Positions 1 through 64,000 of a stretch of 64,000 nucleotides of DNA are shown here, in pieces. The DNA is from Candidatus Kerfeldbacteria bacterium RIFCSPLOWO2_02_FULL_42_19 (GTDB taxonomy: Bacteria > Patescibacteriota > Patescibacteriia > HO2-48-17). Numbering within the stretch: position 1 is the stretch's first letter; every line of letters begins with the position of its first letter. Both the position numbers and the translations under genes were made by a program. The stretch spans positions 128,080-192,079 of the forward strand of contig MHKF01000012.1 of NCBI GenBank assembly GCA_001818315.1. The letters run 5' to 3'. The notes under the pieces were generated by a model. That model was given only the letters and a program-made list of their open reading frames with translations, was not told where the DNA came from and searched no databases.

Positions 1-15
1 GGTGCGATTCCAGGA

Positions 16-399
16 TTGTATGGGGAGACTCCGGATGGTCGGTGGCTTGCGATCGATCCACCGGAAAATTGTGTTGCGGTGCAGCCCGCGTGGCAACTCT
101 GGTATCTGACAGCTGGCAGAATTCCGCGCGTTCGTCATATGGTCATTTTCGATGAACGCAACCGTGATCGTCTTCAGCAAGCAAAACGGCAATGTTTGGG
201 ATTTCCTCGGACGCAACTCCAGTATTTCAGTCACGGTTGGACTGAAAATGTTTTACAACCGCTATCACCGTTTCGAAATGCGGAGTCTGAAAAACAATTT
301 CCACCGCAATGGGTCGGGGAATTCGTCCTCGACCGTCTGGAGGAAATTAATCTACTCAAAACTCGTCCGCTGCAAAGACCTCTTCCAGACAATTTCTAA
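16..399 (+). CDS. hypothetical protein; no recognisable family
   Basis: 127-aa ORF near the window edge with no motif I recognise; the true start is uncertain. Confidence 0.3.
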   Translation: MYGETPDGRWLAIDPPENCVAVQPAWQLWYLTAGRIPRVRHMVIFDERNRDRLQQAKRQCLGFPRTQLQYFSHGWTENVLQPLSPFRNAESEKQFPPQWVGEFVLDRLEEINLLKTRPLQRPLPDNF

Positions 400-458
400 C
401 AACCGATTATTCTGCGTTCAGTCAGTGCGTAGGACAATTCCAAAATTTCCTTTCTTTT

Positions 459-480
459 CACCCTGAAATTTTTCAGGGTG
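459..480. terminator. GC-rich hairpin (caccctgaaa/tttcagggtg) followed by an A/T-rich stretch, downstream of the first ORF
   Basis: Perfect 10-nt inverted repeat seen directly in the sequence. Confidence 0.3.
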
Positions 481-490
481 AAAACGTTTT

Positions 491-501
491 TGTGATATAA
501 T
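491..501 (+). promoter_or_regulatory. Extended -10 promoter element TGaTATAAT upstream of the glutaredoxin-like gene
   Basis: The sequence tgtgatataat lies 32 nt upstream of ATG 533; the same TG-n-TATAgT element sits in front of dnaG. Confidence 0.35.
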
Positions 502-532
502 ACACGTGTATTTGATTTTTGTTTTTTTGTAT

Positions 533-781
533 ATGGCGAATGTTACGATCTACACAACTCCAACGTGCGCATACTGTAAAATGACCAAGTCATTTTTTAA
601 AGAACACAACGTTACGTATAAAGAAATTGATGTAGCATCAGATGCGAAAGCAGCTGAAGTAATGATTCAAAAATCGGGTCAAATGGGAGTTCCAGTTACT
701 GTTGTGGAAAAAGAAGGTAAGGCAGAATTGATTGTTGGTTTTGATCAGGACAAGTTGTCCACTGCACTTGGTATTTCTTAA
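533..781 (+). CDS. glutaredoxin-like / NrdH-like thiol-disulfide protein
   Basis: 82 aa with a TPTCAYC (CxxC) motif near the N-terminus and a thioredoxin-fold pattern (GVPVTVV); I chose the internal Met 533 because the 506 start would lie inside the promoter. Confidence 0.7.
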   Translation: MANVTIYTTPTCAYCKMTKSFFKEHNVTYKEIDVASDAKAAEVMIQKSGQMGVPVTVVEKEGKAELIVGFDQDKLSTALGIS

Positions 782-824
782 TGTTGTTTTGTGAGCTACA
801 AAGTTTCGTAATTTAGATTGAGTT

Positions 825-1865
825 ATGAACCCTATGAACGTATCGCATCCCTATGATCTTATTATTATTGGCGCTGGTCCTGGCGGATGTGCTGCAGCTG
901 TATATGCTGGTCGAAAACAACTGAAGACACTTGTGATTACCGAAAGTTTTGGCGGCCAATCTATTGTTTCGAACAGTATTGAAAATTGGATTGGCGAAAA
1001 GACTATCAGTGGCGTTGAGCTTGCGAAGAAGTTAGAAGCGCATGTACGGGCGCAGGAGACTGTGACGGTGAAAACTGGAGAGAAAGTTATTGTTGTGCGT
1101 GAAGTCGGGGACATGTGTATTTCGACACTTGATTGGAAAAAACTAAGTAGCGTCGCCGCTTCTGCGAACGCTGCTTGCGAATACGAAGTTACGACTGATA
1201 AAGGAGGGGTCTTTCGTGCGAAAGCTCTACTTGTAGCGTCTGGCGGTCGTCGCCGTCGGCTCGATGTGCTAGGTGAAGCGCAGTTTGATGGCAAGGGCGT
1301 TTCGTATTGTTCTACCTGCGATGCTCCATTATTTCGCGGGAAAGATGTTGCCGTTGTTGGCGGAGGCAATGCTGGATTAGAAGCTTGCGTTGATCTTTTT
1401 CCTTACGCAAAGAAAATTTATCTTTTAAATATTGGTGACAAACTTGGCGGCGATCCTATTACGCAGAAACAGGTGTTCGATTCGTCACGGGTGACTGTGA
1501 TACATCACGCGCAAACAATGGAAATTTTTGGTGAAACGCTTGTGACGGGATTGAAATATCAAGATACGGTATCAGGCGTGGAAAAGAAGCTTGCGGCGCA
1601 GGGAGTTTTTGTGGAGATTGGTTCGATACCGAATTCGGAGTTTGTAAAGGATCTTGTCCAGATGAACAAGTACAACGAAATTATTGTGGATCATAAAACG
1701 CTTGCGACTTCGCGTCCAGGAATTTTTGCGGCAGGCGATGTGACCGATGAAATTTATAAGCAAAATAATACTTCAGTCGGTGACGCTGTCTCTGCAACTC
1801 TGTCTGCGTACAACTATCTTTTGAATATTTCGAAACAGACTCCCGCGGCTCAAGAAACAGTTTGA
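825..1865 (+). CDS. thioredoxin reductase-like FAD/NAD(P) pyridine-nucleotide disulfide oxidoreductase, with a ~30-aa insertion
   Basis: GAGPGGCAAAVYAGRK FAD-binding motif, CSTCD redox-active disulfide, second GGGNAG Rossmann motif, and AAGDVTD near the C-terminus. Confidence 0.7.
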   Translation: MNPMNVSHPYDLIIIGAGPGGCAAAVYAGRKQLKTLVITESFGGQSIVSNSIENWIGEKTISGVELAKKLEAHVRAQETVTVKTGEKVIVVREVGDMCISTLDWKKLSSVAASANAACEYEVTTDKGGVFRAKALLVASGGRRRRLDVLGEAQFDGKGVSYCSTCDAPLFRGKDVAVVGGGNAGLEACVDLFPYAKKIYLLNIGDKLGGDPITQKQVFDSSRVTVIHHAQTMEIFGETLVTGLKYQDTVSGVEKKLAAQGVFVEIGSIPNSEFVKDLVQMNKYNEIIVDHKTLATSRPGIFAAGDVTDEIYKQNNTSVGDAVSATLSAYNYLLNISKQTPAAQETV

Positions 1866-1901
1866 TATCAGTGAGTTTGGTGAATAATGTTTTTATAGTG
1901 T

Positions 1902-2669
1902 ATGTTCAATACTCTCTTCATCCCAGCCTTTATCGCGGGTTTTGTGACGTTTTTCGCTCCTTGCACGTTTCCGCTGGTGCCAGGGTATTTAGCTTTTATG
2001 AGTGGCATTTCTGTACATGATCTTTCGCAGTCGCAGCGTCTGAGACGATTACGCTTTCGCGTCTTTACGAACGGCCTTTTTTACGTTTTCGGTTTTAGTG
2101 TCATTTTTATTCTCCTCGGAAGTCTTTTTGGCCTTGGCGGTGGAATTTTTATTCAGTATCGCATTTGGTTCGCACGTATTGGCGGACTCCTTGTGATTTT
2201 TTTTGGAATTCTCATGCTCGATGTGCTTCGCATTCCTTTGTTGCGATTTTTGGAAAAAGAAAAACGTTTGCACTTGCCTCTGTGGATTCATCCTGGTCAT
2301 CCGTTCAGTTCGTTTCTTTTTGGCGCTGTTTTTGCTTTGGGATGGACTCCGTGCATTGGGCCGATTCTTGGGACCATTCTTATTTTCGCTTCCAATAGAG
2401 CGACTCTTGCAGCCGGCGCAACTTTACTTGCGGTTTTTGCTCTTGGTCTTGCGGTGCCATTTTTGCTTCTTGCTCTGTTTTACGGAAGTTTTTTTCGATA
2501 TTTTCAAAAAATACGTCGATATGTGCGAATGATTTCGCGCGTTGGAGGCGCACTCTTGATATTTCTTGGCATCCTTATAGTGTCCGGGAATATGAGTACG
2601 TGGATTGCTTGGTTTTATCGTTTGTTTCGGTTTTTGGATCTCGAAAATCGATTGCTCGAGTTTCTCTAG
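1902..2669 (+). CDS. ccdA: cytochrome c-type biogenesis / disulfide-reductant transfer membrane protein CcdA (DsbD core)
   Basis: Six predicted TM segments; the FFAPCTFPLVPGYLAF and GWTPCIGPILG motifs carry the two conserved Cys typical of CcdA. Confidence 0.75.
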   Translation: MFNTLFIPAFIAGFVTFFAPCTFPLVPGYLAFMSGISVHDLSQSQRLRRLRFRVFTNGLFYVFGFSVIFILLGSLFGLGGGIFIQYRIWFARIGGLLVIFFGILMLDVLRIPLLRFLEKEKRLHLPLWIHPGHPFSSFLFGAVFALGWTPCIGPILGTILIFASNRATLAAGATLLAVFALGLAVPFLLLALFYGSFFRYFQKIRRYVRMISRVGGALLIFLGILIVSGNMSTWIAWFYRLFRFLDLENRLLEFL

Positions 2670-2730
2670 TTTTTGATTCCAAAGGAGTTTTATTATACAA
2701 TCAAAGCACTTTATTTTTCTTTTTCATCCT

Positions 2731-3699
2731 ATGATGCGCGATGCAGTGCTTTCGTTTCATACTCAATTTGCTTTCGAGCCTGTGATTAATAATAAAGAAG
2801 TACTCGGGTCGCATATAAAGTTTCTCTTTGCGGGAATGGGCGGATCCCATCTTGCAGCCGATATTCTTCGCGGCTGGGATCCATCACTCGATATGATTAT
2901 TTGGCATAACTACGGCCTTCCAGCGATTGCCGAAGAGGCTTTGCGTGCTCGATTGTTTATTGCAAATTCATATTCAGGCAATACCGAGGAAACGATTGAT
3001 GCGCTTACGCAGGCTTTGAAGATCGGGATGTCGTGTTGCGCAATTGCTGTTGGAGGTAAACTTTTGGAAATTGCACAACAGCGCGGTTTACCGTATATTC
3101 AACTTCCTGATACTGGTATTCAGCCTCGTTCAGCACTCGGATTTTCAATACAAGCGTTGTGCACACTCCTCGGTCTTACGGAAGCCGCTTGTGAAGCGCG
3201 AGCCCTTGCGGATACGCTTAAACCTCAGGAATTGGAATCTTTAGGACAGGCGCTTGCAGACAGGCTTCACGATAAAGTCCCGGTTATCTATAGTTCTTTC
3301 CGTAATCAGGCGGTTGCGTACAATTGGAAAATTAAATTCAATGAGACCGGGAAGATTCCCGCGTTTTACAATACATTGCCCGAGTTGAATCATAATGAAA
3401 TGACGGGATTTGATGTTCAAGAGGCGAGCCGGCATTTATCGGAGCGATTTTCTTTTTTATTTTTAAGCGATACTGAAGACGATCCACGCGTGCAAAGACG
3501 TATGAATGTGCTTGAAGGTTTGTATCGTGAACGTGGATTTCCCGTAGAGGTTCTGGAACTTTCCGGGCAGTCTCGGTTTTATAGAATGTTCGCTTCTCTC
3601 GTTGTTGCAGATTGGACAGCTCTTTCTGTCGCGGAAGGCTACGGATTGGAATCTGAGCAAGTTCCTATGGTAGAAGAATTCAAAAAATTAATGCGGTAA
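2731..3699 (+). CDS. SIS-domain bifunctional phosphoglucose/phosphomannose isomerase (archaeal-type PGI/PMI)
   Basis: AGMGGSHLAADIL motif and the SIS-domain pattern at a length of ~320 aa. Confidence 0.55.
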   Translation: MMRDAVLSFHTQFAFEPVINNKEVLGSHIKFLFAGMGGSHLAADILRGWDPSLDMIIWHNYGLPAIAEEALRARLFIANSYSGNTEETIDALTQALKIGMSCCAIAVGGKLLEIAQQRGLPYIQLPDTGIQPRSALGFSIQALCTLLGLTEAACEARALADTLKPQELESLGQALADRLHDKVPVIYSSFRNQAVAYNWKIKFNETGKIPAFYNTLPELNHNEMTGFDVQEASRHLSERFSFLFLSDTEDDPRVQRRMNVLEGLYRERGFPVEVLELSGQSRFYRMFASLVVADWTALSVAEGYGLESEQVPMVEEFKKLMR

Positions 3700-3702
3700 T
3701 GT

Positions 3703-4548
3703 ATGCATCTCCTTTTTGATATTGGCGGAACAAATATTCGGCTGGCGGTTTCACGTGGCGGTCAATCGTTTGAAACACCAGTGATGTTTTCAACCCCACA
3801 GGATTTTGATATCGCGATGCAGCTTTTGGAATCTGAGGCCCGCAAACTTTCTCGTGTCTCCGTCTCTTCTGACGCTGCTTTTGCTGGTGTTGCCGGCGGC
3901 GTTGCTGGTCCGCTTTTGGATCACGGTGCCATGCTTATGAATGCACCGAATCTGTCTTTGTGGAATCGCAAGCCTTTGAAGGCAACACTCATGCGGATCT
4001 TCAAGACTTCGAACGTACGTATAGAAAATGATACAGATGTCGTCGGGTTAGGAGAAGCACTTTTTGGTGCAGCAAAGGGTTTTGAGACGGTTTTGTATAT
4101 GACCGTCAGTACGGGTGTTGGTGGAGCGTTTGTAGATCGCGGTAAAATTTTTACTGCAAAATATAGCCCTGAACCCGGGCATCAGATTATTGATCCAACA
4201 GGCGCTTTGGCTCCTTCAGGTTCTTTGGAAGATTATATTTCTGGAACTGCTTTGCAGCGTCGTTTTGGAAAGTCCGCACGTGATATTCAGGATCCAAAAA
4301 TTTGGGAGGAGTGCGCGCGTTACCTTGCTTATGGGTTGCACAATTCTATTGTTCACTACGCGCCGGAGGTTGTTGTCCTTGGCGGCAGTCTCATTACGAA
4401 ACCCGATGCGATTCCTTTTGAGAGTGTTATGCAGCATTTGAAACGTATTATGCGTATTTTTCCAGAACTTCCACAGATTCGGAAAGCCACGTTAGGAGAT
4501 TTTGGCGGACTCTACGGTGCCTTGGCCTTGTGTGGACAGCGTGTGTAG
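3703..4548 (+). CDS. ROK-family sugar kinase (glucokinase-like)
   Basis: N-terminal LLFDIGGTNIRLAV ATPase motif; GVGGAF; ROK length. Confidence 0.65.
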   Translation: MHLLFDIGGTNIRLAVSRGGQSFETPVMFSTPQDFDIAMQLLESEARKLSRVSVSSDAAFAGVAGGVAGPLLDHGAMLMNAPNLSLWNRKPLKATLMRIFKTSNVRIENDTDVVGLGEALFGAAKGFETVLYMTVSTGVGGAFVDRGKIFTAKYSPEPGHQIIDPTGALAPSGSLEDYISGTALQRRFGKSARDIQDPKIWEECARYLAYGLHNSIVHYAPEVVVLGGSLITKPDAIPFESVMQHLKRIMRIFPELPQIRKATLGDFGGLYGALALCGQRV

Positions 4549-4566
4549 TTCTGTTGCTCTTTTTAT

Positions 4567-4746
4567 CTGCATTTAAGATAAGGCAGGGGAAGGATATATT
4601 TTTTCAAATGTGTTGTGATAAGTACTTCATCAAATAGAGAGGAAAGTGTGCACTATAGTAACTCTTTCAAATACAGATCGTTCATGTTTGGATATCACAG
4701 CTTTTGAAAAATTTATCCTTCCCCTGCCTTATCTTAAAGTTGCAGT
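4567..4746. repeat. Family-A element, copy 1: a ~110-nt conserved core flanked by a locus-specific perfect ~30-bp inverted repeat
   Basis: Arms ctgcatttaagataaggcaggggaaggata / tatccttcccctgccttatcttaaagttgcag; the core is shared with 24925-25090 (ttttttcaaatgYgttgtgat…atagagaggaaagtgtg…ttcatgtttggatatcacagcWtttgaaaaa). Confidence 0.6.
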
Positions 4747-4854
4747 ATTACAATGTGTTTACTTATCCACAGACGGCGCTCTATAGACAACTGTCACTGT
4801 CGACGCTATAGTGAAAAGATGAGCGTTCTCTCGTTTATTTCTTAACGAGATTTT

Positions 4855-5199
4855 ATGTCTCCAAAAAATACGCATGTTCCTCGTGCTGCATCAAAAAAGT
4901 CCAAAAATCATGAGCCAACGAATATGGACATTCTCCAGGCTATTAATGATTTTGCGACTCATGTCGAACATCGATTTCAGAGGCTTGAGAATCGGATAGC
5001 AAAAGTTGAAGCTACAATGGTCACAAAAGATTACTTAGATCAAAGGCTGTTCGATTTGAAAACAGATACTATGACAGTTGTACGTCGGGAAGATCAAAGA
5101 TTCACTACTCTTGTCGATGTCTTATATAACCGAAAAATTTTGACTTCGCAAGATGTGGAACACGTGATGTCAATTGAACCTTCTGCAAAAATTTCGTAG
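4855..5199 (+). CDS. hypothetical coiled-coil protein
   Basis: 114-aa ORF with a lysine-rich N-terminus and a heptad-like middle; no family recognised. Confidence 0.35.
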   Translation: MSPKNTHVPRAASKKSKNHEPTNMDILQAINDFATHVEHRFQRLENRIAKVEATMVTKDYLDQRLFDLKTDTMTVVRREDQRFTTLVDVLYNRKILTSQDVEHVMSIEPSAKIS

Positions 5200-5294
5200 A
5201 CTTTGAAACTATACATGGGATTTATGAAGTTGTATGAGTGTCATGATTACATTCGCTCAACTATTTTTACATTTTTATTATTATTTTTTCGCTT

Positions 5295-5912
5295 ATGAAA
5301 GGATGTTGCAATAATACTGGCCTTTGTTGCCAGACAGGATCCCTGCTGACTCCCTTTGTTGGGAAAATTTTGCCGGACGGAACATTTAAAGTGTATCACG
5401 CAGGTAAAGATAAAACGGTTTCCCTTCGAGAATTTTTGGGTAAATGGCTTGTTTTATTTTTCTACCCAGCTGATTTTACTTTTGTATGTCCGACAGAACT
5501 TGAAGATTTAGCCGAACATTATACAGAAATTCAAAAAGTTAGCGCTGAGGTTTTGAGTGTGAGTACGGATACTGTGTATGTCCATAAGGCATGGCATGAT
5601 ACTTCAAAAGCTATTCGTAAGGTGCGATTTCCAATGCTTGCAGATCCAGCCGGTGCATTATGTCGAATACTCGGGACATATATTGAAGATGAAGGTTTGT
5701 CCTTGCGAGCTTCTGTGATTGTCGATCCCGATGGCGTGATTAAAGCGTACGAACTTCATGATAATAGTATTGGCCGGAGTGCTGCGGAACTCTTACGTAA
5801 ATTACAAGCGGCAAAGTTTGTACGCGAACATGGGGGTGAAGTGTGTCCAGCCAATTGGAAACCGGGAGCCAAAACTTTAAAACCAGGCATGGATTTGGTT
5901 GGAAAAATTTAA
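5295..5912 (+). CDS. 2-Cys peroxiredoxin (AhpC/Prx1 family)
   Basis: FFYPADFTFVCPTELEDL peroxidatic-Cys motif and a C-terminal VCPANW resolving-Cys motif. Confidence 0.8.
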   Translation: MKGCCNNTGLCCQTGSLLTPFVGKILPDGTFKVYHAGKDKTVSLREFLGKWLVLFFYPADFTFVCPTELEDLAEHYTEIQKVSAEVLSVSTDTVYVHKAWHDTSKAIRKVRFPMLADPAGALCRILGTYIEDEGLSLRASVIVDPDGVIKAYELHDNSIGRSAAELLRKLQAAKFVREHGGEVCPANWKPGAKTLKPGMDLVGKI

Positions 5913-5981
5913 ATTCGATCTGTTCCGTTTTGAATGTATCAAAATACCTCGTTTTTTTGCGAGGTATTTTGTGCTTTATTT

Positions 5982-6569
5982 TTAGAATCGCCTGAATCTT
6001 TTTTCTACTTCTGTCCAGTTGATGGCTTCAAAAAAAGCGTCGATGTATTCAGCGCGCTTTGTGCTGTAATCGGTGATGTAGGCGTGTTCAAACACGTCCA
6101 TCACAAAGAGGGGTGTGCATCCAGCCAAATGTCCTATGTCGTGTTCATTCACCCAAGTATTGAAGAGTTTTTTATCATGGGGGTCGCAATAGAGAATGAC
6201 CCAGCCGATGCCGCGCATTACCCCGGAAGCTTTAAAATCCTTCATCCAGTTATCAAAATTTCCAAATGTTTTTGTAAGCCTCTCGTTTGTTTTGAGCGCG
6301 CTGTTTTTGTTTTGTTTTTCTTTACTGAGATTTTCAAAATAATATTCGTGAAGACGCATGCCGTTCCATTCCCAGCCAAAACGGCGTTTGAGTTCAGCGT
6401 ATTCTGGCGTTGCGCTTTTGCCTTCTTGTCGATATTTTTCAAGAGTTTCTAATAGGGTATTCGTATTTTTTACGTATCCTTCGTAGAGCCCAAAGTGGGT
6501 CGTCAGGAGCGTGTCACTGAACCCGGGGGTTCCGAGAAGATTTTGAAAATTTTTTGGTGCGTAGGTCAT
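5982..6569 (-). CDS. Fe/Mn superoxide dismutase-family protein (divergent)
   Basis: C-terminal DVFEHAYITDY (cf. the DVWEHAYY metal-ligand motif), GWVIL, WNVVNW-like INWTEV; N-terminal His ligands only partly conserved. Confidence 0.6.
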   Translation of the reverse strand: MTYAPKNFQNLLGTPGFSDTLLTTHFGLYEGYVKNTNTLLETLEKYRQEGKSATPEYAELKRRFGWEWNGMRLHEYYFENLSKEKQNKNSALKTNERLTKTFGNFDNWMKDFKASGVMRGIGWVILYCDPHDKKLFNTWVNEHDIGHLAGCTPLFVMDVFEHAYITDYSTKRAEYIDAFFEAINWTEVEKRFRRF

Positions 6570-7101
6570 AGGTTTGACTCTTTAAGAGAATTATTTGTGA
6601 AATTATGGCTCTTTATGGATAAGATGGAAGAGTTTTTTTATTGAAAGGAGGAATGTTTCGGATTGAGCCCCTCAAAAAGGCCCGATATATGGATTATTTC
6701 CTAAAGCAGAAGTTTTCGCAAGGGGCTAAAATATAACAACCCCGAAAAGCAAGTATTGCTTCTGGGGTTGTTCAAAAGGTCTCTATTTTTAATCCCTCTC
6801 CAAAATTTTCTGCTCAGCCTTGTGCGGCGGCAGAGTGGAGGGTCACAATCTTAGAGAGGGAATTGTACATGAAGGAAAGGTGGGATTTGAGTCGGCGGGA
6901 ATCTATATGAACTCTGCGTTTGCAAATTTTACAAACACAGAGAGAAAGTTTTAAGGTTGAGGTTTGACTTTGAGCCTTTCGAACGAGGACTCCGAAATCT
7001 CATCGCGTCGTACGCAGTAACTTCTTATGCAAGAAGTCCTTCGCTATACGAACTCCGATAAGAGTCGCGCCTAGTCGGGTACTCAAAATCATTCTCAAAT
7101 C

Positions 7102-9945
7102 CTATGACGCTACATTTGTTGCACTGCGGCGATTTTTGAGAGAAGCGCAGTTTCCTGTCTCTGGGTCGACGTGCCTTTTTACTGCAGGCATTTCATGGAA
7201 AGGCACTCGTTCGCCGCAGTGTGGACAGAGGAATGTTTCTTCCCTGGTGCCGTTTTCGGCCGAGAAGAATCTGATTTGCTGCGGTCCACTCTGCAGGTGG
7301 ATGACCTCCACGTGAGTGTTTTCTTTCGGGGATTCGCCGAGTCGCACACCAAGTGTGGGCTCTTCCGCCTTGCCGTCGCGGTTGAAGGCAGCCTGTCGTC
7401 GCTCCCAGAAGTTGATTGCGGTGCGGGCATCTTTTTCCGGTTTCTTCGAACTCTCCTCACCGCCTTCTTTGGAGTCGTTCGCTATCTCTGCGCCGAGTTC
7501 CTGTACTTCGTGGAAGAATTCAGGGAGATCCGCGACGTGATCTTCGGCATCTTCTGGTGGAAGAGGAGGCGCTATCTCCTGATGCGCAGCTGTTGGGACC
7601 GCAGTCTCGATTGTCGCATTCCGAGCGAGAGCGGCGGTGAGTTCTTCGTAGTCACACAGCGCTTTTCTGAGTTTCTTTTCGGTTTCTTCGACTCGCTGCG
7701 TGAGTTCACTGATTGTCTTTTCTGATGTGACAAGCGTTTCGAGTCTGCCTTGTTCGGCAGCAGCAACTTTTTCTTCAGCACTTTTCGCGCGAATTTCTGC
7801 CACCGCTTCCTGTGATTTAGCTACTTCGGCGCGTCTTTCGGCAGTGATTTTTTTGGTATTCGCTTGCCGAAGCTCCTCGATGAGTCGAAGGTTCTCGTCA
7901 AGAAGCGCGTTCTTATTTGCTTCAGCATTTTGCGCCTGAATGCGGTAGAAGCCCGGGTTCGTGCACCCTTCGACGTCATTATTCTGTGACTCCATCTTAA
8001 TGATGTCGCTGAGTATCGGGGCCTCTTGTTTGAGCGCATCACGTTCGTTGCTGAGATTCGTATTTTTTCTACGAGCCTCATTCAAATCAACAATGATTTT
8101 CGTGCGCTCACGTTCGCTTGCTTGCAGATCCGCTTCGAGTTTTCGCTTTGTTTCTTGGAGTTGCTCGACCTTCTCTACAAGTATTCGAGTCTCGTGACCC
8201 GTGTCTCTCGTCATGTCTCCGATTTTCTTCTGAAGACTCTCTCGTGTTTTTTCCGACTTCTCGTAGTTTTTTTCGAGACGTCGGATTTTCTCTTGCTGAG
8301 TTTTGACAGTATCAGTATCGTCATCACTTGCAAACTGTCTCTTCAACACGAAGAGAATAATGAGTAGGAACGGGAGACACGCGAACATCAGAGGCGCGCG
8401 GCGCATGAAGACGTTCTGCGCGATCCAGTTATTGAGGGGATCAATGACTGGAATCCGGGTGGGATCTGCGGCAGGTTCGGCTGGCGGTGCGTCGACGGTT
8501 GGTGTTTCGGAGACGACGTTGCCGAACGTATTGGATTGCGGCAGAGTGTCATCTCGCTGAGGTTGCTGACCCTGTCCATCTTGCGAAGGCGTAGAGAGAC
8601 ACGCTGTCGAAGCTTTTGTTAGCTTTTCCTGCGTTTCGCTGAGTTTTTTCCGGAGCTTTTGAAGATCCTCCTCTGTTGCCTGCAATTTTTTGAGGGCATC
8701 ATCGAGGTCCTCCTTGAGGTTCTGCTTTTCTGTATGTAACGCAGCGGCGTTTTGACTCACCTCTTCCGATGTCGTATGCGTTTTTTTGAGGTATTTTACT
8801 TCATTACCCGGGTGGAGCGTTGCTTTTTTTACTCCTTCTTCTTCCACCCACATAGGACCGTTGAGCATCTCTAATTGCGCTTGATACTCACCCGAGGTAA
8901 ATTCCCCGGGATCATCTGACAGTCGTTGCGCGATGGACCAATACCCATCATTCGGTTCGACTGTCGTAGTATCGGTCAACTCCGTGGTCTCAAGATAGGC
9001 TAGGAGCGCTTTTAAAAATTTTTCCGATTGCTCCGCGTTTTCTTTTTCACTAAAGAAGTCGCGTCGCAGTTTGTCACCGCCATCTTGATCATCCTCCTTT
9101 ATAATGACGGTGCCAGTCTGAAAGCTGATTGTCACGGTCCCCATTGCAAACACTTTTCCGTTATCCCGAGCGATCTTGCTTTCGCTTTCGGGAGCTGTCG
9201 CAATGAAGTCTGCCTTGAGTTTGTTGACGATGTTCTCGGGCAGCCGGAACACGATTGTTCTTGATAACGTTCCGGTTTGCTGTACTTGCGCGCTGACCTC
9301 CTGTGTTTGTGGTGTTTCGGTTTTGATTGTTCTGTCTGTTTTCCTATCTTCAGGAGAGCCGAAACTTCCAATGCCAGGTGTGCCGTCGACTGATTTTTCC
9401 TTCTTTTCGGCATCGGTGGCGGGTTTTGCCTTGGCGTCAATGGGATCGCCTCCAACGCCTCTGTGTGCTGCAATACTGCGCGGCACTACCTTGAGTGTTT
9501 TTCGTCCCGCGATGATCTCTTGCTGTTTCTTCGGATCACGTCTTGCTACATTCGCGTTTTGAGCGAGTTCGGCAAGAGCGATTCTCAGATCTTGGCCGCT
9601 TCCGGAGACACTTGCGAACAAATTCTTACTCGCTCCAGTCTCTATGACTTCGTACCAGAGCAGAGTGTTTTCCTGTATTGCTCCATCGAAGACTTCGATG
9701 AGCAATTTGGGAATCTTGATCCCCGGAATGAAGATCTCCTGTGAGGAACACTGCATTTGTGTTCCTGCGGTGACTGCCTTCCCGTCTGGTGAACTGATTT
9801 TCACTACGAGATTCCGCAGTTCCGGTTCATTAGAGAGAATCCAACATTCTTGTTCTGCCCGCTCTTGATCCGCTGCGATTGCATCCACGATATTCAGAGC
9901 GAAAAAAACGCTCAACATCACGATCGTTGTTGTCATCAGTTTCAT
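7102..9945 (-). CDS. large signal-peptide/TM coiled-coil protein with a C-terminal zinc ribbon (hypothetical)
   Basis: 947 aa; N-terminal signal peptide; central TM (MFACLPFLLIILFVLK); long heptad-rich E/K/Q region; C-terminal CPHCG…C; GC content clearly higher than the neighbouring genes. Confidence 0.6.
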   Translation of the reverse strand: MKLMTTTIVMLSVFFALNIVDAIAADQERAEQECWILSNEPELRNLVVKISSPDGKAVTAGTQMQCSSQEIFIPGIKIPKLLIEVFDGAIQENTLLWYEVIETGASKNLFASVSGSGQDLRIALAELAQNANVARRDPKKQQEIIAGRKTLKVVPRSIAAHRGVGGDPIDAKAKPATDAEKKEKSVDGTPGIGSFGSPEDRKTDRTIKTETPQTQEVSAQVQQTGTLSRTIVFRLPENIVNKLKADFIATAPESESKIARDNGKVFAMGTVTISFQTGTVIIKEDDQDGGDKLRRDFFSEKENAEQSEKFLKALLAYLETTELTDTTTVEPNDGYWSIAQRLSDDPGEFTSGEYQAQLEMLNGPMWVEEEGVKKATLHPGNEVKYLKKTHTTSEEVSQNAAALHTEKQNLKEDLDDALKKLQATEEDLQKLRKKLSETQEKLTKASTACLSTPSQDGQGQQPQRDDTLPQSNTFGNVVSETPTVDAPPAEPAADPTRIPVIDPLNNWIAQNVFMRRAPLMFACLPFLLIILFVLKRQFASDDDTDTVKTQQEKIRRLEKNYEKSEKTRESLQKKIGDMTRDTGHETRILVEKVEQLQETKRKLEADLQASERERTKIIVDLNEARRKNTNLSNERDALKQEAPILSDIIKMESQNNDVEGCTNPGFYRIQAQNAEANKNALLDENLRLIEELRQANTKKITAERRAEVAKSQEAVAEIRAKSAEEKVAAAEQGRLETLVTSEKTISELTQRVEETEKKLRKALCDYEELTAALARNATIETAVPTAAHQEIAPPLPPEDAEDHVADLPEFFHEVQELGAEIANDSKEGGEESSKKPEKDARTAINFWERRQAAFNRDGKAEEPTLGVRLGESPKENTHVEVIHLQSGPQQIRFFSAENGTREETFLCPHCGERVPFHEMPAVKRHVDPETGNCASLKNRRSATNVAS

Positions 9946-9966
9946 GTTTCTTCTCCTTGCAGTTTT

Positions 9967-10117
9967 AGTTCCTACATTACTTGCAGTCTGTAGGAACTTG
10001 GTTGAAAAATTCTAGATTCAGAATTTATTCCGATAGGCAGGGCTGGCGGTTTGTGATTTTTTTCTCACAGACTGCCGGAAAAAGGTTCAATAAAAAGCTC
10101 TTTTCTAGCAGTCTGTG
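9967..10117. promoter_or_regulatory. Divergent intergenic region (large gene <-> dnaG) containing two perfect 10-bp palindromic hairpins that share a CAGTCTGT motif
   Basis: agttcctaca…tgtaggaact (9967-9998) and cacagactgc…gcagtctgtg (10067-10117); the same half-site recurs at 27258-27298 and 29984-30029. Confidence 0.3.
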
Positions 10118-10518
10118 CACGTCCGGTTTTTCTCTTTCTTTTGAGTATTTTCTAGCGGTTGTATTGCTGTATTTTCTTTCCTTCATTTTTCAAAGAACGT
10201 CACCAAAAGCGTAGTCATAAACATTGTCTTTGTCAATGTATATTTACAGTTTTTGGAAACAATTGAGTAAATCATGTATTGAAATTTTTGTCAATTTCGC
10301 ACAAAATTGAAAAAAGCGAATAGAAAAAACTTTTGTGAGAAATATCTGAAGGATATCATGACTTTCGCTTATGTTCCTCACTGGAGCAATCCTATTCGCT
10401 TTTTTTGAAAAAGGCTACTACCCGTCGGAATCCGAATCACTTCCTGCAAGAAGAAGAATCGGACGCGTAACATTACAAAAATAGTATACTTTGCCTTTGC
10501 TTTTTCGTCAAAAGCGGG

Positions 10519-10530
10519 TTGTGATATAGT
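10519..10530 (+). promoter_or_regulatory. Extended -10 element TGaTATAGT, 8 nt upstream of the dnaG ATG (possibly leaderless)
   Basis: ttgtgatatagt ends 7 nt before ATG 10538. Confidence 0.35.
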
Positions 10531-10537
10531 AACATAT

Positions 10538-12337
10538 ATGGATCAAGTCGCAGAAATCAAACGTCGACTCAACATTATCGACCTCGTGCAGGAATACGTT
10601 CCGATCAAAAAAGTCGGTACGAATTGGAAGGCGCGGTGCCCTTTTCATCAAGAAAAGACGCCGTCGTTTATGGTTTCCGAAGATAAACAAATCTGGCACT
10701 GCTTTGGCTGCAATGAAGGAGGGGATATGTTTCGTTTTTTACAAAAAATAGAAGGTTTGGAATTTCCGGAGGCGCTCCGCATTTTGGCTGCGAAAGCGCA
10801 TGTGACCCTTTCGCGTTGGGATCCGAAGATGCATACGCAACGAACGCGACTCCTTGAGGTGTTGACAGAAGCAGCGCGTTGGTATCATGAGACCTTACTT
10901 TCTGCTCCAGAGGCGGTGCGCGCCCGCGCGTATGCGCGAGAGCGAGGAATGACACGTGAGACGGTTGAAGATTTTTATCTTGGATATGCGAAAGAGACGA
11001 GGCAGACACTTTCGCAACATATGCTTACGAAGCGTTTTTCGGTACAGGATCTGATTGACGCTGGACTCCTCGTCAAAAATGATCATGGCGAGACGTACGA
11101 TCGTTTTCGTGGGCGGTTGATATTCACACTTTATGATTTGCAGGGAGAAGTCGTTGGATTTGCGGGACGTCTTTTAACACAGCGCACTGATCTTGCAAAG
11201 TATGTGAATTCGCCGGAAACTCCGGTGTATCACAAGAGTCGGTTTGTATATCATTTACATCGCGCGAAGCATGAGATTCGGGCGAAAGATGCTGTGATTG
11301 TGATGGAGGGATACATGGATGTGATTACTGCGTATCAGGCCGGAATTAAAAATGTTGTTGCGAGTTCGGGCACCGCACTGACGCGCGAGCAGATTCATTT
11401 GCTTGGGCGATACACAAAGAATATATTTTTTGCGTTTGATACGGATGCTGCTGGGAAAGAAGCTACGAAGCGCGCAGTGATTCCAGCGCTTGCTGCGGAT
11501 ATGCGTGCGCGTGTTGTCCTCACGCGCGGCGGAAAAGATCCGGACGAAGCAATTCGTAAGGATCGCGATGCGTTTTTGCACGCTGTTGAATCCGCTCCCG
11601 CGTTTATGGATTATTTTTGCGATACTCTCGCTTCTACGTACGATCCTTCCACCGTTGATGGAAAGAAACAGTACGCGCAGGAAATACTCTCGCTTTTGGT
11701 TCATCTTCCTGATATGGTAGAGCAACAACATTACCTTCAAGCGCTTGCTGAACGAGTGCATGTGGACGAGCGTATTTTGTACGAAAAATTTATTCACTTC
11801 GCAGCACGTGCCAACACTGTGGCTGGTTCGACTCCACAAACTTCGAGTGTTATTCCATCTGCGCAAATTTCTGCGCAGTCTCAGCTACTTCGTACCCCCA
11901 ATGTATTACTCGAGCGGCTCTTTGCTTGTATCTTCGCATTTCCAAAAACATTTCCCTTTATTATTGATCACCTTGATCCCGAATGGATGCGCGTCGGGGT
12001 TTTTCAAGAACTTTACAAGCGATTGATTATTTATTATACTCATCATCAAGATGTACAGTGGAAACAGATCGTGGACAATGTTTTAACTCCTGAAGATACT
12101 GAGCGATTTTCTCGTATGATTGTCGAGAGTCAAGAACTACTTTTGCAAGACGAACGTGTTATCATGCTTGAAATCGAACAGATTATTGCTCGCCTGCATA
12201 GGAATTATATTTTGGAACAACTTACTTCTCTTAAGCAAGATATTGCCGCGGCTGAACAGCGTAGGGAGACACAGAAACTTTCGGAACTTACGCATTTGCT
12301 TCGTGATTATACACAAAAACTTCATCAACTTTCTTAA
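10538..12337 (+). CDS. dnaG: DNA primase DnaG
   Basis: CHC2 zinc finger [11 protein letters not shown]…HCFGC; TOPRIM region ([17 protein letters not shown]); followed by rpoD as in the conserved macromolecular-synthesis operon. Confidence 0.85.
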
Positions 12338-12396
12338 GTCTCAATGAAAGTTTTTCTCGAAAAACTTGCTCTTTTATTTTTTGTTTAATTTTTTGT

Positions 12397-13761
12397 ATGC
12401 CAAGAACGCGCACACGTTTACGTGTCCATCGTAATAAAATTGTAAAAAAAAGTACTCGGGGCAAGCGCAAGCCAGAACCGAAGCGTTCTCGGAAAAAATC
12501 CGCATTGTCTTCGGTGCGTAAAAAATCTCATAACATTCGTCGATCAAAACATAATGCCTCAGCTCATGGCGCTCCAGGTCGCAAACCTCAGAAGCGAATC
12601 GGTTTGTCAACTGGAAAATCTCCTTTAAAAGCTCTCGGATTTTTACATCCGCCAGTGCCGCCGCGGGGATATACACCAACTTCGTGGCCGGAATCTGAAG
12701 CTCAGAAATTGTTTGCTAAGGGACAGATGCGCAGCTTTTTGACTGAAGATGAAATTTTACATACATTTCCTTTTATTGAAGATTATTTGCATGAATACGA
12801 ACATTTTTTGGGGCAACTCGAATACGGCGGAGTCGCCATTCGTGAGACAACGGGAAGTATTCTTGGACAACAACTCGCACCGCAAAACGAAACCCGGAAG
12901 CAGGTTTCTGATCGTAAGCCGTTCGATTTGGGTGACATTTCGAATGATTCTATTCAAATGTATTTGCGCGAGATTGGGAAAGTACCTCTTTTAAACAGTG
13001 AGGAAGAAATTCGACTTGCGAAACTCAAAGAAAGAGGGGAGCCGGACGCTAAACGGAAAATGATTGAAGCGAATTTGCGTCTCGTCGTAAGTATTGCAAA
13101 GAAGTTTACTGGCAGATCGCTTTCGCTTTTAGATCTCATTCAAGAGGGGAATGTTGGTTTGTTTCGCGCCGTGGAAAAGTTTGACTATCGGAAGGGGTAT
13201 AAATTTTCGACGTATGCGACCTGGTGGATTCGGCAGGCGATTACGCGTTCACTTGCAGATCAATCGCGCACGATTCGTATTCCGGTCCACATGGTCGAGA
13301 CGATTAATAAGTTTCAGCAGATAGAAAGGCAATTGATTCAAAGTCTTGGACGCGAGCCGCTGCCCGAAGAAATTGCCACTGAGATGGGCTTGCCGATCGA
13401 AAAAGTATTTCAGATTATAAAAATTTCGCAGGACACAGTTTCACTCGAAACGACTGTTGGAGATGATGATGAAGATTCAACGCTTGGGGATTTTATTGAA
13501 GATGCGAAGAGCGTGACACCGGATCGTGCAGCGGCTTTGGAGCTTTTGCGAGATCATGTGCGTGATGTGATTCGTGATTTAGTGCCCCGTGAACAAAAAA
13601 TTCTTGAGATGCGTTTTGGATTGCTCGACGGTGTTGCTCATACGCTCGAGGAAGTTGGTCAAGAGTTTGGTGTTACTCGAGAGCGTATCCGTCAGATTGA
13701 AGCAAAGTCACTGGAGCGCATCAAGCAACATGTCTCTATGAAAAAGCTTCAGGATTATTAG
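12397..13761 (+). CDS. rpoD: RNA polymerase primary sigma factor RpoD (sigma-70) with a basic N-terminal extension
   Basis: [12 protein letters not shown] region 2.x, IRIPVHMVE, region 4 [15 protein letters not shown]; the position after dnaG fits the operon. Confidence 0.85.
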
Positions 13762-13830
13762 TTAAAAATTTTTTTACAAGACACTTCGTTTCACATTATA
13801 AGAAAATTTAAAAGTTTTATGAGATAATTT

Positions 13831-13922
13831 CCAAAAGAGAGGAGGGGAAAACTATAGCTTTCGAAGCACTCACAATGCACAGTGTGCTGAGAAAGTTTTG
13901 TTTTCCCCTCCTCTCTTTTGGA
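13831..13922. repeat. Family-B hairpin repeat, copy 1 (between the convergent rpoD and TrmB genes; terminator-like)
   Basis: aaaagagaggaggggaaaactatagctttcgaagcactcacaatgcacagtgtgctgagaaag…cccctcctctctttt; the core is shared with 22319-22411, 32641-32721 (opposite orientation) and 62393-62477. Confidence 0.6.
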
Positions 13923-13986
13923 AATTGCCTTCAATTCGTTGCAAATGTTGATTTTGGACACACGACACCACAAATAACATTTCCGG

Positions 13987-14745
13987 TTATACGGAATGTG
14001 TCGCTTTTAGCATTTTCCAGACGAACAGGAAAAATTGTTGAAACATCTCGACAATACTTGACGACTCGATGATCACGCAGTAGGGGTCGTCTTCTTGCAA
14101 CGAGAAAAACGCCATCGCGTTTCCATAGATTGTGACCGAACAGGCAAATGGAAATTCATCAGGCAAGTATCTCACTTCCCTCAATTTATTTGAGTCTAAA
14201 TAATCATGAGCGGCATAAGGAAGGATAAGTTTTGTAAAGACGCCCATTTCCTCCCGATTCTTCAGCCAGTTTGGGAAATATTTTGGAAGGTACTTTAACA
14301 GATCCGGCTGGGATGTCGCGTAGATCTGTTTGATTTTCCTCTCTCGCAATGTTTCCAAAATATGCTCCAGACCAGTTTTGATTCCATCTAACCCGACATA
14401 GATTTTAGCTACTGGTACGTTTATGCTCCGCGGAATAATCGCTTGGAGTTGCGGCATGATCTCATTGATTGCCTCTTCTTTCTCCTTCAACTGGTTTACG
14501 AATTGATTTGTGCTTTCCGGCGTGAAGTAGGCTACGTTGTTTTTCCGTATTCGTGAGACAAATCCCTGTTGTTGCAAAGATTCGAGCGTGAGATAGACCG
14601 TAGTGCGGGGGATTCCTGTCTCTTTGGCGATTTCAAATGCCGTAGTTTCGACCTGTTTCAATAAAAAAATATAGATTACAGCTTCATTTTGGGTCAGGCC
14701 GTAGAGCCTCAACGCGTGAATTATATCCTTATTGTCGTTTTTCAT
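13987..14745 (-). CDS. TrmB-family sugar-responsive transcriptional regulator
   Basis: N-terminal wHTH (LRLYGLTQNEAVIYIFLL…TAFEIAKETGIPRTTVYLTLESLQQQGFV) plus a C-terminal sugar-binding-like domain, ~250 aa. Confidence 0.6.
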   Translation of the reverse strand: MKNDNKDIIHALRLYGLTQNEAVIYIFLLKQVETTAFEIAKETGIPRTTVYLTLESLQQQGFVSRIRKNNVAYFTPESTNQFVNQLKEKEEAINEIMPQLQAIIPRSINVPVAKIYVGLDGIKTGLEHILETLRERKIKQIYATSQPDLLKYLPKYFPNWLKNREEMGVFTKLILPYAAHDYLDSNKLREVRYLPDEFPFACSVTIYGNAMAFFSLQEDDPYCVIIESSSIVEMFQQFFLFVWKMLKATHSV

Positions 14746-14907
14746 GACAACAGTATAATAGCATATTTTTCTCTATTTTGCAATCTATTCTGTTATGCTG
14801 TTATTATTATGAGTCAAATTCTATGACTATTGATATTCATGCGTGTATCCTGTCTATAAAATTAAAGAATGATCCAAAAGTTCTTTCTTTAAGAAGGGGA
14901 ATCATGA

Positions 14908-15429
14908 TTGTTTATCAGAAAAAGGAGCAATGAGATGAATATCAATGAGCTTATCGATCAACTTGCGAAGCAAAACATGAGTGAACACTTCACGGCTAGT
15001 GTGGCGTACGGGTTTATGCGTGGGAAAACCCTGGAGATTGATCAAGCCCTGAAAAATGCCAACGAGGAAGATCGATTCTCCCTCGCCGTTAACCTCTTCC
15101 GTCTTTGGTTCGAGGCAGGCATGTGCCGCGAGCAGGAGCGATTAGAAGAAGCTAAGAGTGTCTTCGGTGAGATCTTCGAGAAGCACGGAGGCAGGTACGT
15201 GATGTATACGCTCACCGCCGATCGCAAACAGCTCCGCGTGTGGTACGGTCGTCCCGCTTGCATGGCACCCGACCACGTCGACAGTTGCGGACATAACCTG
15301 CTGTTCGGAGTCTATGGACATCCTGAGGTCGTACAACGGTACCTCAAAGCGTTTCGCGAGATACACAATCTCGACGAGATTCGGGTACCAAATGGCGTAT
15401 TGCTCTACATGCATTGGTCTGACCGCTAG
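14908..15429 (+). CDS. hypothetical protein; GC-rich orphan
   Basis: 173-aa ORF with clearly higher GC and different codon usage than its flanks; no family recognised. Confidence 0.45.
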   Translation: MFIRKRSNEMNINELIDQLAKQNMSEHFTASVAYGFMRGKTLEIDQALKNANEEDRFSLAVNLFRLWFEAGMCREQERLEEAKSVFGEIFEKHGGRYVMYTLTADRKQLRVWYGRPACMAPDHVDSCGHNLLFGVYGHPEVVQRYLKAFREIHNLDEIRVPNGVLLYMHWSDR

Positions 15430-15525
15430 TACCTTGGTCTTTGAACGCCCGCCGTTTATATAAAGGGTCTGTCGCCGAATACCATTTCTGTAAACGGCGA
15501 TAGACCCATAAACGGCGATAGTAAC

Positions 15526-15566
15526 AACCCGCTATGTCCTTTGGATCTTAGCGGGTTCTTTTTTTC
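15526..15566. terminator. Rho-independent terminator (bidirectional, between the 14908 gene and the znuB 3' end)
   Basis: aacccgct-[16-nt loop]-agcgggtt followed by cttttttt. Confidence 0.6.
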
Positions 15567-15589
15567 AAAATTGAGGGTTCATCAAATAC

Positions 15590-16384
15590 CTATCTTTTGG
15601 TGAATAAACTGAATATGAAAAAGATGAGGGCGATGATAACAATCGTGCCGCCAGGAGCAAGGTCGAGGAAGTAAGAAAGTACGAGGCCGGTGATCGTTGC
15701 TGTGAGCGAAAGTAGAATGGCAATTAAGAATGTCTGTCTAAAACTCCTTCCAAATTGGATAGCGGTTGTAACTGGAATCACCATAAGGGCGCCAATTAAG
15801 AGTATGCCAACAATTCGCATAGCCAGTGCTACTGCAATGCCGGCGAGCATCACCAGCAATGTATTGAAAGTTTTTGTTGGAAGCCCTTCTGCATACGCGA
15901 GTTCCTCATCAAAAGTTACGAGAAAGAATTCTTTGTAAAAAATGAGAATGACAGTAAGCGCAACAATGCCAAGGATAATAATGATGGCGACTTCATGCGG
16001 TGCGACGGTCGCAATACTTCCAAAGAGAAAACTCGCGAGATCGGTATTAACACCGTGACCGAGATTCACAAGTACTATCGCTATCGCGAGACTGCCAGAA
16101 AGAAAGAGCGCGAGTACTGCTTCGCTTAAAATTTTTTTATTTTGTCGAATCTGTTCTATCCCGAGCGCTGCGACGATTGTTATGACGACTGCTGCGATGA
16201 CGGGATTGATATTCAATAGTAAGCCAAGAGCAACGCCAACAAGTGCAATATGAGCGAGTGTATCGGCCATATACGCATATCTGCGCATCACAAGAAACGT
16301 TCCGATCATCGGAGCGATCAATGCAATCGCTATGCCCGCAGCGAGCGCCCGTATCATGAAATCATATTGTAGGAAATCGATCAT
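15590..16384 (-). CDS. metal (Zn/Mn) ABC transporter permease, ABC-3 family (ZnuB/MntB-like)
   Basis: ~8 TM segments; MADTLAHIALVGVALG is typical of ABC-3 permeases; downstream of an ATPase gene. Confidence 0.75.
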   Translation of the reverse strand: MIDFLQYDFMIRALAAGIAIALIAPMIGTFLVMRRYAYMADTLAHIALVGVALGLLLNINPVIAAVVITIVAALGIEQIRQNKKILSEAVLALFLSGSLAIAIVLVNLGHGVNTDLASFLFGSIATVAPHEVAIIIILGIVALTVILIFYKEFFLVTFDEELAYAEGLPTKTFNTLLVMLAGIAVALAMRIVGILLIGALMVIPVTTAIQFGRSFRQTFLIAILLSLTATITGLVLSYFLDLAPGGTIVIIALIFFIFSLFTKR

Positions 16385-16420
16385 AATGTTGTATGAAGAT
16401 CAAAAGGTTGGATTTTGCAC

Positions 16421-17194
16421 TTACGAGTATTTTTCAAGTGCTTCATGTTCGTGCGTCACTGGCTTAGCTGTTTTTTCGTAGAATTGTTCTACATATTCTT
16501 TTTTGTTAAATGATCGTGACGGTAACTGGCACATGAGTGTTTTATTCAAACAAAGGATCGTTTCGACTTGTTCAGCTACGACATCAATATCGTGAGAAAC
16601 CAGAAGAATCGTGATGCCAAATTTTTTGTTGAGTGTGTTCAATAAAGTATAGAAAGTTTTTTGCGCTTTGATGTCCACTCCAATTGTTGGTTCGTCGAGA
16701 ATGAGTATTTTTGGTTCGCGAGCAAGAGCGCGAGCAATGAATACCCGCTGACGTTCACCGCCTGATAGAGTTCCGATCAGTCGCTTTTGAAGATGCGTGA
16801 CGTTGGTGAGCGCCATACTTTGCTCAATGATTTTTTTGTCTTGGCGAGTTTGCCAATGAAAAACGCCACGTCTTGCTGTGCGGCCGCTCGCAACAATTTC
16901 CCACACCGTTGCTGGAAATTTTTTTTCAATGTCTGCCATTTTCTGCGGCACGTATCCCATTTCAAAATGTTTTTTCGCTGTTTTAATATCGTGACCAAAA
17001 ATAGAAATAGTACCAGCGTTCGGTTTAAGAAGTCCAAGAATAAGTTTCAGGAGCGTCGTCTTACCGCCGCCGTTAGGTCCGATAATTCCAACATATGCTC
17101 CTCTGGGTATCTGGAAAGAAAGATGTTCTAGAATCGTTGTTTGAAGGTATTGAAATGAGACGTCATTGAATTCAATACAGTGAATCGTGTGCAT
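16421..17194 (-). CDS. metal ABC transporter ATP-binding protein (ZnuC-like)
   Basis: Walker A GIIGPNGGGKTTLL, signature LSGGERQRV, Walker B ILILDEPT. Confidence 0.8.
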   Translation of the reverse strand: MHTIHCIEFNDVSFQYLQTTILEHLSFQIPRGAYVGIIGPNGGGKTTLLKLILGLLKPNAGTISIFGHDIKTAKKHFEMGYVPQKMADIEKKFPATVWEIVASGRTARRGVFHWQTRQDKKIIEQSMALTNVTHLQKRLIGTLSGGERQRVFIARALAREPKILILDEPTIGVDIKAQKTFYTLLNTLNKKFGITILLVSHDIDVVAEQVETILCLNKTLMCQLPSRSFNKKEYVEQFYEKTAKPVTHEHEALEKYS

Positions 17195-17350
17195 ACAATT
17201 TTGAAAAAAACCTTCGAGAACTCCGTGTCACCGGGGATATCAAGCAGGGTGCCAGAGTTCTTGAAGGCTGTGAAAAAAGTAATTTATGTTTTCATTGTAA
17301 CTTATCTTACTCAAAAAGCAAGTGTAATTCTTTTTCATTATTTTTTTGGA

Positions 17351-17713
17351 TTACGCAATGAGTTGATGAATCAGACTTACGAATTTGAGCCATTCTGCAG
17401 TGTTTTCCATGAGTATTATATGACCTTGTGTTGTAATGGCGTATTCTTTTTTTCGTGGGCCACGTTTTGATCGTTTCCATTGTGCCTCGATGAGTTTTTG
17501 CTTTTCAAGTTTGTGCAGGAGCGGGTAGAGCATGCCAGGTGAACATTTTAAAGCGCCGTTTGAATGAGTGCGTATCCAGTGACGGAGATAATACCCGTGC
17601 ATGGGTTGCTCTCTCAGCGCTGAAAGGATAATCGTTTCTGTTGTGCCTTTGAGGAGCTCTTTATGATTGAGTGTTATGTGCGGTAGAGAGCGAGGTTCGT
17701 CGTTGGATTTCAT
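17351..17713 (-). CDS. PadR-family transcriptional regulator
   Basis: ETIILSALREQPMHGYYL…GMLYPLLHKLEKQKLIEAQWK is a typical PadR winged helix; it is the first gene of an apparent PadR-znuC-znuB operon. Confidence 0.65.
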   Translation of the reverse strand: MKSNDEPRSLPHITLNHKELLKGTTETIILSALREQPMHGYYLRHWIRTHSNGALKCSPGMLYPLLHKLEKQKLIEAQWKRSKRGPRKKEYAITTQGHIILMENTAEWLKFVSLIHQLIA

Positions 17714-18040
17714 AAAACTTGATTTTTTCCTTGCGCTTTCGAAGCAGGGTTATTCATGGGATGAGTGAAAAATGGTATGTTACCTCTCGATATACCAATT
17801 ATATCTTACTACGATATAGTGTCAAGATTCTTCGAAGTACGAAGTGGCTTTTGTTGAGGATGCATCGAGAATGAGATCGGTTTTTTTTCGTATTTTTATG
17901 GACTGTAAAAGTATTCCCTCTTGAGCCGAAGTTTTTCCGTAATTGACCCACCAAAATTTTTATGGTAATCTTTAGCTGTCTCATGAATGTTTTTGCACAT
18001 TTATAATTTTTATTTTCGTCTTTCAGTACGAAAGACACGA

Positions 18041-18116
18041 TCCGCGGTAGCTCAGTTGGTAGAGCAGTTGGCTGTTAACCAATTGGTCGTGGGTTCGAGT
18101 CCCACCCGCGGAGCCA
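18041..18116 (+). tRNA. tRNA-Asn (anticodon GUU)
   Basis: 7-bp acceptor stem tccgcgg/ccgcgga, D-arm TAGCTCAGTTGGTAGAGC, anticodon loop cuGUUaa, T-arm GGTTCGAGTCC, encoded CCA; 76 nt. Confidence 0.85.
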
Positions 18117-18122
18117 TCACTT

Positions 18123-19649
18123 ATGCGTACTACCAAGCGAGTACTCAATATTATTCATATTGCTTCTGAAGTCGATCCGCTTTCTAAGCGCGGCGGTCTT
18201 GCTGATGTCGTTGAATCTTTGCCAAAAGCTCTCAAAGCTCTTGGACATGACGTATGTCTTTTTACTCCGCTCTATGGTTCGATTGATCGACAGCAGTTCC
18301 ATCTTCAGAATATTAAAAATGACATTCCTTTAAAGATCGATGCAACGACTTCCGTAAGTTTTCATATTTGGAAAGGTGAACTTCCTTCTGGTATCACTGT
18401 TTTCTTTATCGATAACCATGAATATTTCGGGCGATACAAAACTATCTATTTAAGCGAAGAAGGTTCTATCGCCGATAATGCCCGTTTTTTATTCTTTGAT
18501 CTTGCGGTGCTTAAGGTTATTATTGAACTTAATCTCAAACCAGATATTTTGCATTGTCATGATTACCAGTCTGGTCTTGTGCCTTATTTTCTCAAATATC
18601 GCTTTCGAAAAAGTAAGTTTTTCAAAAATACTGCAACGGTTTTCACAATACATAATCTCGTCTTTCAACTCGGTCGCAATTGGTGGGAAGTCCCCCCTGA
18701 ACTTAAAGACGACGGTCGATTGAAATTACCTTTGATGACCGCTGTCGATCAAATTTCCGCTATTAATTTTATGAAACGAGCGATCCTCACTGCTGATATG
18801 GTGAATACCGTTTCTGAGCAGTATGCTCTTGAAGTCCTGACGCCTGAAGTCGGTCAGAATCTTTATCGGTTGCTGAATAGCAAATACGATACGGGCCGGT
18901 TTATTGGTATCGTTAACGGCATTGATTACAATGAATACAATCCCGAAACAGACCCCGGCTTGTTTCGGAAGTTTTCCATCGATACATTGCAACTGAAACA
19001 AGAAAATAAAATCGGTCTGCAGAAAATGTTTCGACTGCCGTTGAATCCGTTGATTCCGGTGATCGGGAGTACGAGTCGTATTGCCGAACAAAAAGGTTTT
19101 GATCTCGTGATGCGTGTTGTCGAAACGTTCGCGCATTTGCCGTTGCAACTTATATTGTTTGGTGACGGTGGCCGTGAATATATTTCTTTTTTTAAAAATA
19201 TCGCACGTAGATATCCAAAGAAGATCGCAATCCAGCCTTTTGAAAGTCAGGATGAAACAAAAATTCTTGCGGGTTCCGATATGTTTTTGCTCCCTTCTCG
19301 ATTTGAACCGTGTGGACTTGGACAATTAAAAAGTTTACGATACGGTAGTATTCCCATTGTGCGTGCGACGGGTGGACTCATCGATACCGTAACAAATTAC
19401 GATCCCCGAACGCAGAAAGGAAATGGCTTCGTGTTCCGTAGTTATAATTCCAAACATCTACTGGTCGCTGTTGTTCGTGCTATGGAAAATTTCAAATATG
19501 CAAAGGAATGGAACGCGCTTGTTAAGCGCGGTATGCAACTTTCTTTTTCTTGGGCGCTGCCGGCAAAAAAATATGTCAAACTCTATCGTCATGCACTTCA
19601 TGTGAAAAACGGTAGTGATGCCGTCGATGTGTATAGCGAAAATACATGA
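18123..19649 (+). CDS. glgA: glycogen/starch synthase (GT5, GlgA-like), copy 1
   Basis: N-terminal IASEVDPLSKRGGLADVV (K-x-GGL motif); GT-B C-terminal region with E…PCGL. Confidence 0.8.
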   Translation: MRTTKRVLNIIHIASEVDPLSKRGGLADVVESLPKALKALGHDVCLFTPLYGSIDRQQFHLQNIKNDIPLKIDATTSVSFHIWKGELPSGITVFFIDNHEYFGRYKTIYLSEEGSIADNARFLFFDLAVLKVIIELNLKPDILHCHDYQSGLVPYFLKYRFRKSKFFKNTATVFTIHNLVFQLGRNWWEVPPELKDDGRLKLPLMTAVDQISAINFMKRAILTADMVNTVSEQYALEVLTPEVGQNLYRLLNSKYDTGRFIGIVNGIDYNEYNPETDPGLFRKFSIDTLQLKQENKIGLQKMFRLPLNPLIPVIGSTSRIAEQKGFDLVMRVVETFAHLPLQLILFGDGGREYISFFKNIARRYPKKIAIQPFESQDETKILAGSDMFLLPSRFEPCGLGQLKSLRYGSIPIVRATGGLIDTVTNYDPRTQKGNGFVFRSYNSKHLLVAVVRAMENFKYAKEWNALVKRGMQLSFSWALPAKKYVKLYRHALHVKNGSDAVDVYSENT

Positions 19650-20926
19650 AAAAAAATGTAACACAATTTTCTGGAGTCAGGCGTGAATCGCGCTCTATTC
19701 CTTGGGCAGCCCTTTTTCATATCTATCAACCAGATCACTGGGATCCGCGAGTGATTCGAAAGGTTGCAAAAGAAGCGTATTATCCCTTTCTACGCATGTT
19801 GCAAAAAAATCCGAATCATAAAATCACTTTGAATATTTGTGCTTCCCTTACCGAACAGTTGAGTCGTCACGGTATGTCGGACCTTTTGCGTGGCTTTGCT
19901 CTCTGCGCACAGCGCGGTCAAATTGAGTTTACTCAAACAGCAAAGTATCATCCTATTTTACCGAAATTACCGCGTAAGGAAATTATCCGGCAGTTTGAAT
20001 TGAACTATGCAACGAATCGAGCGTTTTTTGGAGAGGCTTTCGCGCCTCGAGGTGTGTTTTTACCGGAGATGTGCATGAATCACAATGTCGCTTCGATTAT
20101 TGCTGAGCTTGGATATGAGTGGATTGTGTTGGATGAAATTGCGTATGCCGGACGCATCGGCGATGTTTCGTTTCGTTATAAATATTACGATCCGAAGAGC
20201 ACATTATTGCTTTTATTCCGTAATAGAATCTTAAGCGATGTATTTTTCCGGTTGGATTTGAATACTGTCAGCGAATTTCGTAATTTTATACTCGAAAAAT
20301 TAGCGCCGCAGTCACCGCTCGTTACTGCGCTTGATGGAGAAAATCTTGGGCATCATCGCAAAGGTATGGACGGGATATATCATAAGCTTGTGCAAAGTCG
20401 ACCGTTTGTAACTATGACCTATTCTGAACTTCTCGCAACACTGCCACTCAGGAAACTCTCACATCCTTTACATCCTTCAAGTTGGGCTTCGCGTTCCGAA
20501 GAACTCGCCCGCGGAGTGCCTTATATTCGTTGGGATGATCCTACCAATCCGATTCACACGTTACTCTGGGAGATTACCCGAGGGGTCTTGAAGATTTTTT
20601 ATAAACACCAGGCGAAAACCGTTTTATGCGGTGAAGCACGGATTCGACTCGATCAGGCACTGAACAGCGATCAGTATTGGTGGGCATCCACACAACCTTG
20701 GTGGAGTGTGGAAATTCTTTTTGCAGCCCTCGATGAGTGGAAACAGGTACTTTCGCAACTCGCTGGCGTGCCTCAACAAGAGATTCAAAAGATTATGCGA
20801 CTTATCACTCGCACGAAACGTCTCGTACGTACATGGCAAGACAAGGGCGTTGCGGAGCGTCGCCGACTCGCCTATCTACGCACCGTGCAGGAGGCAAGTT
20901 TTCTTGGAGGTAAAACAGTTTTATGA
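19646..20926 (+). CDS. glycoside hydrolase family 57 protein (alpha-glucan-active), copy 1
   Basis: GH57 blocks HIYQP…, IEFTQTAKYHPILP, GVFLPEMC (nucleophile Glu region), WIVLDE; overlaps the next gene by 4 nt. Confidence 0.6.
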   Translation: MKKNVTQFSGVRRESRSIPWAALFHIYQPDHWDPRVIRKVAKEAYYPFLRMLQKNPNHKITLNICASLTEQLSRHGMSDLLRGFALCAQRGQIEFTQTAKYHPILPKLPRKEIIRQFELNYATNRAFFGEAFAPRGVFLPEMCMNHNVASIIAELGYEWIVLDEIAYAGRIGDVSFRYKYYDPKSTLLLLFRNRILSDVFFRLDLNTVSEFRNFILEKLAPQSPLVTALDGENLGHHRKGMDGIYHKLVQSRPFVTMTYSELLATLPLRKLSHPLHPSSWASRSEELARGVPYIRWDDPTNPIHTLLWEITRGVLKIFYKHQAKTVLCGEARIRLDQALNSDQYWWASTQPWWSVEILFAALDEWKQVLSQLAGVPQQEIQKIMRLITRTKRLVRTWQDKGVAERRRLAYLRTVQEASFLGGKTVL

Positions 20927-22317
20927 TTTGGACTAATTTTTTACATATTTATCAGCCGCCGACGCAGAAGCAACGATGGGTGCGTAAAATCGCTAACGAA
21001 AGTTACCGCAAACTCATTCGTGGATTTTTGGATAATCCCAAAGCCAAAGTTACGATGAATGTGAATGCTGTACTTCTGGAACTTTTCGATCGATATGGAT
21101 GTCAGGATGTGATTGCCGGATTGCGTGAACTTGGCGAGCGCGGACAGATTGAATTTACGGCATCAGCAAAATATCATCCTTTTTTGCCGCTTATGCCTGA
21201 GACTGAAATTGTTCGTCAGATCGGACTGAATACGGAAACAAATCGCAAGTATTTAGGTCCGGCGTATCAACCCAAAGGTTTTTTCCCGCCTGAAATGGCA
21301 TATAATCGGCGTGTCGGTGAGATTGTGAGTAAGCTCGGTTTTCGTTGGATTATTCTTGATGAACTCGCTTCTGCGCCTGCAACAGGGACACTGTCTGCGA
21401 GCGCACTGTATGAAATTAAAGGCATCCCCGATTTTTATGTTTTTTTTCGTGATCGCGCCATGAGCTTTCGAATTCTTTCTGCACAGGTTGGCGTGAGTGT
21501 GTTTTCAAGTAACATGTTGTTGGATTTTTTAGGTGATCGTTTGAATCGTAACGAATATTTACTTACGGCAATGGACGGCGAAACATTTGGACATCATCGA
21601 CCGGGTCTTGAGATGTTATTGTTTGAGATTTACAAAGCAGAGGGCATTACTTCTCTCACGATTTCTCAGCTTTTTGAACATTTTCACGAAAAACGTGTTA
21701 TTGATCCGCGTGATTCCACGTGGGCATTGATGCGTCGGGATTTGGAACGTAATACACCTTTTTCGCGTTGGAAGAATGAACAGAACGAAATTCAAATGTG
21801 GCAATGGGAGCTTACCGATTTGGCGATTCGGAATGTGGAGCACTTTGAACGCGCTAAGCAGGTTACTGCGGCACAGCGTGCAGCGCTCGATCGCGCGCTG
21901 CACAGCGATCAATATTGGTGGGCTTCCGCTGAGCCGTGGTGGAGTATTGAAATGATCGAGGCAGGTGCAAAAGAGTTACGGGATGTTGTTTTGAGTCTGA
22001 GTGTTTCAGCTGCTACAAAGCGTAAAGCAGAAGAACTCTACAAAAATATTTTGTATCGAGCTTTTGATTGGCAGCGGTCAGGCAAAGTCGAAACGATGGC
22101 GAAAATGGCGGATGAAGATGTGACGCAGCGCATTACGACCGAGATTCCTTATATTCCGGAAGAAGAATTTAATACGATCGTTGCGAATTTGACGAAGCAA
22201 ATGAAGCAGGCTGCAGATGCTTTAGAATACGAACGCGCAGCGCAGATTCGCGAGCGCATTAGCGAGTTGAATGCAAAGAAAGACGAAATTACACAACCGA
22301 AAGAGTATCGACCGTGA
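20923..22317 (+). CDS. GH57-family protein with a C-terminal UVR (UvrB/UvrC-type) domain
   Basis: GH57 blocks as in the upstream paralog, plus a C-terminal ANLTKQMKQAADALEYERAAQIRERISEL UVR motif. Confidence 0.6.
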   Translation: MIWTNFLHIYQPPTQKQRWVRKIANESYRKLIRGFLDNPKAKVTMNVNAVLLELFDRYGCQDVIAGLRELGERGQIEFTASAKYHPFLPLMPETEIVRQIGLNTETNRKYLGPAYQPKGFFPPEMAYNRRVGEIVSKLGFRWIILDELASAPATGTLSASALYEIKGIPDFYVFFRDRAMSFRILSAQVGVSVFSSNMLLDFLGDRLNRNEYLLTAMDGETFGHHRPGLEMLLFEIYKAEGITSLTISQLFEHFHEKRVIDPRDSTWALMRRDLERNTPFSRWKNEQNEIQMWQWELTDLAIRNVEHFERAKQVTAAQRAALDRALHSDQYWWASAEPWWSIEMIEAGAKELRDVVLSLSVSAATKRKAEELYKNILYRAFDWQRSGKVETMAKMADEDVTQRITTEIPYIPEEEFNTIVANLTKQMKQAADALEYERAAQIRERISELNAKKDEITQPKEYRP

Positions 22318-22318
22318 A

Positions 22319-22411
22319 GCGAGGAGTTGAGTGTAGGGATAGTATAGCTTTCGAAGCACTAACATTGTACTGTGTGCTGAGAAAGTATATTATCCCTACA
22401 CTCAACTCCTC
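22319..22411. repeat. Family-B hairpin repeat, copy 2 (after the GH57-UVR stop)
   Basis: gaggagttgagtgtagggatagtatagctttcgaagcactaacattgtactgtgtgctgagaaagtat…atccctacactcaactcctc. Confidence 0.6.
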
Positions 22412-22488
22412 GTGCAATCGATTTGGATTATTGCAACGATGCGCCTTCTCGGTCATAATAATATCAAGATGTTCATTTGTGATTTTTA

Positions 22489-23955
22489 ATGTACATGAAA
22501 GCATTGCGTGTTTTATTTATTGCTTCTGAATTGAATCCACTCGCAAAAGTTGGAGGTCTTGCGGATGTTATTGGAGCTTTGCCGAAAGCTCTCAAAAAGC
22601 AAGGTGTGGATGTGCGAATCATGATCCCAAAGTATAGCATGATTGATCCCAAGCAATATCCGATGCAGCGTATTGCGCGACGCATTCCGGTGCGCCTCTA
22701 TAATCGCACTTACTTGGTTAATGTTTTTACAACGAAACTTCCGGGCACTTCCATCACGGTATATCTCATCGATCAAAAGGATTTCTTTGCAGACGGCGGA
22801 GTGTATTATTCAAAGACAGCTCTTGTAGGTACTTTTAAAGAAATCGAGAGATTTTTGTTTTTCGGTCGTGCGGCCCTTGAAAGCCTTCCGCATCTCGGCT
22901 GGAAGCCAGATATTTTGCATTGTAATGATTGGCACACCGCGTTTATTCCTGTATGGCTTAAGACCATCTATTGTTGTCATCATCCATTTTACGCTTCACT
23001 TCGCACGTTATATACCATTCATAATCTTGCGAATCAAGGCATTGGTGATCTGAAGCTTTTAAAAGTTGCGAATGTTTCTACGCGAGCTCTCCCGAGTCTT
23101 GAACGTGATGCTCGGAATAATGATATTGATCTCATGGTACAAGGTATTCTCACAAGCGACGCGATCAATACGGTGAGTCCAACGTATGTGAAGGAGATTC
23201 TGACACCGGAATACGGTGAGCGTTTAGACCCAGTCCTCAAACTCCGCCAGCGTGATCTTTATGGGATTTTGAACGGTATTGATACGGATGTTTTTAATCC
23301 TTCCACTGATGTGCATATTCGACAGCGTTATTCGGTGAAGAGTTTTGAACAGAAGCAGATCAATAAGGCGGCCTTGCAACAAATGTGTGGTTTTCATGTC
23401 GATCCGCGTGTACCCGTTTTTGGTATGGTATCGCGTTTGACTCATCAAAAAGGATTCGATCTTTTAATCAAACTGCGTAAGGAACTTATAAAACTTCCTA
23501 TGCAACTTGTCATTTTGGGCACTGGCGATGCAACGATTGAAAAAGCCCTTGTGGCGCTCAGCAAACGATCGTCGCGCACGATGTGTATTTTTTTGAAATT
23601 TGATGCCAAGCTCGCGCAGATGATTTATGCTGGCAGTGATTTTTTTCTTATGCCTTCTCGGTTTGAACCGTGTGGCCTTGGACAAATGATTGCTATGCGC
23701 TATGGTACTCCGCCTGTTGTACGATCGACTGGAGGACTTGCTGATACCGTGCGGCACCTCAAAACAGGTGTCGTCTTCCATGATTATGCCGCCAAAGCAC
23801 TTCTTGCTGCTTTACACACGGCGATCCGTATCTATCACAATCCTCACGTGTATACTGCGTTAGCGAAAGCCGGCATGAGACAAGATCTTTCGTGGGGCAG
23901 TTCTGCTCAAGTGTATATGCGATTATATCGTAAACTCCTTGCATCCCATTCATAA
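22489..23955 (+). CDS. glgA: glycogen/starch synthase (GlgA-like), copy 2
   Basis: IASELNPLAKVGGLADVIGALP; GT-B C-terminal SRFEPCGL. Confidence 0.8.
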   Translation: MYMKALRVLFIASELNPLAKVGGLADVIGALPKALKKQGVDVRIMIPKYSMIDPKQYPMQRIARRIPVRLYNRTYLVNVFTTKLPGTSITVYLIDQKDFFADGGVYYSKTALVGTFKEIERFLFFGRAALESLPHLGWKPDILHCNDWHTAFIPVWLKTIYCCHHPFYASLRTLYTIHNLANQGIGDLKLLKVANVSTRALPSLERDARNNDIDLMVQGILTSDAINTVSPTYVKEILTPEYGERLDPVLKLRQRDLYGILNGIDTDVFNPSTDVHIRQRYSVKSFEQKQINKAALQQMCGFHVDPRVPVFGMVSRLTHQKGFDLLIKLRKELIKLPMQLVILGTGDATIEKALVALSKRSSRTMCIFLKFDAKLAQMIYAGSDFFLMPSRFEPCGLGQMIAMRYGTPPVVRSTGGLADTVRHLKTGVVFHDYAAKALLAALHTAIRIYHNPHVYTALAKAGMRQDLSWGSSAQVYMRLYRKLLASHS

Positions 23956-23964
23956 CATTATTCT

Positions 23965-24894
23965 ATGCGTCCAGAAATTCGTAAAGATTATATTCAAGAT
24001 AAATATGTGATCATCGCTCCTAAGCGTGCACAGCGTCCTCATGATATTGAAAAACCGGTCACGCAATTTAAGACTGAAATTCCTGCCATGTGCGCTTTCT
24101 GCCCACAAAATATTAATAAAGTGAAGCCGGTGTATAAGAAGGGTCGGGATCATGGTTGGTTGATTTATGTCGTGAAGAATATTTTTCCTGCCGTGTCGCT
24201 TGACAATCCGGAATCTTACGGAACGCAAGAAGTGATTATCGAAACACCGGATCACACAAAACACATGGATGATTTGCCTGAGCGACATATCGCGTCGCTT
24301 CTCCATACGTATGCCGAACGAACGCGCGCTTTGGAAAAAATTTTGAACATTGATTATATTTTAATTTTTAAAAATAACGGCGGTGCAGCCGGTGCATCCT
24401 TGAAACATTCCCATTCCCAGATTTTTGCGACACGCTTTGTTCCGCCGCAGTTGATGGATAAGTCCCGCAAGGTTTTTGAGTATAAGCTTTTCAACGGCAG
24501 GTGCGTTTATTGCGATACGATCGATAAAGAATCAAAAGGTCCGCGGTTTGTATATAAAGATCAACATGTCATTGCTTTTACTCCGTATGCATCGATGCAT
24601 AATTACGAAATTTGGATTATGCCGCTTCGGCATGTGGATAACATTACGAAACTCACGCACGTGGAACATCATTCTTTTGCTCGTATCTTAAAGCGCATTC
24701 TTAAGAAAATTACCTACCTCAATTTGCCGTACAATTATTATTTTCATCAACTCGTGAACGATACGGATCAGCATTTGTATTTGAAAATTGTACCGCGCGG
24801 TTCGGTCTGGGCGGGCGTGGAAATTGGGTCTGGCCTGGTGATTAATGCGATTGCGCCGGAGGAAGCTGCTAAGTATTATCGCGGTGAATTGTAA
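23965..24894 (+). CDS. GalT-type HIT-family nucleotidyltransferase (galactose-1-phosphate uridylyltransferase / ADP-glucose phosphorylase-like)
   Basis: CAFCPQN zinc/active-site motif and HSHSQIF (H-x-H-x-Q), with an internal duplicated half-domain. Confidence 0.6.
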   Translation: MRPEIRKDYIQDKYVIIAPKRAQRPHDIEKPVTQFKTEIPAMCAFCPQNINKVKPVYKKGRDHGWLIYVVKNIFPAVSLDNPESYGTQEVIIETPDHTKHMDDLPERHIASLLHTYAERTRALEKILNIDYILIFKNNGGAAGASLKHSHSQIFATRFVPPQLMDKSRKVFEYKLFNGRCVYCDTIDKESKGPRFVYKDQHVIAFTPYASMHNYEIWIMPLRHVDNITKLTHVEHHSFARILKRILKKITYLNLPYNYYFHQLVNDTDQHLYLKIVPRGSVWAGVEIGSGLVINAIAPEEAAKYYRGEL

Positions 24895-24924
24895 ATATTC
24901 GGGAATTTTCGTCCTGTAATTGAA

Positions 24925-25090
24925 AGAGTGAAGAACGGCGAGCATATGTTTTTTCAAATGCGTTGTGATTACCAACTTTATGAGATAGAGAGGAAAGTGT
25001 GTACGAGAGCAACTTTTTCAAACGAATATCATTCATGTTTGGATATCACAGCATTTGAAAAAACATATGCTCGCCGTTCTTCACTATTCA
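24925..25090. repeat. Family-A element, copy 2 (conserved core in a different, locus-specific perfect ~28-bp stem)
   Basis: Arms agtgaagaacggcgagcatatgtttttt / aaaaaacatatgctcgccgttcttcact; the core aligns with 4567-4746. Confidence 0.6.
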
Positions 25091-25110
25091 TATATCAAAA
25101 ATAAGGAGAT

Positions 25111-25308
25111 ATGGAATTTGCAAATCTGCGCTGTCCCTATTGCGGACATGTACAACAGGTGACGGTGCCACAAAAAAGTTGTCTTTTTTCGCATCGCTGC
25201 GCGCGATGTCATGATCTTATTACCGTACCATCGACGAGTTCGGAATGCTGTGTAATTTGCGCTTATTCCGATACGAAGTGTCCAGTGAGTCGCTCACAGA
25301 GTAAGTAA
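25111..25308 (+). CDS. small Cys-rich zinc-ribbon protein (hypothetical)
   Basis: 65 aa with CPYCG…C…C..C and a second CC..C cluster; weak support. Confidence 0.3.
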   Translation: MEFANLRCPYCGHVQQVTVPQKSCLFSHRCARCHDLITVPSTSSECCVICAYSDTKCPVSRSQSK

Positions 25309-25360
25309 GTTGGAGCCTAAACACAGCACAACCTCTTTACTTTGGTAGCTAAAGAGGTTG

Positions 25361-27184
25361 TTATGGCGAAAGATCAAGCCCCCATTGTTCGAGTATACTT
25401 TGGAGGTATTCGAGTGTCTTTGTGTCCATCTTTGGACTCATGAGTATTTTTGTTTTCCCGAGGCGCGCTAGTTGCTCAATTGTTTGTACACCCCAACGGT
25501 CTTTGAATCCTCGAATGATTTCTTTCGTGACGCCGTACTTGTTCAGACATTCGATATTTTTTTGTTTCGCCAATTCGGAAGGCCATAGTGGAATGTGCCG
25601 TGTTTCGTTTTTCCGTCTCCCTTGTTTCTTTTTTGATTCCTCCTTTGGTTTCTTGTGCTCTATCTCTTGGCTATCAGATGTTTGGTATGTCCGAACAAAC
25701 TGGGTGTTCAGGTTGAGCATCTCCGCGATCGTACTTATGGGCCATTCGAGATCATTAATAAGTCTTGCAATAATGATTTCGCGAATCATTTGCAGCTCTG
25801 GCGTGTTGCATGCGTATCGTATCGCGCGAAGACTCTGACCGAAACTCTCGCACATCTTTCGAACCAAATTTTCCCGAGCGACTTTTGCTCGGCGTGTCCA
25901 CGATATGCAACGTTGCACAGAACATTTTGGTTTCTTTTTAAAACATGCATCTTCTGGAAAAAGGTATTTTATTTTTTCCAAGATCTGTTTATTTTGACAC
26001 AGCCCAAGTACCCTTTTTTCTATTTGTCGTACTCGTTCCCGCGTGACACCGAGATATGCACCTACTTCTTCCAATGTCTCGCCGTCGCCGCCATTGAGAC
26101 AGAATCGTCTTTCAATACAAACCCGTTCTTGCTCAAAGAGATAACATGCGTCGAAAATTTCCTCGACGAGTTTTGTAAGTTTTTTATGCGTTTCTGCATC
26201 ACACAAACTTTCTTCTATCGAGCTGCCACTAGATACAAGATCACCTCTTGTCGCGCCGTGGTTTGCATCGTTTTGAAGAGATGCGTCCAGCGAGAGAGGA
26301 TGATCATAATTGCGTAATCGGTTGAATAGATCCAAAATTTTTTTCGAACTCGTATTCATGCGTGCTGCAAGTGATTCAATTGTTGGCCGTTCACCAGAAA
26401 GCATCTCTATCTGATAGGTTATTCTATTCAACCTTTGAAGCTCGACGATCAGATGGACTGGAAATATATGAGCCTCTGCAATAGCTCTCCACATCGCTTG
26501 TTTTATCCACCAGTGTGCATAGGTTGAGAAGCGGACTCCTCGCGTATAATCATAACGTTCTACGGCATGCATAAGACCGAGCGCGCCTTCCTGCAAGAGA
26601 CTGTCTTGCGCAAGCATTGGATCCCGGATTCTACCAATGATATTCATTAGATGCCCAAGCGTAGCGCCAACGAGGTTCAGATTTTGTTCCATAATTTGAT
26701 TGCGAGCGGCAAGTCTTTCCGCGGGTGTCCCTTCTCGGAATTGTTGGAAGAGTTTAAATTGGTTGCCGAGGATTTTTTGTGCTATCGCTTCTTCCTCTGG
26801 CGTTGTGGCCTTAAAGTGTGATGTCTCGTATGTGGCGGACAGATTTTTTGGACCAGTGAAATGACGACCGTCTCCTGCTGAAGTACGCAAATGCTCACAA
26901 CCGTACTCTTCGAGTGCTTGTTGGATTTCTGCGATAATATTATCCGCAGTGCCATGTGGCAGAGACCTTTGAACCCCTGCCCTTCTGATCTCTAGAAATG
27001 TTCGGCGTAGTTCCGCCTCACTTTTGAGTTTGAGTTTCGCGATTGTTGTAATGCCTGCACTGATCAGATAGAGTTTTGTGAATGGAGATATATTCAGCGC
27101 GTCTATCGATTCTCCGGTTTCTTGTTTGTTAAGGTGCTGCATGTGTCCCTCCTGTCTTTTCGTTGTGATGTATTCTGATTTCAC
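25361..27184 (-). CDS. sigma-70-family sigma factor with N- and C-terminal extensions that resemble RpoA alpha-CTD / HhH domains
   Basis: Region 2 YAHWWIKQAMWRAI; region 4 LEEVGAYLGVTRERVRQIE; N-terminal LNISPFTKLYLISAGITTIAKL and C-terminal IECLNKYGVTKE…TIEQLARLGKTKILMSPKMDTKTLEYLQSILEQWGLDL resemble the alpha-CTD pattern. Confidence 0.65.
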   Translation of the reverse strand: MKSEYITTKRQEGHMQHLNKQETGESIDALNISPFTKLYLISAGITTIAKLKLKSEAELRRTFLEIRRAGVQRSLPHGTADNIIAEIQQALEEYGCEHLRTSAGDGRHFTGPKNLSATYETSHFKATTPEEEAIAQKILGNQFKLFQQFREGTPAERLAARNQIMEQNLNLVGATLGHLMNIIGRIRDPMLAQDSLLQEGALGLMHAVERYDYTRGVRFSTYAHWWIKQAMWRAIAEAHIFPVHLIVELQRLNRITYQIEMLSGERPTIESLAARMNTSSKKILDLFNRLRNYDHPLSLDASLQNDANHGATRGDLVSSGSSIEESLCDAETHKKLTKLVEEIFDACYLFEQERVCIERRFCLNGGDGETLEEVGAYLGVTRERVRQIEKRVLGLCQNKQILEKIKYLFPEDACFKKKPKCSVQRCISWTRRAKVARENLVRKMCESFGQSLRAIRYACNTPELQMIREIIIARLINDLEWPISTIAEMLNLNTQFVRTYQTSDSQEIEHKKPKEESKKKQGRRKNETRHIPLWPSELAKQKNIECLNKYGVTKEIIRGFKDRWGVQTIEQLARLGKTKILMSPKMDTKTLEYLQSILEQWGLDLSP

Positions 27185-27257
27185 TCAAGTCTTCTGTGAC
27201 TTGAGATGAGGGTATAACGTTAGTTTTGTGTCGTCAAGCATGTCTTAAAAACGCAAT

Positions 27258-27298
27258 CAGACTGTGAAAACTTTTTGAGAGATGTTTCGCACAGTCTG
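27258..27298. terminator. hairpin cagactgtgaaaac…gtttcgcacagtctg, 12 nt after the stop of paralog A
   Basis: Inverted repeat seen directly; a homologous hairpin sits at 29984-30029. Confidence 0.4.
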
Positions 27299-27310
27299 TT
27301 TGAGAATGTT

Positions 27311-28060
27311 TCAAAAGAATTTTTCCTCAATCATTCGGAGCCACCGAAGCCATTTTTCTGGATCGGCGTCGAACTCCGGGCGTTTGAGGGTCAGGACGTT
27401 TCGTGCGAGCACAGCGTCGAAAGTAGTCCCGTCGAAGCTTCCCAGAATGACGCCGATGAACAGGCCGGAGTTGATGTGCACGTCTTGTTGCATGCACGAT
27501 GACACCTGCGTGCTGTGATCTGGTTCTTCGTGAAAGAGATGTTCGAGCTTTGGTGCAGCGTTGATGAGTTTTTGTTTGTATTGTTGTGTGAACGTTTCTT
27601 TCGCTGCATACTTCGCGTTTGTGTGTACAAAGAGCCGGAGGAACCTTCCGAGCATTCGCCACAGAAAGATCAATGTCGTGAGGCTTTCGTGTCCCAAGAT
27701 CTGTATGATTGCGTTGAGTGCGCAGGGGTCAATCACGAGGGAATTTTCGTATCCCTGGTGGAGGAGATGAGGCTGCATGAAGACGAGGGGCTTTATGAAG
27801 TCTGGTTCGCGGTGCTGTGGGATTGTCGACATCAGGACTCGCGGTTTGAGCTGTAGATCATGGGGGAGTTGCTCGGCGAAGCCTAGGAAGTTAAGCTTGA
27901 GGAATTCAGCGGGGTTATACTCTTCTGCTTTGGCGAATCCTGGCTCGTCATCCATGTATCCGAAGATACCAAGTCTCTCTTTTTGTGTATCCAGTTTTTG
28001 CATCTTTTTTCCTTTCTTTGATTTTTTGTTCCTCGGGTTTTCCGAAAATATTTGCGGCAT
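27311..28060 (-). CDS. uncharacterised protein, paralog A of 30039-30737 (no recognised family)
   Basis: 249 aa; shares LWRMLGRFLRLFV and the C-terminal DVHINSGLF.GV.LGSF.G.TF…LAR.VLT.KRPEF…WLRMIE.KFF with paralog B (~45-70% identity by block). Confidence 0.55.
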   Translation of the reverse strand: MPQIFSENPRNKKSKKGKKMQKLDTQKERLGIFGYMDDEPGFAKAEEYNPAEFLKLNFLGFAEQLPHDLQLKPRVLMSTIPQHREPDFIKPLVFMQPHLLHQGYENSLVIDPCALNAIIQILGHESLTTLIFLWRMLGRFLRLFVHTNAKYAAKETFTQQYKQKLINAAPKLEHLFHEEPDHSTQVSSCMQQDVHINSGLFIGVILGSFDGTTFDAVLARNVLTLKRPEFDADPEKWLRWLRMIEEKFF

Positions 28061-28109
28061 TATTGACGAATGGCGCTTTTGAGAGCAAAGTTCTCATAAG
28101 CTTCGATCT

Positions 28110-28946
28110 TTGTCAAGAGGTTTCTATTCGAGGAGATTGATGATAATGGAAAAAAACACTGTTTATTGTCAGATTCGTAAGCAATGGATTACCGCAGCCA
28201 TCTGCAGTATGTTGCAAGGTGTTCCGGATTGCGCTGGTTGTGCAGCTCCGACGCGACAATGCGAGCATTGTAAAAAACGGATTGTTGAATTTCCGGATAC
28301 CGGTTTGTGCAGGGAGTGTTCACAGAAGGATCCGGAGCAACATAATGCATCTCTGGCTCATTCTATTCCTTCGCGTTCTATGCGTTGGACGCTTTGGCAC
28401 GTTCAAGAAGATCAACCCAACTTTCAGGAGCTTTTGGCACAGGCAGAAACGCTTGTGAGGAAAGAAGGAAAAGCATCGGCGCGTCTCCTCTGTCAGAAAT
28501 TCAATGTAACGCATAGCATTGCAAAGCGGCTGATTCAGGCTTTGGAGACGAGTAGTATTATAGGTCCACCTTATGCTCGTAGACCGCGACGCGTTTTGTC
28601 AGTTCGATCTTCTGTAGATGTTCCCAGTCAAAATCAACCTGAGAACGAGTCTACTGATAAGCCAGTTCTTCCGGTCGGTGAGACTGTTTCTTCAGTCTCT
28701 TCTGATACAGTGCTTGAGACACAGGTTTTCTCTCTTACTCTACCATCGTACTTATGTCACGATGTTTCGGGTGAGTCTACCCATGATTCGGCTGCCGTGG
28801 GTTGGTCTCTCAAGATGGAGTTACTTGTGCGTATTCTGCAGGTGTTGCCTTCACAATCTCAAGCGTCAAAAATTATTCGGACAATCATGGACGACGTCCG
28901 TATCATTCACGCGATCCAACATCTGTTCATCCCCGCTGATCATTAA
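28110..28946 (+). CDS. Cys-rich zinc-binding protein with an FtsK-gamma-like winged-helix domain
   Basis: N-terminal 8-Cys cluster (CQ…C…CAGC…C..C…C..C); middle EGKASARLLCQKFNVTHSIAKRLIQALETSSIIGPP matches the FtsK gamma (GKAS-S-LLQRRL…RLID…GIV) pattern. Confidence 0.5.
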   Translation: MSRGFYSRRLMIMEKNTVYCQIRKQWITAAICSMLQGVPDCAGCAAPTRQCEHCKKRIVEFPDTGLCRECSQKDPEQHNASLAHSIPSRSMRWTLWHVQEDQPNFQELLAQAETLVRKEGKASARLLCQKFNVTHSIAKRLIQALETSSIIGPPYARRPRRVLSVRSSVDVPSQNQPENESTDKPVLPVGETVSSVSSDTVLETQVFSLTLPSYLCHDVSGESTHDSAAVGWSLKMELLVRILQVLPSQSQASKIIRTIMDDVRIIHAIQHLFIPADH

Positions 28947-28947
28947 G

Positions 28948-28980
28948 AGACTACTCTGTATGGAGTAGTCTTTGCCTTTT
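28948..28980. terminator. bidirectional terminator hairpin between the convergent 28110 and ParB-like genes
   Basis: agactactc-tgtatg-gagtagtct followed by ttgcctttt. Confidence 0.45.
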
Positions 28981-29046
28981 ATGACATACTACTCTGTCGC
29001 AATGAAAAAACACAGAAGGTGGATATTGTCCACCTTCTTGAGAAAG

Positions 29047-29898
29047 TTACGATTTTTTGTGTGTCTTCAATTCAGTTTCTACTGTTTCTATTTTTTGTTT
29101 GAGAAGTTGCAGGATCGCTACAAGCGTTTCCCGTTGCATCGCGTTGCTACTGGGGATATCGAAATGTTCGAGTCCTTCGAATGTAGCGGCGATAAATCCG
29201 CGTAGTTTTTCAAAAGTGATCACGAGTTGCCTCTTTTCTGTTTGTCTTCTCACATGACGTTGCATTCGAGCCAGCAGTCTATGGGCTGGCAATCTTTCTT
29301 TGACAGCGATGGTCGCTGCATTGAGTTGCTGCTCCGGATTAATTTCCATGATGATCTTCGCGCAAGCAATGTTGATTTCGCCAGCGGCAATCATTTTTTG
29401 TATCGCTTCAGACAGTTTCAAGAGCTGGAGTCGTTCTTCTACGAAGACGGAACTTTTTCCGATGATTCTTCCTACTGCGCTGCGGTTGCCCTGATAATGT
29501 TCGACGAGTTTTGCGATGGCTTTTGCTGTTTCAATGGGGCCAAAGTTTTTGCGTTGCACGTTACGTACTACAGCAATCTCCAGCGCTTCACCTTGCGAGA
29601 CGTATTTTATGATCGCGGGAACCGTACTCCAGTTGGCAGAAATCGCAGAACGCAGACGTCGTTCCCCGTCAATCAACTCGAAATATCCTTCTTGATCATC
29701 TGCTGTGCGTACTTCAATGGGATCCAGCATCCCTTTTTGTCGGAGCGATTCAGCAAAGTATTCAATATCCTCCTGATCAAACGCCTCGCGGAACTGATAA
29801 CGTCCAGTAATGATTCGATTCACCGGAATGTCGCGACGCTCTTCTGTGTTTGTTTCGTGAATATTCTGTGTCATGTCATCCTCCTTTGTTGGTGGCAT
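29047..29898 (-). CDS. ParB/Spo0J-like nuclease-domain protein
   Basis: ParB N-terminal box LIDGERRLRSA, preceded by LDPIEV; HTH-like middle; no parA adjacent. Confidence 0.6.
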   Translation of the reverse strand: MPPTKEDDMTQNIHETNTEERRDIPVNRIITGRYQFREAFDQEDIEYFAESLRQKGMLDPIEVRTADDQEGYFELIDGERRLRSAISANWSTVPAIIKYVSQGEALEIAVVRNVQRKNFGPIETAKAIAKLVEHYQGNRSAVGRIIGKSSVFVEERLQLLKLSEAIQKMIAAGEINIACAKIIMEINPEQQLNAATIAVKERLPAHRLLARMQRHVRRQTEKRQLVITFEKLRGFIAATFEGLEHFDIPSSNAMQRETLVAILQLLKQKIETVETELKTHKKS

Positions 29899-29983
29899 GC
29901 CCTTACTTCACTGCGCTTACTACCTTATCAATGAGAAGTTTTCTTTGTCAATTGAAATTTATTCTGTTTTGTCGTGAAGACAT

Positions 29984-30029
29984 AATCAGACTGCTTGAAA
30001 CGATTTTTCGCGTTTCTCACAGTCTGATT
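29984..30029. terminator. hairpin aatcagactgcttgaaacg…cgtttctcacagtctgatt, 10 nt after the stop of paralog B
   Basis: Homologous to the 27258-27298 hairpin. Confidence 0.4.
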
Positions 30030-30038
30030 AGAAAAGTT

Positions 30039-30737
30039 TCAAAAAAATTTACCTTCGATCATTCGTAGCCACTGAAGCCACTGCTCAGGATTTTTTTCGA
30101 ATTCAGGACGTTTGTGGGTGAGTACTTTTCGCGCGAGCGTGGCGCTGAAAGTATCACCGTTGAAACTGCCAAGTAGAACCCCTACGAAAAGGCTCGAGTT
30201 GATGTGCACATCGTCTTGCGCACCCGGTTTGAGATTAATGCTATGCTCAGGCTCTTCGCGAAAGAAGTTTTCGAGACTCGGCGCAGCCTCGATAATGCTT
30301 CGCTCTTGTTCTAGTGTGAACATTTCCGTCGTCTGAAATTTTCCATTAGCGAGTACGAAGAGCCTCAGAAAACGTCCCAACATACGCCACAACATGATTA
30401 ACGTCCAGAAATCATCCAAATTCCAGATATCCTGCACTAGTATACGCATTGTGTCCGGGTAGATGATGAGACAATTTTTCGCAACAGGGGCTTGCGGGCC
30501 GAAAAAGGTAAGTCCTCGCACAGCGTTCTCTGCAGTTGGTGGTTCTTTCATGAACAAAATTTGCGGTGGATTTTGATGTGTATGAGGTAGTTTTTCTGCA
30601 AAGCTGATAAAATTGACTCTTAGGAATTCCTCGGGACGATATCTGTCGGACAACTGAAATTCTGGATCATCGTTCAAGTATCCATACAGATTCAATCTCT
30701 CATCTTGTTTGCCCTGTTTTTGCATCTCTACATTCAC
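30039..30737 (-). CDS. uncharacterised protein, paralog B of 27311-28060
   Basis: 232 aa; same conserved blocks as paralog A. Confidence 0.55.
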   Translation of the reverse strand: MNVEMQKQGKQDERLNLYGYLNDDPEFQLSDRYRPEEFLRVNFISFAEKLPHTHQNPPQILFMKEPPTAENAVRGLTFFGPQAPVAKNCLIIYPDTMRILVQDIWNLDDFWTLIMLWRMLGRFLRLFVLANGKFQTTEMFTLEQERSIIEAAPSLENFFREEPEHSINLKPGAQDDVHINSSLFVGVLLGSFNGDTFSATLARKVLTHKRPEFEKNPEQWLQWLRMIEGKFF

Positions 30738-30928
30738 CTCCTTTCTTTCCGAACTCTACATAATATCGAATATCGAAATATCGAAGGACAATTTTGAAAG
30801 GAACGTTCTCACACGAGATCTGTTTTGTCAAGAATATTTTGGCACAAGCAGAACTGTACACGCTCAAGACGTGACGCAAAATATTTGCTATACTTTATGG
30901 AGCTATTTTATTTTATCAACAATCCATT

Positions 30929-32062
30929 ATGCAAAACAAATATATTTTTTTTCCAATATTAGCACTTTTACTTGTGTTCCCTTTTCGCTTTGCGGAGGCA
31001 AAAACATATGTCTCCATTAACGGCATCAGTAACGGTGTCGCGTTGTATGCGTATAAGGGTCCGGAACTTCTCAATAAACTTGCTAAAGTTGTGAAAAGCG
31101 GTGGTTCGATCGCGCAAGCGAAGGCACGAGCGCTTTTTAAAAAACACACGATTACGATTGGTAATGTCGTAAAGAGTAAGGGCACGCAAGGCGATGCGGA
31201 GAGTACGCATGTTCGCGCGGGGTCTTTGTTTTTTGGAAAAGCAAAGTTTAAGGCGGCAAAAAAAGGTCAGACCGTGAAGAATTTTCCTATTGTTTATCAC
31301 GTTGATGGGGATCTGAAGTGTTATATTCCAGATGAGGATGTTCCTGAGGATTATGCGATTGCTTATGTAGAAACACAAGTGCGATTTAATAACGATGATA
31401 AATTTATCGGTAGCGCTCTTGTTGATGGCCGCACCGGATTTGACGGTGGCGACGGGGATCTCGCGGGAAAATTTACAGAAAAAGACGAATACAATGTTTC
31501 GATAAAGAAAGATTTTTCGGTGAATCTCGGTAATCTCAAAGATGGCAAAACGTACCCGCTCTTGTTTTTTGGAGCGACGTTGGTTTCCTATGCCGCTGAT
31601 ATACCAGTTGATTATTGTACCGCTGATTTTTATAGCACCGGCGAATTTGGTGTAAGTGAAAAGAACAAAAAATCAAAAGGTAATTTTACGTTTGAACCTG
31701 CCGTGACGGTAACCGCGACGCCTGATTCACAACCCTGGGATCGAAGTGATATCCCAGATATCACCGTCTATGTTGAAAGTAGTAATACAACGCTTATTAA
31801 TACGATTGATGTGAATCAAGTGCAATTATTCGAACGACTCGGAGATGTTGGCCAAATGCAACCGAAGTCTATTTTGGACACCGGAGATTTTGATGGTGAT
31901 GGAGTGAGCGATCGAGGCATCGTGTTTGATGGTTTGCAGCTTTATACGATTCTGCAACTTACAACACTTGGGCATAAGGATAATCCGTTGCTTTATCTCA
32001 TCGGAGAAACAACGAGCGGCACTCCTTTTGCAGGAAAATTCCGTTTTGAGACGCAGGAATAA
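30929..32062 (+). CDS. secreted hypothetical protein
   Basis: N-terminal signal peptide MQNKYIFFPILALLLVFPFRFAEA; 377 aa, Gly/Asp-rich; no family recognised. Confidence 0.45.
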   Translation: MQNKYIFFPILALLLVFPFRFAEAKTYVSINGISNGVALYAYKGPELLNKLAKVVKSGGSIAQAKARALFKKHTITIGNVVKSKGTQGDAESTHVRAGSLFFGKAKFKAAKKGQTVKNFPIVYHVDGDLKCYIPDEDVPEDYAIAYVETQVRFNNDDKFIGSALVDGRTGFDGGDGDLAGKFTEKDEYNVSIKKDFSVNLGNLKDGKTYPLLFFGATLVSYAADIPVDYCTADFYSTGEFGVSEKNKKSKGNFTFEPAVTVTATPDSQPWDRSDIPDITVYVESSNTTLINTIDVNQVQLFERLGDVGQMQPKSILDTGDFDGDGVSDRGIVFDGLQLYTILQLTTLGHKDNPLLYLIGETTSGTPFAGKFRFETQE

Positions 32063-32108
32063 TTGTTCATTCTTTTTGACAGATTGATGAGTCGGAGATA
32101 GTATTCCT

Positions 32109-32486
32109 TTGGGTTGTTATTGTGATCTTGTTACGACACAAGACTTTTCCCGTCACATGGAAAACAGGAGGTTAAACATGTGTCATTTTGTACAGGTACC
32201 TGTGAGTCAAAATTTTGTACTTTGGGAATTGCCGATTCAAGAACCAGATACAGAACACACGTGTTCTGGACTTGGTTTGCGGGTCACTTCTGAAGGCAAA
32301 GTCGTAGACGTCGAACACTGCTCGCGTTGTTTCCCAAACCTCACAATTGCTCCTGGCACGCAATTGTGCTTGCCGGAGAATATTCCGTCATGGAAAGAGG
32401 CAGCTCATCGGGTTGACGGTTTCAGCAGTATGGTCACCCCGACCGAGGTTCTCGGGTCTCTCTTGCAATCCCGAAGTGCTGCGTGA
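32109..32486 (+). CDS. hypothetical small protein (weak)
   Basis: ORF only, several Cys; an alternative start at 32179 is possible. Confidence 0.2.
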   Translation: MGCYCDLVTTQDFSRHMENRRLNMCHFVQVPVSQNFVLWELPIQEPDTEHTCSGLGLRVTSEGKVVDVEHCSRCFPNLTIAPGTQLCLPENIPSWKEAAHRVDGFSSMVTPTEVLGSLLQSRSAA

Positions 32487-32640
32487 GATCGATCGTTTGA
32501 CTCGTTTTTTTTCTCTTTCTGTGAGCAGGTTTTGCCTGCTCCGCTTCTTGAGATTGTGATGTTCGCTCTCGTAGTTTCAAGAAGCTGAGTACTTGTATCG
32601 GGACTGTCGCCGAATGTTATTTTTTGTTCAATACACGAAA

Positions 32641-32721
32641 CAAAAGAGGAGGATGACTCTCCTTTCTCAGCACACTGTGCAGTGTCAGTGCTTCGAAAGC
32701 AAGAGTCATCCTCTTCTTTTG
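32641..32721. repeat. Family-B hairpin repeat, copy 3 (inverted orientation)
   Basis: aaaagaggaggatgactctcctttctcagcacactgtgcagtgtcagtgcttcgaaagcaagagtcatcctcttctttt. Confidence 0.6.
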
Positions 32722-32895
32722 TTTTGCACATTGCATAAGAAAACGGTATTCGTGGACAGTCCCATATCGCGTCGTTATTTTCTTTTTGAGTAGAATGTTT
32801 TATATTTTAAGCAGTTGACTATTTTTATCTGTTGTTTTTTTATTCTCGGTGTGAAGAACAAAATATCCATACATCGTAGGTTTTGTTTCGCGAGC

Positions 32896-34380
32896 ATGCT
32901 TGCGATCTTCCTTTTGGTATTTTTTACGCAGGGCGTATGGGCTCAGACGAAAGACGTCGTTGGACTCAACGTCCATTGGGCGCTCGGAGGTTTCAATCGC
33001 GAAGGCAAATATCAAAAGCGTCTCCGTGACGGCAAAACCCAATGGGCGCGTGAACATTTTTATCAGGAAGTGATTATGGGCGAAGGTCAGGAAGGCTGGC
33101 TTGCGCGATACGATTATGTCATGCGTCAATACAAAGGATTGAATATTCAGGTTGTCGGTATGCTTGCCTACGGTCGGCAGCACGGAGATTTCAATCAACC
33201 TGATCTTTCGGAATGGGAGGAGTTTGTGACAACGGTTGTGCGTCGATATGGAAAAGACGTTGCTGTGTGGGAAGTATGGAACGAGCCTGACTCGCCGGAT
33301 TTTTTAGTACCAAATACTGCTGCGGCATATATCCCCATTTTAAATGTTGCATCGAAAGTGATTCGAAAATACGATCCACATGCGCGCATACTCAACGGCG
33401 GCTTGAGTTTTCCAAATGCAAGTTTTGCACGCACATTGTATGAGCAGGTGCCGAAGGATTTTGATGCTCTTGCGTTTCACGTGTATACGTGTCGCCAACC
33501 GAATCATAATCTTCTGCAGGCGCAGCTCGCTGAAATCGATACGGTATTGCGCACGTACGCTCCTAAGGATCGTGTTTGGGTAACGGAATTTGGGTGTTCT
33601 ACGGGTTCATCTGGGATTACTCAGGAATATGCGACGGCGTATAAACAGGAAGTTTTGGACATTCTATTCGCCTATCCGTGGATGGAACGCGCGTTCATTT
33701 ATACGATTCGCAATCGCGACGATGCAGGTGCGTATGAAAATAATTTTGGACTTCTGGATGTCGACATGGAGATTTTGCCTGGTTGGGTTTGGTATCAGGG
33801 CTTACTTCGAGGTCCTTATGATCAAAAGCGTGTTGATAGCCGTACACAAACTGCTCAAGCAAAAAAACTGCGCAAGGAACTCGAACATTATTTTGGTAAG
33901 GGGAATATTCCTGTGCATGGCGAACGTTGGACTCAGCTTGTGGATGCCTATGTGTACGGCGGGTATACCGTGAAAGCGATTGCACAAGGTATTCGTTTTG
34001 GCGGAAAAACTGTTCATCCGACGATTCTGTGGAAGGTGTGGAGAAAACAGGAGATTTATCAAGACTATATTAATAAAGATTGGACAGGAAAGATGTTTAT
34101 TCACGCGTACGGAAAGCCGCGGATTTCTGCTGCGAAAGAGCAGGAAAAATCCGAGAAACTTTTGTCGATACTCAAAGAAGATTATCATTTTGATCAACTG
34201 CGTATAAACGCAGATAATTGGCCTTTGCTCTCGAAGGCGTATATATATGGGAACTATCCAGAAGAAGCGATTGCGCGAGTGCAGATTTCCGGCGGCAAAA
34301 CTGTACATCCAGAAATTTCGTGGCACGCGTGGCGCAAACGAACTGAATATCAAGAAGGTATGAAAGTACCGCTTCCATGA
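32896..34380 (+). CDS. clan GH-A glycoside hydrolase (GH5-like) with a signal peptide and two C-terminal ~95-aa tandem repeats
   Basis: VWEVWNEPD (acid/base NEP motif) and VTEFGCS (nucleophile TEF); C-terminal repeats YVYGGYTVKAIAQGIRFGGKTVHPTILWKVWRK / YIYGNYPEEAIARVQISGGKTVHPEISWHAWRK; start taken at the Met before the hydrophobic signal. Confidence 0.55.
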   Translation: MLAIFLLVFFTQGVWAQTKDVVGLNVHWALGGFNREGKYQKRLRDGKTQWAREHFYQEVIMGEGQEGWLARYDYVMRQYKGLNIQVVGMLAYGRQHGDFNQPDLSEWEEFVTTVVRRYGKDVAVWEVWNEPDSPDFLVPNTAAAYIPILNVASKVIRKYDPHARILNGGLSFPNASFARTLYEQVPKDFDALAFHVYTCRQPNHNLLQAQLAEIDTVLRTYAPKDRVWVTEFGCSTGSSGITQEYATAYKQEVLDILFAYPWMERAFIYTIRNRDDAGAYENNFGLLDVDMEILPGWVWYQGLLRGPYDQKRVDSRTQTAQAKKLRKELEHYFGKGNIPVHGERWTQLVDAYVYGGYTVKAIAQGIRFGGKTVHPTILWKVWRKQEIYQDYINKDWTGKMFIHAYGKPRISAAKEQEKSEKLLSILKEDYHFDQLRINADNWPLLSKAYIYGNYPEEAIARVQISGGKTVHPEISWHAWRKRTEYQEGMKVPLP

Positions 34381-34431
34381 TGTTTTTTGATTGTATTGCC
34401 AGACTGCGAAATTCGCGATAAAGTCAGTACG

Positions 34432-35670
34432 ATGGCGCAGATATATAAAAAAATAATTCTTCCTCTGATTTTTGCGGTAGCTTTTTTTTTATTTCCAGCA
34501 GATGCTGCTTTTGCGCAAGAAGCGAATCGCACTTGGTGCGCAGCTCGTGTGCTTTTTCAGGATAAGGTTTTGCAGCGCGTGTATGATGCTTTTATACAAG
34601 ATTCCTGGCCTTCGTGGTACGCTCATTCTGGTAGAGAACTCGGTGCTTTTGTTTCAACATGCGATCAGCCTCATCGATTGGTTATTGGACTTTCAGAAGT
34701 TTCCGATCCTTTACCAAACTTTTATTATTCGGCTTTTTTGTACATGCATATATCTCCAACGGGGCATGTGCCGCGCAAGGAAGCTTCTGAGATTGTCATT
34801 CTTGGCAAGCAAACTCCAGATGTTCTTTTACAAGTTGCCAGTATGCCGCGCGTGGCAGAATATCTTACCAAAATGTATCCAACACGTGGGATTGTCGTAG
34901 CGAACGCTCCCAAACTCTCCGGCGAGCCGATTCCGGAAGGTTTTTCCGGCTTAACTTTTGATTTGTTTCAGTCCTATATTCCATCCGCACAAGATGAAGT
35001 CAAAACGTATCTCGCGTATGATTGGCAGAACGGAACATTGTGGTATCGTTTGCCGCTCGATAAAAAGTGGGAGGAATTTCCTGAAGTTGATAATGTGACT
35101 GTACAATATACGCAGGCAGCGGCTGCGATTTCTGAAGGCTGTACGGTGCGTTTTACAGAAAATGATTTTATATTCGGCAAGCTTTCGATACAATCGCAAG
35201 CGCAGTTTATTCTCACTTCCACGCTTCCTGATTGTCCGCCAGAATTTGAAGTCACTATGAATCTCGAAGAATTGGCAGCGCTTGCTCATAAGGAGACGAC
35301 GACTCAACCGGTTGATAAACGCCCACTCACAGCGACATTCGAAGGAACACCAATCGAATCCCCTTTGCATCCTTTTTTTAGAGATTTTATTGTGAGTGTT
35401 CCTGTATCGCATACGATATTAACTGCTGATCTCCTGACTGTGCCGCAAGGACTTCTCACTGTAGGTCGTTTACACTCGATTCTTTTTCAGCACTTTCTCA
35501 ATATCCTTGCTTTGATGTTGTTTGCGGTTGGTATTTTGTTATTCGCTCTTGTTTTGTACGCCCGACTGATTTATCCTTCTTCTCTTTTGGCTCCCACGGT
35601 GTCATCCAAAAAATCTTTACAGAAAACTGACGCGTCTGTCGATCATCATTCCGCGTCTTCTTCATCTTAA
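34432..35670 (+). CDS. hypothetical exported protein with a C-terminal TM anchor
   Basis: Signal peptide ILPLIFAVAFFLFPADAAFA; C-terminal hydrophobic segment plus a Ser-rich tail. Confidence 0.45.
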   Translation: MAQIYKKIILPLIFAVAFFLFPADAAFAQEANRTWCAARVLFQDKVLQRVYDAFIQDSWPSWYAHSGRELGAFVSTCDQPHRLVIGLSEVSDPLPNFYYSAFLYMHISPTGHVPRKEASEIVILGKQTPDVLLQVASMPRVAEYLTKMYPTRGIVVANAPKLSGEPIPEGFSGLTFDLFQSYIPSAQDEVKTYLAYDWQNGTLWYRLPLDKKWEEFPEVDNVTVQYTQAAAAISEGCTVRFTENDFIFGKLSIQSQAQFILTSTLPDCPPEFEVTMNLEELAALAHKETTTQPVDKRPLTATFEGTPIESPLHPFFRDFIVSVPVSHTILTADLLTVPQGLLTVGRLHSILFQHFLNILALMLFAVGILLFALVLYARLIYPSSLLAPTVSSKKSLQKTDASVDHHSASSSS

Positions 35671-35679
35671 ATATTTTCT

Positions 35680-36810
35680 ATGCTCGGAGCTTTTCCCTCA
35701 CAAATGATTGAAAAACTTTTTACTGCCGGTCATATTCATGGAGCTGCTTTGCAGAATATACAACCTTCTTCGCTTGATCTTACACTTAGCGAGGAACTTT
35801 ATCGCGTGGAAGGCGTTTTTTTGCCACAGCGCGGAGAGCACGTACGTGATTTGATTGACATGTTTCACGCGCAGTCTGTAACTTTTGCTGAACCGCTTCA
35901 ATGTCACGGAGTGTATCTGTGTCGTCTGAATGAGCGTTTAGTGCTACCCGAGAGCGTCTATGCGTATGCGAATAACAAGTCGTCTACCGGTAGGATTAAT
36001 TTGCAGGTGCGTCTGCTTTGCGATGGCGTTCCGAAGTTTGATCAGATTCCCAAAAGCTACTGTGGCGAGTTGTGGATTCTTGTTGCGCCGCATTCATTTA
36101 GTATTGCTTTGCAACCAGGACAGTCGCTCAATCAGATGCGTTTTTTCAACGCGGATACGCGGCTTTCGGAAGAAGAACATCGCGCGCTCTATAGTTTTCA
36201 ACCGCTTTTGTATCAATTTGATGGAAAGTCATTCCCTGCAGCCGAAGTACTGTTTGATAAAGGTGGCGGTATCACGATGACGATTGATTTTGATCAGGAT
36301 ATTATTGGGTATGTTGCATTTCCGAATTCCGCAAAAGTTTTGGACTATGCGCGAAGGGATTATAAACCCGAAGATTTTTTTGAGCCTATTTGTCGACTGA
36401 AAAAGAATCAGTTAGTATTGAATAGAGAGGGATTTTACATTTTTTCCACGAAGGAATACATCGCTGTGCCGCCGGAATTTTCGGTCGAGATGATTGCGTA
36501 TGATCCAACCAAAGGCGAGTTCCGTACGCACTATGCTGGATTTTTTGATCCCGGCTGGGGTTTTGGAGCGCGCGGCGAACTGAAAGGTACGCCGGCGGTA
36601 CTCGAAGTGTACCCGCACGATCATAACTTTATCTTCCGTGATGGACAGCCGATTTGCAAAATGGTCTACGAGCGACTTGCGACGTTTCCAGATCGTATCT
36701 ACGGCGTAGGCGACCTCGGTTCACATTATCAGCATCAGCGCGGCCCGTGCCTTTCCAAACATTTTGTGCAGCACGCAAAAGTAGCTGCGAGTGTTTTGAG
36801 TCAAATATAA
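35680..36810 (+). CDS. dCTP deaminase-like protein, long tandem-domain form (dUTPase superfamily)
   Basis: N-terminal IQPSSLDLTLSEELYRV (cf. Dcd VQPASVDLRLG), SSTGRINLQV (GRSS.ARLG-like), ALQPGQSLNQMRFF; the second half carries THYAGFFDPGW (a DPGW motif). Confidence 0.5.
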   Translation: MLGAFPSQMIEKLFTAGHIHGAALQNIQPSSLDLTLSEELYRVEGVFLPQRGEHVRDLIDMFHAQSVTFAEPLQCHGVYLCRLNERLVLPESVYAYANNKSSTGRINLQVRLLCDGVPKFDQIPKSYCGELWILVAPHSFSIALQPGQSLNQMRFFNADTRLSEEEHRALYSFQPLLYQFDGKSFPAAEVLFDKGGGITMTIDFDQDIIGYVAFPNSAKVLDYARRDYKPEDFFEPICRLKKNQLVLNREGFYIFSTKEYIAVPPEFSVEMIAYDPTKGEFRTHYAGFFDPGWGFGARGELKGTPAVLEVYPHDHNFIFRDGQPICKMVYERLATFPDRIYGVGDLGSHYQHQRGPCLSKHFVQHAKVAASVLSQI

Positions 36811-36975
36811 TTTTGTTGCAGTGAGAGGGTATATTGCTGGGCGACTCTTTTTGCGAGCGGGTACGGTTCGAGCGAAATGCAATGGAGCGAGAGAGCGAAC
36901 AAAAAGTGTCAGTGAGTCCACACGCTGGGTGGACGAACGGCACAGCAATATACCCTCTCACTGCAACAAAATTTT
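36809..36975. repeat. ~165-bp element: a perfect 31-bp inverted repeat flanking a ~100-nt core, between the dcd-like and thyA-like genes
   Basis: aattttgttgcagtgagagggtatattgctg … cagcaatataccctctcactgcaacaaaatttt; the core contains gagagagcgaacaaaaagtgtcagtga, which resembles the Family-A core block agagaggaaagtgtg. Confidence 0.5.
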
Positions 36976-36987
36976 TTACCAAACTTC

Positions 36988-38517
36988 ATGACCCACACTA
37001 TGCCTGCAAAAGATTTTCCAAAAGAATGGCCGATCTATTTTAAAGACAATATTATCGTTGGAAATCTTCAGAATTCTGTTGGAATTGCCTGTCTTTGGAC
37101 GCCGAAAGTCATGTTCGCACGAAAGTTAAACGCCGCAAGTTACTGCGTTTTGAGTCAGTTGTATTCGAACGACGGCATTAATCCAATTTTGCGCAATGTT
37201 TTAGCTCGGCCGCAAATTCATACGATTGTTATTTGCGGGCAGGATAAAATTGGTTCAGCCGATGCGCTGACAAAGCTTTGCGTTAGCGGTATTGATGAGA
37301 AATACAAGATAATCGGTAAACTCGAGGCAAAGGTGGATAAGGAGATTCCGCGCGAGGCCGTGGAACTTTTTCGTAGGAACGTAAAGATTGTGGATATGCG
37401 TGGCGTGCTCGATGCGGCGAAAATTCAACAAGCCGTGCGCGAACACGCAGCGCCGAACACACCGTGGGCAGCGCCGCAACTTTTTCCTGAACCAGAACTT
37501 TCAACCGAACGTTTTCCGATCGATCCTCACGGAGTCAAGATTCGTGAGAAGTATGTCGCGCAAGCGTGGCTTCGGGTGCTGTATTATATTATGCGCTTCG
37601 GCGCGGAAAAACCTACGCATCACGGCACGAATCAAAAAGAACTCCTGAATATGATGACGATTATCACTGACGAAGATCCCGAAAATATCCATTGGGCAGA
37701 TTGGTTCAATTTTACACGCGAGCACTTTGAAGGGTATAAGCTACAAGTCATGAGTGCGGAATCGATTCCTAGTCTGGAGTATACGTACGGCATGCGATTG
37801 CGGAATCACGATGGCGTGAATCAGATTGAGACGCTTATTGCAAAAATTCGAGAGGAATATTTTTCCCGACGCGCTGTTGCTTTTACGTGGAATGTCGCTC
37901 AGGATAACGTGAGTCAGCATCCGCCGTGCCTTGATCTCGTACAGGTGATTGTGCAGGACGATACGCTTCACATGACGTGTTACTTTCGTTCGAATGACAT
38001 GTTCCGCGCATGGCCGGAAAATGCGTTGGCCTTGCGCACGATGCACAAGGAGATTGCCGACGGAGTGGAATTGCCGATGGGCGAAATGTGTATTATTTCT
38101 CACAGCGCTCATGTGTACGAAGAAAACTATAATGAAGTGAAGGAGCTTTTGAAAAATTATTATGCGAAAGAGGTTGTTTTTTGCCGTTTTGATCCGCGTG
38201 GCAATTTTACGATTCACGTGAATCGCGAAAAGCGTCAGTTAGAAATGATCATGATGACGCCGAAAGGTGAGAAGATTGTCAAATACGAAGCACCCGATGC
38301 GTTCCGTATGATGCAAAAATTGGTCGCTGATGAAGCAGTTAGCGAGATTGGGCACGCGTTAGATTTGGGTGAGGAGCTCATGGAAGCAGAAATTTGTTTG
38401 CGTACAGGCCTTGAATATCGGCAGGATATCACAGGACGTACGCAATTTTTAAAGGAACTTGATCAGCTTTTGGCAGCACGCAGGCAAGAGGAACGAATCT
38501 TCGCGCGTTCAAGATGA
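36988..38517 (+). CDS. thymidylate synthase (ThyA-fold) homolog with a ~170-aa N-terminal extension
   Basis: RRAVAFTWNVAQD…HPPCLDLVQVIVQD…CYFRSNDMFRAWPENALALRTMHKEIA…ISHSAHVYEENYNE parallels the ThyA blocks R..WNP.D…PPCH…QF.V…YQRS.D…PFNIASYALL…GD.HIY.NH, including the catalytic Cys. Confidence 0.55.
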   Translation: MTHTMPAKDFPKEWPIYFKDNIIVGNLQNSVGIACLWTPKVMFARKLNAASYCVLSQLYSNDGINPILRNVLARPQIHTIVICGQDKIGSADALTKLCVSGIDEKYKIIGKLEAKVDKEIPREAVELFRRNVKIVDMRGVLDAAKIQQAVREHAAPNTPWAAPQLFPEPELSTERFPIDPHGVKIREKYVAQAWLRVLYYIMRFGAEKPTHHGTNQKELLNMMTIITDEDPENIHWADWFNFTREHFEGYKLQVMSAESIPSLEYTYGMRLRNHDGVNQIETLIAKIREEYFSRRAVAFTWNVAQDNVSQHPPCLDLVQVIVQDDTLHMTCYFRSNDMFRAWPENALALRTMHKEIADGVELPMGEMCIISHSAHVYEENYNEVKELLKNYYAKEVVFCRFDPRGNFTIHVNREKRQLEMIMMTPKGEKIVKYEAPDAFRMMQKLVADEAVSEIGHALDLGEELMEAEICLRTGLEYRQDITGRTQFLKELDQLLAARRQEERIFARSR

Positions 38518-38625
38518 TGTTTCCTACCTTTCTATGAACCTCACGTTGTTTTGACAATTTTTATTATCCGTGATACCCCTTTCTTACTACGTTCTACGTT
38601 CCAATAGGAAAAAAAGGAGAGAAAA

Positions 38626-39453
38626 ATGGAGCAGCAGAAGTTAAGTAGATACTTTGTTGTTTGTTTCGGTGAATGGATCAGTAAGATTTTTTCGCCTCAT
38701 CGAATCGATAACCTTTCTGTGGATTTTGTTGCGGTCGTTGAGGGAGAACAAATGATTCACTGTACATTCACACCCGCGTCGCTGTTCGATCCACCTCAAA
38801 CTTTAAAATTTCTAGCGCAGACGCTGGACGGGATCGTAAAACAATCTCAGGCTGTTGCTGGAAGAGTCCAGGCATACATCAAAACGCGACTTATCCAAGC
38901 CGAAGTCAAGGGACAGCCGATCATTGATGTTCATCATACGAAAACATTCCGCACTGCTGCGGGTTTTGTGGCGGGCTTGGAAGTGTCTATTACCTTTACT
39001 CCGCTCGTGCCACTTCGTCCCTTGAAGGAGAGTACGCACAACATCATCCATACATTTTCGGATTTTTTTTCGGAGTATCATTTGATTCGAGAGGGTTGTC
39101 GCGTGGAGGAGGGACTGTTCGTTGGATTGGCGGCTCAGATGATTGCAGAGACTCTCGCGCGGATGCTTTTTGAAGCTGCGATGGCGAATCCGCCGGTTTT
39201 ACCGGACAAGCGTGCTGAGCGATACGATTCCCTTCAAGCCCAAATCAAGGCGCATGAAGCAAAGCTCCAGGAATTACGGCAGCAGATGAAAGCGCTTGGT
39301 TCGCCCGAAGGGTGTGCCGGTGAAGATGATGGACAGTACTGCAGTCAGAGTTTCTGGTTGGAGGCTGATGGGAAAATACCGGACGGCTGGACAGTGGACT
39401 TCTGTGGAGATGGATGCTGTACGAAATTTTACTGCCCGGAGCATGCGCGATGA
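38626..39453 (+). CDS. hypothetical protein with a Cys-rich C-terminus; GC-rich
   Basis: 275-aa ORF, higher GC than the flanks, C-terminal CAGEDDGQYC…DFCGDGCCTKFYCPEH. Confidence 0.4.
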   Translation: MEQQKLSRYFVVCFGEWISKIFSPHRIDNLSVDFVAVVEGEQMIHCTFTPASLFDPPQTLKFLAQTLDGIVKQSQAVAGRVQAYIKTRLIQAEVKGQPIIDVHHTKTFRTAAGFVAGLEVSITFTPLVPLRPLKESTHNIIHTFSDFFSEYHLIREGCRVEEGLFVGLAAQMIAETLARMLFEAAMANPPVLPDKRAERYDSLQAQIKAHEAKLQELRQQMKALGSPEGCAGEDDGQYCSQSFWLEADGKIPDGWTVDFCGDGCCTKFYCPEHAR

Positions 39454-39481
39454 TCGGGAATTCGTGAAAGGAGGTGATTGC

Positions 39482-39916
39482 ATGGGGCAAAATTTACGAC
39501 CAACTGCTTTACAATTGGAAGAGTTGGAGAAGTTGGGTCTTCCAGTTTCAGGGAATCCGTGGATTACGTTCGACGCCTGCCGTGAACTCCTTTTGTTCAT
39601 TATTCATGGAAATTATACTGTGGGCAAGATCAGAGATGAACGAGCGACTATCGCGGTATCTTATTGGAAGCAGTGGGTTGGTAAGAGAGTCGAATCGCAA
39701 GCGAGCTTCGCTCCTGGCCATGGAGAGGTTCTCTATCTGAAGCCTCATAAGGTTGAGGATGTAGGGGCGTTACGCAGAGATTCACACGGACGCTTCGATC
39801 ATCTCTTTCCGTTTCAGGCGAGTGTTCGTTTCGATGATGGACGAAAGAAAATACTTGCATTGTCGCATCTTCGCCTACTCAAGAAAACAGAAAGCGATGT
39901 TTCGGAGGTCTCATGA
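39482..39916 (+). CDS. hypothetical protein
   Basis: 144-aa ORF preceded by an aggaggtg SD-like sequence 6 nt upstream; I preferred it over the overlapping 39296 start. Confidence 0.35.
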   Translation: MGQNLRPTALQLEELEKLGLPVSGNPWITFDACRELLLFIIHGNYTVGKIRDERATIAVSYWKQWVGKRVESQASFAPGHGEVLYLKPHKVEDVGALRRDSHGRFDHLFPFQASVRFDDGRKKILALSHLRLLKKTESDVSEVS

Positions 39917-39938
39917 GGTCGTTTTAGAAGTTTGCTCC

Positions 39939-40163
39939 TTAGAGTTTTTTGGAGAAAAGGGCACGTTGTTTCTGCACTGGTATTTTCAATGTGCCCTTTT
40001 GTGTTTTGTCACAAAAAATTTCTCCGTGTTCAAAATTAATCGTTATTTGATCGCCAGAAGCGAGGCATTGCGTCGCATTATTCGTTCCGACAATACAAGG
40101 AATATGGAATTCACGCGCGATGATCGCAGGATGACTCGTCACTCCACCTCGGTCCATGAGCAT
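39939..40163 (-). pseudogene. orphan PEP-utilising-enzyme mobile (phosphohistidine) domain fragment, probably a gene remnant
   Basis: MLMDRGGVTSHPAIIAREFHIPCIVGTNNATQCLASGDQITINFEHGEIF matches the PEP-utilising mobile-domain consensus GGRTSHAAI.ARE.GIP.VVG…G; only ~74 aa and it abuts trxB antisense. Confidence 0.4.
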
Positions 40164-40214
40164 GATCAGATAATATTTGCTTTTAGTCTGGTTTTTTCTT
40201 ATGATGAAACACAT

Positions 40215-41162
40215 ATGTCCGAGATTCACAAACTTATCATTATCGGCTCCGGTCCTGCTGGAATTACTGCGGCGTTGTATGCGGCACGAGCAGACCTCGC
40301 GCCGATTGTTTTGCTTGGCAAAGAACCTGGTGGACAACTTATGACGACAACTGATGTGGAAAATTATCCTGGTTTTCCCGAGGGCATACAAGGCCCGGAG
40401 CTTATGCAGAAGTTTATGGATCAAGCAAAGCGTTTTGGCGCGAAACTTGTCAGTGAATCCGTTGTACGCGTCGATTTTTCTAGTCCGCCGCACAAGGTTT
40501 ATGTGAGCGCGAGCGTTGGTGAAAAAGAATATAGAGGTGAAGCGGTGATCGTTGCGACCGGTGCTTCTGCTATGTGGCTTGGTTTGGAATCTGAAGCACG
40601 ATTACGCGGACGCGGCGTTTCGAGTTGCGCTACATGCGATGGAGCTTTTTTTCGCAATAAGTCCGTAGTTGTCGTCGGCGGTGGAGATACCGCTCTGGAA
40701 GAAGCGCTTTTTTTGACGAAGTTTTCAACGAAAGTCACAGTTGTGCACCGACGCGATGCATTGCGCGCAAGCAAAATTATGCAGGATCGTGCTTTCGGAA
40801 ATTCAAAGATAGCTTTCATTTGGAATGTTGAAGTCATCGAGGTATTAGGTTCACAGAAAGTAGAAAGTGTGAAATTGCGTGATACAAAAACAGGCGCAGA
40901 GTCGATTTTCCCCTGTGAAGGACTTTTTATTGCCATCGGTCATAAACCGAATACAGACGTTTTTAAGAACGTGCTCCAACTCGATAAAAAGGGTTACATT
41001 GTTCCCGAAGATGAAACCGCGAGCGGCATCGAAGGTATTTTTATTGCCGGTGACGTAGGTGATATTCGATATCGACAGGCAGTAACAGCCGCGGGTTCCG
41101 GATGTAAAGCTGCGATGGATGCCGAACGTTGGCTCGAAGAACGCACATCTCACAGCGTGTAG
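40215..41162 (+). CDS. trxB: thioredoxin-disulfide reductase
   Basis: IIGSGPAGITAALYAAR FAD motif, CATCDG redox centre, GGGDTALEEA NADPH motif, FIAGDV; start placed at Met 40215 rather than the long upstream ORF. Confidence 0.8.
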   Translation: MSEIHKLIIIGSGPAGITAALYAARADLAPIVLLGKEPGGQLMTTTDVENYPGFPEGIQGPELMQKFMDQAKRFGAKLVSESVVRVDFSSPPHKVYVSASVGEKEYRGEAVIVATGASAMWLGLESEARLRGRGVSSCATCDGAFFRNKSVVVVGGGDTALEEALFLTKFSTKVTVVHRRDALRASKIMQDRAFGNSKIAFIWNVEVIEVLGSQKVESVKLRDTKTGAESIFPCEGLFIAIGHKPNTDVFKNVLQLDKKGYIVPEDETASGIEGIFIAGDVGDIRYRQAVTAAGSGCKAAMDAERWLEERTSHSV

Positions 41163-41228
41163 TGTTTTTTATGCAGCAATTCATTTCGTGATATGATAAC
41201 CATGTGATAGTTTTCTATTAAATTTTCT

Positions 41229-41810
41229 ATGGATAAGCGCTCTCAGAAGATTTCCAAAAATTTTACGTCGAAGGATTACGTTGGCATTATCATCGCTCTT
41301 TTGATTGTAGTTCTCGCACTGCTCGGTCGTTGGTATTTTCAAAAAGAAGGTCGTGTGACGCAAGACAAAACAACTTCCGGTGCTGCTTCTGAGAATAGTT
41401 CGAATTCAGTAAACGATGCTGATACGCCGGCGTCTCGTTTGTTCTTTTTACGGCCTACGCAAGTCTCTTTCGATGAGCAGTTGGATATACGTGTGATTTT
41501 AAGTGAACTCGTCTTTATACCTTGTCCGACATCGGAGCTCGGGTGTCGTTTTCAGGAATTTCGAGCAGGTATTATTGTGTCTGTTGTATCGGAACCACAA
41601 AATACAACTCGGCTTTTATTTAACAACTTCCCTTCCGAACAATTCGCTTTTGGAAAACGTTTCCGCCTACTTGACGCTGCTCAGGATTTTGTTCGTTTGC
41701 TCGTCGTGGAATCTACCAGTACGGAATCTGCAACAATCGATACCGGTACATCTCAAAATTTTGTGATCACCGTTGATGACGCCGAAGTCGTCGATTCTCC
41801 GCAGAAGTAG
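41229..41810 (+). CDS. hypothetical membrane-anchored protein
   Basis: Single N-terminal TM (VGIIIALLIVVLALLG), then an acidic extracytoplasmic region. Confidence 0.4.
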   Translation: MDKRSQKISKNFTSKDYVGIIIALLIVVLALLGRWYFQKEGRVTQDKTTSGAASENSSNSVNDADTPASRLFFLRPTQVSFDEQLDIRVILSELVFIPCPTSELGCRFQEFRAGIIVSVVSEPQNTTRLLFNNFPSEQFAFGKRFRLLDAAQDFVRLLVVESTSTESATIDTGTSQNFVITVDDAEVVDSPQK

Positions 41811-42066
41811 TGATATACTGCGACGCCGACTGGAAATTAACACCACATTTCATGGACCAGTATAATCGGGGCGCAAAAAGGATGTTGTGCGACCTATCTG
41901 AATTCCACAACTTTTCCGTATGCTCTCCTTGGATTCAGTGCGGTTTCATAGTGTGATATCCATAGTTATAAGTCACGGTGGATAGGCGTTTCGAAAAAAT
42001 AGACATGCACTCCTTGACGTAGACGTACAAAAAAATCTACATACTTGTTGATGACGATGAGACACA

Positions 42067-43692
42067 TTATGGTGAAACCAGATAAAATGTTTCGTTGACA
42101 CCATGAAATTGATCAGTCAATGTGATATCCGGTCGATAGTGCGGTTCGCTGACATAACTTGTTTCAAATGGGCTCCCCGTTAAAATGACTTTTGGATTCT
42201 GCTGCAGGAAGCTGTGAATGTCAATCACTGTATTCCACTTGGAGAATTGTTTAGTGAAGATTTCATATACAAAATAATTTGGATACAGTTGGGTTAACTC
42301 CCAATTATATGATTGTGACACACTATTATTGCCAAAATTTAAAGCAAATTCAAGTGATGATGATCGAAAATAATGAAAAACGGTATAATCAGCATAGCGT
42401 TCTTGTAATTCTTGTTGAAGAGAGAGTACTTCTTGCTTGGTATTCTTTTCTACCGTATTTAATTTTTTCACTTCTGAAAAGGTAAGTGCCATCGATTGAC
42501 CAGCGAACACAAAAAAAAGAATAGTCAGACATATTGTTGCAACCGTTTTTGGTTCATGAAAATGACGCAATTGGAGAAGAGCACAACAAATCATCATAGC
42601 TGTAAGTGGTACGAACGGCAAATAATAATATTGGATCATATGCTTGGCAATAAAACCAAAGGCGAGAATTTGGGTGATCGCTGCAGCTGCACCCACACGA
42701 AATGTCATTGTTTGGAGATACTGTCGCCGTTGTGGCAAAACAATGATGCTCACGATACTGACGAGTAAAAAAAGAATGATGACTTCGAAAATATGGGGAA
42801 AACCATCAAGTAATATTTTGAGATTACTCCAATAGACCGACCAATCTAGAATTTGTGCAGTTCCGGCACCATGAATACCACTGTGTTGAAAAATCTTTAT
42901 TACCCAATCGAATAACTCTGCATAGCGCTGTCGAATAGGTAAGGTAAAAAAAAAGAAAAAACTAACGGCGCTTATCAAATAGAGTAATTTTAAACGGATT
43001 GTACGGATGATAATGAGAGGAAGGACAATCGTTGGCAAAAAATTCATTTTGGTGGCAATACCTAAACCAATAATCATTGCAGCTATGAGCGCATACACTA
43101 TGCCATGGCGCCAAGTTTGTTGCTTTGATTTGAGCATCATCACTAGCCACAGCATGAGCAATAATACTACTGTTAACAACATAGCTTCGGGTGCTACTTT
43201 CACTAAGCTATTCATTGGTATATAGCTAGAAAAAAATGGCGCGGTTTGTAGCAGCCATCCCAACCAAACGTTTTTTAATTTGTAATAAGCCGTAAAGCCG
43301 ATCGTACTTAATAGTAATGCATTGATGATGAGGAATACATAGCTCACTGTTTGTAAATATAATTCCGGATTTGTAAGCACGTCGGTTTCAAGTGTTGGCC
43401 AATCATAAACAAAATTGTTGCGTAGAAAGTGAACACACCGCATCACAATGGCAATAAAAATTTGTACCGGCGTACCAGGATGATCAATATGGCCAATGGG
43501 TAAATCTTCAATCACATTGAGTGCATTCATGAGATACGCATAATCTGGATCATAATTTGAACCTGACCAATATGGACCGCGCGAATTTTTAAGATACATC
43601 CCCAAGACAACAAAGAGTCCGGGAATGACGATAAAGCCTATCCAACGAGCTACAATTTTCCATTTGAAATGACGTGTGCCAATGATATTCAT
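42067..43692 (-). CDS. polytopic membrane protein, GT-C-like (ArnT/PMT-type) putative glycosyltransferase, paralog 1
   Basis: ~12 TM segments; conserved N-terminal loop YWSGSNYDPDYAYLMNALNVIEDLPIGHIDHPGTPVQ; tandem with its paralog. Confidence 0.45.
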   Translation of the reverse strand: MNIIGTRHFKWKIVARWIGFIVIPGLFVVLGMYLKNSRGPYWSGSNYDPDYAYLMNALNVIEDLPIGHIDHPGTPVQIFIAIVMRCVHFLRNNFVYDWPTLETDVLTNPELYLQTVSYVFLIINALLLSTIGFTAYYKLKNVWLGWLLQTAPFFSSYIPMNSLVKVAPEAMLLTVVLLLMLWLVMMLKSKQQTWRHGIVYALIAAMIIGLGIATKMNFLPTIVLPLIIIRTIRLKLLYLISAVSFFFFFTLPIRQRYAELFDWVIKIFQHSGIHGAGTAQILDWSVYWSNLKILLDGFPHIFEVIILFLLVSIVSIIVLPQRRQYLQTMTFRVGAAAAITQILAFGFIAKHMIQYYYLPFVPLTAMMICCALLQLRHFHEPKTVATICLTILFFVFAGQSMALTFSEVKKLNTVEKNTKQEVLSLQQELQERYADYTVFHYFRSSSLEFALNFGNNSVSQSYNWELTQLYPNYFVYEIFTKQFSKWNTVIDIHSFLQQNPKVILTGSPFETSYVSEPHYRPDITLTDQFHGVNETFYLVSP

Positions 43693-43700
43693 AGTCTGTG

Positions 43701-45077
43701 TTATCGAGGATAAAGTTCTTGTAACTCAACTGTATATGAGCCGTACGCAAAGTTATTACCGGCCTGCAAAGCCGAGTACTGGCCGGCACTTGTTTCATGA
43801 GTCGCAAGAAATTCCTTTTGCGTTTGTCGTTCAATGTCAATAGCTTGCGAGGTTTGACGAGAGCCTGAGATAATCGACTGTACAAATATAAAAATAAACA
43901 AAACTGCCAGGTAAACTCCGCTGGCATTTCGATGTTGAGATTTATTGCGCAATTGCATGAGAATACAACAAACTATAATGCCAGTCAGTGGAATAAATGG
44001 TATAAAATAATGATAACGCATATGTTTTGCAATCATCACCAGACTCAATAATTGACTAACGATGGCAGCTGCACCCACACGAAATGTCATTGTTTGGAGA
44101 TACTGCCGCCGTTGTGGCAAAACAATGATGCTCACGATACTGACGAGTAAAAAAAGAATGATGACTTCGAAAATACGGGGAAAACCATCGATTAATCCTT
44201 GCAAGTTGTTCCAATAGAGAGGCCAATCAATCACACCAACTGTACCGCTCCCGTGAATACCTGTATGTTGAAAAATACTTCCAAACCAATGAAATAATTT
44301 ATTGTATTGTGATCGAATCGGCCATGTCCACAAGAAAAAAAATCCAATCGTACTAGCGAAATACAATAATTTTAAGCGGATGGTTTGAATAATGAATAAC
44401 GGCACAATAAGCATTGGCAAAAAATTGACTTTGGTTGCAATACCCAAACCAACGATACTAGCAGCCACCAAACTAGAGTCGATCGCTTGGCGCCGATTGA
44501 ATTTGGTTTTCCCGAGCATTACGACTAACCAACAAATCAATAGCAAGACAATGGTCAATAATAATCCTTCCGGCGCCACTTTCGTGAAACTGTACATTGG
44601 TATGAATGAGCTCAGGAATGGCGTCGACTGCAAAATAATGGCAAAATAATAGTTTTTCAGTATCCCATATGTTATTATTCCAACGGTCAATAATAATACT
44701 GAATTGATGATCAGTAATGTATAACTGATGGCCTGTAAATACAATTCTGGATGTATTAGAACATCTGTTTCGAGCGTTTGTAAATCATATTGGGCACCAT
44801 TGCGTATAAGATGAGACGTTTTAATCACGAGTGCACTGAATAATTGTACCGGCGTACCAGGATGATCAATATGGCCAATGGGTAAATCTTCAATCACATT
44901 GAGTGCATTCATGAGATACGCATAATCTGGATCATAATTTGAACCTGACCAATATGGACCGCGCACATTTTTTATAAATATCCCTGTCATCAATAATGCG
45001 ACCGGAAGGATCAGCAAGCCGCACCCCAGTAACCAGGATTTCCAACTCAAGTGTCGCAACCAATTTACCAGCTGCAT
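43701..45077 (-). CDS. GT-C-like polytopic membrane protein, paralog 2
   Basis: Same N-terminal loop block; the internal 35-aa stretch EVIILFLLVSIVSIIVLPQRRQYLQTMTFRVGAAA is identical to paralog 1. Confidence 0.45.
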   Translation of the reverse strand: MQLVNWLRHLSWKSWLLGCGLLILPVALLMTGIFIKNVRGPYWSGSNYDPDYAYLMNALNVIEDLPIGHIDHPGTPVQLFSALVIKTSHLIRNGAQYDLQTLETDVLIHPELYLQAISYTLLIINSVLLLTVGIITYGILKNYYFAIILQSTPFLSSFIPMYSFTKVAPEGLLLTIVLLLICWLVVMLGKTKFNRRQAIDSSLVAASIVGLGIATKVNFLPMLIVPLFIIQTIRLKLLYFASTIGFFFLWTWPIRSQYNKLFHWFGSIFQHTGIHGSGTVGVIDWPLYWNNLQGLIDGFPRIFEVIILFLLVSIVSIIVLPQRRQYLQTMTFRVGAAAIVSQLLSLVMIAKHMRYHYFIPFIPLTGIIVCCILMQLRNKSQHRNASGVYLAVLFIFIFVQSIISGSRQTSQAIDIERQTQKEFLATHETSAGQYSALQAGNNFAYGSYTVELQELYPR

Positions 45078-45253
45078 ATTATTTGAGCAATGGCATTAAA
45101 AAAATACTGACAATCAATAACAGATAGTAGACATTTATAGATATCAGACAAATTTAATTTTGTTTCAAGCAAAGTAATCATTTTTAAAAGTAGCCAGCTG
45201 TGACGAAGGTGAGAAATATTGGTGGTGTCCTATGTTTGTGCCTTATATCGTAA

Positions 45254-46084
45254 TTAAAGATGATATGAAACTCCAATCCCAGCACCGGCATACCAATGAT
45301 GGAGGGGCTGCTCTTGAAAGAATAAAAAAGCTCGTTTCGTACGCTGACTAAATTCCCACAACTTTGATGAACAGTGAACATTGTCTCCGAGAATGATTGC
45401 TCGTGGTGATAATTTCGCTTGCACAGTCTCGTACTCGCGCAGTTCATATTCCTGAGAATGATCGCTGTCATTAATAAAAAGATCGATTGTCTGAGATAAT
45501 GTGTTCAGTGACGCGATTGAATCGCCATAGAGTATTTTGGCATATTCAGAGTATGGTAGCTGCAATAAATATCCAGCCACCGGGTCGATATCAGTCGTAT
45601 ATAAGTAGCCAGGTGCACCATCATGAGCATTACGTTTTAAAGCAGCCGCAATAATGCATGAACCAAGCCCCTTATTGGTTCCAGTTTCAACGACGATCTT
45701 CGGTTTCATCGCTCGAACAAATGCATACCAGCCAATGCGACGACTGTATTTTGCTGTTGAATCAGCAATATAGCGTTCGGGAGCCTGCTGTGTGAAACGA
45801 ACGATATGATCGTGTAATGCCTGATCATGGACAATTTCATCAATATATCGTTGTACGTCGCCTACAGGTTGATGGGTGACAGTAGCAACAAAGGCAATCA
45901 AATATTGCCTATTCAGGGCAGTGAGATCATATGTAAAATTATCAATCTCACGCGAAGTGAATGTCCAATGGAGTAATTGTTTGAATGTTGGTATGACATA
46001 ATGAGCACCAAACCAAAAACGGTATGGTATAAGCAGGATGCGACCTGCCGCCGTTGTTTTTAAAAAATGTTTCAACTTCTCCAT
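45254..46084 (-). CDS. class I SAM-dependent methyltransferase (TylF/CmcI-like O-methyltransferase family)
   Basis: IVVETGTNKGLGS SAM-binding motif and LFINDSDHS…E, at a length of ~276 aa. Confidence 0.5.
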   Translation of the reverse strand: MEKLKHFLKTTAAGRILLIPYRFWFGAHYVIPTFKQLLHWTFTSREIDNFTYDLTALNRQYLIAFVATVTHQPVGDVQRYIDEIVHDQALHDHIVRFTQQAPERYIADSTAKYSRRIGWYAFVRAMKPKIVVETGTNKGLGSCIIAAALKRNAHDGAPGYLYTTDIDPVAGYLLQLPYSEYAKILYGDSIASLNTLSQTIDLFINDSDHSQEYELREYETVQAKLSPRAIILGDNVHCSSKLWEFSQRTKRAFLFFQEQPLHHWYAGAGIGVSYHL

Positions 46085-46360
46085 AGCTCCATTGTGGATC
46101 TAAAAATAATGGCGTTGTGGTATTTCAATAATCAGCAAAGTGTGCCGTAATCCTTACTTCTCAACTGCTGCTGTGCTCACCTCATCGGTTCGGTAACGGA
46201 CGTTAAATAGACGGCGCCACCCCCTGCGACTAATGTTGTAGTTTAACATCGCTCAACTGGGTCGTCAATTTTTCGCAAGTTTATTTTTTTTCACAACCAA
46301 CGGATGATTTCCTGGGAAACAGAAAATTTTTTAAGAAAAGCTTTGCGTTCCGTTTTCATC

Positions 46361-47318
46361 TTAACGTACCCAAGCGTTGTATTCTTTGAGTCGCCCCTGC
46401 TTCTCATAAAGAAGGCGTGGATTCAGGATTTCTCGGGGAATTTGTTTGAGAAGCATGGCGTTCTCGGGTGCGTTCACGTTAGCGATCTCGTACCCGAAGT
46501 CAGGATCGCGTTGCCATCGAATTTTTCCTTCAATCATAACTTCTAACATGGCCGAGGAGTGAGGAATTTTTATTTTGAGCGCACGCCCTGCTGAGACGTC
46601 TTGTGCATCACCACCGATAAACCCTGTGTTCATCATCCACATCTCAACTCCTTTCATGCTCCTGGCAATCTCACTGAAACGTTCGGCCTGAAGACGATGA
46701 ATTCTGGGGAAGAAGGGCTGTGTAAATGGGGATCGAATTCTGCCGTGTTCTTTCCCTGCAACCGAGGTTTTAGTGGTCTCTCCGAGCATAAAATACGCTG
46801 TAGCCTGTGCGGGCGAAGTGAAGCGGAGGATGCCTGGCGTTGCAGCGTCGCTCCCTGCATCACGATTCAAAATCCCCATAAGCTTGACTTGCGGGATATT
46901 TCGAAAATTTGCAGCATTTTTTATTGCGCTCATTGGGATGATCGAACGACTGTTCTGAGTCCAGATCACAAAATCCCATCCATCTTTTGAGATGCCGCGT
47001 TCATCAACGATTTCTTTAAATGAAACTTTTGACAAAATATAGTTGTCCACATTTTCAGCCACGGCGCCGTTGCGATTCGATCAGCTTCTGCGCCTTTTCT
47101 GGAGGAATTGTATTCGAGGAGTAGCAGTCCTTCTCCGCATCAGGAGCAATAATGTAGGTGTATTGATCTATCCTCGCTTTGTTCCGCGAGATCTTGTTCA
47201 AACTCCCGTAAGCAGTTCGGATCGTTACCGATGTGTATTCCAATGCGAGTTCCTGGAGTTCTTTCTGATTTGGATTTTCAATATATCTTACTTTGTAAGG
47301 TTTCAAATTGTGTGACAT
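46361..47318 (-). pseudogene. pckA: ATP-dependent PEP carboxykinase (pckA) remnant: N-terminal 87 aa and C-terminal 233 aa in different frames; the central kinase region is missing
   Basis: N-terminal ORF 47055-47318 (…YGSLNKISRNKARIDQYTYIIAP…) and C-terminal ORF 46361-47062 (…EMWMMNTGFIGG…LLYEKQG…) match the two PckA ends; no GLSGTGKTT P-loop region; 8-nt overlap with a frame change. Confidence 0.55.
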
Positions 47319-47399
47319 GTCCGTCTGCTTTACTACTTTTGAACCTACTGGTATCTTATATTAAGCTTGGCTATTTTATGAGTCTTTTTCTTATTATTT

Positions 47400-48233
47400 A
47401 TGGGTTCTGAATCAATAAAATACGAGATTACACCTCCAAAGGGACTTATAAGGTTCAACCTTCCGGAGATTTGGAGATTTAAGGACCTGTTTTATATTTT
47501 GGTCTGGCGAGATATTAAGGTTCGGTATAAGCAGACGGTTTTAGGTATTCTGTGGGCTCTGTTTCAGCCATTTTTGACGATGGTGATTTTTACTATCTTC
47601 TTTAGTGTTTTTGCAAAAGTTCCTTCCGATAACGCCCCTTATCCCATTTTTGTTTATTCTGGTTTGCTCTTTTGGAACTATTATTCGACCGCTCTAACGA
47701 ATGCGAGTAATTCACTTATCAATAATGAGGGGATTGTGCAAAAAGTCTATTTTCCGCGTCTCATTTTACCGATCTCAACTGTGTTGACACCGATAGCAGA
47801 CTTTATATTTGCCTTTTTTATTTTATTGGGATTAATGGTTTATTATCATTTTACCCCCGGAATTTTAGGCCTTCTGCTTGTACCTCTCTTGCTTCTCATT
47901 TCTATTTTCAGCGCTCTTGGGCTTGGATTATTACTCTCTGCTGTGAATACTAAATATCGAGATGTTCGCTACATCCTTCCTTTCTTTATGCAAATTTTAC
48001 TTTTTATTACGCCTGTCATTTATCCCGTCTCTATTATTCCAGAACAATTTCGCTGGTTGGCTTTCTTTAATCCAATGACCGGCGTGATCACTCTTGCTCG
48101 CAATGTTATTATCGGGGTAGGGGAAGTAAATTTCGGACACATTGGTGTTTCCGTATTCGTGAGTGTCGTTTTACTCTTCATTGGCCTCGCTTACTTTAGA
48201 AAAACAGAACGCTTCTTCGCCGACGTATTATAA
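47400..48233 (+). CDS. ABC-2 type polysaccharide/O-antigen export permease (Wzm/TagG-like)
   Basis: RDIKVRYKQTVLGILWALFQP signature, six TM segments. Confidence 0.7.
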   Translation: MGSESIKYEITPPKGLIRFNLPEIWRFKDLFYILVWRDIKVRYKQTVLGILWALFQPFLTMVIFTIFFSVFAKVPSDNAPYPIFVYSGLLFWNYYSTALTNASNSLINNEGIVQKVYFPRLILPISTVLTPIADFIFAFFILLGLMVYYHFTPGILGLLLVPLLLLISIFSALGLGLLLSAVNTKYRDVRYILPFFMQILLFITPVIYPVSIIPEQFRWLAFFNPMTGVITLARNVIIGVGEVNFGHIGVSVFVSVVLLFIGLAYFRKTERFFADVL

Positions 48234-48247
48234 GGTATTATGATACT

Positions 48248-49474
48248 ATGCAATCAATTATTCAAGTTGAAAAACTGAGCAAAAAATTTCATATTGGCCA
48301 AAAAGAGCACTACTATTCTTTGCGTGACTCCTTAGTGGATGCCATCACTTTTAGGCAGAAAAAAAAATATGATATCTTCTGGGCATTGAAAGATATTAAT
48401 TTTGAAGTTCAACCCGGCGAAGCACTGGGAATTATAGGCCGCAATGGAGCTGGTAAAAGCACTCTCTTGAAAATTCTTTCTCAGATCACTCCGCCGACCA
48501 CTGGGCGAATCAAAATTGGAGGACATGTAGCTTCTCTCTTAGAGGTCGGTACTGGTTTTCACCCAGAACTCACAGGCCATGAAAATATTTACTTAAACGG
48601 TGCAATTTTAGGTATGTCCCGTAAAGAAATAAAAAGAAAGTTCGATGAGATTGTGACTTTTGCTGAAATTGAAAAATTTCTCAATACGCCAGTGAAACGT
48701 TATTCTTCTGGAATGTATGTAAGACTCGCTTTCGCTGTGGCTGCCCATTTGGAACCGGAGATATTAGTAATCGACGAGGTTTTAGCAGTTGGCGATGTTC
48801 AGTTCCAAAGAAAATGCTTGAATAAAATGAATGAAATTTCTCAAAAAGATGACCGCACGGTTCTTTTTGTCAGCCACAATACAGGAGCTATCCAGACTCT
48901 ATGTGAACATTGCATCTTGCTTGATCAAGGAAAAATAATAATGCAAGGAGACACTCCGAGAGTCATTGAGAAGTATTTGAGAACATTTAATGACACAATA
49001 CTGATTGATCGTAAAGACAGAATCGGTAAAGGTGAAATCCGACTTACAGATGTCTCTTTCGAAAATTCTGCAGGAGAAGAAGTCGCATCTTTCATCTCAG
49101 AAAAAGACGCTATACTTAAGATAAGGTACGAATCGGTGAACAATTCAGACACAGATTTGAGAGATGTTGATATTGGCATTGGAATAGATGATAGTATTGG
49201 TCAGAGAATTGCTGGTCTATCTACAGTTGGTAATAAAAATTTTCCTGACCGCATTAAAAAGAGTGGTTTGTTTATATGTACCATCAAAACATTACCTTTG
49301 AATACGGGACGCTTTTATCTGACCTTGATTTTACGCCACAAGGGCGAGATTATGGATTGGATTCAGCAAGCTGCCTTTTTTGATGTTGAGAACCTGCAAA
49401 ATTTCAACTATGGCTCATCGCTCTCAAGATCAGACGGCCCTTTTTTAATTAATCATTTATGGACAGTACAATGA
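48248..49474 (+). CDS. polysaccharide ABC exporter ATP-binding protein (Wzt/TagH-like) with an extra C-terminal domain
   Basis: Walker A GIIGRNGAGKSTLL, YSSGMYVRLAFA signature, ILVIDEVLAVGD; ~150-aa C-terminal extension. Confidence 0.75.
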   Translation: MQSIIQVEKLSKKFHIGQKEHYYSLRDSLVDAITFRQKKKYDIFWALKDINFEVQPGEALGIIGRNGAGKSTLLKILSQITPPTTGRIKIGGHVASLLEVGTGFHPELTGHENIYLNGAILGMSRKEIKRKFDEIVTFAEIEKFLNTPVKRYSSGMYVRLAFAVAAHLEPEILVIDEVLAVGDVQFQRKCLNKMNEISQKDDRTVLFVSHNTGAIQTLCEHCILLDQGKIIMQGDTPRVIEKYLRTFNDTILIDRKDRIGKGEIRLTDVSFENSAGEEVASFISEKDAILKIRYESVNNSDTDLRDVDIGIGIDDSIGQRIAGLSTVGNKNFPDRIKKSGLFICTIKTLPLNTGRFYLTLILRHKGEIMDWIQQAAFFDVENLQNFNYGSSLSRSDGPFLINHLWTVQ

Positions 49475-50145
49475 TAGCGATTCAACAGTTCGTTTCAAAA
49501 ATCAGAGCTAGGTTTTTCAAATCTCAATATCTTGATCCCGATTTTGATAAACGAGGAGCAACGACCAACGAAGAAATTGATCTGTTTTGGCAAGACGAAC
49601 AAAGAGTCAAAGAGTACCTCGTTCAGGAACGTTTAGATTTCTTTCAGGAGGTAGCTCATAAAATACCTTATTCCGAAGATGTTAAATCAGTCATTGATAT
49701 CGGATGTGGCTCAGGACACGTTCTCTTCCATTATTCAAAGATACATCATATTAAGGAAGAAGCTCTCGTTGCGTGCGAAATCTCAATTCATGCTCTTTTG
49801 CAAGTGAATAAATTGCTTCCTAGGGTTAATCTACTAAGAGTTGATTTGCTTTTATTGCCCCATTTATTGAATCACAAGTTTGATTTGGCTATTGCTACTG
49901 AAATTCTCGAACACTTACAGCAACCCCAGAAGTACTTAAAGAGTATAATAGAGATACTGAATCTTGGAGGAAAAGTTCTCATTACTATCCCCAATGGTGA
50001 TCTCGACAATTGGAGCGGACACGTGAATTTCTGGAATAAGAATCAATTTAAAGAATTTCTTGGAAAATTCAATGAAATAGAGTTGGTATATTCGGAAACC
50101 TTATCAAGTAATGATCTTTTATTTGTAATTAAAAAAGTGAGATGA
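49459..50145 (+). CDS. class I SAM-dependent methyltransferase
   Basis: VIDIGCGSGHVLF motif I. Confidence 0.55.
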   Translation: MDSTMIAIQQFVSKIRARFFKSQYLDPDFDKRGATTNEEIDLFWQDEQRVKEYLVQERLDFFQEVAHKIPYSEDVKSVIDIGCGSGHVLFHYSKIHHIKEEALVACEISIHALLQVNKLLPRVNLLRVDLLLLPHLLNHKFDLAIATEILEHLQQPQKYLKSIIEILNLGGKVLITIPNGDLDNWSGHVNFWNKNQFKEFLGKFNEIELVYSETLSSNDLLFVIKKVR

Positions 50146-51203
50146 TGAGCATTAGTATGAAGACAGTTCATTTCGCCATCTTAGGGTGCGGTAAAATTGG
50201 TACAAGGCATGCCGAAAAAATGCGTAGTGTGGATTATGTACGTCTCAATGCTGTATGTGATATAGTCGGTGAAAAAGCAGATATTCTCTCAGAGAAGCAT
50301 GTTTGTAGATCCTATCACAGCATAGAACAGATGCTTAAAGACCCGGATATCGATTTTGTGAATATTTGCACTCCTTCAGGCTTACACGCACAGCACTCCA
50401 TCATGTGTTTAAATGCCGGCAAGAATGTTCTCTGTGAAAAACCAATGGCACTTACCGTAAAAGATGCTGTCAATATGCGCAAGGCAGCTGAGAAAAACGG
50501 TAAAATGTTGTATGTTGTCAAACAGAATCGGTACAATCCACCAGTCAAACTCGTGAAGCAATTGATCGACGAAAAAAAATTTGGCAGACCCATTTTGGCT
50601 GTGGTAAATATGTTCTGGAATAGAAACGACGATTATTACAAAAGCGATCCTTGGCGTGGAACATTAAAACTCGATGGTGGAACGATTTATACACAAGCAA
50701 GCCATTTTGTCGATTTGCTTCTTATGTTTTTGGGTAAACCAAAGTCTGTCTACGCTTTAATAGGAACAAAGAACCATAACATTGAAATTGAAGACACAGG
50801 AGTGATCACCGTACATTTTGAAAATGGTGCTTATGGAACAATGAATTATACTACTTGTGCCACAAAGAAGAATTTTGAAGGATCTATAACCCTCATCTTT
50901 TCCAAAGGCACTATTAAGATCGGCGGAGAGTATATTAATACCATCGAATACTTTCAAGTTGAAGGTGTAGATGGTTACGAACTAGAGCCCAGTGTAGTGG
51001 AAGCTAATGATTACGGTACATACCGTGGTTCTATGTCAAATCATCATGAAGTTTTTAAGGACATCGTCAGAAAGTTTAACAACAGTCAAGATAATGGTAA
51101 CCTTGTATATGGAGACGAAGCAATTGAGACTATCGCTTTAATTGAAAAAGCTTTGGAGTCAGCACGAAACGAAAAAATAATAACTATAAAAGATGAACTA
51201 TGA
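50142..51203 (+). CDS. Gfo/Idh/MocA-family NAD(P)-dependent sugar oxidoreductase (WbpB-like)
   Basis: N-terminal Rossmann segment HFAILGCGKIGTRHAEK; EKP motif. Confidence 0.65.
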   Translation: MMSISMKTVHFAILGCGKIGTRHAEKMRSVDYVRLNAVCDIVGEKADILSEKHVCRSYHSIEQMLKDPDIDFVNICTPSGLHAQHSIMCLNAGKNVLCEKPMALTVKDAVNMRKAAEKNGKMLYVVKQNRYNPPVKLVKQLIDEKKFGRPILAVVNMFWNRNDDYYKSDPWRGTLKLDGGTIYTQASHFVDLLLMFLGKPKSVYALIGTKNHNIEIEDTGVITVHFENGAYGTMNYTTCATKKNFEGSITLIFSKGTIKIGGEYINTIEYFQVEGVDGYELEPSVVEANDYGTYRGSMSNHHEVFKDIVRKFNNSQDNGNLVYGDEAIETIALIEKALESARNEKIITIKDEL

Positions 51204-52174
51204 AACAAGTTCGTATTCTTTTGACATCCGTTGGAGTTGAAACAGGTCCTAATGTCATTAATGCACTAAAAAAATCTTCTGACTTCACTCCATATATTAT
51301 TGGCACGGATAACGATCCTCTTGCTGCAGGTCTGTATTTATGTGATGAAAAAGTTATTGCCCCTAGGATAGATACGCCTGATTATATGTCACATCTTATG
51401 CAAGTTTGTCATACATACAGGGTTGATATCATTATTCCACTCCTCTCAAAGGAAATGCCTTTCTTTGCTAGTGCATCCCAACTCTTAAAAGAGAAAGCAG
51501 GAATTAAAATCGCGATTTCTGATCCAAAAACTATTCAACTTTGTGCAGATAAAAATTTGTTCGTGAAGTTCTTAATTGATCATAATATCCCAGCTCCTCG
51601 TGCTTTTGATGAGCAAGACATAAAGGAAACAGATTTTCCTCTCTTTGTCAAGCCTATTACTGGCAGTTCGAGTCGTTATGCTATTCGAGTGAATTCTCTT
51701 GCTGATCTTGAATATATCAAAAGAATTGCCGGTCCACTTTCCATTCAAGAATTACTCACCGGACCCGAGTACACCGTCGATACATTATGTGATTTAGAAG
51801 GTACATTGGTCACAGCCGTCATTAGGGAACGTCTTGAGGTTAAAGATGGTAAAGCAGTCAAAGGGCGTACAGTGAAAGATGATGATTTGATACAGCTTAT
51901 CAAGAATCTTGTAAGTTATGTGAAAATTATTGGTCCATCCAATATTCAATGCATTAAAAATCAAGGAATTTATACATTTTTTGAAATTAATACGCGCTTC
52001 TCTGCCGGTGGACTTCCTCTCACTGTTGTAGCAGGAGTCAATTTACCTGCTTTGCTTGTGAAAATACATCTTGGAATGGAAATTCATCCCGAAGAGTTGT
52101 TGTATAGAGAGAATGTATATATGAGCAGATATCTCACCGAGGTCTTTCCTCAACCAGTAAGGAATTTACTATGA
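51200..52174 (+). CDS. ATP-grasp domain protein (probable sugar-modifying ligase)
   Basis: Carbamoyl-phosphate-synthase-like ATP-grasp layout; sits inside a sugar-modification operon. Confidence 0.45.
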   Translation: MKQVRILLTSVGVETGPNVINALKKSSDFTPYIIGTDNDPLAAGLYLCDEKVIAPRIDTPDYMSHLMQVCHTYRVDIIIPLLSKEMPFFASASQLLKEKAGIKIAISDPKTIQLCADKNLFVKFLIDHNIPAPRAFDEQDIKETDFPLFVKPITGSSSRYAIRVNSLADLEYIKRIAGPLSIQELLTGPEYTVDTLCDLEGTLVTAVIRERLEVKDGKAVKGRTVKDDDLIQLIKNLVSYVKIIGPSNIQCIKNQGIYTFFEINTRFSAGGLPLTVVAGVNLPALLVKIHLGMEIHPEELLYRENVYMSRYLTEVFPQPVRNLL

Positions 52175-53175
52175 GAATAGCTGGTTCACAGATTCTCGTT
52201 ACAGGTGGTGCAGGATTTATCGGCTCTCATATAGTTGCATCACTTGTGAGAGATGGAGCTCGTGTGACAGTTTTTGATAATTTTAGCTTTGGACGCCATG
52301 AGAATTTATCCAAAATTGCGAATAATATTGAAGTAATAGAGGGAGATATTCTCGACGAAAAAAAACTTAATAAAGTAATGAAGGGTAAAAATATCGTTTC
52401 ACATCAAGCTGCGCAGTTGGAAATATTTTTAGCTAGCGCTGATCCGTACGCAGATCTTAAAATAAATACACTTGGAACCCTCAATGTTTTACAAGCCGCT
52501 CAAAAAAATGGTGTCGCTAAGGTAATTAATGCTTCATCCGCTTGCGTTTATGGACAAAAAAATGGTTCCGTAACTGAAGAGAGTATGCCTATACCAAATT
52601 GGGAATATGGTGTGAGTAAACTAGCTGCTGAAAGATATGGTACTATCTATTCAACTTATAAGAATTTACCAGTTGTTAGTTTGCGTTATGGTATTACTTA
52701 TGGTCCTAGAGAATGGTTTAGGCGCGTTTTGACGATATTCATTAAACGTGCAATTCAAGGAAAAGACTTAGTCATTTTCGGTGAAGGTGCACAAATCCGT
52801 GATTTTATCTCCGTCCACGATGTTGTCGCACTTCATAATTTCGCAATACAAGACGATATTTGTCAAGGAGATTCCTTTAATGTTGGTACCAATATCGGTA
52901 CAAGTATCAAGGAGCTTGCAGAAATAGTCATAAAAGTAACTGGTAGGAATTTAAAGATTCTCCACGAAGACATCAGAGAAGGTGAATTTTCTAAACTTGT
53001 TCCCGAGAAAAAACGCAATACTGCTGAACTTCAATGTATGCTTCTAGATTCGAGTAAAGCCACCAAAGTATTTAGGTGGAAACCGTTAGTATCTCTAGAA
53101 CAAGGCATACGAGAAGAATATGAATGGGCACAAGAAAATTTGAGCTTTTGGAAAAAAATACACTACTCAGCCTGA
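52171..53175 (+). CDS. NAD-dependent nucleotide-sugar epimerase/dehydratase (SDR family)
   Basis: ILVTGGAGFIGSH; YGVSK (Y-x3-K). Confidence 0.75.
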   Translation: MRIAGSQILVTGGAGFIGSHIVASLVRDGARVTVFDNFSFGRHENLSKIANNIEVIEGDILDEKKLNKVMKGKNIVSHQAAQLEIFLASADPYADLKINTLGTLNVLQAAQKNGVAKVINASSACVYGQKNGSVTEESMPIPNWEYGVSKLAAERYGTIYSTYKNLPVVSLRYGITYGPREWFRRVLTIFIKRAIQGKDLVIFGEGAQIRDFISVHDVVALHNFAIQDDICQGDSFNVGTNIGTSIKELAEIVIKVTGRNLKILHEDIREGEFSKLVPEKKRNTAELQCMLLDSSKATKVFRWKPLVSLEQGIREEYEWAQENLSFWKKIHYSA

Positions 53176-53185
53176 TTAGAAAAAC

Positions 53186-53899
53186 ATGAAAAAAGTTAAC
53201 ACGAGTTACTACCAATCCACAGACGGTCAGAACGTGAAAAGAATCTTAGTTGACTCCTATCTGATCTTTATTAACGAGATAATCGAGCAAGGCGATTTCA
53301 ACACCGTTATACAAATGGGTTATGGCGATGGTGAAGTGATTGAAAGACTGATGAACAAAGTCAAGCATGTTATCGTTATCGAGGGCGATTATGAGCTTTA
53401 CCGTAGAGCGATCGCTGAACACAAAAAAAATGATCATGTACTAATTATCAATTCTTTTTTTGAGCATTTTTTCCTAAAAAACAAAGTTGATCTTGTGCTC
53501 GGTAATCATGTTCTTGAACATGTTGATGATCCCGGCACTGTATTACATATGACTCGTCAGTGGCTCAAAAATACTGGTAAAGCGCTTTTTACTGTTCCAA
53601 ATGCTACATCTCTTCATCGTAGAATAGGTAAGGAAATGGGTTTATTGAAATCGATTTATGATTTGAACCCACAAGATCGCAAAGTTGGCCATCAAAGAGT
53701 TTATGATTGGCAATCATTTAATGATGAACTTCAAAATTCAGGTTACAAAATAATCAAAGCAGGTGGCTTTAACATTAAGTTGACATCACAAAAACAGATG
53801 AAAGATTGGTCTCATGAATTGTTGCGCGCTATTTTTTTAATTAGCCTCGAATGCCAACCACAAATATGCTCAAACCTTTATGCAATCTGCCGAAATTAA
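53186..53899 (+). CDS. class I SAM-dependent methyltransferase (type 11)
   Basis: VIQMGYGDGEVIERL; DLVLGNHVLEHVDDP. Confidence 0.5.
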   Translation: MKKVNTSYYQSTDGQNVKRILVDSYLIFINEIIEQGDFNTVIQMGYGDGEVIERLMNKVKHVIVIEGDYELYRRAIAEHKKNDHVLIINSFFEHFFLKNKVDLVLGNHVLEHVDDPGTVLHMTRQWLKNTGKALFTVPNATSLHRRIGKEMGLLKSIYDLNPQDRKVGHQRVYDWQSFNDELQNSGYKIIKAGGFNIKLTSQKQMKDWSHELLRAIFLISLECQPQICSNLYAICRN

Positions 53900-54533
53900 A
53901 AAATCACTCTTTGTCGATATAGATGGACCGATTCTGGACGTTTCTGAACGGTATTATAATGTCTATTATGATTTTTGTAGACAGAATAATATAAGGCCGG
54001 TTTCTAAAAAGTATTACTGGCAAAAGAGACGCAGGAAACAAAATGTCTCTCTGAAGTCTTCACTTACGGAGAAATATAAAGAATTTTGGATAAAAACAAT
54101 AGAACTACCACAATACACTCATTTTGACACCATACGTCCACACACGATTGAAGTTCTTGCTAAACTGCAGCAAAATTGTAATCTGTACGCCGTGTCACTC
54201 AGACAGAACGCAGAAACAGAAAAAAAAACATTAAAGCAATTTGGCGTTTCCGAATTTTTTAATAACATTTATATCGCGCCACCTTCCCTTTTTGAGACAA
54301 TGAAGAACTGGCGGATTAAAAGAGCATTAATTCATGAGATTGCGTCACTGGGTGATATAATCATTGGAGACACACCTACTGATATTAAATGTGGTCAAAG
54401 TTTAAGATTCATTACGGTTGCAGTGCTCTCAGGCATAACGAACTACAGTCTGCTTAAGTCTTATCAGCCTGATTACATTATTAGAAAAATTGATTCTCTT
54501 CCAAGATTATTAGATAGAAACAATTTGCTATGA
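53880..54533 (+). CDS. HAD-superfamily hydrolase
   Basis: Motif I LFVDIDGPILD; ~217 aa. Confidence 0.5.
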   Translation: MQSAEIKKSLFVDIDGPILDVSERYYNVYYDFCRQNNIRPVSKKYYWQKRRRKQNVSLKSSLTEKYKEFWIKTIELPQYTHFDTIRPHTIEVLAKLQQNCNLYAVSLRQNAETEKKTLKQFGVSEFFNNIYIAPPSLFETMKNWRIKRALIHEIASLGDIIIGDTPTDIKCGQSLRFITVAVLSGITNYSLLKSYQPDYIIRKIDSLPRLLDRNNLL

Positions 54534-55627
54534 AGGTACCTTTAGTTGATTTAAAAAGACAATATGTTCAGATCCAATCTGAAATTGCAACGGCAATACA
54601 ACAGGTTATTACTGACACAGCCTTTGTCTTAGGGAAATATACGGAACAATTCGAAGTTGAGTTTGCTCGCTACTGCCAGGTTCAACATTGCGTTGGTTTA
54701 AATTCTGGCAGCGATGGTTTGTTACTCGCCTATATTGCTTGTGGCGTCAAAGCTGGTGATGAAGTGATTACTGTTGCCCATACCTTTTTCGCCACCACCG
54801 AACCCTTGGCTCATCTTGGTGCTACACCAGTCTTTGTTGATATTGATCCCACTACCTATCTTATTGATCCTGAAAAAATTGAAGCGGCTATAACTCCAAA
54901 AACTAAAGTGATTGTTCCTGTGCACCTTTATGGCCAAATGGCGGATATGACAAACATAATGGCTATCGCCAGGAAATATAACTTGAAAGTGATTGAAGAT
55001 TGTGCCCAAGCTCACGGTGCAACTCATCAAGGCCAAAAAGCCGGCACCTTCGGCGACATTGGAATCTATAGTTTTTACCCTGGAAAAAATCTTGGTGCTT
55101 ATGGCGACGCTGGTTGCATAGTTACCAACAATAGCGAATACGCTCAGTTAGTGAGAAAATTACGGGATCACGGCCGAAGCAGTAAATATGAATATGACAT
55201 TGCTGGTTATAGTTCTAGAATGGATGGTTTACAGGCAGCAATTCTCTCAACCAAATTAAAATATCTAGAGAAGTGGAATAAGGCAAGAAGAAAAGCCGCA
55301 GCTCACTACAATGAACTCTTACCTGAAGAAATTAAAAAACCAGTTGAAACGAAGAACAATCGTCATGTCTACCATCTTTATGTGATTGAGGTAGCGAATC
55401 GCAATAGAGTTCTTTCATATCTCACAGAGAATGGTGTTGAAGCTGGCATTCATTATCCTATTCCGTTGCACTTGCAACCACCCTACTCGGCATCAGTTAT
55501 GAGTCATACATCCTTACCTCGCACCGAAGCGGCTGCGAAAAATATTTTATCCCTACCTCTTTTCCCTGAGATCACCGACGAAGAACTTCAATATATCGTG
55601 CGTCAAGTTAAAACAGCAATAAAGTAA
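54530..55627 (+). CDS. DegT/DnrJ/EryC1/StrS-family PLP-dependent sugar aminotransferase
   Basis: MKVPLVDLKRQY N-terminus; full fold-type I layout for sugar aminotransferases; Lys in YSFYPGKNLGAYGD. Confidence 0.8.
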   Translation: MKVPLVDLKRQYVQIQSEIATAIQQVITDTAFVLGKYTEQFEVEFARYCQVQHCVGLNSGSDGLLLAYIACGVKAGDEVITVAHTFFATTEPLAHLGATPVFVDIDPTTYLIDPEKIEAAITPKTKVIVPVHLYGQMADMTNIMAIARKYNLKVIEDCAQAHGATHQGQKAGTFGDIGIYSFYPGKNLGAYGDAGCIVTNNSEYAQLVRKLRDHGRSSKYEYDIAGYSSRMDGLQAAILSTKLKYLEKWNKARRKAAAHYNELLPEEIKKPVETKNNRHVYHLYVIEVANRNRVLSYLTENGVEAGIHYPIPLHLQPPYSASVMSHTSLPRTEAAAKNILSLPLFPEITDEELQYIVRQVKTAIK

Positions 55628-56730
55628 TGAAAATTTTGATTCTCGATACTTATTATCCCGCATTCCTAGATGATTTTTATCATCGATATCCTACAATATC
55701 GGACGAAAAATATGAAGATCAGTTGCAAGCCTTACTGAACCAACAATTCGGCACTGCTGATTTTTACTCCAAAAATTTGCGTCTCTTAGGTCATGAAGCT
55801 AAAGATATTATTTATAATGCCGAATCATTACAAAACAAGTGGGCTCAAGAACATAATATACATTTTAAGTACAATATCACGGAAATCATTCCGATCTTGT
55901 ATCGATACCTTCAGAAAAGATGGCCGGAACGAATTTTGTTGGATCAAATTAAGAATTATCAACCGGATATTCTTTATATACAAAATGTGAGTGTTCTTTC
56001 TTCTGGTTTTCTCTATCGCATAAAGCCATCACTCAAAATGTTGGTCGGTCAAATTGCTTCGCCATTCGATTCTAAGATCGATCTCAGTGTTTATGATCTC
56101 TTGATCTCAGCAGCCCCAAACTTTGTCCAACACTTTCGTCAGCGAGGCTACGCTTCAGAACGCTTAAAAATTGGTTTTGAATCTACTATTCTTTCTCAAT
56201 TGAAGAAAAATCGAATAACTTGGAATACAATCTTTATCGGTGGTTTTACCGGTCCACATCTGAAAACTACTCGTCTTTTAGAAAAAGTTGCGGTCGAAGT
56301 TCCGATCGATTTTTGGGGCTATGACGCGTACAATTTGGACCATGACAGTCCGATACGACAACGTTTCCATGGGCCGGTTTGGGGAGTTGAAATGTATTCT
56401 GTTCTTCATAACTCTAAAATCGCAATCAATCGTCATGTAGATGAAGCCGAAAATTATGCTGGCAATATGCGAATCTACGAAGTAACTGGTACAGGCACTC
56501 TGCTCATCACTGATATGAAGGATAATTTAGGTGAGTTGTTTAAGATCGGCGAGGAAATCGAAACGTATTCTTCTCCTGAAGAGTTGATCGCAAAAATTAA
56601 GTTTTATTCTCATAATGAATCAGCACGTCAAAAAATTGCTCATGCCGGACAACAACGGACACTCAAAGACCATAATTATTATCAACGAATGAAAGAGCTC
56701 ATCCAGATTCTTAAAAGGTATACGCCATGA
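55627..56730 (+). CDS. CgeB-like glycosyltransferase (GT1-like), paralog 1
   Basis: C-terminal YEVTGTGTLLITD…GEEIETYSSPEELIAKIKFY…IAHAGQQRTLKDH matches the CgeB-family C-terminus. Confidence 0.45.
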   Translation: MKILILDTYYPAFLDDFYHRYPTISDEKYEDQLQALLNQQFGTADFYSKNLRLLGHEAKDIIYNAESLQNKWAQEHNIHFKYNITEIIPILYRYLQKRWPERILLDQIKNYQPDILYIQNVSVLSSGFLYRIKPSLKMLVGQIASPFDSKIDLSVYDLLISAAPNFVQHFRQRGYASERLKIGFESTILSQLKKNRITWNTIFIGGFTGPHLKTTRLLEKVAVEVPIDFWGYDAYNLDHDSPIRQRFHGPVWGVEMYSVLHNSKIAINRHVDEAENYAGNMRIYEVTGTGTLLITDMKDNLGELFKIGEEIETYSSPEELIAKIKFYSHNESARQKIAHAGQQRTLKDHNYYQRMKELIQILKRYTP

Positions 56731-57842
56731 AATTTCTCATCATTGATACATATTATCCCTCTTTTCTTAAAAGTTTCCGTCATAAGTATCCAGAATCATT
56801 GGGGATGTCTTATCAGGAACAACGGCAATTTTTACTTGATCAAAAATTCGGTACTTCGGATTTCTATTCTGGAAATTTCAAAAAGCTTGGGCATCAAGCT
56901 GAAGATATTATCGTGAATGATCTTTATCTTCAGTTTCGGTGGGCTCAAGAAAGAAATTTTTTTGTTTCTGAATCACGTTTTAAGGCTCGCATGCGGGTTT
57001 TACTTCGGGCTTATCATCTTCTTGGTCCACCGCGATGGATTCAAGAGATTGCTTTAGCTCAGATTCAAGAATATAAACCAGACATTATCTATATCCATAA
57101 TTTGACTATTTTTAGCCCTGATTATTTTCAAAAAATAAAAAAACAATGCCAATTCGTAGTTGGTCAAATTGCTTGTCCTCTACCGCCAAAAATATATTGG
57201 GAAAACTACGATCTGATTGTCACTTCATTTCCTCACTTTGTGCAAAGATTTCGCCAGCAAGGCATCAAGAGTGAATATTTAAAAATAGCTTTCGAACCTC
57301 ACATTCTTGACCTCGTTAGCAAACAGCCACGTATTTATAACGTTTCTTTTATTGGTAGTTATTCCTATCATCATAAGGGCGGGACGCAGATTCTGGAAGA
57401 TGTTGCACGGAAAGTGAAAGTTGATTTTTGGGGCCTGAAACAATTTTTCATGTCGCCATTCTCACCGATTGGTCGACGGTATCATGGAAGTGCATGGGGT
57501 CTCGATATGTATACTTTACTTGCTCAGAGCAGAATTGTTATTAACCGTCACATTGGCGCGGCTCAGAACTATGCTAATAACATGCGACTGTACGAATCAA
57601 CCGGAATGGGCGCTCTTTTAATTACTGACATGAAAGACAATTTGAATCATTTATTTCACATCGGCAAAGAGATTATTGCTTATTCGGATGTTGAGGATTT
57701 AGTTGATAAGATTCGTTACTATCTTGAACATGAGAAAGAACGCGCCGAGATTGCTCAGGCTGGACAACAGCGAACTCTTCAGGAGCATACGTATGAAAAC
57801 AGGATGAAGGAACTTTTAACTATTTTAGCAAAATATTTATGA
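56727..57842 (+). CDS. CgeB-like glycosyltransferase, paralog 2
   Basis: Collinear with the upstream paralog (YESTGMGALLITD…IAQAGQQRTLQEH). Confidence 0.45.
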   Translation: MKFLIIDTYYPSFLKSFRHKYPESLGMSYQEQRQFLLDQKFGTSDFYSGNFKKLGHQAEDIIVNDLYLQFRWAQERNFFVSESRFKARMRVLLRAYHLLGPPRWIQEIALAQIQEYKPDIIYIHNLTIFSPDYFQKIKKQCQFVVGQIACPLPPKIYWENYDLIVTSFPHFVQRFRQQGIKSEYLKIAFEPHILDLVSKQPRIYNVSFIGSYSYHHKGGTQILEDVARKVKVDFWGLKQFFMSPFSPIGRRYHGSAWGLDMYTLLAQSRIVINRHIGAAQNYANNMRLYESTGMGALLITDMKDNLNHLFHIGKEIIAYSDVEDLVDKIRYYLEHEKERAEIAQAGQQRTLQEHTYENRMKELLTILAKYL

Positions 57843-58507
57843 ACAAAGACAACCGTAATTATGTTTTTACTTCCGATTCCCTTTCAGAGAGAGATGAATA
57901 CCAGAGGATGGCTAGTTGGATTCCTGGTGGCAGTAGAGTGATTGATTTGGGGAGCGGCGATGGCTCACTTTTAGCGTTATTGCAGAAACGAGGCATTCAG
58001 GGTGAAGGAATTGAAATTGCTGAAAGCGGCGTCGAGATCACAAAAAAGAGGGGTATCAAAGCGCAAATTGGACGAATTGATGTGCCGTTGCCATATAAAG
58101 ATAAAGAATTTGATTATGCTCTTTGTAACGTGACCATACAGATGGTGATGTACCCGGAAGTATTACTGCAAGAAATGAAACGTATTGCAAAGTACCAAAT
58201 CCTTTCCTTTCCTAATTTCGCTTTTCTTCCCAATCGTCTTGACCTACTCATTCGTGGGCGAATGCCTCATTTCATGATTCCTAGTTATAAATGGTATTCC
58301 ACTGGGCATATTCATCAACTCTCTATCAATGATTTTTCCGATCTTTGTAAAGAATTAAATCTCAAAATTCTCGATTCCAAGCATATCCGTCCAGACGTAC
58401 TCAGGCTCCATATCTTCCAAGTCCCACATTTTATCTTAAGACGCTTTCCTAATGTATTCGTTAGTACCGCAATTTTTCTAACAAAAGAAAAGGAAATAGC
58501 GAAATAA
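57839..58507 (+). CDS. MetW-like class I SAM-dependent methyltransferase
   Basis: VIDLGSGDGSLLALL…GIEI…FDYALCNVTIQMV matches the MetW-type MTase pattern. Confidence 0.5.
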   Translation: MNKDNRNYVFTSDSLSERDEYQRMASWIPGGSRVIDLGSGDGSLLALLQKRGIQGEGIEIAESGVEITKKRGIKAQIGRIDVPLPYKDKEFDYALCNVTIQMVMYPEVLLQEMKRIAKYQILSFPNFAFLPNRLDLLIRGRMPHFMIPSYKWYSTGHIHQLSINDFSDLCKELNLKILDSKHIRPDVLRLHIFQVPHFILRRFPNVFVSTAIFLTKEKEIAK

Positions 58508-58590
58508 ATACAATATGTATATCCAAGAAAGATTCATTGTATGAAATCAGCGTATATGTTATATTCTTGCTGAGAATTGTAAAATATAAG

Positions 58591-58950
58591 ATGGCTTACA
58601 TTCTGTTAGTGCTTGCAATAGGAATGAACGTTACCGCACAACTTCTTCTCAAATATGTTGCGAAACAGATGCAATTTTTTGATGTTGCAGTGAATAAAGT
58701 TGTTCTGATAAAAACACTTCTTTTGCAACCGGCTTTTTGGATTGCATTAGTTTCGTATGGCATCAGCTTCGGGCTTTATTTAGTCGTGTTGTCAAAATTA
58801 GAATTGAGTAAAGCCTATCCGATCAGTAGTACTGCTGGCATTGTGCTTATTGTTGTTATATCCATTTTTACCTTTCATGAACCTTTGACGTTTCCCAAAA
58901 TTCTAGGCGTAGGATTAGGTTTGCTCGGTATTTTGTTATTATTTAAATAA
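58591..58950 (+). CDS. small 4-TM EamA/SMR-like transporter (ArnE/ArnF-like Und-P-sugar flippase subunit)
   Basis: 119 aa, four TM segments, directly upstream of a GT2 gene. Confidence 0.45.
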   Translation: MAYILLVLAIGMNVTAQLLLKYVAKQMQFFDVAVNKVVLIKTLLLQPAFWIALVSYGISFGLYLVVLSKLELSKAYPISSTAGIVLIVVISIFTFHEPLTFPKILGVGLGLLGILLLFK

Positions 58951-58952
58951 GC

Positions 58953-60356
58953 ATGCACTATCAGGCTATTGTTGAATTTATGAACCAACAAGCTGCTCGT
59001 CGTACGAAGTGGCGCGAGCGCAATTGGTATTATTACGAAGATCTCGTCAGTTTTTTACAATATAATGTCCCCCAAAATAGCCGAGTATTAGAAATTGGCT
59101 GTGGTGATGGCTATCTTTTACATCAGCTTCAACCCATGTATGGGGTTGGTATTGATATTGCCCCGGCCATGATTGAACAAGCTCAACAAAAATACCCTGA
59201 CTTGCATTTTTTTGTTATGGATGTTGAGCAACTGAAACTCCAAGAAACTTTCGATTATATTATTCTCTCTGATACTATTGGTTATTTTTATGATGTACAG
59301 AAGGTGTTAAATAATTTACGCAGCGTTTCTCATAGCGGGACAAGAGTGCTTATTACGTATCAAAATTTTTTGTGGTCACCGTTACTTCAACTCGTGGAAC
59401 TGCTCCATCTCAAAATGCCCTCTAAGAAATTGAATTGGCTCAATGTAGGCGATTTAGTGAATTTACTTAACTTAGAAAATTTTGAGGTTGTAAAAAGTGG
59501 TCATCGCTTACTTCTTCCATGGTATATTCCTTTCCTTTCAAAATTCATGAACAAATATTTGGCACACCTACCCTTATTGAATCAGTTGTGTTTGACGAGT
59601 TTTGTTATTGCCCGTCCTTGCATTCCAACGCAAGAATATAGTGTGAGTGTGATCATTCCAGCGCGCAATGAACGCGGTAATATTGAACAAGCTGTTCAAC
59701 GTATTCCTCACTTAGGGAAACACACAGAAATTATTTTTGTTGAAGGTCATTCCAATGATAATACTTTAACCGAAATTCAACGAGTGTGTCAGAACTATGC
59801 TGACAAACTTGACATCAAATATGCTGTACAAGACGGCAAGGGCAAAGGTGACGCGGTACGTAAAGGCTTTGCTATGGCTCACGGTGATATCTTGATGATT
59901 CTCGATGCTGATTTAACTGTTCGTCCAGAAGATTTGCCGAAATTTTATCAAGCTATCGCTTCGGGGAAAGGTGAATTTATCAATGGTTGTCGTTTAGTAT
60001 ACCCTATGGAAAAAGAGGCTATGCGTATTTTGAATATGATCGCAAATCGTTTTTTCTCTGTAACTTTTTCATGGTTATTGGGTCAGCGCATTAAAGATAC
60101 TCTCTGTGGCACGAAAGTCATTTGTAAAAAAGCCTATGAGCAATTAGCAAGTAATCGAGCATTTTTTGGTGATTTCGATCCATTTGGTGATTTTGATTTG
60201 TTATTCGGTGCAGCGAAGTTAAATTTAAAAATCGTAGAGTTACCCATACGTTACCAGGCACGAGTATACGGTTCAACGAATATTTCACGTTTCCGACACG
60301 GGTTTATTCTTTTGAAAATGGTCTTGTTTGCGATGAATAAAATTAAATTTATTTAA
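58953..60356 (+). CDS. fusion protein: N-terminal class I SAM methyltransferase plus C-terminal GT2 polyprenyl-phosphate glycosyltransferase (DPM1/ArnC/GtrB-like)
   Basis: VLEIGCGDGYLLHQL…ILSDTIGYF (MTase); VSVIIPARNERGNIEQAV…ILDADLT (GT2 DxD). Confidence 0.65.
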   Translation: MHYQAIVEFMNQQAARRTKWRERNWYYYEDLVSFLQYNVPQNSRVLEIGCGDGYLLHQLQPMYGVGIDIAPAMIEQAQQKYPDLHFFVMDVEQLKLQETFDYIILSDTIGYFYDVQKVLNNLRSVSHSGTRVLITYQNFLWSPLLQLVELLHLKMPSKKLNWLNVGDLVNLLNLENFEVVKSGHRLLLPWYIPFLSKFMNKYLAHLPLLNQLCLTSFVIARPCIPTQEYSVSVIIPARNERGNIEQAVQRIPHLGKHTEIIFVEGHSNDNTLTEIQRVCQNYADKLDIKYAVQDGKGKGDAVRKGFAMAHGDILMILDADLTVRPEDLPKFYQAIASGKGEFINGCRLVYPMEKEAMRILNMIANRFFSVTFSWLLGQRIKDTLCGTKVICKKAYEQLASNRAFFGDFDPFGDFDLLFGAAKLNLKIVELPIRYQARVYGSTNISRFRHGFILLKMVLFAMNKIKFI

Positions 60357-60412
60357 AAACTCATGCACTGGAAACAGTATGTTTTATTTGCACTTCTTAT
60401 AAGCTTCAACGC

Positions 60413-62353
60413 GTGTCGGCCTTCGATAATTCAAGAAATGAGTGTATGCAAGAAATAATATTCGTTACGATCATTCTTTTTGTCTGGGGTATTTTAAGTC
60501 TCGGTATCGGGCACTCCATCTTACGTAAATTATCTTGGCAAGCGAATGACGCTGTTTCTATCAGCATCGCTTATTTATTGGGTTTTGCTGTGTTGGCATA
60601 TAGTTTGGTGCTGTTAGGTTTAATCAAACTCTTTACGCTTCCGGCAGTCAGTATCGTAGGAGTTATCTATGTCGTACTTTTTGGACGAGGCGGTTTGCGC
60701 CAATTTTGGCAGTTCGTCATCAGCAGTGTGCATTTGAGTAAAAATATCTGGCGTACGCATCGTTGGTTGATAGTGCCGTTATTAGCTGTGGCAGTGTTTG
60801 TTCTCGTGAATTATCTTGCAAGTTTTGCTCCACCCACAGCACGCGATGAAATTTCTTATCATCTCCCAGAGGCGCGTGCACTCGTCTCAAGTCAGTCATT
60901 AGATTTTCTTACTAATGCTAAAAATTTTTATACGAATCTTCCACTCCTCTTAGAGGTCGTGTATGCCTGGGGTATTTTGGTGTCAGGCTATTCGTTGGCG
61001 CACGTCATGCACTACAGTATTTGGTTAGCTTTTTGCTTGTTTATATTTGGTTGGTTATACGAATATTTTGGTCGAACAACCGCGACGTGGTCGATAGTCG
61101 GTTTGTTTTTACTCACGCAAGTTGTGACTACGGCCACGAGCGGTTTAGTAGATACTGCCTATATGGTGCTCGAAATTATGAGCGTCTGTTTATTCATAAC
61201 TTGGTTTCATAGCAAACAAAATACAACTCTTGCCTTGGCTGGTATTATGATCGGCTTCGCTTTATCTATCAAATATTCTCCTCTCTTTACCGCTAGTTTA
61301 CTCGCTGTATTCATTGCAGGTGTCAGCTTTCCCCGACGTCAGTGGAGACCATTCATTTGGTTTGTATTACCTGTTGTCTTGGTTGGAGGATTTTGGTACA
61401 TCAAAAATTTCATTGTTTATTTCAATCCTACCTATCCGCTCCTCTTCGGACATGCCGACTATGGTGAAGCGGAATATCTTTCATTGATCGCAGCGATCCA
61501 AGATTTTGTTGTACCGCGAACGTTGTGGAATTATGTACAGATTCCGGTAACTTTTTATTTAGCTTGGACCAAGAGTGATTATCCACTCCTGTCGTTATCC
61601 TATCAACCCCAAAGCCTGATTGTATTGTTCAGTCTTGCCAGTTTGCCTTGGCTAATTGCACTCAAACGAGCCAGATTGGTCGTTCTGATACTGTTTTCTT
61701 ATATGATTGTCTATAGTTTGTATTGGTTCTTTATTGCGACTCATCAAGTACGTTTTTTGGATACAATTACTATTGTGCTGCTGTTGTTAGCAGTTATTGC
61801 TATTACCCGCTTGCCACGATATTGGAAATATGTGCCGGTCGCCATTTTATTCATTGCCATCATCGGTATTGGCTTACGTTACGATATTCGGAGTTATTTG
61901 CTCCATGTGATAGACGCCGCTATCGCTCAGCGCTGGATGCGTAAAAATGAAATTTATTACTTGATTGATCACATGAGTAAAAAGGATTATTTGGAATCGC
62001 ACTTTGGTTGCGGGGTATTAGCTCTTGACTACCTGGATACTACAAATCCAAACGTCAAGGTGTTAGATAATTGGACCGCATGGCATGATCACCAATTTAA
62101 GTTTTACGATCAGCACAGTCGTTTCATCAGTTTTCCGCCTGATTTGCCAGTTACAGATGTCAACAGCTTTATTCAAAGTAATGGTATTGGCTATATTTAT
62201 TTTGATACGAGAGCTAAAAATGATTTTGCGAATAGTACCGATCCATTTTTCAGGGAACACTATCGCGCCCGGTCAAACCAAGAACAACAATTGCTCGACG
62301 GCGCTACTTTGGTATTTGAATCAACTACCTGTCAACTCCATCGTTTACGATAA
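60413..62353 (+). CDS. polytopic GT-C-like membrane protein (ArnT/PMT-like glycosyltransferase candidate)
   Basis: ≥12 TM segments; ARDEISYHLPEA loop with a DE motif after the early TM segments; follows the GT2 and flippase genes. Confidence 0.5.
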   Translation: MSAFDNSRNECMQEIIFVTIILFVWGILSLGIGHSILRKLSWQANDAVSISIAYLLGFAVLAYSLVLLGLIKLFTLPAVSIVGVIYVVLFGRGGLRQFWQFVISSVHLSKNIWRTHRWLIVPLLAVAVFVLVNYLASFAPPTARDEISYHLPEARALVSSQSLDFLTNAKNFYTNLPLLLEVVYAWGILVSGYSLAHVMHYSIWLAFCLFIFGWLYEYFGRTTATWSIVGLFLLTQVVTTATSGLVDTAYMVLEIMSVCLFITWFHSKQNTTLALAGIMIGFALSIKYSPLFTASLLAVFIAGVSFPRRQWRPFIWFVLPVVLVGGFWYIKNFIVYFNPTYPLLFGHADYGEAEYLSLIAAIQDFVVPRTLWNYVQIPVTFYLAWTKSDYPLLSLSYQPQSLIVLFSLASLPWLIALKRARLVVLILFSYMIVYSLYWFFIATHQVRFLDTITIVLLLLAVIAITRLPRYWKYVPVAILFIAIIGIGLRYDIRSYLLHVIDAAIAQRWMRKNEIYYLIDHMSKKDYLESHFGCGVLALDYLDTTNPNVKVLDNWTAWHDHQFKFYDQHSRFISFPPDLPVTDVNSFIQSNGIGYIYFDTRAKNDFANSTDPFFREHYRARSNQEQQLLDGATLVFESTTCQLHRLR

Positions 62354-62392
62354 TGGAGCTGCCGTTGAATCCCGTTTCTTGTACAATGTGCA

Positions 62393-62477
62393 AAGCAAAA
62401 GAGGAGGAAGGCGAGAGCTTCCGAAGCACTGACAGTGCACAGTGTGCTTCGGAAGCTCTCGCCTTCCTCCTCTTTTG
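62393..62477. repeat. Family-B hairpin repeat, copy 4 (between convergent genes)
   Basis: aaaagaggaggaaggcgagagcttccgaagcactgacagtgcacagtgtgcttcggaagctctcgccttcctcctcttttg. Confidence 0.6.
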
Positions 62478-62665
62478 TCTATAATCACAATGTATTTTTC
62501 ACAGGCGGAAGCGTATTCAGCTGCAGTCCTTTAATAATCCGAAGCTTTGAGTTTACCTATCACAAATAAAAGCGCATCGAATCGGATCGGTGCATATACC
62601 CATAACTGTCCACAATCCTGCATATAGGCTAAAACTTGATTTTTCCCTGCGCTCTTGGCGCAGGG

Positions 62666-63037
62666 TCATTCATTGACAATGACACTCATGAGGAGTACGA
62701 CTGCTGCAGTGATTTTTGATTGAGTCAAAGCTCTACGAAGCCAGTACCACAAGGTTTGCCAAAGGCGACGACATTCACGGGTAATTGTCTTTATAAAGGC
62801 AATCCACAGTAGTCCAAAGATGCTATAGACAACTGTCGCTTTAAACTGTCCTATCAATCCCAGTAATAATCCAATATTTCCTAAGATACCCAGACCAATA
62901 AGATACGCTACACTCACAATGACTGCGTAGTGGTGCTCAAAGCGCAACCGACGCAATAACGACATTCCCATGCCGATAGCGAGGCTACTGAAAAAGAATG
63001 CTAGTAAAGTATTAGAAACGATGGAAATGATACTCAT
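62666..63037 (-). pseudogene. truncated N-terminal fragment (123 aa) of a GT-C-like membrane-protein paralog
   Basis: LRRLRFEHHYAVIVSVAYLIGLGILGNIGLLLGLIGQF parallels LRKLSWQANDAVSISIAYLLGFAVLAYSLVLLGLIKLF at the N-terminus of the 60413 gene; a stop follows after 123 aa. Confidence 0.4.
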
Positions 63038-63654
63038 TTCAACGCGAACACGAAGTTATTTAAACCAAGTTGCCAGGTACTCGTTTTTATTTTTTCTTGT
63101 TTGAATCCAGCTTGGGCAAGTAGATCGCGCAGGTCTTGATCGGACATATAACATTTGTGATCAGAAATTTCTGTAGCATCCGTGACATGCAAACGAAAAG
63201 CTAAAAGTTCTAGTAATGGCTTATTCGCTGGTGTTGGTGTTGTGAGTAATAGTCTCCCATTCGGTTTTAAGATGCGATACACTTCACGCAAATGTTGCTG
63301 ACGATCCGATAAATGTTCAAGCACAGCTAATGAAGTTACTACATCCATAGCGTTATCTGGCAGCGGGATATGTTGATTCACATTAGCTGGTTGTAATGTT
63401 ACTCGATCATTCGATAGTTGCGTATCAACTGCAATATCAAAACCATAGGCTTTTGTAAATCGATCTTGGTACGTAAATAAAAATCGTCCGCGATATCCGC
63501 AGCCCATATCACATACTATGCTCCTCTCTGGGATAGAACGAATAACATGTTGCATTCGAAGATGAGCCAGAAAATCTTCGAGCCAATAACGTTTTGTCTG
63601 ACCATGTGATGTAGTGCGGTGATCATGGTTATGATGGTGATGTGTCTCGCTCAT
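63034..63654 (-). CDS. class I SAM-dependent methyltransferase (type 11)
   Basis: IVCDMGCGYRGRFL motif I; DVVTSLAVLEHL. Confidence 0.6.
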   Translation of the reverse strand: MSETHHHHNHDHRTTSHGQTKRYWLEDFLAHLRMQHVIRSIPERSIVCDMGCGYRGRFLFTYQDRFTKAYGFDIAVDTQLSNDRVTLQPANVNQHIPLPDNAMDVVTSLAVLEHLSDRQQHLREVYRILKPNGRLLLTTPTPANKPLLELLAFRLHVTDATEISDHKCYMSDQDLRDLLAQAGFKQEKIKTSTWQLGLNNFVFALK

Positions 63655-63663
63655 AGAATATTA

Positions 63664-64000
63664 TTATTTATGAATTTTTGCCATATTTTTTTGTACTGCT
63701 GCTTCCAATTCACTAAAACGTCGGTTGATGGTACTGATAACAAAACCAGTTAATGCCACGAACACACTGACTAATACTAACCCAACCGCTAGTACTGCAG
63801 TTGGTAAACGCAACACTAAACCAGTACGGAAAAATTCAGAAATCACTATACTCCCAGTAATGACACCGGGTATAAAAAATAATAAAGCCAATAAAATAAA
63901 GAACTTTATCGGACGATAATCCCGCAAAATTTGAAAAATGGTCAGTAAAATTTTTGTACCATCCCGGAAGGTATGAAGTTTCGAAACGCTTCCGGCTGGT
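63664..64000 (-). CDS. C-terminal part of a GT2 GtrB/ArnC-like glycosyltransferase (partial; runs off the window edge)
   Basis: The frame stays open to nt 64000; the C-terminus has two TM helices and RTGLVLRLP, which is typical of the membrane-anchoring tail of polyprenyl-phosphate GT2 enzymes. Confidence 0.35.
   Translation of the reverse strand, partial: PAGSVSKLHTFRDGTKILLTIFQILRDYRPIKFFILLALLFFIPGVITGSIVISEFFRTGLVLRLPTAVLAVGLVLVSVFVALTGFVISTINRRFSELEAAVQKNMAKIHK

What the first reader, a model, noticed from the sequence alone, without database searches (positions are those of the whole stretch)
36809..36975. A third long-stem element (31-bp perfect inverted repeat around a ~100-nt core) between the dcd-like and thyA-like genes
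The arms aattttgttgcagtgagagggtatattgctg / cagcaatataccctctcactgcaacaaaatttt are perfectly complementary. The core contains gagagagcgaacaaaaagtgtcagtga, which echoes the Family-A block agagaggaaagtgtg. A 31-bp perfect helix is far longer than an intrinsic terminator needs. If the two genes are co-transcribed it would sit inside the operon, so it could be an RNase III processing site, an attenuator or an inserted element. Two spurious mirror ORFs (36721-36948 on the minus strand and 36834-37043 on the plus strand) give the same peptide AIYPLTATK from the two arms.
Basis: seen in the sequence. Interest (0 to 1): 0.5.

Follow-up and report, generated by a model that had tools for sequence, protein, structure and literature searches.

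The report
Orphan palindromic insertion splitting dcd–thyA
A 165-base non-coding DNA palindrome has been inserted, in this one lineage of a Kerfeldbacteria (CPR) bacterium, exactly at the stop codon of the dCTP deaminase gene; it separates two genes that overlap or nearly touch in all relatives examined, and it most resembles the small hairpin-forming mobile repeats (MITE-like elements) already known from other bacteria.

Summary
A perfect 31-bp inverted repeat (36809-36839 / 36943-36973) encloses a 103-nt core between a dCTP deaminase gene and a thymidylate-synthase fusion gene.

- **Structure:** the whole element folds at -86.7 kcal/mol (z = -9.7). The core alone folds no better than shuffled sequence (z = -0.9).
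- **Insertion:** in four relatives dcd and thyA are -4, +5, -4 and +8 nt apart, and about 20 nt apart in a fifth. In a sixth, another gene follows dcd after 18 nt. Here the gap is 177 nt, so the hairpin is a lineage-specific insertion. It is identical in five assemblies of this organism.
- **Target site:** removing the element plus one AATT restores a 16-nt AT-rich spacer like that of one relative.
- **Family A:** the claimed echo of Family A is at chance level.
- **Homologues:** none turned up in about 270 kb of this and related genomes, in phage, plasmid and viral collections, in Rfam, or in 5.8 billion proteins.
- **Context:** the genome carries two other sequence-unrelated families of ~165-nt palindromic elements.

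Best reading: an orphan MITE-like palindromic insertion, co-transcribed with dcd-thyA. RNase III cleavage and partial termination are plausible but untested. It is a new member of a known kind, of modest interest.

The parts
36809..36839 (+). 5' arm of the perfect 31-bp inverted repeat. Pairing continues imperfectly to 36842.
36943..36973 (+). 3' arm of the perfect 31-bp inverted repeat. Imperfect pairing starts at 36940.
36840..36942 (+). Core of 103 nt. GC is 55% against 42.6% for the window. GAGCG occurs four times (36855, 36870, 36885, 36893). On its own it folds no better than shuffles.
36809..36812 (.). Candidate target-site duplication AATT, left copy. It is palindromic, so it cannot be told apart from the outermost 4 bp of the inverted repeat.
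   Evidence: sequence reading; the reconstructed empty site resembles the L036 spacer
36970..36973 (.). Candidate target-site duplication AATT, right copy.
   Evidence: sequence reading
36813..36969 (.). The element proper if AATT is a target-site duplication: 157 bp with 27-bp perfect terminal inverted repeats TTGTTGCAGTGAGAGGGTATATTGCTG.
   Evidence: inference
36972..36977 (+). Run of six T. The first two are paired in the stem and four are unpaired, giving a weak terminator-like tail.
   Evidence: not flagged by the terminator scan
35680..36810 (+). dCTP deaminase gene (376 aa). Its stop codon TAA at 36808-36810 sits at the base of the stem.
36988..38517 (+). MtrA-like/thymidylate synthase/pterin-binding fusion gene. 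The ATG at 37000 aligns with the start used in the closest relative. No Shine-Dalgarno sequence precedes either ATG.

Best explanation
The element is a lineage-specific, non-coding palindromic insertion of the MITE/foldback kind. It is 157-165 bp long with 27-31-bp perfect terminal inverted repeats. It landed in an AT-rich spacer of about 16 nt at the stop codon of dcd. That split a dcd-thyA pair which is overlapping or nearly contiguous, and probably translationally coupled, in relatives.

Shown: the inverted repeat, the insertion relative to six relatives, the lack of coding capacity, the lack of intrinsic structure in the core, and the presence of other ~165-bp palindromic repeat families in the same genome.

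Inferred: it arrived by transposition in trans, possibly with a 4-bp AATT duplication. It is transcribed as part of the dcd-thyA mRNA, because thyA has no promoter or ribosome-binding site of its own and both genes are intact. In that RNA it forms one long hairpin. A perfect 31-bp helix is a plausible RNase III substrate and at most a leaky terminator. I see no evidence that it was selected for a regulatory role. It is most likely a tolerated selfish or neutral insertion.
For: - **Repeat is far beyond chance:**
- **Fold:** -86.7 kcal/mol, z = -9.67 on the + strand and z = -9.52 on the - strand.
- **All stability comes from the arms:** the core alone gives z = -0.88 and -0.68.
- **Orthologous junctions:** L006 (DCD 86% identical) has an ATGA overlap. 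L007-9 (68%) have 5 nt. L034 (63%) has an ATGA overlap. L035 (60%) has 8 nt. L036 (68%) has a 20-nt T-rich spacer beginning TAATTT. In L037 a different gene follows dcd after 18 nt.
- **Fixed in this organism:** the element is identical in five assemblies.
- **Restored spacer:** deleting 36813-36973 gives TAATTTTTTACCAAACTTCATG.
- **The same genome holds mobile-looking palindromes of the same size:** Family A has 2 copies. One of them is absent from the orthologous GalT-downstream spacer of L006. Family B has 4 copies here and 22 pattern matches on related contigs, some counted twice in overlapping assemblies. It has GGGACTGTCGCCGAAT terminal repeats, lengths of 145-186 bp (most 162-178) and AT-rich flanks that often repeat.
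- **No promoter-like site** lies between the element and thyA.
- **No Rfam family matches**.
- **No protein resembles any reading frame** of the element.
Against: - No second copy was found in the window, in 20 kb more of the same scaffold, or in about 185 kb from relatives. The multi-copy criterion of a MITE is therefore unmet in the roughly 85 kb of this genome I could see.
- The putative duplication AATT is palindromic and so cannot be proven.
- No transposase is encoded in the window (gene tables).
- The closest empty site belongs to a species with only 86% DCD identity, so the insertion boundaries are not sharp.
- Nothing was measured at the RNA level.
Confidence: 0.6

Rival explanations
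1. Non-transposon origin. A stretch of filler DNA was captured at a break between dcd and thyA. Its ends were then made perfectly complementary by replication template switching or fold-back synthesis, so the hairpin is a by-product of repair rather than a mobile element.
For: It is an orphan, with no other copy anywhere searched. The arms are perfect Watson-Crick over 31 bp with no G-U pair, as expected for templated copying. In this genome other hairpins with conserved centres carry unique perfect arms, which calls for some arm-generating or arm-homogenising process. Template switching is documented to create and maintain perfect stems (PMC8794818).
Against: Template switching copies tens of bases and does not explain the origin of the ~100-nt GC-richer core. 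Neither arm resembles sequence at the empty sites of relatives. The length matches the ~165 bp of the two repeat families in the genome.
Confidence: 0.2
2. A selected cis-acting RNA element of the dcd-thyA operon. It could be an RNase III processing site, an mRNA 3' stabiliser or partial terminator that sets the dcd:thyA ratio, or a device that keeps translational coupling by bringing the dcd stop and the thyA start together at the base of the stem.
For: The dcd stop codon sits exactly at the base of the stem, and the thyA ATG lies 14 nt after it. thyA lacks a Shine-Dalgarno sequence in all species, so it probably depends on dcd translation. The + strand folds about 9 kcal/mol better than the - strand. 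A run of T follows the stem. CREE hairpins in Neisseria are bound or cut by RNase III (PMC2649163).
Against: It is absent from every relative, so it is not a conserved regulator. The core has no significant structure. The base of the stem is six A-U pairs, which is poor for termination. The organism has ordinary terminators, for example 15529-15570. There is no covariation evidence because no orthologue exists.
Confidence: 0.15
3. An independent small structured RNA gene, or a diverged copy of the window's Family A or Family B element.
For: The size (165 nt) equals that of Family A (165-167 nt), and the TATA junction lies in the same relative place. Global identity of the inner part to A1 is 0.53 against a shuffle mean of 0.474, sd 0.022.
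Against: No Rfam hit appears even at E = 10. Local alignment to Family A and to most Family B comparisons is at shuffle level; one Family B copy (32620, + strand) scored 20, reached by 7 of 300 shuffles, among 12 comparisons. Identity to A2 is 0.49, which is at baseline. The Family B profile and single-sequence nhmmer searches do not link them. No promoter-like site lies in front of it. The core is not structured.
Confidence: 0.05

Closest known systems
Correia repeat-enclosed elements (CREE/NEMIS) of Neisseria (PMC2649163)
   Same: A non-coding element of roughly 100-160 bp, with terminal inverted repeats around a core. It is intergenic and co-transcribed with neighbouring genes. Its RNA folds into a long hairpin that RNase III can bind or cut. 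Presence or absence differs between related genomes.
   Different: CREE occur in many copies per genome and can create promoters and bind IHF (PMC2649163). From my own recollection, not checked here, they duplicate a TA target. This element is a single copy in all sequence available, has no sequence similarity to CREE, shows no promoter-like site, and has not been tested for RNase III cleavage.
Other bacterial MITE-like or stem-loop repeat families such as ERIC, RUP and BOX (reviews PMC2229807, PMC2267715, PMC1590033)
   Same: Small, non-autonomous, hairpin-forming and intergenic. They sometimes sit at gene ends and alter mRNA fate.
   Different: Those are defined as families by many similar copies. 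Here no family could be shown.
Family A (4572-4738, 24924-25088) and Family B (for example 32600-32763, 62355-62530) of the same window
   Same: Total length of about 165 nt and a long near-perfect outer stem. A TATA lies at the junction of outer arm and inner part. All are intergenic and lie just downstream of a + strand gene. One Family A copy is likewise absent from the orthologous site in the closest relative.
   Different: There is no significant sequence similarity in the core or the arms.
REPINs / REP doublets mobilised by RAYT transposases (PMC3116915, PMC2817692)
   Same: Hairpin-forming non-autonomous mobile DNA found in intergenic regions.
   Different: REPs are 20-40-nt units in high copy number (PMC2817692), often tagged by GTAG or CGTC at one end (PMC3733652), and are associated with a RAYT tyrosine transposase gene. 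None of these features is seen here.
Intrinsic (rho-independent) terminators
   Same: A hairpin followed by a run of T, directly after a stop codon.
   Different: The stem is 31 bp and encloses 103 nt, instead of a short G+C-rich stem with a small loop of the kind the scan models (at least 5 pairs, loop 3-8). The base of the stem is A-U rich. The downstream gene is the coupled partner and has no promoter of its own.
Hairpins created or perfected by replication template switching (PMC8794818)
   Same: A long perfectly paired stem with no intermediate mismatches.
   Different: That mechanism explains arm perfection but not the arrival of about 165 bp of new sequence.

Membership tests
Bacterial MITE (non-autonomous DNA transposon) | Terminal inverted repeats | tested here: met
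   27-31 bp, 100% complementary
Bacterial MITE (non-autonomous DNA transposon) | Small size and no coding capacity | tested here: met
   165 bp. No Pfam-bearing ORF. A six-frame peptide query found no similar protein among 5.8 billion. The number of open frames is not unusual.
Bacterial MITE (non-autonomous DNA transposon) | Target-site duplication flanking the repeats | tested here: inconclusive
   AATT at 36809-36812 and 36970-36973 fits, but it is palindromic. The reconstructed empty site TAATTTTTTACC resembles TAATTTCATTATTTTTTTT in L036.
Bacterial MITE (non-autonomous DNA transposon) | Several similar copies in the genome | tested here: inconclusive
   No second copy in the 64-kb window, in 20 kb of adjoining scaffold, or in about 185 kb from relatives. 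Most of the genome was not available, since both genome-contig scans returned nothing, not even the element's own locus.
Bacterial MITE (non-autonomous DNA transposon) | Empty orthologous sites in related genomes | tested here: met
   The dcd-thyA gap is -4, +5, -4, +8 and +20 nt in L006, L007, L034, L035 and L036, against 177 nt here.
Bacterial MITE (non-autonomous DNA transposon) | An autonomous partner IS with matching terminal repeats | not testable with these tools
   No transposase domain appears in the window (gene tables). The rest of the genome could not be reached.
Window Family A | Conserved inner ~117 nt (TTTTTTCAAATG ... ATAGAGAGGAAAGTGTG ... TTCATGTTTGGATATCACAGC) | tested here: not met
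   Neither motif occurs within 3 mismatches. Alignment is at shuffle level. nhmmer with the A1 inner part finds only A1 and A2.
Window Family B | GGGACTGTCGCCGAAT terminal repeats and the CGAAGCACT...GTGTGCT core | tested here: not met
   The nhmmer profile built from 14 full-length copies does not hit 36809-36973 at E <= 10.
Intrinsic terminator | Short G+C-rich stem, small loop, then a U-tract | tested here: not met
   Not reported by the terminator scan. The stem is 31 bp around 103 nt, the base is A-U rich, and only 4 unpaired T follow.
Intrinsic terminator | Lies at the end of a transcription unit | tested here: not met
   thyA is the coupled downstream partner in relatives, and no promoter-like site precedes it here.
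RNase III processing site | A double-stranded RNA helix of about two turns or more within a transcript | tested here: met
   Predicted 31-bp perfect helix, with minimum-energy and centroid structures identical. This is a prediction only.
RNase III processing site | Actual staggered cleavage in the stem | not testable with these tools
   Needs transcript-end mapping or an in vitro cleavage assay.
Any Rfam RNA family | Score at or above the family's gathering threshold | tested here: not met
   Only one tRNA in the window. The best local hits have E values of 2.5-7.8 to microRNA hairpin models.
Integron attC site | R''/R' core sites (RYYYAAC ... GTTRRRY) next to an integrase and cassette array | tested here: not met
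   By reading, the ends are TTGTTGCAG / CTGCAACAA, and GTTGCAG does not fit GTTRRRY. No integrase is present in the window.

The most novel reading that the evidence does not exclude
The element may be one instance of an undescribed class of mobile hairpins in Kerfeldbacteria. In this class a family-specific centre bounded by TATA is always found between unique, perfectly complementary arms that arise or are re-templated at each locus, for example by fold-back synthesis or arm homogenisation. That would explain three things: why three sequence-unrelated families share a length of ~165 nt, why copies with 80% identical centres have unrelated arms, and why orthologous hairpins keep pairing while their arms diverge. 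A secondary novel reading is that the perfect stem lets a ribosome terminating at the dcd stop re-initiate at thyA across 165 nt, in a shunt-like way.
Probability: 0.1. Interest if true: 0.75.

Novelty: new member of a known kind. Interest (0 to 1): 0.3.

Why it matters
On its own the matter is modest. It documents a palindromic insertion that splits a conserved, probably translationally coupled nucleotide-metabolism gene pair (dcd-thyA) in a small CPR genome without inactivating either gene. Mobile and repetitive DNA in Patescibacteria is poorly described. My literature searches found no paper describing such elements in this group. The 31-bp perfect repeat also breaks k=31 assemblies exactly at the arm, which is a practical point for metagenome work. 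The wider pattern seen in passing would matter more if it proves to be a distinct mechanism. That pattern is conserved centres inside unique perfect arms, across several families of ~165 nt.

Tried and rejected
- **Kinship with Family A:** rejected. Smith-Waterman scores against shuffles, motif searches and nhmmer all fail to link them.
- **Diverged Family B copy:** rejected by a profile nhmmer search.
- **Known RNA family:** rejected. Rfam at the gathering threshold and at E <= 10 gives nothing. I also compared the core by eye with the hammerhead consensus, and CAGUGAG...GAAC does not fit CUGANGA...GAAA.
- **Structured core RNA:** rejected, because the core alone is not more stable than shuffles.
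- **Hidden coding function or unusual openness of reading frames:** not significant. Two frames are open, and about 9% of simulations reach at least two. No protein hit was found.
- **Arms copied from nearby sequence:** no third copy of the arms exists in 270 kb.
- **Searches that found nothing:**
  - two genome-contig scans, because the organism is not in that collection
  - two viral-contig scans
  - phage and plasmid blastn
- **Integron attC and REP/REPIN:** considered and rejected on their defining motifs.
- **Filled versus empty Family B sites among related MAG loci:** none available.

Full report
**Observation**

The window carries a perfect 31-bp inverted repeat at 36809-36839 and 36943-36973. 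Pairing extends to 34 nt at 97% with one G·A mismatch, and the arms are 97 nt apart as reported. The 27-mer at the heart of the arm occurs only in these two places, and never in 100 dinucleotide-preserving shuffles. As RNA, the region 36800-36985 folds into one long hairpin. The energy is -86.7 kcal/mol on the + strand (z = -9.67) and -78.1 kcal/mol on the - strand (z = -9.52). The minimum-energy and centroid structures are identical.

The two 'mirror' ORFs and their shared peptide AIYPLTATK exist. They are a trivial consequence of the repeat. The upstream gene (35680-36810) is a two-domain dCTP deaminase. The downstream gene (36988-38517) is an MtrA-like/thymidylate synthase/pterin-binding fusion. 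The dcd stop codon TAA (36808-36810) overlaps the first two bases of the repeat. The first ATG of thyA lies 14 nt after the last paired base.

**Source and context**

The exact DCD protein is found on contigs of a Rifle-aquifer MAG: GCA_001818735.1 and ANAN16 scaffold_10 of 320 kb. The best named relative is a Candidatus Kerfeldbacteria bacterium, in the CPR/Patescibacteria. The window is ordinary chromosome, with two sigma-70 genes, DnaG, a ROK kinase, a peroxiredoxin, glycogen-metabolism genes, ABC transporters and a glycosyltransferase cluster. It has no transposase or integrase domain (gene tables). The element is identical in five independent assemblies. Logan contigs built with k=31 end inside the 5' arm.

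**Comparison with relatives (the decisive result)**

| Relative | DCD identity | Gene after dcd | Gap |
|---|---|---|---|
| L006 | 86% | thyA | -4 nt (ATGA overlap) |
| L007-L009 | 68% | thyA | +5 nt |
| L034 | 63% | thyA | -4 nt (ATGA overlap) |
| L035 | 60% | thyA | +8 nt |
| L036 | 68% | thyA | +20 nt, T-rich spacer beginning TAATTT |
| L037 | 65% | a different gene | +18 nt |
| This window | – | thyA | +177 nt |

None of the relatives has a hairpin at this junction, so the element is an insertion specific to this lineage. Suppose 36813-36973 is removed, that is, the element plus one copy of AATT. The junction then reads TAATTTTTTACCAAACTTCATG, a 16-nt AT-rich spacer much like that of L036. 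This fits a 27-bp terminal repeat plus a 4-bp target duplication AATT. Because AATT is its own reverse complement, this cannot be told apart from a 31-bp repeat.

In the relatives read at this junction (L006, L007, L034, L035, L036) thyA has no Shine-Dalgarno sequence, which fits expression by coupling to dcd. The same is true here. The consensus scan finds no promoter-like site between the element and thyA. Both genes are intact, so read-through transcription of the element is the simplest inference.

**What the element is made of**

The 103-nt core alone folds no better than shuffled sequence (z = -0.88 on the + strand, -0.68 on the - strand). All the exceptional stability therefore comes from the arms. 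The core is richer in G+C than the window (55% against 42.6%, the top 4% of 97-nt windows). It contains GAGCG four times. No Rfam family matches at the gathering threshold or at E <= 10. The number of stop-free frames is not unusual. A concatenated six-frame peptide query found no similar protein among 5.8 billion clusters.

**The claimed link to 'Family A'**

Two Family A elements (4572-4738 and 24924-25088) are 80% identical over their inner ~117 nt. Their outer 22-25-bp arms are unrelated. The present element shares their length (165 against 165-167 nt) and has a TATA at the junction of outer arm and inner part. Its sequence is not related to them, as these tests show:

- Local alignment scores equal the shuffle mean.
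- The Family A motifs are absent within three mismatches.
- nhmmer does not connect the elements.
- One global-identity comparison is slightly above shuffles (0.53 against 0.474 ± 0.022). The comparison with the second copy is at baseline.

I treat the 'echo' as chance.

**Other palindromic elements in the same genome**

The window also holds four copies of a second family, Family B. A metagenome scan with its core returned 19 loci and 23 matches, 22 of them on contigs of related MAGs and one on a contig of this organism. Some of those loci are overlapping assemblies of the same region. Aligned, the full-length form has these features:

- It is 145-186 bp long, most copies 162-178 bp.
- It has GGGACTGTCGCCGAAT...ATTCGGCGACAGTCCC terminal repeats.
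- Its AT-rich flanks often repeat on both sides (ATTT, TTTT, TTATA, TTAT, TAAT).

A profile of Family B finds the four window copies and a solo-end remnant at 15465-15511, but not the present element. One Family A copy (24924-25088) is absent from the orthologous GalT-downstream spacer of L006, which is 17 nt there against 217 nt here. So this lineage demonstrably gains ~165-bp palindromic elements in short spacers between co-directional genes. The present element fits that pattern as a third, so far single-copy, type.

**Search for further copies**

None was found in any of these:

- the window
- 20 kb of adjoining scaffold
- 137 kb of related MAG loci
- phage and plasmid collections
- IMG/VR

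Both genome-contig scans returned nothing, including the element's own locus, so the organism is not in that collection. Most of this genome was therefore not searchable. The multi-copy criterion remains open.

**Mechanism**

Shown:

- a perfect terminal inverted repeat
- insertion relative to relatives
- no coding or known RNA identity
- an unstructured core
- co-occurrence with mobile-looking palindromic families of the same size

Inferred:

- transposition in trans into an AT-rich site
- co-transcription with dcd-thyA
- formation of a 31-bp helix that RNase III could cut, as described for Correia elements (PMC2649163)
- at most leaky termination

The case for only leaky termination rests on three points. 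The base of the stem is six A-U pairs, only four unpaired U follow it, and the organism has ordinary terminators elsewhere (15529-15570).

The rivals are as follows:

- a repair or template-switch origin (PMC8794818), which explains arm perfection but not the new 100-nt core
- a selected cis-regulatory hairpin, which is not conserved in any relative
- an independent RNA gene, for which there is no promoter, no structure in the core and no family

**Novelty and verdict**

I class the element as a new, orphan member of a known kind: small palindromic, MITE-like intergenic insertions (PMC2229807, PMC2267715). I note that one defining feature, copy number, could not be settled. Interest is modest at 0.3.

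The more unusual thing is the wider pattern. Conserved centres sit inside unique perfect arms, with TATA junctions, across three unrelated ~165-nt families. An orthologous Family B-type hairpin upstream of the glycosyltransferase gene shows the same behaviour. It has diverged arms in this window (22320-22412) and in L006 (2583-2654), yet keeps about 95% complementarity. I could not explain this pattern, and it is recorded as unexplained.

Noticed in passing
window 32600-32763, 62355-62530, 13826-13926, 22320-22412, 15465-15511; loci L010-L028: Family B is a palindromic repeat, most full-length copies 162-178 bp, with GGGACTGTCGCCGAAT terminal repeats and a conserved centre CGAAGCACTnACAnTGnACnGTGTGCT. 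The window has four copies plus a solo-end remnant. A metagenome scan gave 22 further matches on contigs of related MAGs, some in overlapping assemblies. AT-rich flanks often repeat on both sides, which suggests target-site duplications.
   Followed up: partly
window 4572-4738 vs 24924-25088; 13826-13926; 22320-22412; L010:4788-4875; L023:454-541; L017:1537-1612: Hairpins with the same conserved centre carry completely different, perfectly complementary outer arms. The junction is nearly always TATA. The arms have no third copy in 270 kb and are not present at the empty orthologous site. No mechanism was established.
   Followed up: partly
window 24895-25111 vs L006:1-110: The Family A copy downstream of GalT is absent in the closest relative. 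There the GalT stop and the next small gene (MEFANLRCPY...) are 17 nt apart, against 217 nt here.
   Followed up: yes
window 22320-22412 and 22431-22459; L006:2583-2654: An orthologous Family B-type hairpin lies upstream of the glycosyltransferase gene in both species. Its arms have diverged but still pair. Next to it is a conserved sigma-70-like promoter, TTGCAA-N17-CATAAT. Synteny on the far side of the hairpin differs between the two genomes, so a rearrangement breakpoint lies at the hairpin.
   Followed up: partly
window 36988-38517 and L035:3613-6104: The thymidylate synthase here is a 509-aa fusion of an MtrA-like N-terminal domain, a ThyA domain and a C-terminal pterin-binding DUF4346. 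The fusion is conserved in Patescibacteria relatives. In L035 it sits in a dcd-thyA-tmk-dut/dcd cluster after the ribosomal L11/L1 genes.
   Followed up: no
window 15529-15570: A canonical intrinsic terminator (CCCGCTA...TAGCGGG followed by a T-run) lies between convergent genes. This shows the organism also uses ordinary terminators.
   Followed up: no
L031:2126-2251 (same scaffold, about 7 kb upstream of the window start): Another unique 126-nt nested palindrome lies in an intergenic spacer between two + strand genes. Its outer arms are 19 nt (95% complementary) and its inner arms 25 nt (84%).
   Followed up: no
L029:4098-4126; L002:7723-7737: Logan (k=31) contigs of this organism stop inside the 5' arm of the palindrome. 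The NCBI assembly has a run of N inside thyA, which is why that gene is not annotated there.
   Followed up: yes
window 18041-18113: A single tRNA gene is the only Rfam match at the gathering threshold in the window.
   Followed up: no

Follow-up and report, generated by a model that had tools for sequence, protein, structure and literature searches.

Two adjacent predicted membrane glycosyltransferase genes of Candidatus Kerfeldbacteria (CPR/Patescibacteria; uncultured, from groundwater), here termed g1 and g2, are saturated at synonymous sites over most of their length but share two segments of about 120 bp that are identical or nearly so at the nucleotide level, a mosaic for which our analysis supports gene conversion between old tandem duplicates. 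The window, i.e. the whole stretch of 64,000 nt that was analysed, carries both genes as minus-strand ORFs with exactly the lengths given in the first-pass annotation (Table 1), g2 lying upstream of g1 with a spacer of 8 nt. The two copies keep the same register, with a gap-free shift of 1382 nt between them. g1 is a full-length representative of a GT-C-fold membrane protein family that is uncharacterised, and consists of a membrane module with ~11-13 TM helices and a C-terminal alpha/beta domain (aa ~433-541). According to the alignments g2 has the same membrane module and keeps all family-conserved residues, while g1 residues ~435-449 and 473-541, which make up the C-terminal domain, are missing from it. 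Both intact ORFs yield confident AlphaFold models (pLDDT 92.9 for g1, 92.4 for g2), and in that of g2 the last long helix is followed by no more than two short ones. Model and hydropathy scan agree on about 11-13 membrane helices, which makes the earlier figure of ~12 a fair one. The description of the pair as paralogs holds for the homologous membrane module, with g2 being a partial copy. The region had also been called AT-rich, and its G+C content is indeed 38-40% compared to 44-47% upstream, but this is a property of the whole glycan cluster (~42-64 kb) and not specific to the pair.

Table 1. Features of the window discussed in the text, with position in the window, strand, and size, content or evidence.
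g1	42067-43692	(-)	ORF, 541 aa, full length; OGY79347.1 and identical entries
g2	43701-45077	(-)	ORF, 458 aa, upstream paralog of g1; OGY79346.1
Tract B, g1 copy	43462-43582	(-)	121 nt; g1 codons 37-77 (RGPYWSGSNYDPDYAYLMNALNVIEDLPIGHIDHPGTPVQ)
Tract B, g2 copy	44844-44964	(-)	121/121 identical to g1 copy, 0 mismatches
Tract A, g1 copy	42683-42807	(-)	125 nt; codons 296-337 (DGFPHIFEVIILFLLVSIVSIIVLPQRRQYLQTMTFRVGAAA)
Tract A, g2 copy	44065-44189	(-)	123/125 identical to g1 copy
Methyltransf_24 gene	45254-46084	(-)	Pfam E 3e-17; upstream of g2
Wzm (ABC-2 permease) and Wzt (ATPase, Wzt_C glycan-binding domain)	47400-49474	(+)	Pfam
SMR/ArnE/ArnF-like small 4-TM protein	58537-58950, likely start 58591	(+)	Pfam Multi_Drug_Res 41.4 bits (cut-off 23.7)
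Methyltransferase-GT2 fusion	58953-60356	(+)	467 aa; Pfam GT2 and methyltransferase domains

The approximate tract coordinates noted at first sight turned out to be correct within about 10 nt. Copy-specific bases are found within 1-2 nt of every tract edge, and the boundaries are sharp. The two mismatches of tract A are located at 42724 (CGA/CGG, synonymous) and 42794 (CAT His / CGT Arg); on the coding strand g1 has A and g2 has G at both positions, and the longest exact run in this tract is 69 nt. Tract B extends from the last part of TM1 through the first extracytoplasmic loop (D48, Y53, H71-P72-G73-T74) into the beginning of TM2, and no other motif is as well conserved in the family alignments. 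Tract A encodes a single TM helix of high hydrophobicity, then a basic loop (PQRRQY) and the first part of the following helix, a region that is variable across the family. The tracts sit at the same register in both copies and bracket a variable core, with a 218-codon segment between them.

The identity profile between the paralogs shows a background of 0.56 outside the tracts (0.3-0.5 at third codon positions), against which the full identity of tract B and the 123 of 125 matching positions of tract A stand out. In 5000 column shuffles the longest match run had a mean of 14.6 and a maximum of 31, compared to 121 observed, and the analytic P for the observed identity run is 1e-21 to 3e-28. 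Synonymous divergence between g1 and g2 is 0 in tract B, 0.07 in tract A and 2.5 outside the tracts; dN is 0.49, and omega of about 0.2 or less indicates that both genes are under purifying selection. If the protein sequence is taken as the same in both copies, codons would agree throughout with a probability of 10^-14.4 in tract B and 10^-18.5 in tract A. The identity within the tracts is beyond chance and is not accounted for by amino-acid constraint. As internal controls, a GT1-like tandem paralog pair in the window (48% aa identity) and 12 tandem pairs of the g1/g2 family in other genomes were compared, and comparable tracts were found in none of them.

The sole close ortholog found, P0001, is 67% identical and is located on a 3.8-kb contig, where no g2-like gene was found immediately upstream of it. 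In a tree built from the positions outside the tracts g1 and P0001 are sisters in 300/300 bootstraps and g2 branches outside this pair, which places the duplication before the g1/P0001 speciation. Inside the tracts, by contrast, g1 and g2 are sisters, again in 300/300 bootstraps. P0001 differs at 18% of the tract B nucleotides and at 37% of those of tract A, where its identity is 63% (nt) and 64% (aa). Since tract A also lies in a family-variable region, protein conservation cannot explain its identity. The similarity of tract A to the ortholog is about that of g2 to the ortholog (63% nt), which in a variable region carries little weight for the direction of transfer. All recovered copies of the pair are 100% identical and represent one clonal population, and no second strain or g2 ortholog was among them. 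No closer relatives were found in the GTDB representative genomes (best identity 36% or less), and an exact search of JGI metagenome contigs with tract B gave no match. A family scan of the same contigs yielded full-length relatives at 34% identity or less and a few short N-terminal fragments (L085, L086, L091) with 47-62% over 37-69 residues.

The saturated dS outside and near-zero dS inside the tracts, the sharp boundaries and the conflicting trees all argue for gene conversion, as the first-pass annotation had proposed. A membrane GT-C gene would have been duplicated in tandem before the split from P0001, and interlocus gene conversion, i.e. non-reciprocal homologous recombination between the direct copies, would have transferred two segments of ~120 bp from one of the genes to its neighbour. 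The annotation had called this conversion recent, and the last events would indeed be so; the tracts themselves may be long-lived islands of concerted evolution rather than traces of one-off events, as identity itself would favour further conversion. For tract A an extra assumption of such a persistent conversion island is needed, because a background identity of ~60% offers little homology to start recombination. Gene conversion as such is a well-known, ordinary process, and we consider the whole explanation, from old tandem duplicates through conversion of the two segments to the outer-face glycosyltransferase role discussed below, to be highly probable.

We leave a slim chance to the reading that the identity islands are kept by selection, either (a) as recombination handles or (b) because g1 and g2 form a heterodimer like Pmt1/Pmt2. 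Under possibility (a) the variable core would be exchanged or deleted between the full-length GT-C enzyme and its domain-less partner, and the episymbiotic CPR cell could thereby switch its surface glycans; the heterodimer in (b) would depend on a catalytic loop and an interface helix that are the same in both proteins. Slightly slimmer is the chance of the handles in their specific form, with the tracts maintained to allow exchange or deletion of the 218-codon segment, or of the gene ends, between a full-length and a truncated copy and so to generate surface-glycan variation, in the manner of the mini-cassettes of pilE/pilS, the antigenic variation system of Neisseria. The bracketing of the variable core in the same register and the truncated state of g2 would fit such a function. 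Tandem paralogs moreover recur within the family (about 12/45 loci), and a public protein catalogue (SRC) holds an entry, P0002, in which the g1 N-terminus is joined to the g2 body across tract B; recurrence and chimera are compatible with selected islands and do not demonstrate them. Against the handles, the other tandem pairs of the family examined have no such tracts. Among the 18 contigs with g1, all retrieved by the exact g1 protein, g1 lies directly downstream of g2 at 5/5 places compared (at L051 g2 is cut by the contig start), and the four full-span contigs are DNA-identical. No deletion-type g1/g2 chimera was present in either protein cluster, and no recombinase or invertase is found among the annotated neighbours of the pair. 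The Plass/SRC catalogue was assembled at the protein level, where mis-joins across an identical stretch of 41 aa are to be expected; P0002, the lone chimera, has no contig on record and was rejected as evidence of a true recombinant, being probably a protein-level mis-assembly.

Selection without any recombination, which would require an immutable protein segment or embedded nucleotide element (RNA, promoter, binding site), appears very improbable. It can draw on the fact that tract B is the most conserved family motif, with Y53 and H71-P72-G73 invariant and D48 and T74 in at least 90% of the sequences in a 61-sequence alignment. However, all synonymous sites of this tract are identical despite free codon choice (the odds for both tracts are given above), P0001 does not have the same nucleotide tracts, and tract A is not conserved in the family. 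No Rfam family matches either tract, the only Rfam hit in the window being a tRNA at 18041. Promoter- and terminator-like sites are as frequent as expected by chance, and an embedded RNA or regulatory element was rejected.

An assembly artefact, in which reads from two diverged genes or strains were collapsed, mixed in the consensus or joined into a chimera, is judged very unlikely. Two observations speak for it: contig MHKC01000011.1 (GCA_001818755.1, L051) begins inside the g2 copy of tract B, at window position 44936, and the junction of the chimera P0002 is the same tract. Together they mean that the repeats confuse assemblers or that recombinant molecules exist. On the other side, four independent contigs, which stem from different samples and assemblers, show 100% identity over 3401 nt: the original ANAN16 scaffold, GCA_001818735.1 and two contigs that MEGAHIT re-assembled at k141 from other samples. 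With k=141 longer than both repeats (121 nt exact in tract B, no exact run beyond 69 nt in tract A) and with copy-specific bases so close to each tract edge, single k-mers link both flanks, and the linkage across the repeats is supported at the level of assemblies. The intact ORFs and confident folds of g1 and g2 likewise argue against collapse or chimerism.

Equally unlikely is that the duplication is recent and that selection then drove all but the two tracts to diverge very fast. Glycan-modifying enzymes are often under diversifying selection, which would favour it, but dS outside the tracts is saturated, omega is in the purifying and not the diversifying range, and the fully supported position of g2 outside the g1/P0001 pair dates the duplication before the speciation. 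Next to no probability attaches to a template/variable repeat pair of a diversity-generating retroelement (DGR), which the commonness of DGRs in CPR bacteria, the similar repeat lengths (121-125 nt) and the A (g1) / G (g2) form of both tract A mismatches might suggest: no ORF with the DGR-type reverse transcriptase motif G[NL]L[TP]SQ occurs in the 64-kb window (the single YxDD match is in a 260-aa ORF at 27314-28093, minus strand), both repeats are coding, homologous and in frame in paralogs where a DGR expects a non-coding template repeat, tract B has no mismatches, and two A/G transitions are unremarkable.

As to the function of the converted genes, the predicted models show the characteristic multi-helix membrane fold of GT-C enzymes, which alone occupied the top of the structure search. 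Pfam contains no family for g1 or g2 at E<=0.01 and NCBIfam no glycosyltransferase model; nor did Pfam, NCBIfam and PDB-sequence searches with g1, g2 and the family profile give any significant match. At E<=1 Pfam returned only DUF4179 for the two proteins, and among 61 relatives the weak matches were to PMT (3), PMT_2 (1) and GT87 (4). An assignment to Pfam PMT or PMT_2 (GT39, GT83-like 'RgtA/B/C/D-like', the UniRef name) was rejected, as g1 and g2 match neither HMM significantly. Compared with ArnT (GT83, PDB 5F15), Pmt1/2/4 (GT39), ALG12/ALG9 (GT22), AftB and PimE (GT87) the identity is 7-12%, and unlike these named enzymes the family has a signature of its own, DPDYAYL...HxDHPGTP, and its own C-terminal alpha/beta domain. 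Public data contain about 1,900-2,700 clusters of this family at the 50% identity level. D48 (in NYDPDY) follows TM1 (helix 11-38) in the first extracytoplasmic loop and is invariant in a 35-sequence alignment. Solved GT-C structures have their catalytic Asp after TM1 (PMC11127046), and D48 is a candidate for this residue. In the earlier designation as surface glycan or protein O-mannosyl-type transferases, the 'protein O-mannosyl-type' part is not established; the gene context speaks instead for glycan modification of the Gtr/Arn kind.

The Methyltransf_24 gene upstream of g2 may be co-transcribed with g2-g1; none was found next to family members at other loci. Wzm and Wzt, which lie in the same low-GC cluster, define by their domains an ABC-transporter-dependent pathway of glycan export. 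The candidates for donor synthesis are located in the host genome 13.5 kb from g1/g2 on the other strand. The best NCBIfam matches of the methyltransferase-GT2 fusion, all below cut-off, are AglJ (2.6e-30), dolichyl-phosphate hexose transferase, PgfS and ArnC, which makes it a candidate polyprenyl-phosphate sugar synthase feeding the GT-C donor. Homologs of the fusion (50-66% identity) were found within 10 kb of a family member in 19/47 loci, mostly just upstream; in one locus the homolog is a 48-aa fragment with 75% identity. The SMR-like protein has its best NCBIfam matches in ArnF (3.3e-10) and ArnE, both below cut-off, and is a candidate flippase for polyprenyl-phosphate sugar. A position of its homologs directly upstream of family members is confined to the closest relatives (L001, L003, L004, L052). 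The linkage of the GT2, with its likeness to AglJ, Dol-P-hexose transferase and ArnC, and of the ArnE/F-like protein would fit the use of a lipid-phosphate donor, and the gene context points to a Gtr/Arn-like three-component glycan-modification system. In such a system the fusion would make the donor and the ArnE/F-like protein would flip it, while g1 and g2 would act on the outer face of the membrane and transfer sugar from the polyprenyl-phosphate donor onto the glycan exported by Wzm/Wzt. g2 would then represent a catalytic membrane module that lacks the C-terminal domain, which probably binds the acceptor.

The pair offers a clean and statistically unambiguous case of interlocus gene conversion in CPR/Patescibacteria, where the dynamics of homologous recombination are little documented; a full-text literature search that combined gene conversion with 'Candidate Phyla Radiation' gave no paper on the topic, and literature on run SRR3989338 gave nothing relevant. 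It also indicates that 120-bp identity islands can persist within otherwise saturated tandem paralogs, and calls for practical caution, as one public assembly breaks at the repeats and a protein catalogue has a chimeric entry because of them. More useful than the conversion may be the side result: a GT-C-fold family without a Pfam model, tied across phyla to the methyltransferase-GT2 fusion and in close relatives to the ArnE/F-like protein, is a candidate new three-component glycan-modification system.

The three-component paradigm includes the GT136 pentofuranose system (PMC11127046). As in GtrB/GtrA/Gtr*, ArnC/ArnEF/ArnT and GT136, a GT-C enzyme is here linked to a GT2 resembling polyprenyl-phosphate sugar synthases and, in the closest relatives, to a small SMR/ArnE/F-like protein; the g1/g2 pair additionally stands beside a Wzm/Wzt ABC-transporter glycan cluster. 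In contrast to the Gtr/Arn systems, the GT2 of this candidate system carries a SAM methyltransferase domain fused to its N-terminus, and in this genome the partner genes lie at a distance from the GT-C genes. Unlike in the named three-component systems, the fusion is also more conserved than the GT-C enzyme itself (25-36%).

With Neisseria pilE/pilS the pair shares a truncated copy beside a full-length one and conserved tracts flanking a variable segment. It differs in that the 18 contigs give no evidence of variants, g2 has its own start codon and is under purifying selection as a protein, and no dedicated recombination machinery is seen near the pair.

A familiar example of gene conversion and concerted evolution between paralogs is tufA/tufB. 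Interlocus conversion and concerted evolution of bacterial paralogs are the subject of papers on RF1/RF2 (PMC4530459), on a duplicated PE_PGRS pair (PMC1762029) and on tandem paralogues with mosaic divergence (bioRxiv 10.1101/2025.10.29.685298). g1 and g2 resemble the known bacterial cases in their near-identical short tracts within diverged paralogs, in the conflict between tract and flank trees and in being direct repeats in one replicon. They differ from them in the uncultured CPR host and in that surface-glycan enzyme genes, one of them truncated, are affected, with two small islands alone left in otherwise saturated copies.

The first-pass annotation had placed two adjacent genes of 541 and 458 aa here, and both ORFs were found as described: g2 and, 8 nt downstream of it, g1, arranged head to tail (Table). 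Exact-sequence look-up identified g1 as OGY79347.1 plus three identical entries and g2 as OGY79346.1 plus two, both present in several Candidatus Kerfeldbacteria (CPR/Patescibacteria) MAGs and named 'Glycosyltransferase RgtA/B/C/D-like domain-containing protein' in UniRef. The proteins share 55% identity in a gap-free alignment over about 430 residues; counterparts of g1 residues ~435-449 and of all residues beyond ~472 are missing from g2. The two virtually identical segments claimed for these otherwise diverged genes were confirmed as tracts A and B, which stand out from a background nucleotide identity of 0.56 (third positions 0.3-0.5). The offset between the copies is a constant 1382 nt, and at every tract edge the first mismatches lie 1-2 nt further out. 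The mismatches within tract A are a synonymous CGA/CGG difference at 42724 and a His/Arg difference at 42794. After column shuffling the longest identical run averaged 14.6 (maximum 31); calculated analytically, a run of 121 nt has a probability of 1e-21 to 3e-28. When the whole window was compared with itself, no other repeat came near the length of this pair (1048 nt, others 34-122 nt). A 122-nt direct repeat with 83% identity has its copies 20 kb apart. Tract B codes for the most conserved motif of the family, GPYW..N.DPDYAYL.N.LN...H.DHPGTP.Q, and tract A for a TM helix and loop that vary across the family; here P0001, the only known close ortholog of g1 (67% identical), shows 64% protein and 63% DNA identity to g1.

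Table. Positions of the gene pair, the identical tracts and further features (window positions unless a locus is named)
Feature	Position	Strand	Remarks
g1	42067-43692	minus	541-aa ORF
g2	43701-45077	minus	458-aa ORF, upstream of g1
Tract A	42683-42807 (g1), 44065-44189 (g2)	minus	123/125 identity; g1 codons 296-337
Tract B	43462-43582 (g1), 44844-44964 (g2)	minus	121/121 identity; g1 codons 37-77
Direct repeat, 122 nt	4591-4711, 24941-25062		
Inverted repeat, 34 nt	36809-36842, 36940-36973		97% complementary
Thymidylate-synthase-like fusion	36988-38517	plus	509 aa
Apparent ATP-dependent PEP carboxykinase remnant	46361-47318	minus	two short ORFs of 87 and 233 aa
Glyco_trans_1_2 (GT1-like) pair	55627-56730, 56727-57842	plus	48% protein identity; stop/start codons overlap
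Small ArnE/F-like SMR protein	58537-58950	plus	best NCBIfam matches ArnF, ArnE, both below curated cut-off
Methyltransferase-GT2 fusion	58953-60356	plus	~467 aa
Polytopic membrane protein	60413-62353	plus	646 aa
Short ORF	62666-63037	minus	123 aa; 31% identical to N-terminus of 646-aa protein
Fusion/SMR/GT-C-linked segments in relatives	L003 8154-9924; L004 2405-4125; L052 6231-7945		

Gene conversion between old duplicates, as first proposed, proved essentially right. Synonymous divergence (Nei-Gojobori) is saturated outside the tracts (dS = 2.5) and collapses to 0 in tract B and 0.07 in tract A. With dN of 0.49 outside the tracts, omega is about 0.2 or less, and both genes have been maintained as proteins. 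In trees that included four outgroups, outside-tract columns grouped g1 with P0001 and left g2 outside both, while tract columns grouped g1 with g2, each in 300 of 300 bootstraps; the duplication thus predates the g1/P0001 speciation, with the tracts homogenised after it. Sequence comparison thereby points to recombination, and the mosaic is a clear case of interlocus gene conversion, a known process. The tracts could stem from two de novo events, but the background identity near tract A offers little homology to initiate recombination, so that they are probably islands always under concerted evolution, the latest event being recent. That they form a recombination-based switching device is very improbable, as no variants occur in any contig compared. 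Selection for identical tracts was rejected: even with the proteins forced identical, independent choice of the same codons has a chance of 10^-14.4 (tract B) and 10^-18.5 (tract A), and the tract A region is variable and differs in P0001. A recent duplication followed by rapid divergence is incompatible with the saturated dS and the position of g2 outside g1 and P0001. A diversity-generating retroelement (DGR) and an embedded RNA or regulatory element were also considered for the tracts and rejected.

Assembly collapse or chimerism, a concern raised at first pass, was addressed at assembly level. Among the 18 public contigs carrying g1, four span the whole region and match the window without a single difference over 3401 nt. 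These are the original ANAN16 scaffold, GCA_001818735.1 and a pair of MEGAHIT re-assemblies of other samples with k141 in the contig names. We take this prefix to denote a final k of 141, which exceeds both repeats; with copy-specific bases directly at every edge, single k-mers must have joined each tract to both of its own flanks. The repeats do cause artefacts in public data. Contig MHKC01000011.1 starts within the g2 copy of tract B (window position 44936), and OGY81873.1 is a partial protein since the contig ends there. P0002 (catalogue SRC, SRR3989338_470221) is a chimera of g1 residues 1-37, tract B and the g2 body, with one extra P-to-T change and no contig on record. SRC proteins are products of protein-level assembly, where 41 identical residues make a mis-join at tract B expected, and we read P0002 as probably an artefact rather than a real recombinant.

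Tandem paralogs are frequent in the family, at about 12 of 45 genomic loci. Tandem or clustered copies, up to three per locus, were found at L006, L007, L009, L011, L013, L015, L016, L030, L033, L041, L042 and L046 in Omnitrophota, Aminicenantes, Ignavibacteria and Bacteroidota, and several Ignavibacteria MAGs carry members on three or more contigs. None of these tandem pairs, including two with 52-56% protein identity, has near-identical tracts, and nucleotide-level identity tracts are likewise absent from the Glyco_trans_1_2 pair, which served as internal control; the mosaic is thus specific to g1/g2.

Searches with both proteins against Pfam, NCBIfam and PDB sequence models gave no match. 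The two nevertheless belong to a real family: 61 relatives came from a word-indexed search, and when 1.84 billion representatives were searched in full with a profile, 1,939 clusters passed E<=1e-30 and 2,709 passed E<=1e-10. The family extends over Patescibacteria, Aminicenantes, Omnitrophota, Dependentiae and many Ignavibacteria/Bacteroidota. The AlphaFold models are confident (g1 pLDDT 92.9, g2 92.4, both pTM 0.93). The proteins are of a recognisable enzyme type, that of the GT-C fold, but are themselves uncharacterised, and their lineage is little studied. In the g2 model the membrane module is complete and two short helices replace the alpha/beta domain of g1. Y53, H71, P72 and G73 are invariant in the 61-sequence alignment, D48, T74, K215 and the G272/G275/G277 cluster occur in 90% or more of its sequences, and g2 retains all of these; E169 is invariant in a smaller alignment of 35. 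D48 directly follows TM1, matching the location of the catalytic Asp in solved GT-C enzymes (PMC11127046), a role predicted for D48. In some relatives a CBM_4_9 carbohydrate-binding module is found at the C-terminus.

The pair sits at the edge of a glycan cluster encoding Wzm, Wzt with a Wzt_C domain, several methyltransferases, sugar-nucleotide-modifying enzymes and GT1-like transferases; its G+C content of 37-41% agrees with the AT-richness noted earlier. Between the pair and the Wzm/Wzt operon lie the PEP carboxykinase ORFs, apparently a pseudogene remnant, with the Pfam match spanning profile positions 298-456 of 465 and the same call in other assemblies. The 509-aa fusion has precomputed Pfam matches to MtrA, Thymidylat_synt and pterin-binding DUF4346, predicting an unusual thymidylate-synthase-like architecture; the inverted repeat, whose arms are separated by about 100 nt, is located immediately upstream. 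The 646-aa protein matched neither Pfam nor NCBIfam and is probably a second GT-C-like enzyme, with a DEISYHLPEA loop motif. Its homologs (28-37% identity, one with a weak DUF8201 match) adjoin family members in three loci (L001, L003, L052), and the neighbouring 123-aa ORF looks like a gene fragment.

In relatives the methyltransferase-GT2 fusion precedes the family member; fusion homologs with 50-66% identity lie within 10 kb of one at 19 of the 47 loci, in most cases right next to it. The closest relatives also have an ArnE/F-like SMR protein (~110-120 aa, SMR/EamA-like) between fusion and GT-C gene. The fusion keeps this 50-66% identity across phyla, against 25-36% for the accompanying GT-C family. 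The best NCBIfam matches of its GT2 domain are AglJ, dolichyl-phosphate hexose transferase, PgfS and ArnC, all below curated cut-offs. It is uncommon for a SAM methyltransferase to be fused to a putative polyprenyl-phosphate sugar synthase, and the combination suggests that the lipid-linked donor may be methylated. The protein O-mannosyl-type role first suggested is a possible GT-C activity without specific support. We consider it reasonably likely that g1, and probably g2, uses a polyprenyl-phosphate sugar donor to decorate a glycan exported by Wzm/Wzt; the paralogs would then be distinguished by their acceptor or linkage. The family and its conserved methyltransferase-GT2 partner are the part most worth following up. 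Together with the SMR-like protein they show a gene layout like that of the three-component extracytoplasmic glycosylation systems GtrB/GtrA/Gtr*, ArnC/EF/T and GT136 (PMC11127046).

Follow-up and report, generated by a model that had tools for sequence, protein, structure and literature searches.

A probable remnant of an ATP-type PEP carboxykinase-like gene with a deleted kinase core in a Candidatus Kerfeldbacteria genome

A locus on the minus strand of a Candidatus Kerfeldbacteria (CPR) genome from groundwater is very probably the non-functional remnant of a single ATP-type PEP carboxykinase (PEPCK)-like gene of about 590 codons, to judge from its comparison with intact relatives. According to this comparison, the gene has lost its core through a deletion of about 731 nt and carries, as a separate lesion, a +1 frameshift. 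The locus lies in the stretch of 64,000 nucleotides that we analysed as a whole, hereafter the window, to which all coordinates refer. Its homology to intact genes is collinear, runs in order along one strand and is interrupted by disabling lesions: the locus is an ordinary pseudogene.

Extent of the remnant and its two lesions

The features on which the analysis is based are the following:

46291..47318, minus strand: whole PEPCK(ATP)-like pseudogene, from ancestral start to ancestral stop, in three reading frames and three collinear blocks relative to intact relatives of 556–588 aa
47064..47318, minus strand: block 1, ancestral residues 1–85 (MSHNLK...LIESQRR), from BLASTP and tblastn
46367..47071, minus strand: block 2, the C-terminal part of the PEPCK nucleotide-binding domain (NGAVAENVDNY...EYNAWV), one base off the frame of block 1, from Pfam and tblastn
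46291..46365, minus strand: block 3, the conserved C-terminal tail (V)KMKTERKAFLKKFSVSQEIIRWL and its stop, in a third frame, from tblastn
47064..47069, minus strand: deletion junction, hexamer CGGCGC, with about 731 nt (243 codons plus 2 nt) missing, in a codon-level reading
46363..46366, minus strand: second lesion, a +1 frameshift, with 4 nt (cgtt) in place of one codon of the intact relatives

Two adjacent minus-strand ORFs occupy this region. One encodes 87 aa from an ATG (47055–47318) and overruns block 1 to a TGA at 47055, and the other encodes 233 aa from a GTG (46361–47062). Read in different frames, the two ORFs share 8 nt, where the stop codon of the first runs into the GTG of the second (GTGGCTGA). 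An earlier, sequence-only reading had described the pair with these coordinates, peptides, overlap and difference in frame, all of which we confirm, and had assigned the two ORFs to the two ends of ATP-dependent PEPCK. The assignment is borne out by both ORFs. The 233-aa ORF matches Pfam PEPCK_ATP (PF01293) with 64.5 bits against a gathering score of 26.5, covering profile positions 298–456 of 465 only. The 87-aa ORF has no match to any Pfam or NCBIfam model, and aligns from its Met1 to residue 84 with the intact 588-aa protein of the relative L009, with 56% identity (BLASTP, E 3e-29). Because the alignment begins at the ORF's own Met1, the ATG at 47318–47316 is read as the ancestral start codon.

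Among the NCBIfam PEPCK models, the best for the 233-aa ORF is NF006821, at 91.9 bits and below the cut-off of 369. The same ORF aligns to residues 307–489 of the T. thermophilus PckA (PDB 1j3b). Its GTG "start" was a Val codon in the interior of the ancestral gene and is simply the first GTG past the frame change. When intact relatives are compared with the window by tblastn, the two main blocks are collinear and abut at about 47066–47070. With the relative P0042, for example, residues 1–81 correspond to 47306–47064 (51% identity, E 6e-20) and residues 324–506 to 47068–46523, in a frame one base off (64% identity). Block 2 presents 59–64% identity to the intact relatives in this comparison and corresponds to about residues 328–562 of a 588-aa intact relative. 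In all, about 343 of about 588 codons are kept, across three frames with two frame changes. In the current annotation both products are "hypothetical" (A3B74_00670 for the 87-aa and A3B74_00675 for the 233-aa product), and the UniRef label of the latter is PEPCK (ATP).

The sequence-only reading had seen a structure of two pieces. This holds for blocks 1 and 2, but a third block (46365–46291) and the +1 frameshift at 46363–46366 had been missed. Between the V codon (gta, 46369–46367) and the K codon (aag, 46362–46360) there are 4 nt (cgtt): where the intact relative P0002 reads AWVEKMKNEREAFL, the window has AWV, then cgtt, and then KMKTERKAFL in another frame. The +1 frameshift makes a TAA at 46363–46361, about 24 codons before the end, and cuts off the C-terminal tail, which is conserved across the parent clade. 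Residues 531–551 of P0002 (KMKNEREAFLNKFSVDNEIVK) are recovered by tblastn at 46362–46300 in the third frame (67% identity, E 1e-3), and the severed tail still reads VKMKTERKAFLKKFSVSQEIIRWL followed by a stop, down to 46291, within a spurious ORF of 38 aa (46291–46407). Since the third block continues past the +1 frameshift, the remnant spans 46291–47318.

As for the missing part, a MAFFT alignment with 77 intact relatives places a single large gap of 239–244 residues (median 243) in the remnant. The lost segment comprises the motif DYFGESKKG, the HAGA(K) histidine, GLSGTGKTTTTFS with the GLSGTGKTT P-loop, and IQDD(M). From the E. coli and T. thermophilus PckA structures, we take DYFGESKKG, HAGA, GLSGTGKTT and IQDD to be the lysine pair, the metal-binding histidine, the kinase-1a P-loop and the acidic pair, respectively. 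Alignments with the intact relatives and with T. thermophilus PckA place all of the core ligands (the YxGExKK lysine pair, the HAxA histidine and the acidic pair after the P-loop) in the deleted segment. The pckA pseudogene with an internal deletion of the kinase core, as originally proposed, is therefore what tblastn recovers: two collinear, abutting blocks, with about 243 residues including GLSGTGKTTTTFS gone.

The deleted segment is not found elsewhere in the window. A tblastn search with seven intact relatives gave no significant match for residues ~82–323 in any frame of the 64 kb, and the kinase-1a P-loop (GLSGTGKT) is absent from all six frames. A P-loop-containing middle segment in a third frame, which the sequence-only reading had named as the observation that could overturn it, was thus looked for across the window and not found, and a P-loop core elsewhere in the window is excluded by the same search. 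Because the P-loop and the metal and substrate ligands are gone, kinase or carboxylase activity is, as judged from these alignments, impossible for the fragments, in agreement with the earlier proposal that the two ends could not form an active enzyme. The remnant also lacks the other properties of a functional PckA, namely a single full-length frame and a score above the curated cut-off, and reaches the Pfam gathering score alone.

These results can be set against the known enzyme. By homology, blocks 1, 2 and 3 correspond to the N-terminal end, the C-terminal nucleotide-binding region and the tail, respectively, of PckA (EC 4.1.1.49; PF01293; 1j3b from T. thermophilus, 1aq2 from E. coli), and the intact clade relatives, aligned with 1j3b, retain GLSGTGKTT, DYFGESKKG, HAGA and DD. 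Unlike PckA, the remnant is without the whole catalytic core and carries two frameshifts.

At the deletion junction, the frame of block 1 reads caa cgg cgc (Q R R, compare ESQRR/YIE of the relative L023, the slash marking the breakpoint) and that of block 2 reads aac ggc gcc (N G A, compare TGA of relatives), with CGGCGC at 47069–47064 common to both readings. L023, the nearest intact relative in the distance tree, has CGGCGC at both breakpoints, 731 nt apart; this spacing is 2 modulo 3 and gives exactly the codon-phase difference for a one-base frame offset. One intragenic deletion of about 731 nt took away the entire catalytic core and put the remainder one base out of frame, and it may have arisen by slippage or illegitimate recombination between two short direct repeats (CGGCGC). 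As the codon phase of the hexamer differs between the breakpoints, such an event would account for the sequence of the junction as well as for the offset in frame.

In reductive genome evolution, slippage or illegitimate recombination between short direct repeats is known to create bacterial pseudogenes by deletion. The remnant resembles such pseudogenes in its out-of-frame internal deletion, in a junction hexamer that is present at both breakpoints of the nearest intact relative, and in its extra small frameshift. This suggests a repeat-mediated deletion, and we keep the mechanism at the level of a suggestion because L023 is only 62% identical to the remnant, because the chance of a shared 6-mer between two 18-nt windows in these genes is about 6%, and because only 3 of the 77 relatives share a breakpoint 6-mer or longer. 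Involvement of a mobile element is rejected, with no IS-like repeats near the locus and neither direct nor convincing inverted repeats around the remnant.

Reality and age of the lesions

The lesions are genuine and not artefacts of one assembly. The 233-aa ORF is carried by 24 contigs. Eight loci of varied sample and assembler origin were compared, drawn from two NCBI MAGs, several MEGAHIT assemblies in ENA, a Logan assembly of SRR3990169 and an assembled groundwater metagenome, and each of them matches the window with 100% identity along 1221 nt covering the whole remnant. A sequencing error hiding a full-length ORF, which had also been named as able to overturn the pseudogene reading, is answered by the identity of these eight independent contigs. 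Clusters at 90% identity contain only 233-aa and 224-aa forms and one 100-aa form of the N-terminal ORF, an allele of the 87-aa ORF in which the stop is lost (TGA to TGG). No longer allele at 90% identity or above was found among about 15 billion proteins, and an intact or longer allele in the same population is rejected, since all cluster members are of 233 or 224 aa. Between the strain L089 and the window there is a single mismatch in 12,001 nt; it lies inside the remnant and changes the conserved DPDFGYE to DTDFGYE (P-to-T).

Of 101 alignment columns with at least 97% conservation, the remnant departs from the consensus at 9, against a median of 0 and a maximum of 8 in the 77 intact members, two of which have 7 and 8. 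By this measure the remnant appears to be an outlier, but a mild one, and the deviation could simply reflect a long CPR branch: in the neighbour-joining tree, its terminal branch measures 0.188 compared to a median of 0.053, and is not the longest. None of the three remnant frames contains an internal stop in 1032 nt, and 4.6% of the possible single-base changes would create one. Because no stop has been gained, neutral divergence since inactivation is bounded at less than about 0.06 substitutions per site (95%). We infer that the inactivation is recent in neutral-drift terms, relative to the divergence from any known relative. No diverged close relative of the remnant, from which dN/dS could be obtained, turned up in the collections searched.

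Parent clade and genomic surroundings

Among the 120 protein matches listed, the closest other proteins are annotated as PEPCK(ATP), are 545–560 aa long and 54–67% identical, and belong to MAGs of Myxococcota, Deltaproteobacteria, Eisenbacteria, WOR-3 and Zixibacteria. A genome scan yielded 260 relatives in species-representative genomes. The best relative among the best 80 of these 260 is L009, with 67% identity and an intact ORF of 588 aa (L009:5083-6849). In 78 of these best 80 loci the frame stays open for 589 codons or more, which sets the intact clade length at about 590 aa (588–600). The length of ~530 aa that the sequence-only reading had given for the intact enzyme does not apply here, as the clade relatives have about 588–600 aa.

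The parent clade is made up of MAGs of Myxococcota, Zixibacteria, WOR-3, Eisenbacteria, Hydrothermota, Acidobacteria and similar groups. Compared to NF006821-type proteins such as P0114, its members have an insertion of about 51 residues before WTQNGRS, and the intact ones reach 272–276 bits on NF006821 against its cut-off of 369. In length (about 590 aa), in the ~51-residue insertion and in the sub-cut-off NF006821 score, the clade is thus unlike classical PckA (about 530 aa). It appears to be a widespread PEPCK_ATP-like family that is uncharacterised and stands outside the curated PEPCK subfamilies. Since the clade is atypical and scores below the curated cut-off, PEPCK activity of the ancestral gene can only be presumed. 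The remnant is similar to this divergent clade (L009, L023, P0002, P0004), with 54–67% identity over the kept blocks, the same insertion and the same tail. On the other hand, the genes of the clade are intact (78 of 80 loci), whereas the copy in the window is broken and is the sole one under a CPR label among those seen.

Several proteins of 335–341 aa are also named "PEPCK" (P0032, P0048, P0061; also P0012 and P0035). All of them begin at the internal Met of IQDDM, past the P-loop, and are therefore partial calls and not a natural short form of the enzyme. The one that was checked, P0032, comes from the long-read contig L074 (L074:5000-6100), where small indels such as gagccgatccgaagacgacatggtc for EPIQDDMV have frameshifted the gene call; these indels are probably assembly errors rather than biology. 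A natural short PEPCK was rejected on these grounds.

In the window, the pck remnant is situated between two divergently transcribed arms of an O-antigen-like glycan cluster, with the Wzm gene on one side and a Methyltransf_24 gene on the other. This cluster forms a low-GC block at about 42000–62400 (0.36–0.40, compared to 0.41–0.50 for core genes) and contains a Wzm/Wzt ABC transporter, a DegT aminotransferase, a GFO/IDH oxidoreductase, an ATP-grasp protein, several methyltransferases and glycosyltransferases. Two adjacent genes on the minus strand (42067–43692 and 43701–45077) encode paralogous multi-pass membrane proteins of 541 and 458 aa with no Pfam match. They share segments of 130–140 nt with 95–97% identity (43462–43602/44844–44984 and 42683–42814/44065–44196), suggesting a recent duplication or gene conversion. 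Inside the Methyltransf_24 gene, at 45520–45578, the window has 57 nt where the assembly L002 (GCA_001818735.1) has 33 nt, and contig L004 ends at the same point, which suggests a scaffold gap or strain variation.

A Pyr_redox_2 oxidoreductase (39822–41162, plus strand) lies about 5 kb downstream of the remnant in convergent orientation. Its homologs, with 39–43% identity, are located 1–3 kb downstream of intact pck in the Zixibacteria loci L022, L052 and L077. This neighbourhood may be an old synteny trace or a coincidence. Synteny with intact loci was discarded as evidence, because the sole match is Pyr_redox_2 in three related Zixibacteria loci and is too weak.

A 509-aa protein (36988–38517, plus strand) has an unusual combination of an MtrA-like N-terminus, a thymidylate-synthase-like middle and a PterinBD-DUF4346 C-terminus, and its gene adjoins a dCTP deaminase. 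Large ORFs without a Pfam match at E ≤ 1e-5 are found at 7102–9945 (minus strand, 947 aa, GC 0.50) and at 60413–62353 (plus strand, 646 aa). Promoter and terminator signals occur at chance level, with none upstream of the remnant, and Rfam models detect in the window only a tRNA at 18041–18113. This tRNA opens a region (18041–24894) that continues as a glycogen-type cluster with two starch/glycogen synthases, two GH57 enzymes and a GalT/HIT-like protein; PGI and a ROK kinase are encoded at 2731–4548.

A Pfam analysis of about 40 ORFs revealed no other PEPCK, of ATP or GTP type, within the 64-kb window. Since the glycogen cluster, PGI and the ROK kinase are intact, the lineage would keep sugar storage and upper glycolysis while its PEPCK is dead. 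High coding density and a scarcity of pseudogenes have been reported for CPR genomes. Intact genes are densely packed in the rest of the window, and the remnant is therefore an isolated case and not a sign of genome-wide decay.

Alternative readings, origin and significance

Could the gene be intact, or its pieces still be of use to the cell? That the deletion and the frameshifts arose from misassembly or miscalled bases is very improbable. Such errors do occur in this family, as the frameshifted PEPCK gene calls (the 336-aa forms from small indels in the long-read contig L074) demonstrate, and the source is a metagenome-assembled genome; yet at the junction and at the 3' frameshift there is no difference at all among eight contigs of varied sample and assembler origin, a loss of ~731 nt is no base-calling error, there is no long repeat able to collapse an assembly graph, and the search of about 15 billion proteins returned no longer allele at 90% identity or above. 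An active enzyme, produced by reassembly of the pieces or by a programmed frameshift, is close to inconceivable: a –1 or +2 shift could bridge the overlap of the ORFs, but even a perfect fusion would be without about 243 residues, including the P-loop and every core metal and substrate ligand, and the missing segment is nowhere in the window. It is also improbable, though less so than either of these, that the 233-aa piece, perhaps along with the 87-aa one, continues to be expressed and selected as a stand-alone protein with a new role. Both frames are free of internal stops, the 233-aa ORF is above the Pfam gathering score, and the overlap of the 87-aa stop with the GTG could permit translational coupling. 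Against this, the 233-aa ORF owes its boundary to the deletion and begins at what was an internal Val codon, a frameshift cuts it off from the conserved tail, the remnant has more substitutions at clade-invariant positions than any other member, and the sole strain polymorphism strikes an invariant motif. Moreover, no promoter-like site is found upstream, and no similarly truncated protein is conserved in another lineage, the 336-aa forms being frameshifted gene calls. The narrower version, in which the 233-aa piece, possibly coupled to the 87-aa piece via GTGGCTGA, was kept as a nucleotide- or ligand-binding protein after catalysis was lost, seems a shade less credible still. If true, the retained 233-aa protein would be a rare co-opted enzyme relic in a minimal CPR genome.

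For the pseudogene itself, horizontal acquisition followed by decay is probably the most economical reading of its history. The gene would have entered the lineage by horizontal transfer from a non-CPR bacterium. Acquisition of this kind is likely because the best 80 of the 260 genomic relatives are all labelled as non-CPR or unclassified, at no more than 67% identity; these labels come from record titles, about a quarter of which read only "uncultured bacterium" or "bacterium". Among the 120 protein matches listed, none other than the source bears a CPR name. A rough neighbour-joining tree places the remnant inside the clade, beside L023 (an Acidobacteria MAG) and L009, and it is on this tree and on the record titles of the best 80 of 260 relatives that the transfer is proposed. 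In the literature PEPCK is described as patchy or missing in CPR (PMC9166423, PMC12114108). The remnant has a GC of 0.44–0.47, compared to 0.41–0.50 in the core genes of the window, and a GC3 of 0.48–0.52, and its composition may have adapted to the host after an old acquisition and before the recent inactivation. The same values, which match the core genes and not the low-GC glycan cluster around the remnant, would also suit a vertical relic from a CPR ancestor, the last trace of a gluconeogenic or anaplerotic step, in line with the continuing gene loss in gluconeogenesis that the sequence-only reading had put forward. We consider this origin possible but doubtful. An ancient loss of gluconeogenesis in CPR has been proposed in the literature, and the window encodes sugar and glycogen metabolism. 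However, a vertical origin has to contend with the lack of any CPR-labelled relative among the 120 protein matches listed and the best 80 of 260 loci, and with nearest relatives, among the matches listed, in Acidobacteria, Myxococcota and FCB-type MAGs at no more than 67% identity. The absence of stops, moreover, points to a recent inactivation and would demand long vertical retention in this lineage alone.

The significance of the locus is modest: it is useful for annotation and offers a small example of CPR gene decay. Our analysis corrects two "hypothetical protein" entries, A3B74_00670 and A3B74_00675. Under its UniRef name, PEPCK (ATP), the product of the latter could be miscounted as a working PEPCK in CPR metabolic reconstructions, where the presence or absence of PEPCK is used to judge whether these bacteria can run gluconeogenesis. 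The remnant is a clear-cut instance of an inactivated gene that can be dated, within a lineage that is said to have few pseudogenes, and it is probably a case of a horizontally acquired gene of central metabolism that failed to be retained.

Follow-up and report, generated by a model that had tools for sequence, protein, structure and literature searches.

Gene content and composition of the locus

The window analysed here, a stretch of DNA of 64,000 nucleotides, contains a glycan island whose genes serve to make a sugar polymer of the cell surface, export it and decorate it. The host is an uncultured member of the Kerfeldbacteria (CPR/Patescibacteria), identified by its RpoD, which has 100% identity with that of a Candidatus Kerfeldbacteria MAG. 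The island is real but broadly ordinary; unusual in it are methyltransferases coupled to lipid-sugar donor enzymes and two undescribed membrane glycosyltransferase families. Pfam and NCBIfam searches of the window ORFs reproduced all domain assignments of a preliminary description of this DNA, and its reading as a surface-glycan locus is supported. On the plus strand the genes run Wzm, Wzt, methyltransferase (MT), GFO, ATP-grasp, SDR, MT, HAD and DegT, and a three-part set runs SMR, MT–GT2 fusion and GT-C; the order given previously was wrong, as the ATP-grasp, SDR, MT and HAD genes precede DegT and the SMR gene precedes the fusion. Between the convergent operons lies an inverted repeat (62396–62477) with perfectly matching 34-bp arms and a loop of 14 nt, which occurs once in the window and is likely a bidirectional terminator.

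The GC content is 0.382 at positions 47400–62353 compared to 0.444 at positions 1–40000, and the drop is seen in each of the three codon positions (GC3 being 0.34 against 0.42), so that GC is not uniform across the window. At 38.2%, the island is as low in GC as described, but the first 40 kb have 44.4% and not the 45–50% given before. The low-GC block starts at approximately 41–42 kb, making the island larger than first described, and takes in two more GT-C-fold genes (42067–45077) that had gone unlisted. The window ORFs scanned include neither a phosphoglycosyltransferase for initiation nor a polymer ligase of the LCP or Wzy_C type, nor a ruler/terminator resembling WbdD. Since the CPR, the group to which the Kerfeldbacteria belong, are reported to be without LPS (PMC5220378), the locus is not an O-antigen locus, and the earlier O-antigen and Arn analogies need re-framing.

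Export and nucleotide-sugar genes

The exporter consists of the ABC-2 permease Wzm (47400–48233, +; PF01061 ABC2_membrane, E 4e-20), with galactan Wzm/RfbD and KpsM as best NCBIfam matches and 53–56% identity to the Wzm of related loci, and Wzt (48248–49474, +), which carries ABC_tran and Wzt_C domains (the latter at residues 256–384, E 3e-18) and resembles, over its full length, the Aquifex aeolicus Wzt with its CBD (8dku, residues 14–388, E 4e-75).

The sugar pathway includes a WlbA/WbpB-like nucleotide-sugar 3-dehydrogenase (50142–51203, +) with both the N- and C-terminal GFO_IDH_MocA domains. It matches 3q2i (E 6e-68) and 3q2k (E 1e-59), which we take to be WlbA structures, and, under cut-off, the NCBIfam archaeal UDP-GlcNAc 3-dehydrogenase (E 3e-31). 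Its counterpart is a sugar aminotransferase of the DegT family (54530–55627, +; PF01041, E 6e-122) that resembles 3-aminotransferases, matching 7b0d (E 9e-114), QdtB and WbpE (E 1e-95 to 4e-82, with QdtB 3frk at 2e-95 and WbpE 3nu7 at 4e-82) and NtdA, so that the assignment of the pair to the 3-amino type, like that of the DegT domain itself, was upheld. Of the WbpB/WbpE analogy, the dehydrogenase/aminotransferase pair therefore stands, but equivalents of WbpA, WbpD and WbpI are absent. Three further genes are an ATP-grasp ligase (51200–52174, +; PylC-like N domain, ATPgrasp_Ter, PRK12767 'CPS-like'), whose sole PDB relative is 2pn1 (E 8e-36); an SDR resembling nucleotide-sugar 4-epimerases (52171–53175, +; Epimerase, E 6e-53), with UDP-hexose, UDP-GlcNAc and UDP-GlcA 4-epimerases as best PDB matches (4zrm, 6wjb, 6zl6, 6kv9); and a HAD-family hydrolase or phosphatase (53880–54533, +; HAD_2, Hydrolase_like). 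Two Glyco_trans_1_2 (CgeB-type) glycosyltransferases follow on the plus strand, paralog a (55627–56730; PF13524, E 2e-30) and paralog b (56727–57842; PF13524, E 2e-34), which are 48% identical; the related loci L001, L002 and L006 have one ortholog each, and paralog b has no sequence relative in the PDB.

Methyltransferases

All six methyltransferases lie where they had been placed. Besides the fusion described below, they are a class I enzyme of the Methyltransf_24 family (45254–46084, −; PF13578, E 3e-17), two class I SAM methyltransferases at 49459–50145 (+; Methyltransf_23/12/11), which has no homolog in related loci, and 53186–53899 (+; Methyltransf_23/11), a MetW-like enzyme (57839–58507, +; PF07021, E 1e-46) scoring 162 bits with TIGR02081, under its cut-off of 189.5, and a 206-aa class I methyltransferase (63034–63654, −; Methyltransf_23/11). 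The last is kept beside GT2 and GT-C genes: it is 75–76% identical in L001 and L002, and homologs of 40–42% identity lie directly between a GT2 and a GT-C gene in L004 and L006. Three of the six have lipid-sugar GT2 or GT-C genes as their partners, not polymer genes. The heavily methylated glycan proposed previously is a possible reading of their number.

Polyprenyl-phosphate glycosyltransferases and the SMR protein

The fusion (58953–60356, +) joins an N-terminal class I methyltransferase (MT domains at residues 26–181; motif VLEIGCGDG) to a C-terminal DPM1/AglJ/ArnC-like GT2, the presence of Glycos_transf_2 (residues 232–373; motif ILDADL) agreeing with its earlier assignment. In NCBIfam it matches AglJ at E 3e-30 and, at E 3e-13, Dol-P hexose transferase, neither of them reaching cut-off; its PDB matches are DPMS 5mlz (E 2e-14) and ArnC 9bhc (E 5e-9). 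Against curated cut-offs, the similarity to ArnC and DPMS, like that to AglJ, falls short. No TM helices were found, whereas GtrB and ArnC have them. The second GT2, of the GtrB/AglJ type, runs past the window end, leaving the C-terminal 111 aa with two TM helices in its translation (63664–64000, −). This part shares 82% identity with a GT2 of 310 aa in L001, for which AglJ (E 3e-69), Dol-P hexose transferase and the polyprenyl-P-GalNAc synthase PpgS are matches, all under cut-off. The fused and GtrB-type GT2s align end to end, and the top matches of the GT2 domains are polyprenyl-phosphate transferases only (DPMS, ArnC, AglJ, PpgS).

Metagenomes contain no fewer than 331 full-length relatives of the fusion. 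In the 51 metagenome loci with such homologs and adequate flanks, a same-strand protein of at least 400 aa and at least 6 TM segments was found within 300 bp in 27, and a protein of this size and topology within 2.5 kb in 40. Such neighbours match the HMM of the 541-aa family described below in nine metagenome loci (within 2.5 kb); among those that do not, three sampled proteins score above the Pfam PMT_2 cut-off, one of them representing a 9-member cluster. A Wzm/Wzt pair is only occasionally found nearby.

Directly upstream of the fusion, a 4-TM protein of the SMR family (58591–58950, +; Multi_Drug_Res, E 2e-10) matches ArnF at E 3e-10 and, more weakly, ArnE at E 3e-6, in each case under cut-off, and is a candidate flippase for a lipid-linked sugar. 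In L004, an ortholog of 50% identity lies between the MT–GT2 gene and a 534-aa GT-C-fold gene of the 541-aa family, in one operon, but of 80 metagenome loci with the fusion only 2 also have an SMR gene as its partner.

GT-C-fold membrane proteins

The 541-aa polytopic membrane protein (42067–43692, −) belongs to an undescribed family without a Pfam model: it has no match in Pfam or NCBIfam, and none of its 61 homologs has a Pfam domain. Its AlphaFold model (pLDDT 91.8) has a GT-C fold, with ArnT 5f15 (E 8e-6), Pmt4, STT3 and AftB as top Foldseek matches, and D48, Y53 and H71-P72-G73-T74, after the first TM helix, are invariant in the family. Homologs are located directly downstream of MT–GT2 fusions in L001 and L004, and downstream of them also in the nine metagenome loci mentioned above. 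A tandem paralog of 458 aa (43701–45077, −), 54% identical and without the C-terminal soluble domain, shares with the 541-aa gene two patches of approximately 160 nt that are 91–92% identical in DNA, which, at the sequence level, indicates gene conversion between the two. A chimeric variant of the pair (P0011) is also found in the database.

The third protein (60446–62353, +) has 635 aa, or 646 aa from a GTG at 60413. Neither Pfam, NCBIfam nor the PDB gave a sequence match, and its assignment as a GT-C glycosyltransferase, proposed previously, holds at the level of predicted fold, in a model of moderate confidence only (pLDDT 77.6; input alignment of six sequences). As in the 541-aa family, a TM helix is followed by a conserved motif with an invariant Asp. 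Across phyla, polyprenyl-phosphate GT2s flank the members of this family: in Patescibacteria a GT2, in some cases together with a methyltransferase, lies directly before the homologs, in Anaerolineae a methyltransferase lies directly before them, and in Proteobacteria a GtrB-like GT2 directly after. Fold and conserved gene neighbourhood together make the GT2/4-TM/GT-C set plausible as a glycosylation system of three components. Finally, a 123-aa ORF (62666–63037, −) is, by sequence similarity, what remains of the N-terminal part of another GT-C paralog: it shares 31% identity with the start of the 635-aa protein and 34% (E 2e-16) with the N-terminus of the 543-aa GT-C paralog in L001. No GT-C similarity follows downstream, and no stand-alone homolog occurs in 108 loci. 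Sequence comparison thus agrees with the edge genes as first listed (GT-C remnant, methyltransferase and GtrB/AglJ-type GT2).

Proposed pathway and alternatives

We lean towards a glycan that contains a 3-amino sugar, is exported by the ABC transporter and is decorated outside the membrane from lipid-phosphate-sugar donors, the cytoplasmic steps being read from family membership and the outside steps from fold and synteny. The dehydrogenase and aminotransferase would yield a 3-amino (2,3-diamino-type) nucleotide sugar, which may be tailored by the SDR, ATP-grasp ligase, HAD phosphatase and two methyltransferases. As there is no WbpD-type acetyltransferase, the ATP-grasp enzyme probably forms an amide, either with the 3-amino group, which it would acylate, or with the carboxylate of a uronate; the uronate is the conjectural one of the two, since no UDP-GlcNAc 6-dehydrogenase is present. 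Carried on a polyprenyl lipid, the chain would be assembled by the two Glyco_trans_1_2 enzymes and might receive a cap from one methyltransferase, and the finished chain would be recognised by the C-terminal module of Wzt and exported through Wzm/Wzt. In parallel, the two GT2s, each with a methyltransferase partner (one fused, one adjacent), would charge polyprenyl phosphate with a sugar, the SMR protein may flip this donor, and the GT-C-fold enzymes (635-aa; 541/458-aa pair) would transfer the sugar to the exported polymer, their putative acceptor.

The same GT2 and methyltransferase pairs could instead supply lipid-linked sugar to GT-C-fold enzymes whose acceptors are proteins (S-layer protein, pilins), as they are for PMT, AglS and AglB, a reading that we regard as unlikely. 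The fusion might also be a cytoplasmic bifunctional enzyme rather than a lipid-phosphate-sugar synthase, elongating the polymer and placing a methyl cap at its non-reducing end for the Wzt module. It has the architecture of WsaE of Geobacillus stearothermophilus, which ends chain growth with a methyl cap (PMC2943079), with an N-terminal methyltransferase followed by a GT2 and without TM helices, in a locus that has a Wzt_C module and no other obvious terminator. However, its GT2 matches are not glycan-elongating enzymes, its homologs are more closely tied to GT-C-type membrane proteins than to Wzm/Wzt, and L004, with its operon of fusion, SMR and GT-C-fold genes, has no Wzm/Wzt in the 21.5 kb examined, making this role improbable. 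The three GT-C-fold genes and remnant in the window, the 4–5 GT-C paralogs plus GT87 genes in a single locus of relatives, and fold matches that include AftA, AftB, AftD, EmbB and PimE recall mycobacterial lipomannan, LAM and arabinan, where such enzymes use polyprenyl-P-monosaccharide donors to polymerise a lipoglycan outside the membrane and not mere side chains. This is very unlikely here, as the cytoplasmic GT-B type enzymes and the exporter, a complete Wzm/Wzt pair with a CBM, argue for a polymer made inside and exported, and the Emb, Aft and PimE matches score below ArnT.

Horizontal exchange of the island, as suggested in the preliminary description, would be consistent with the GC drop and the differing cassettes of relatives. 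That low GC is simply what glycan and membrane-protein genes of this lineage normally show, and no evidence of transfer, we hold possible rather than probable: further dips to ~0.40 occur at 4–7 kb and 17–19 kb of the window, the closest homologs of conserved island genes come from Patescibacteria MAGs, and low GC has been reported for S-layer glycan and LPS clusters in general (PMC2943079). Against this, the drop extends to all three codon positions, gene remnants flank the operons, and the nucleotide-sugar cassette varies among relatives, L004 having RmlA/B-FdtA-DegT in its place.

Organisation of the glycan locus

ORF mapping of the 42-64 kb region, combined with Pfam and NCBIfam scans, established the domain content of the locus. 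Every domain named in the preliminary description was recovered and all six methyltransferase coordinates given there were correct, but the gene order it proposed was not borne out. On the plus strand, the genes form a single tightly packed operon, many of them overlapping by a few bases. According to their Pfam/NCBIfam matches, they encode Wzm (47400-48233), Wzt with a Wzt_C module (48248-49474), a class I methyltransferase (49459-50145), a Gfo/Idh/MocA oxidoreductase (GFO, 50142-51203), an ATP-grasp protein (51200-52174), an SDR (52171-53175), a second class I methyltransferase (53186-53899), a HAD hydrolase (53880-54533) and a DegT aminotransferase (54530-55627). These are followed by two CgeB-type Glyco_trans_1_2 glycosyltransferases (55627-57842; 48% identical to each other; PF13524 at 106.3 and 118.9 bits, cut-off 25), and, again from Pfam/NCBIfam, a MetW-like methyltransferase (57839-58507), a 4-TM protein of the SMR family (58591-58950) and a methyltransferase-GT2 fusion (MT-GT2, 58953-60356), and then by a 635-aa polytopic protein (60446-62353). 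A Methyltransf_24 gene (45254-46084) lies upstream of the Wzm/Wzt operon.

Convergent to the plus-strand operon, a minus-strand operon of three genes reaches the window edge. It comprises a partial GT2 gene, the translation of which (63664 to beyond 64000) gave a C-terminus with two TM helices, a 206-aa methyltransferase (63034-63654) and a 123-aa ORF (62666-63037). Between the two operons, arms of 34 bp form a perfect inverted repeat around a 14-nt loop (62396-62429 / 62444-62477). It is unique within the window and probably a bidirectional terminator, though unusually long. Scans for consensus promoters and terminators gave counts not above the shuffled expectation, and the only Rfam match was a tRNA-Asn. 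Bordering the Wzm/Wzt operon on its left side, a 233-aa ORF (46361-47062, minus strand) aligns with PEPCK_ATP over the C-terminal third alone (profile positions 298-456 of 465), with nothing PEPCK-like upstream of it, and looks like a gene remnant.

Two families of GT-C-fold membrane proteins

The 635-aa protein had no sequence match in Pfam, NCBIfam or the PDB, profile search included. Its AlphaFold model, built with six homologs (pLDDT 77.6, pTM 0.82), retrieved only GT-C enzymes as top Foldseek hits (STT3, ArnT, ALG9, AftA, PMT and PglB), and the family alignment revealed invariant P130, D134 and Y138-H139-L140-P141 after a TM helix. The predicted structure thus has a GT-C fold whose first outside loop carries a conserved acidic residue, which supports assignment of the protein as a GT-C at the fold level; among solved structures, ArnT is the closest. 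Compared with ArnT (GT83), the model is extended at its N-terminus by approximately 100 residues that include TM helices, and it ends in a small alpha/beta domain. An apparent extreme rarity of the family (9 matches in a word-index search) was dismissed as a limit of the word index, since an exhaustive HMM search gave 490 clusters at E<=1e-30 and 11,419 at E<=1e-3.

Two further GT-C-type genes, absent from the preliminary gene list, are located on the minus strand. These encode a 541-aa protein (42067-43692), recognised by its predicted fold, and a 458-aa tandem paralog (43701-45077), which sequence comparison showed to be 54% identical to it. Neither protein matched Pfam, and none of the 61 detected homologs carried a Pfam domain. 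The model of the 541-aa family (34-sequence alignment, pLDDT 91.8) had its best fold matches in ArnT (E 8e-6), Pmt4, STT3 and AftB, and D48, Y53 and H71-P72-G73-T74 are invariant in this family. As none of the three window proteins (635, 541 and 458 aa) matched the PF13231, PF02366 or ArnT models above threshold, their link to PMT_2 / ArnT (GT83) is at the fold level only. In a profile-profile comparison (hhalign) of the 635-aa and 541-aa families, only the C-terminal soluble domains matched (probability 80%, approximately 70 columns), and the two groups were therefore treated as separate families. The weak similarity of these domains hints at an acceptor-binding module shared by both.

Within the tandem paralogs, two pairs of patches of approximately 160 nt each (42683-42846 / 44065-44228 and 43442-43602 / 44824-44984) show 91-92% DNA identity, which in proteins only 54% identical indicates gene conversion. 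A database protein (P0011) is a chimera, joining the N-terminus of one tandem paralog to the body of the other. Two related genome loci, L001 and L002, each contain four to five GT-C-fold paralogs together with GT87-family genes. The label of L001, 'uncultured Gammaproteobacteria', may reflect an error in binning or taxonomy, as the remaining close homologs are from MAGs of Patescibacteria.

The 123-aa ORF at the window edge is 34% identical (E 2e-16) to the N-terminus of a 543-aa GT-C paralog of L001 and 31% identical to the N-terminus of the 635-aa protein, and no further GT-C coding sequence is found downstream of it. A stand-alone, flippase-like module was considered and rejected: none of 108 loci contained a stand-alone homolog, and the best match was the N-terminus of a full-length GT-C paralog. 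The earlier reading of this ORF as a GT-C remnant thereby held.

Putative lipid-sugar GT2s and a conserved MT-GT2/GT-C unit

The edge GT2 shares 82% identity with a 310-aa GT2 of L001, which in turn best matched AglJ (E 3e-69), a Dol-P hexose transferase and the polyprenyl-P-GalNAc synthase PpgS. The GT2 domain of the MT-GT2 fusion aligns end to end with the same L001 protein and matched DPMS (5mlz, 2e-14), ArnC (5e-9), AglJ (3e-30) and a Dol-P hexose transferase. On sequence comparison, these matches show kinship of both GT2s to polyprenyl-phosphate transferases without placing them in a named family, as all of them fell below the curated cut-offs. The fusion has no TM helices, and its SAM motif (VLEIGCGDG) and DAD motif are intact. 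The SMR protein, encoded by a single gene, scored 41.4 bits in Pfam (cut-off 23.7) and 40.4 bits against ArnF, which is below the cut-off of 99.

Gene neighbourhoods were read in the genome loci fetched with the 635-aa family. Homologs of this protein in Patescibacteria (L004, L006-L009) have a short GT2 directly 5', and in L004 and L006 the GT2 and GT-C genes flank a methyltransferase of 200-210 aa. In L010 and in Anaerolineae (L014, L015, L019) a methyltransferase lies directly upstream of the homolog, while in Proteobacteria (L012, L020-L023, L026) a GtrB-like GT2 directly follows it. The L004 operon encodes an MT-GT2 (66% identical), an SMR protein (50%) and a 541-family protein, and in L001 the MT-GT2 likewise adjoins a 541-family protein.

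The fusion has at least 331 relatives in metagenomes, of which 80 were fetched (full length, 51-66% identity), and neighbours were counted over the 51 loci whose flanks extend for at least 1.5 kb on each side. A same-strand protein of at least 400 aa with at least six TM segments was found within 300 bp of the MT-GT2 in 27 of these loci, rising to 40 within 2.5 kb. Nine of the large membrane neighbours matched the 541-family HMM. Ten others were sampled, of which three had PMT_2 above the Pfam cut-off (one representing a nine-member cluster), one matched PMT_2 weakly (representing a three-member cluster), one carried C-terminal TPR repeats and one was an unrelated M50 peptidase. Genomic linkage of GT2, methyltransferase and GT-C genes is thus established. 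Since it recurs across loci while an SMR partner was seen beside homologous fusions at two loci only, the conserved unit is the MT-GT2 fusion plus a GT-C-type protein.

Nucleotide-sugar cassette

The closest PDB matches of GFO were 3q2i (E 6e-68) and 3q2k (E 1e-59), which we take to be WlbA, UDP-GlcNAcA 3-dehydrogenases, with WbpB further down the match list. DegT matched the 3-aminotransferases QdtB (2e-95), WbpE (4e-82) and also NtdA, and the closest structures to the SDR were UDP-hexose, UDP-GlcNAc and UDP-GlcA 4-epimerases. The locus thus encodes the Gfo/Idh/MocA 3-dehydrogenase and DegT 3-aminotransferase pair of a WbpB/WbpE-type pathway, and the three sets of matches lend support to the 3-amino sugar proposed in the preliminary description. 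While the WlbA-like dehydrogenase and WbpE-like aminotransferase are shared with the WbpA-B-E-D-I / WlbA-C pathway to UDP-2,3-diacetamido-2,3-dideoxy-mannuronic acid, no equivalents of WbpA (6-dehydrogenase), WbpD (N-acetyltransferase) or WbpI (2-epimerase) were found among the scanned window ORFs, nor any member of the UDP-glucose/GDP-mannose dehydrogenase, hexapeptide transferase or 2-epimerase families. The product is therefore not classical 2,3-diacetamido-mannuronate, and it must differ since ATP-grasp, HAD, 4-epimerase-like SDR and two methyltransferases take the place of these enzymes.

The ATP-grasp protein combines a PylC-like N domain, ATPgrasp_Ter and PRK12767, and its sole PDB relative is an uncharacterised protein. 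Given the missing N-acetyltransferase, we infer that it makes an amide, on either the 3-amino group or a uronate carboxylate. In the HS:2 capsule of Campylobacter jejuni, an ATP-grasp enzyme amidates glucuronate with a phosphorylated amine, the phosphate of which is stripped by a HAD enzyme (PMC11800379). The Cj1438 amidoligase and Cj1435 phosphatase thus share with the window the presence of ATP-grasp and HAD in one glycan locus, but the likeness is an analogy only, since Cj1438C is TupA-like and the window protein of the PylC-like / ATPgrasp_Ter / PRK12767 type. We found no direct precedent in the literature for an ATP-grasp role in such a cassette. The cassette varies among relatives: GFO, ATP-grasp, HAD, the two methyltransferases and the MetW-like methyltransferase are without counterpart in the related loci, which carry others, such as RmlA/RmlB/FdtA/DegT in L004.

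Export and proposed assembly of the glycan

An ABC-2 permease (PF01061) and an ATPase (PF00005) are encoded together as Wzm and Wzt. Residues 14-388 of Wzt align with full-length Aquifex aeolicus Wzt (8dku, E 4e-75) including its carbohydrate-binding domain, and Wzt_C was detected at residues 256-384 (66.6 bits, cut-off 30.4). In described systems, this module recognises a cap at the non-reducing end, often a methyl group (PMC2943079, PMC11127046). In Pfam, none of the six methyltransferases present has a kinase domain or a coiled-coil ruler, and no initiating polyprenyl-phosphate phosphoglycosyltransferase or polymer ligase was found among the scanned window ORFs; these genes may lie outside the window. 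Wzm and a Wzt with Wzt_C are shared with ABC-dependent O-antigen and S-layer pathways (E. coli O8/O9a, Aquifex aeolicus Wzm-Wzt, Geobacillus stearothermophilus slg). The slg clusters have tight gene overlaps, low GC and internal methyltransferases (PMC2943079), as does the window locus. Unlike in these pathways, neither a WbdD-like kinase/methyltransferase bearing a coiled-coil ruler, nor a ligase of the WsaB or Wzy_C kind, nor an initiating transferase was found in the window, and its putative polymerising glycosyltransferases are of the Glyco_trans_1_2 (CgeB) type.

Taken together, the locus could operate as follows. A 3-amino sugar nucleotide with an ATP-grasp-formed amide would be made in the cytoplasmic cassette's reactions and the glycan polymerised by the two Glyco_trans_1_2 enzymes, and Wzm/Wzt would export the polymer once the Wzt module has recognised the chain. 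The two GT2s would charge polyprenyl phosphate with sugar, the SMR protein would flip the lipid-linked sugar, and the GT-C enzymes would transfer it onto the exported polymer. The fusion might instead be WsaE-like, elongating and capping the chain in the cytoplasm, but its conserved pairing with a GT-C-type protein speaks against this and favours a role in supplying a lipid-linked donor. Under such a donor role, we consider it possible, if on the unlikely side, that the GT2-coupled methyltransferase methylates the sugar while still on its lipid carrier, and that the GT-C then transfers the pre-methylated sugar to the surface glycan. ArnD deformylation and DprE epimerisation of lipid-linked donors are parallels for such a modification. 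The three-component systems described in the literature contain no methyltransferase-coupled step, and no direct precedent was found.

The closest of these systems are GtrA/GtrB/Gtr* (Shigella, Salmonella), ArnC/ArnEF/ArnT, Klebsiella O2 gmlABC, Citrobacter GT136 and the streptococcal GacI-L / Scc GT-Cs. As in these systems, the window encodes a GT2 (here a putative polyprenyl-phosphate transferase), a candidate flippase with four TM segments and a GT-C-fold protein together, at the locus of an ABC-transporter-dependent polymer (PMC11127046); the Citrobacter system likewise has an EmrE/ArnE-like 4-TM protein (PMC11127046). Polymers that leave the cell through an ABC transporter and are then decorated by a three-component system are well known, examples being those of Klebsiella O2 and Citrobacter O1/O2 and the streptococcal rhamnose polysaccharides (PMC11127046), and current understanding is not overturned here. 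The window differs in that a methyltransferase is fused to or beside each GT2, TM helices are missing from the fused GT2, and the GT-C families lack Pfam models; a flippase gene is also mostly absent beside homologous fusions. The host also differs: it belongs to the CPR, in which lipid A and LPS genes are reported absent and envelope formation is called unclear (PMC5220378), and the O-antigen and Arn comparisons are for this reason mechanistic analogies only. New here are the CPR host, the methyltransferase coupling, the two GT-C families and the unusual nucleotide-sugar cassette. The locus provides a concrete parts list for one CPR/Patescibacteria surface glycan, and the two families are candidates for family classifications. 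The conserved pairing of MT-GT2 with a GT-C-type membrane protein, seen over hundreds of contigs from metagenomes, suggests that extracytoplasmic glycosylation includes a step yet to be characterised. If methylation does occur on the lipid carrier, this would define a widespread 'methyl-glycosylation' variant of the three-component system that works with the two GT-C families.

Composition and remainder of the window

The locus is compositionally distinct, with a GC content of 0.382 (47400-62353) against 0.444 for positions 1-40000, a drop that affects each of the three codon positions (GC3 0.34 vs 0.42). The GC contrast reported earlier is thus real, albeit from a baseline of 44% and not 45-50%. 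Similarly, the region from 47400 onward is low in GC as described, but the block starts earlier, near 41 kb (0.399 for 41000-45100), so that the two GT-C genes at 42067-45077 and the Methyltransf_24 gene belong to the same island.

Other genes in the window encode DnaG, RpoD, ParB, a bacterial-type PGI, a ROK kinase, two glycogen synthases and two GH57 enzymes. RpoD shows 100% identity to its counterpart in a Candidatus Kerfeldbacteria MAG, and all of the following hits belong to Kerfeldbacteria or Patescibacteria, which places the host in the CPR. An alpha-glucan cluster in this CPR genome spans 18041-24894 on the plus strand, where genes for two glycogen/starch synthases, two GH57 proteins (one of which carries a UVR motif) and a GalT/HIT-like protein come after the tRNA-Asn. 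A 947-aa ORF (7102-9945, minus strand) has the highest GC of the window (0.50) and no significant Pfam match. A 607-aa protein (25361-27184, minus strand) contains only sigma-70 regions 2 and 4 and far exceeds the usual length of an alternative sigma factor. Finally, an unusual pyrimidine-metabolism pair is encoded at 35680-38517 on the plus strand, consisting of a long-form dCTP deaminase and a 509-aa fusion of MtrA-like, thymidylate-synthase-like and PterinBD-DUF4346 parts.
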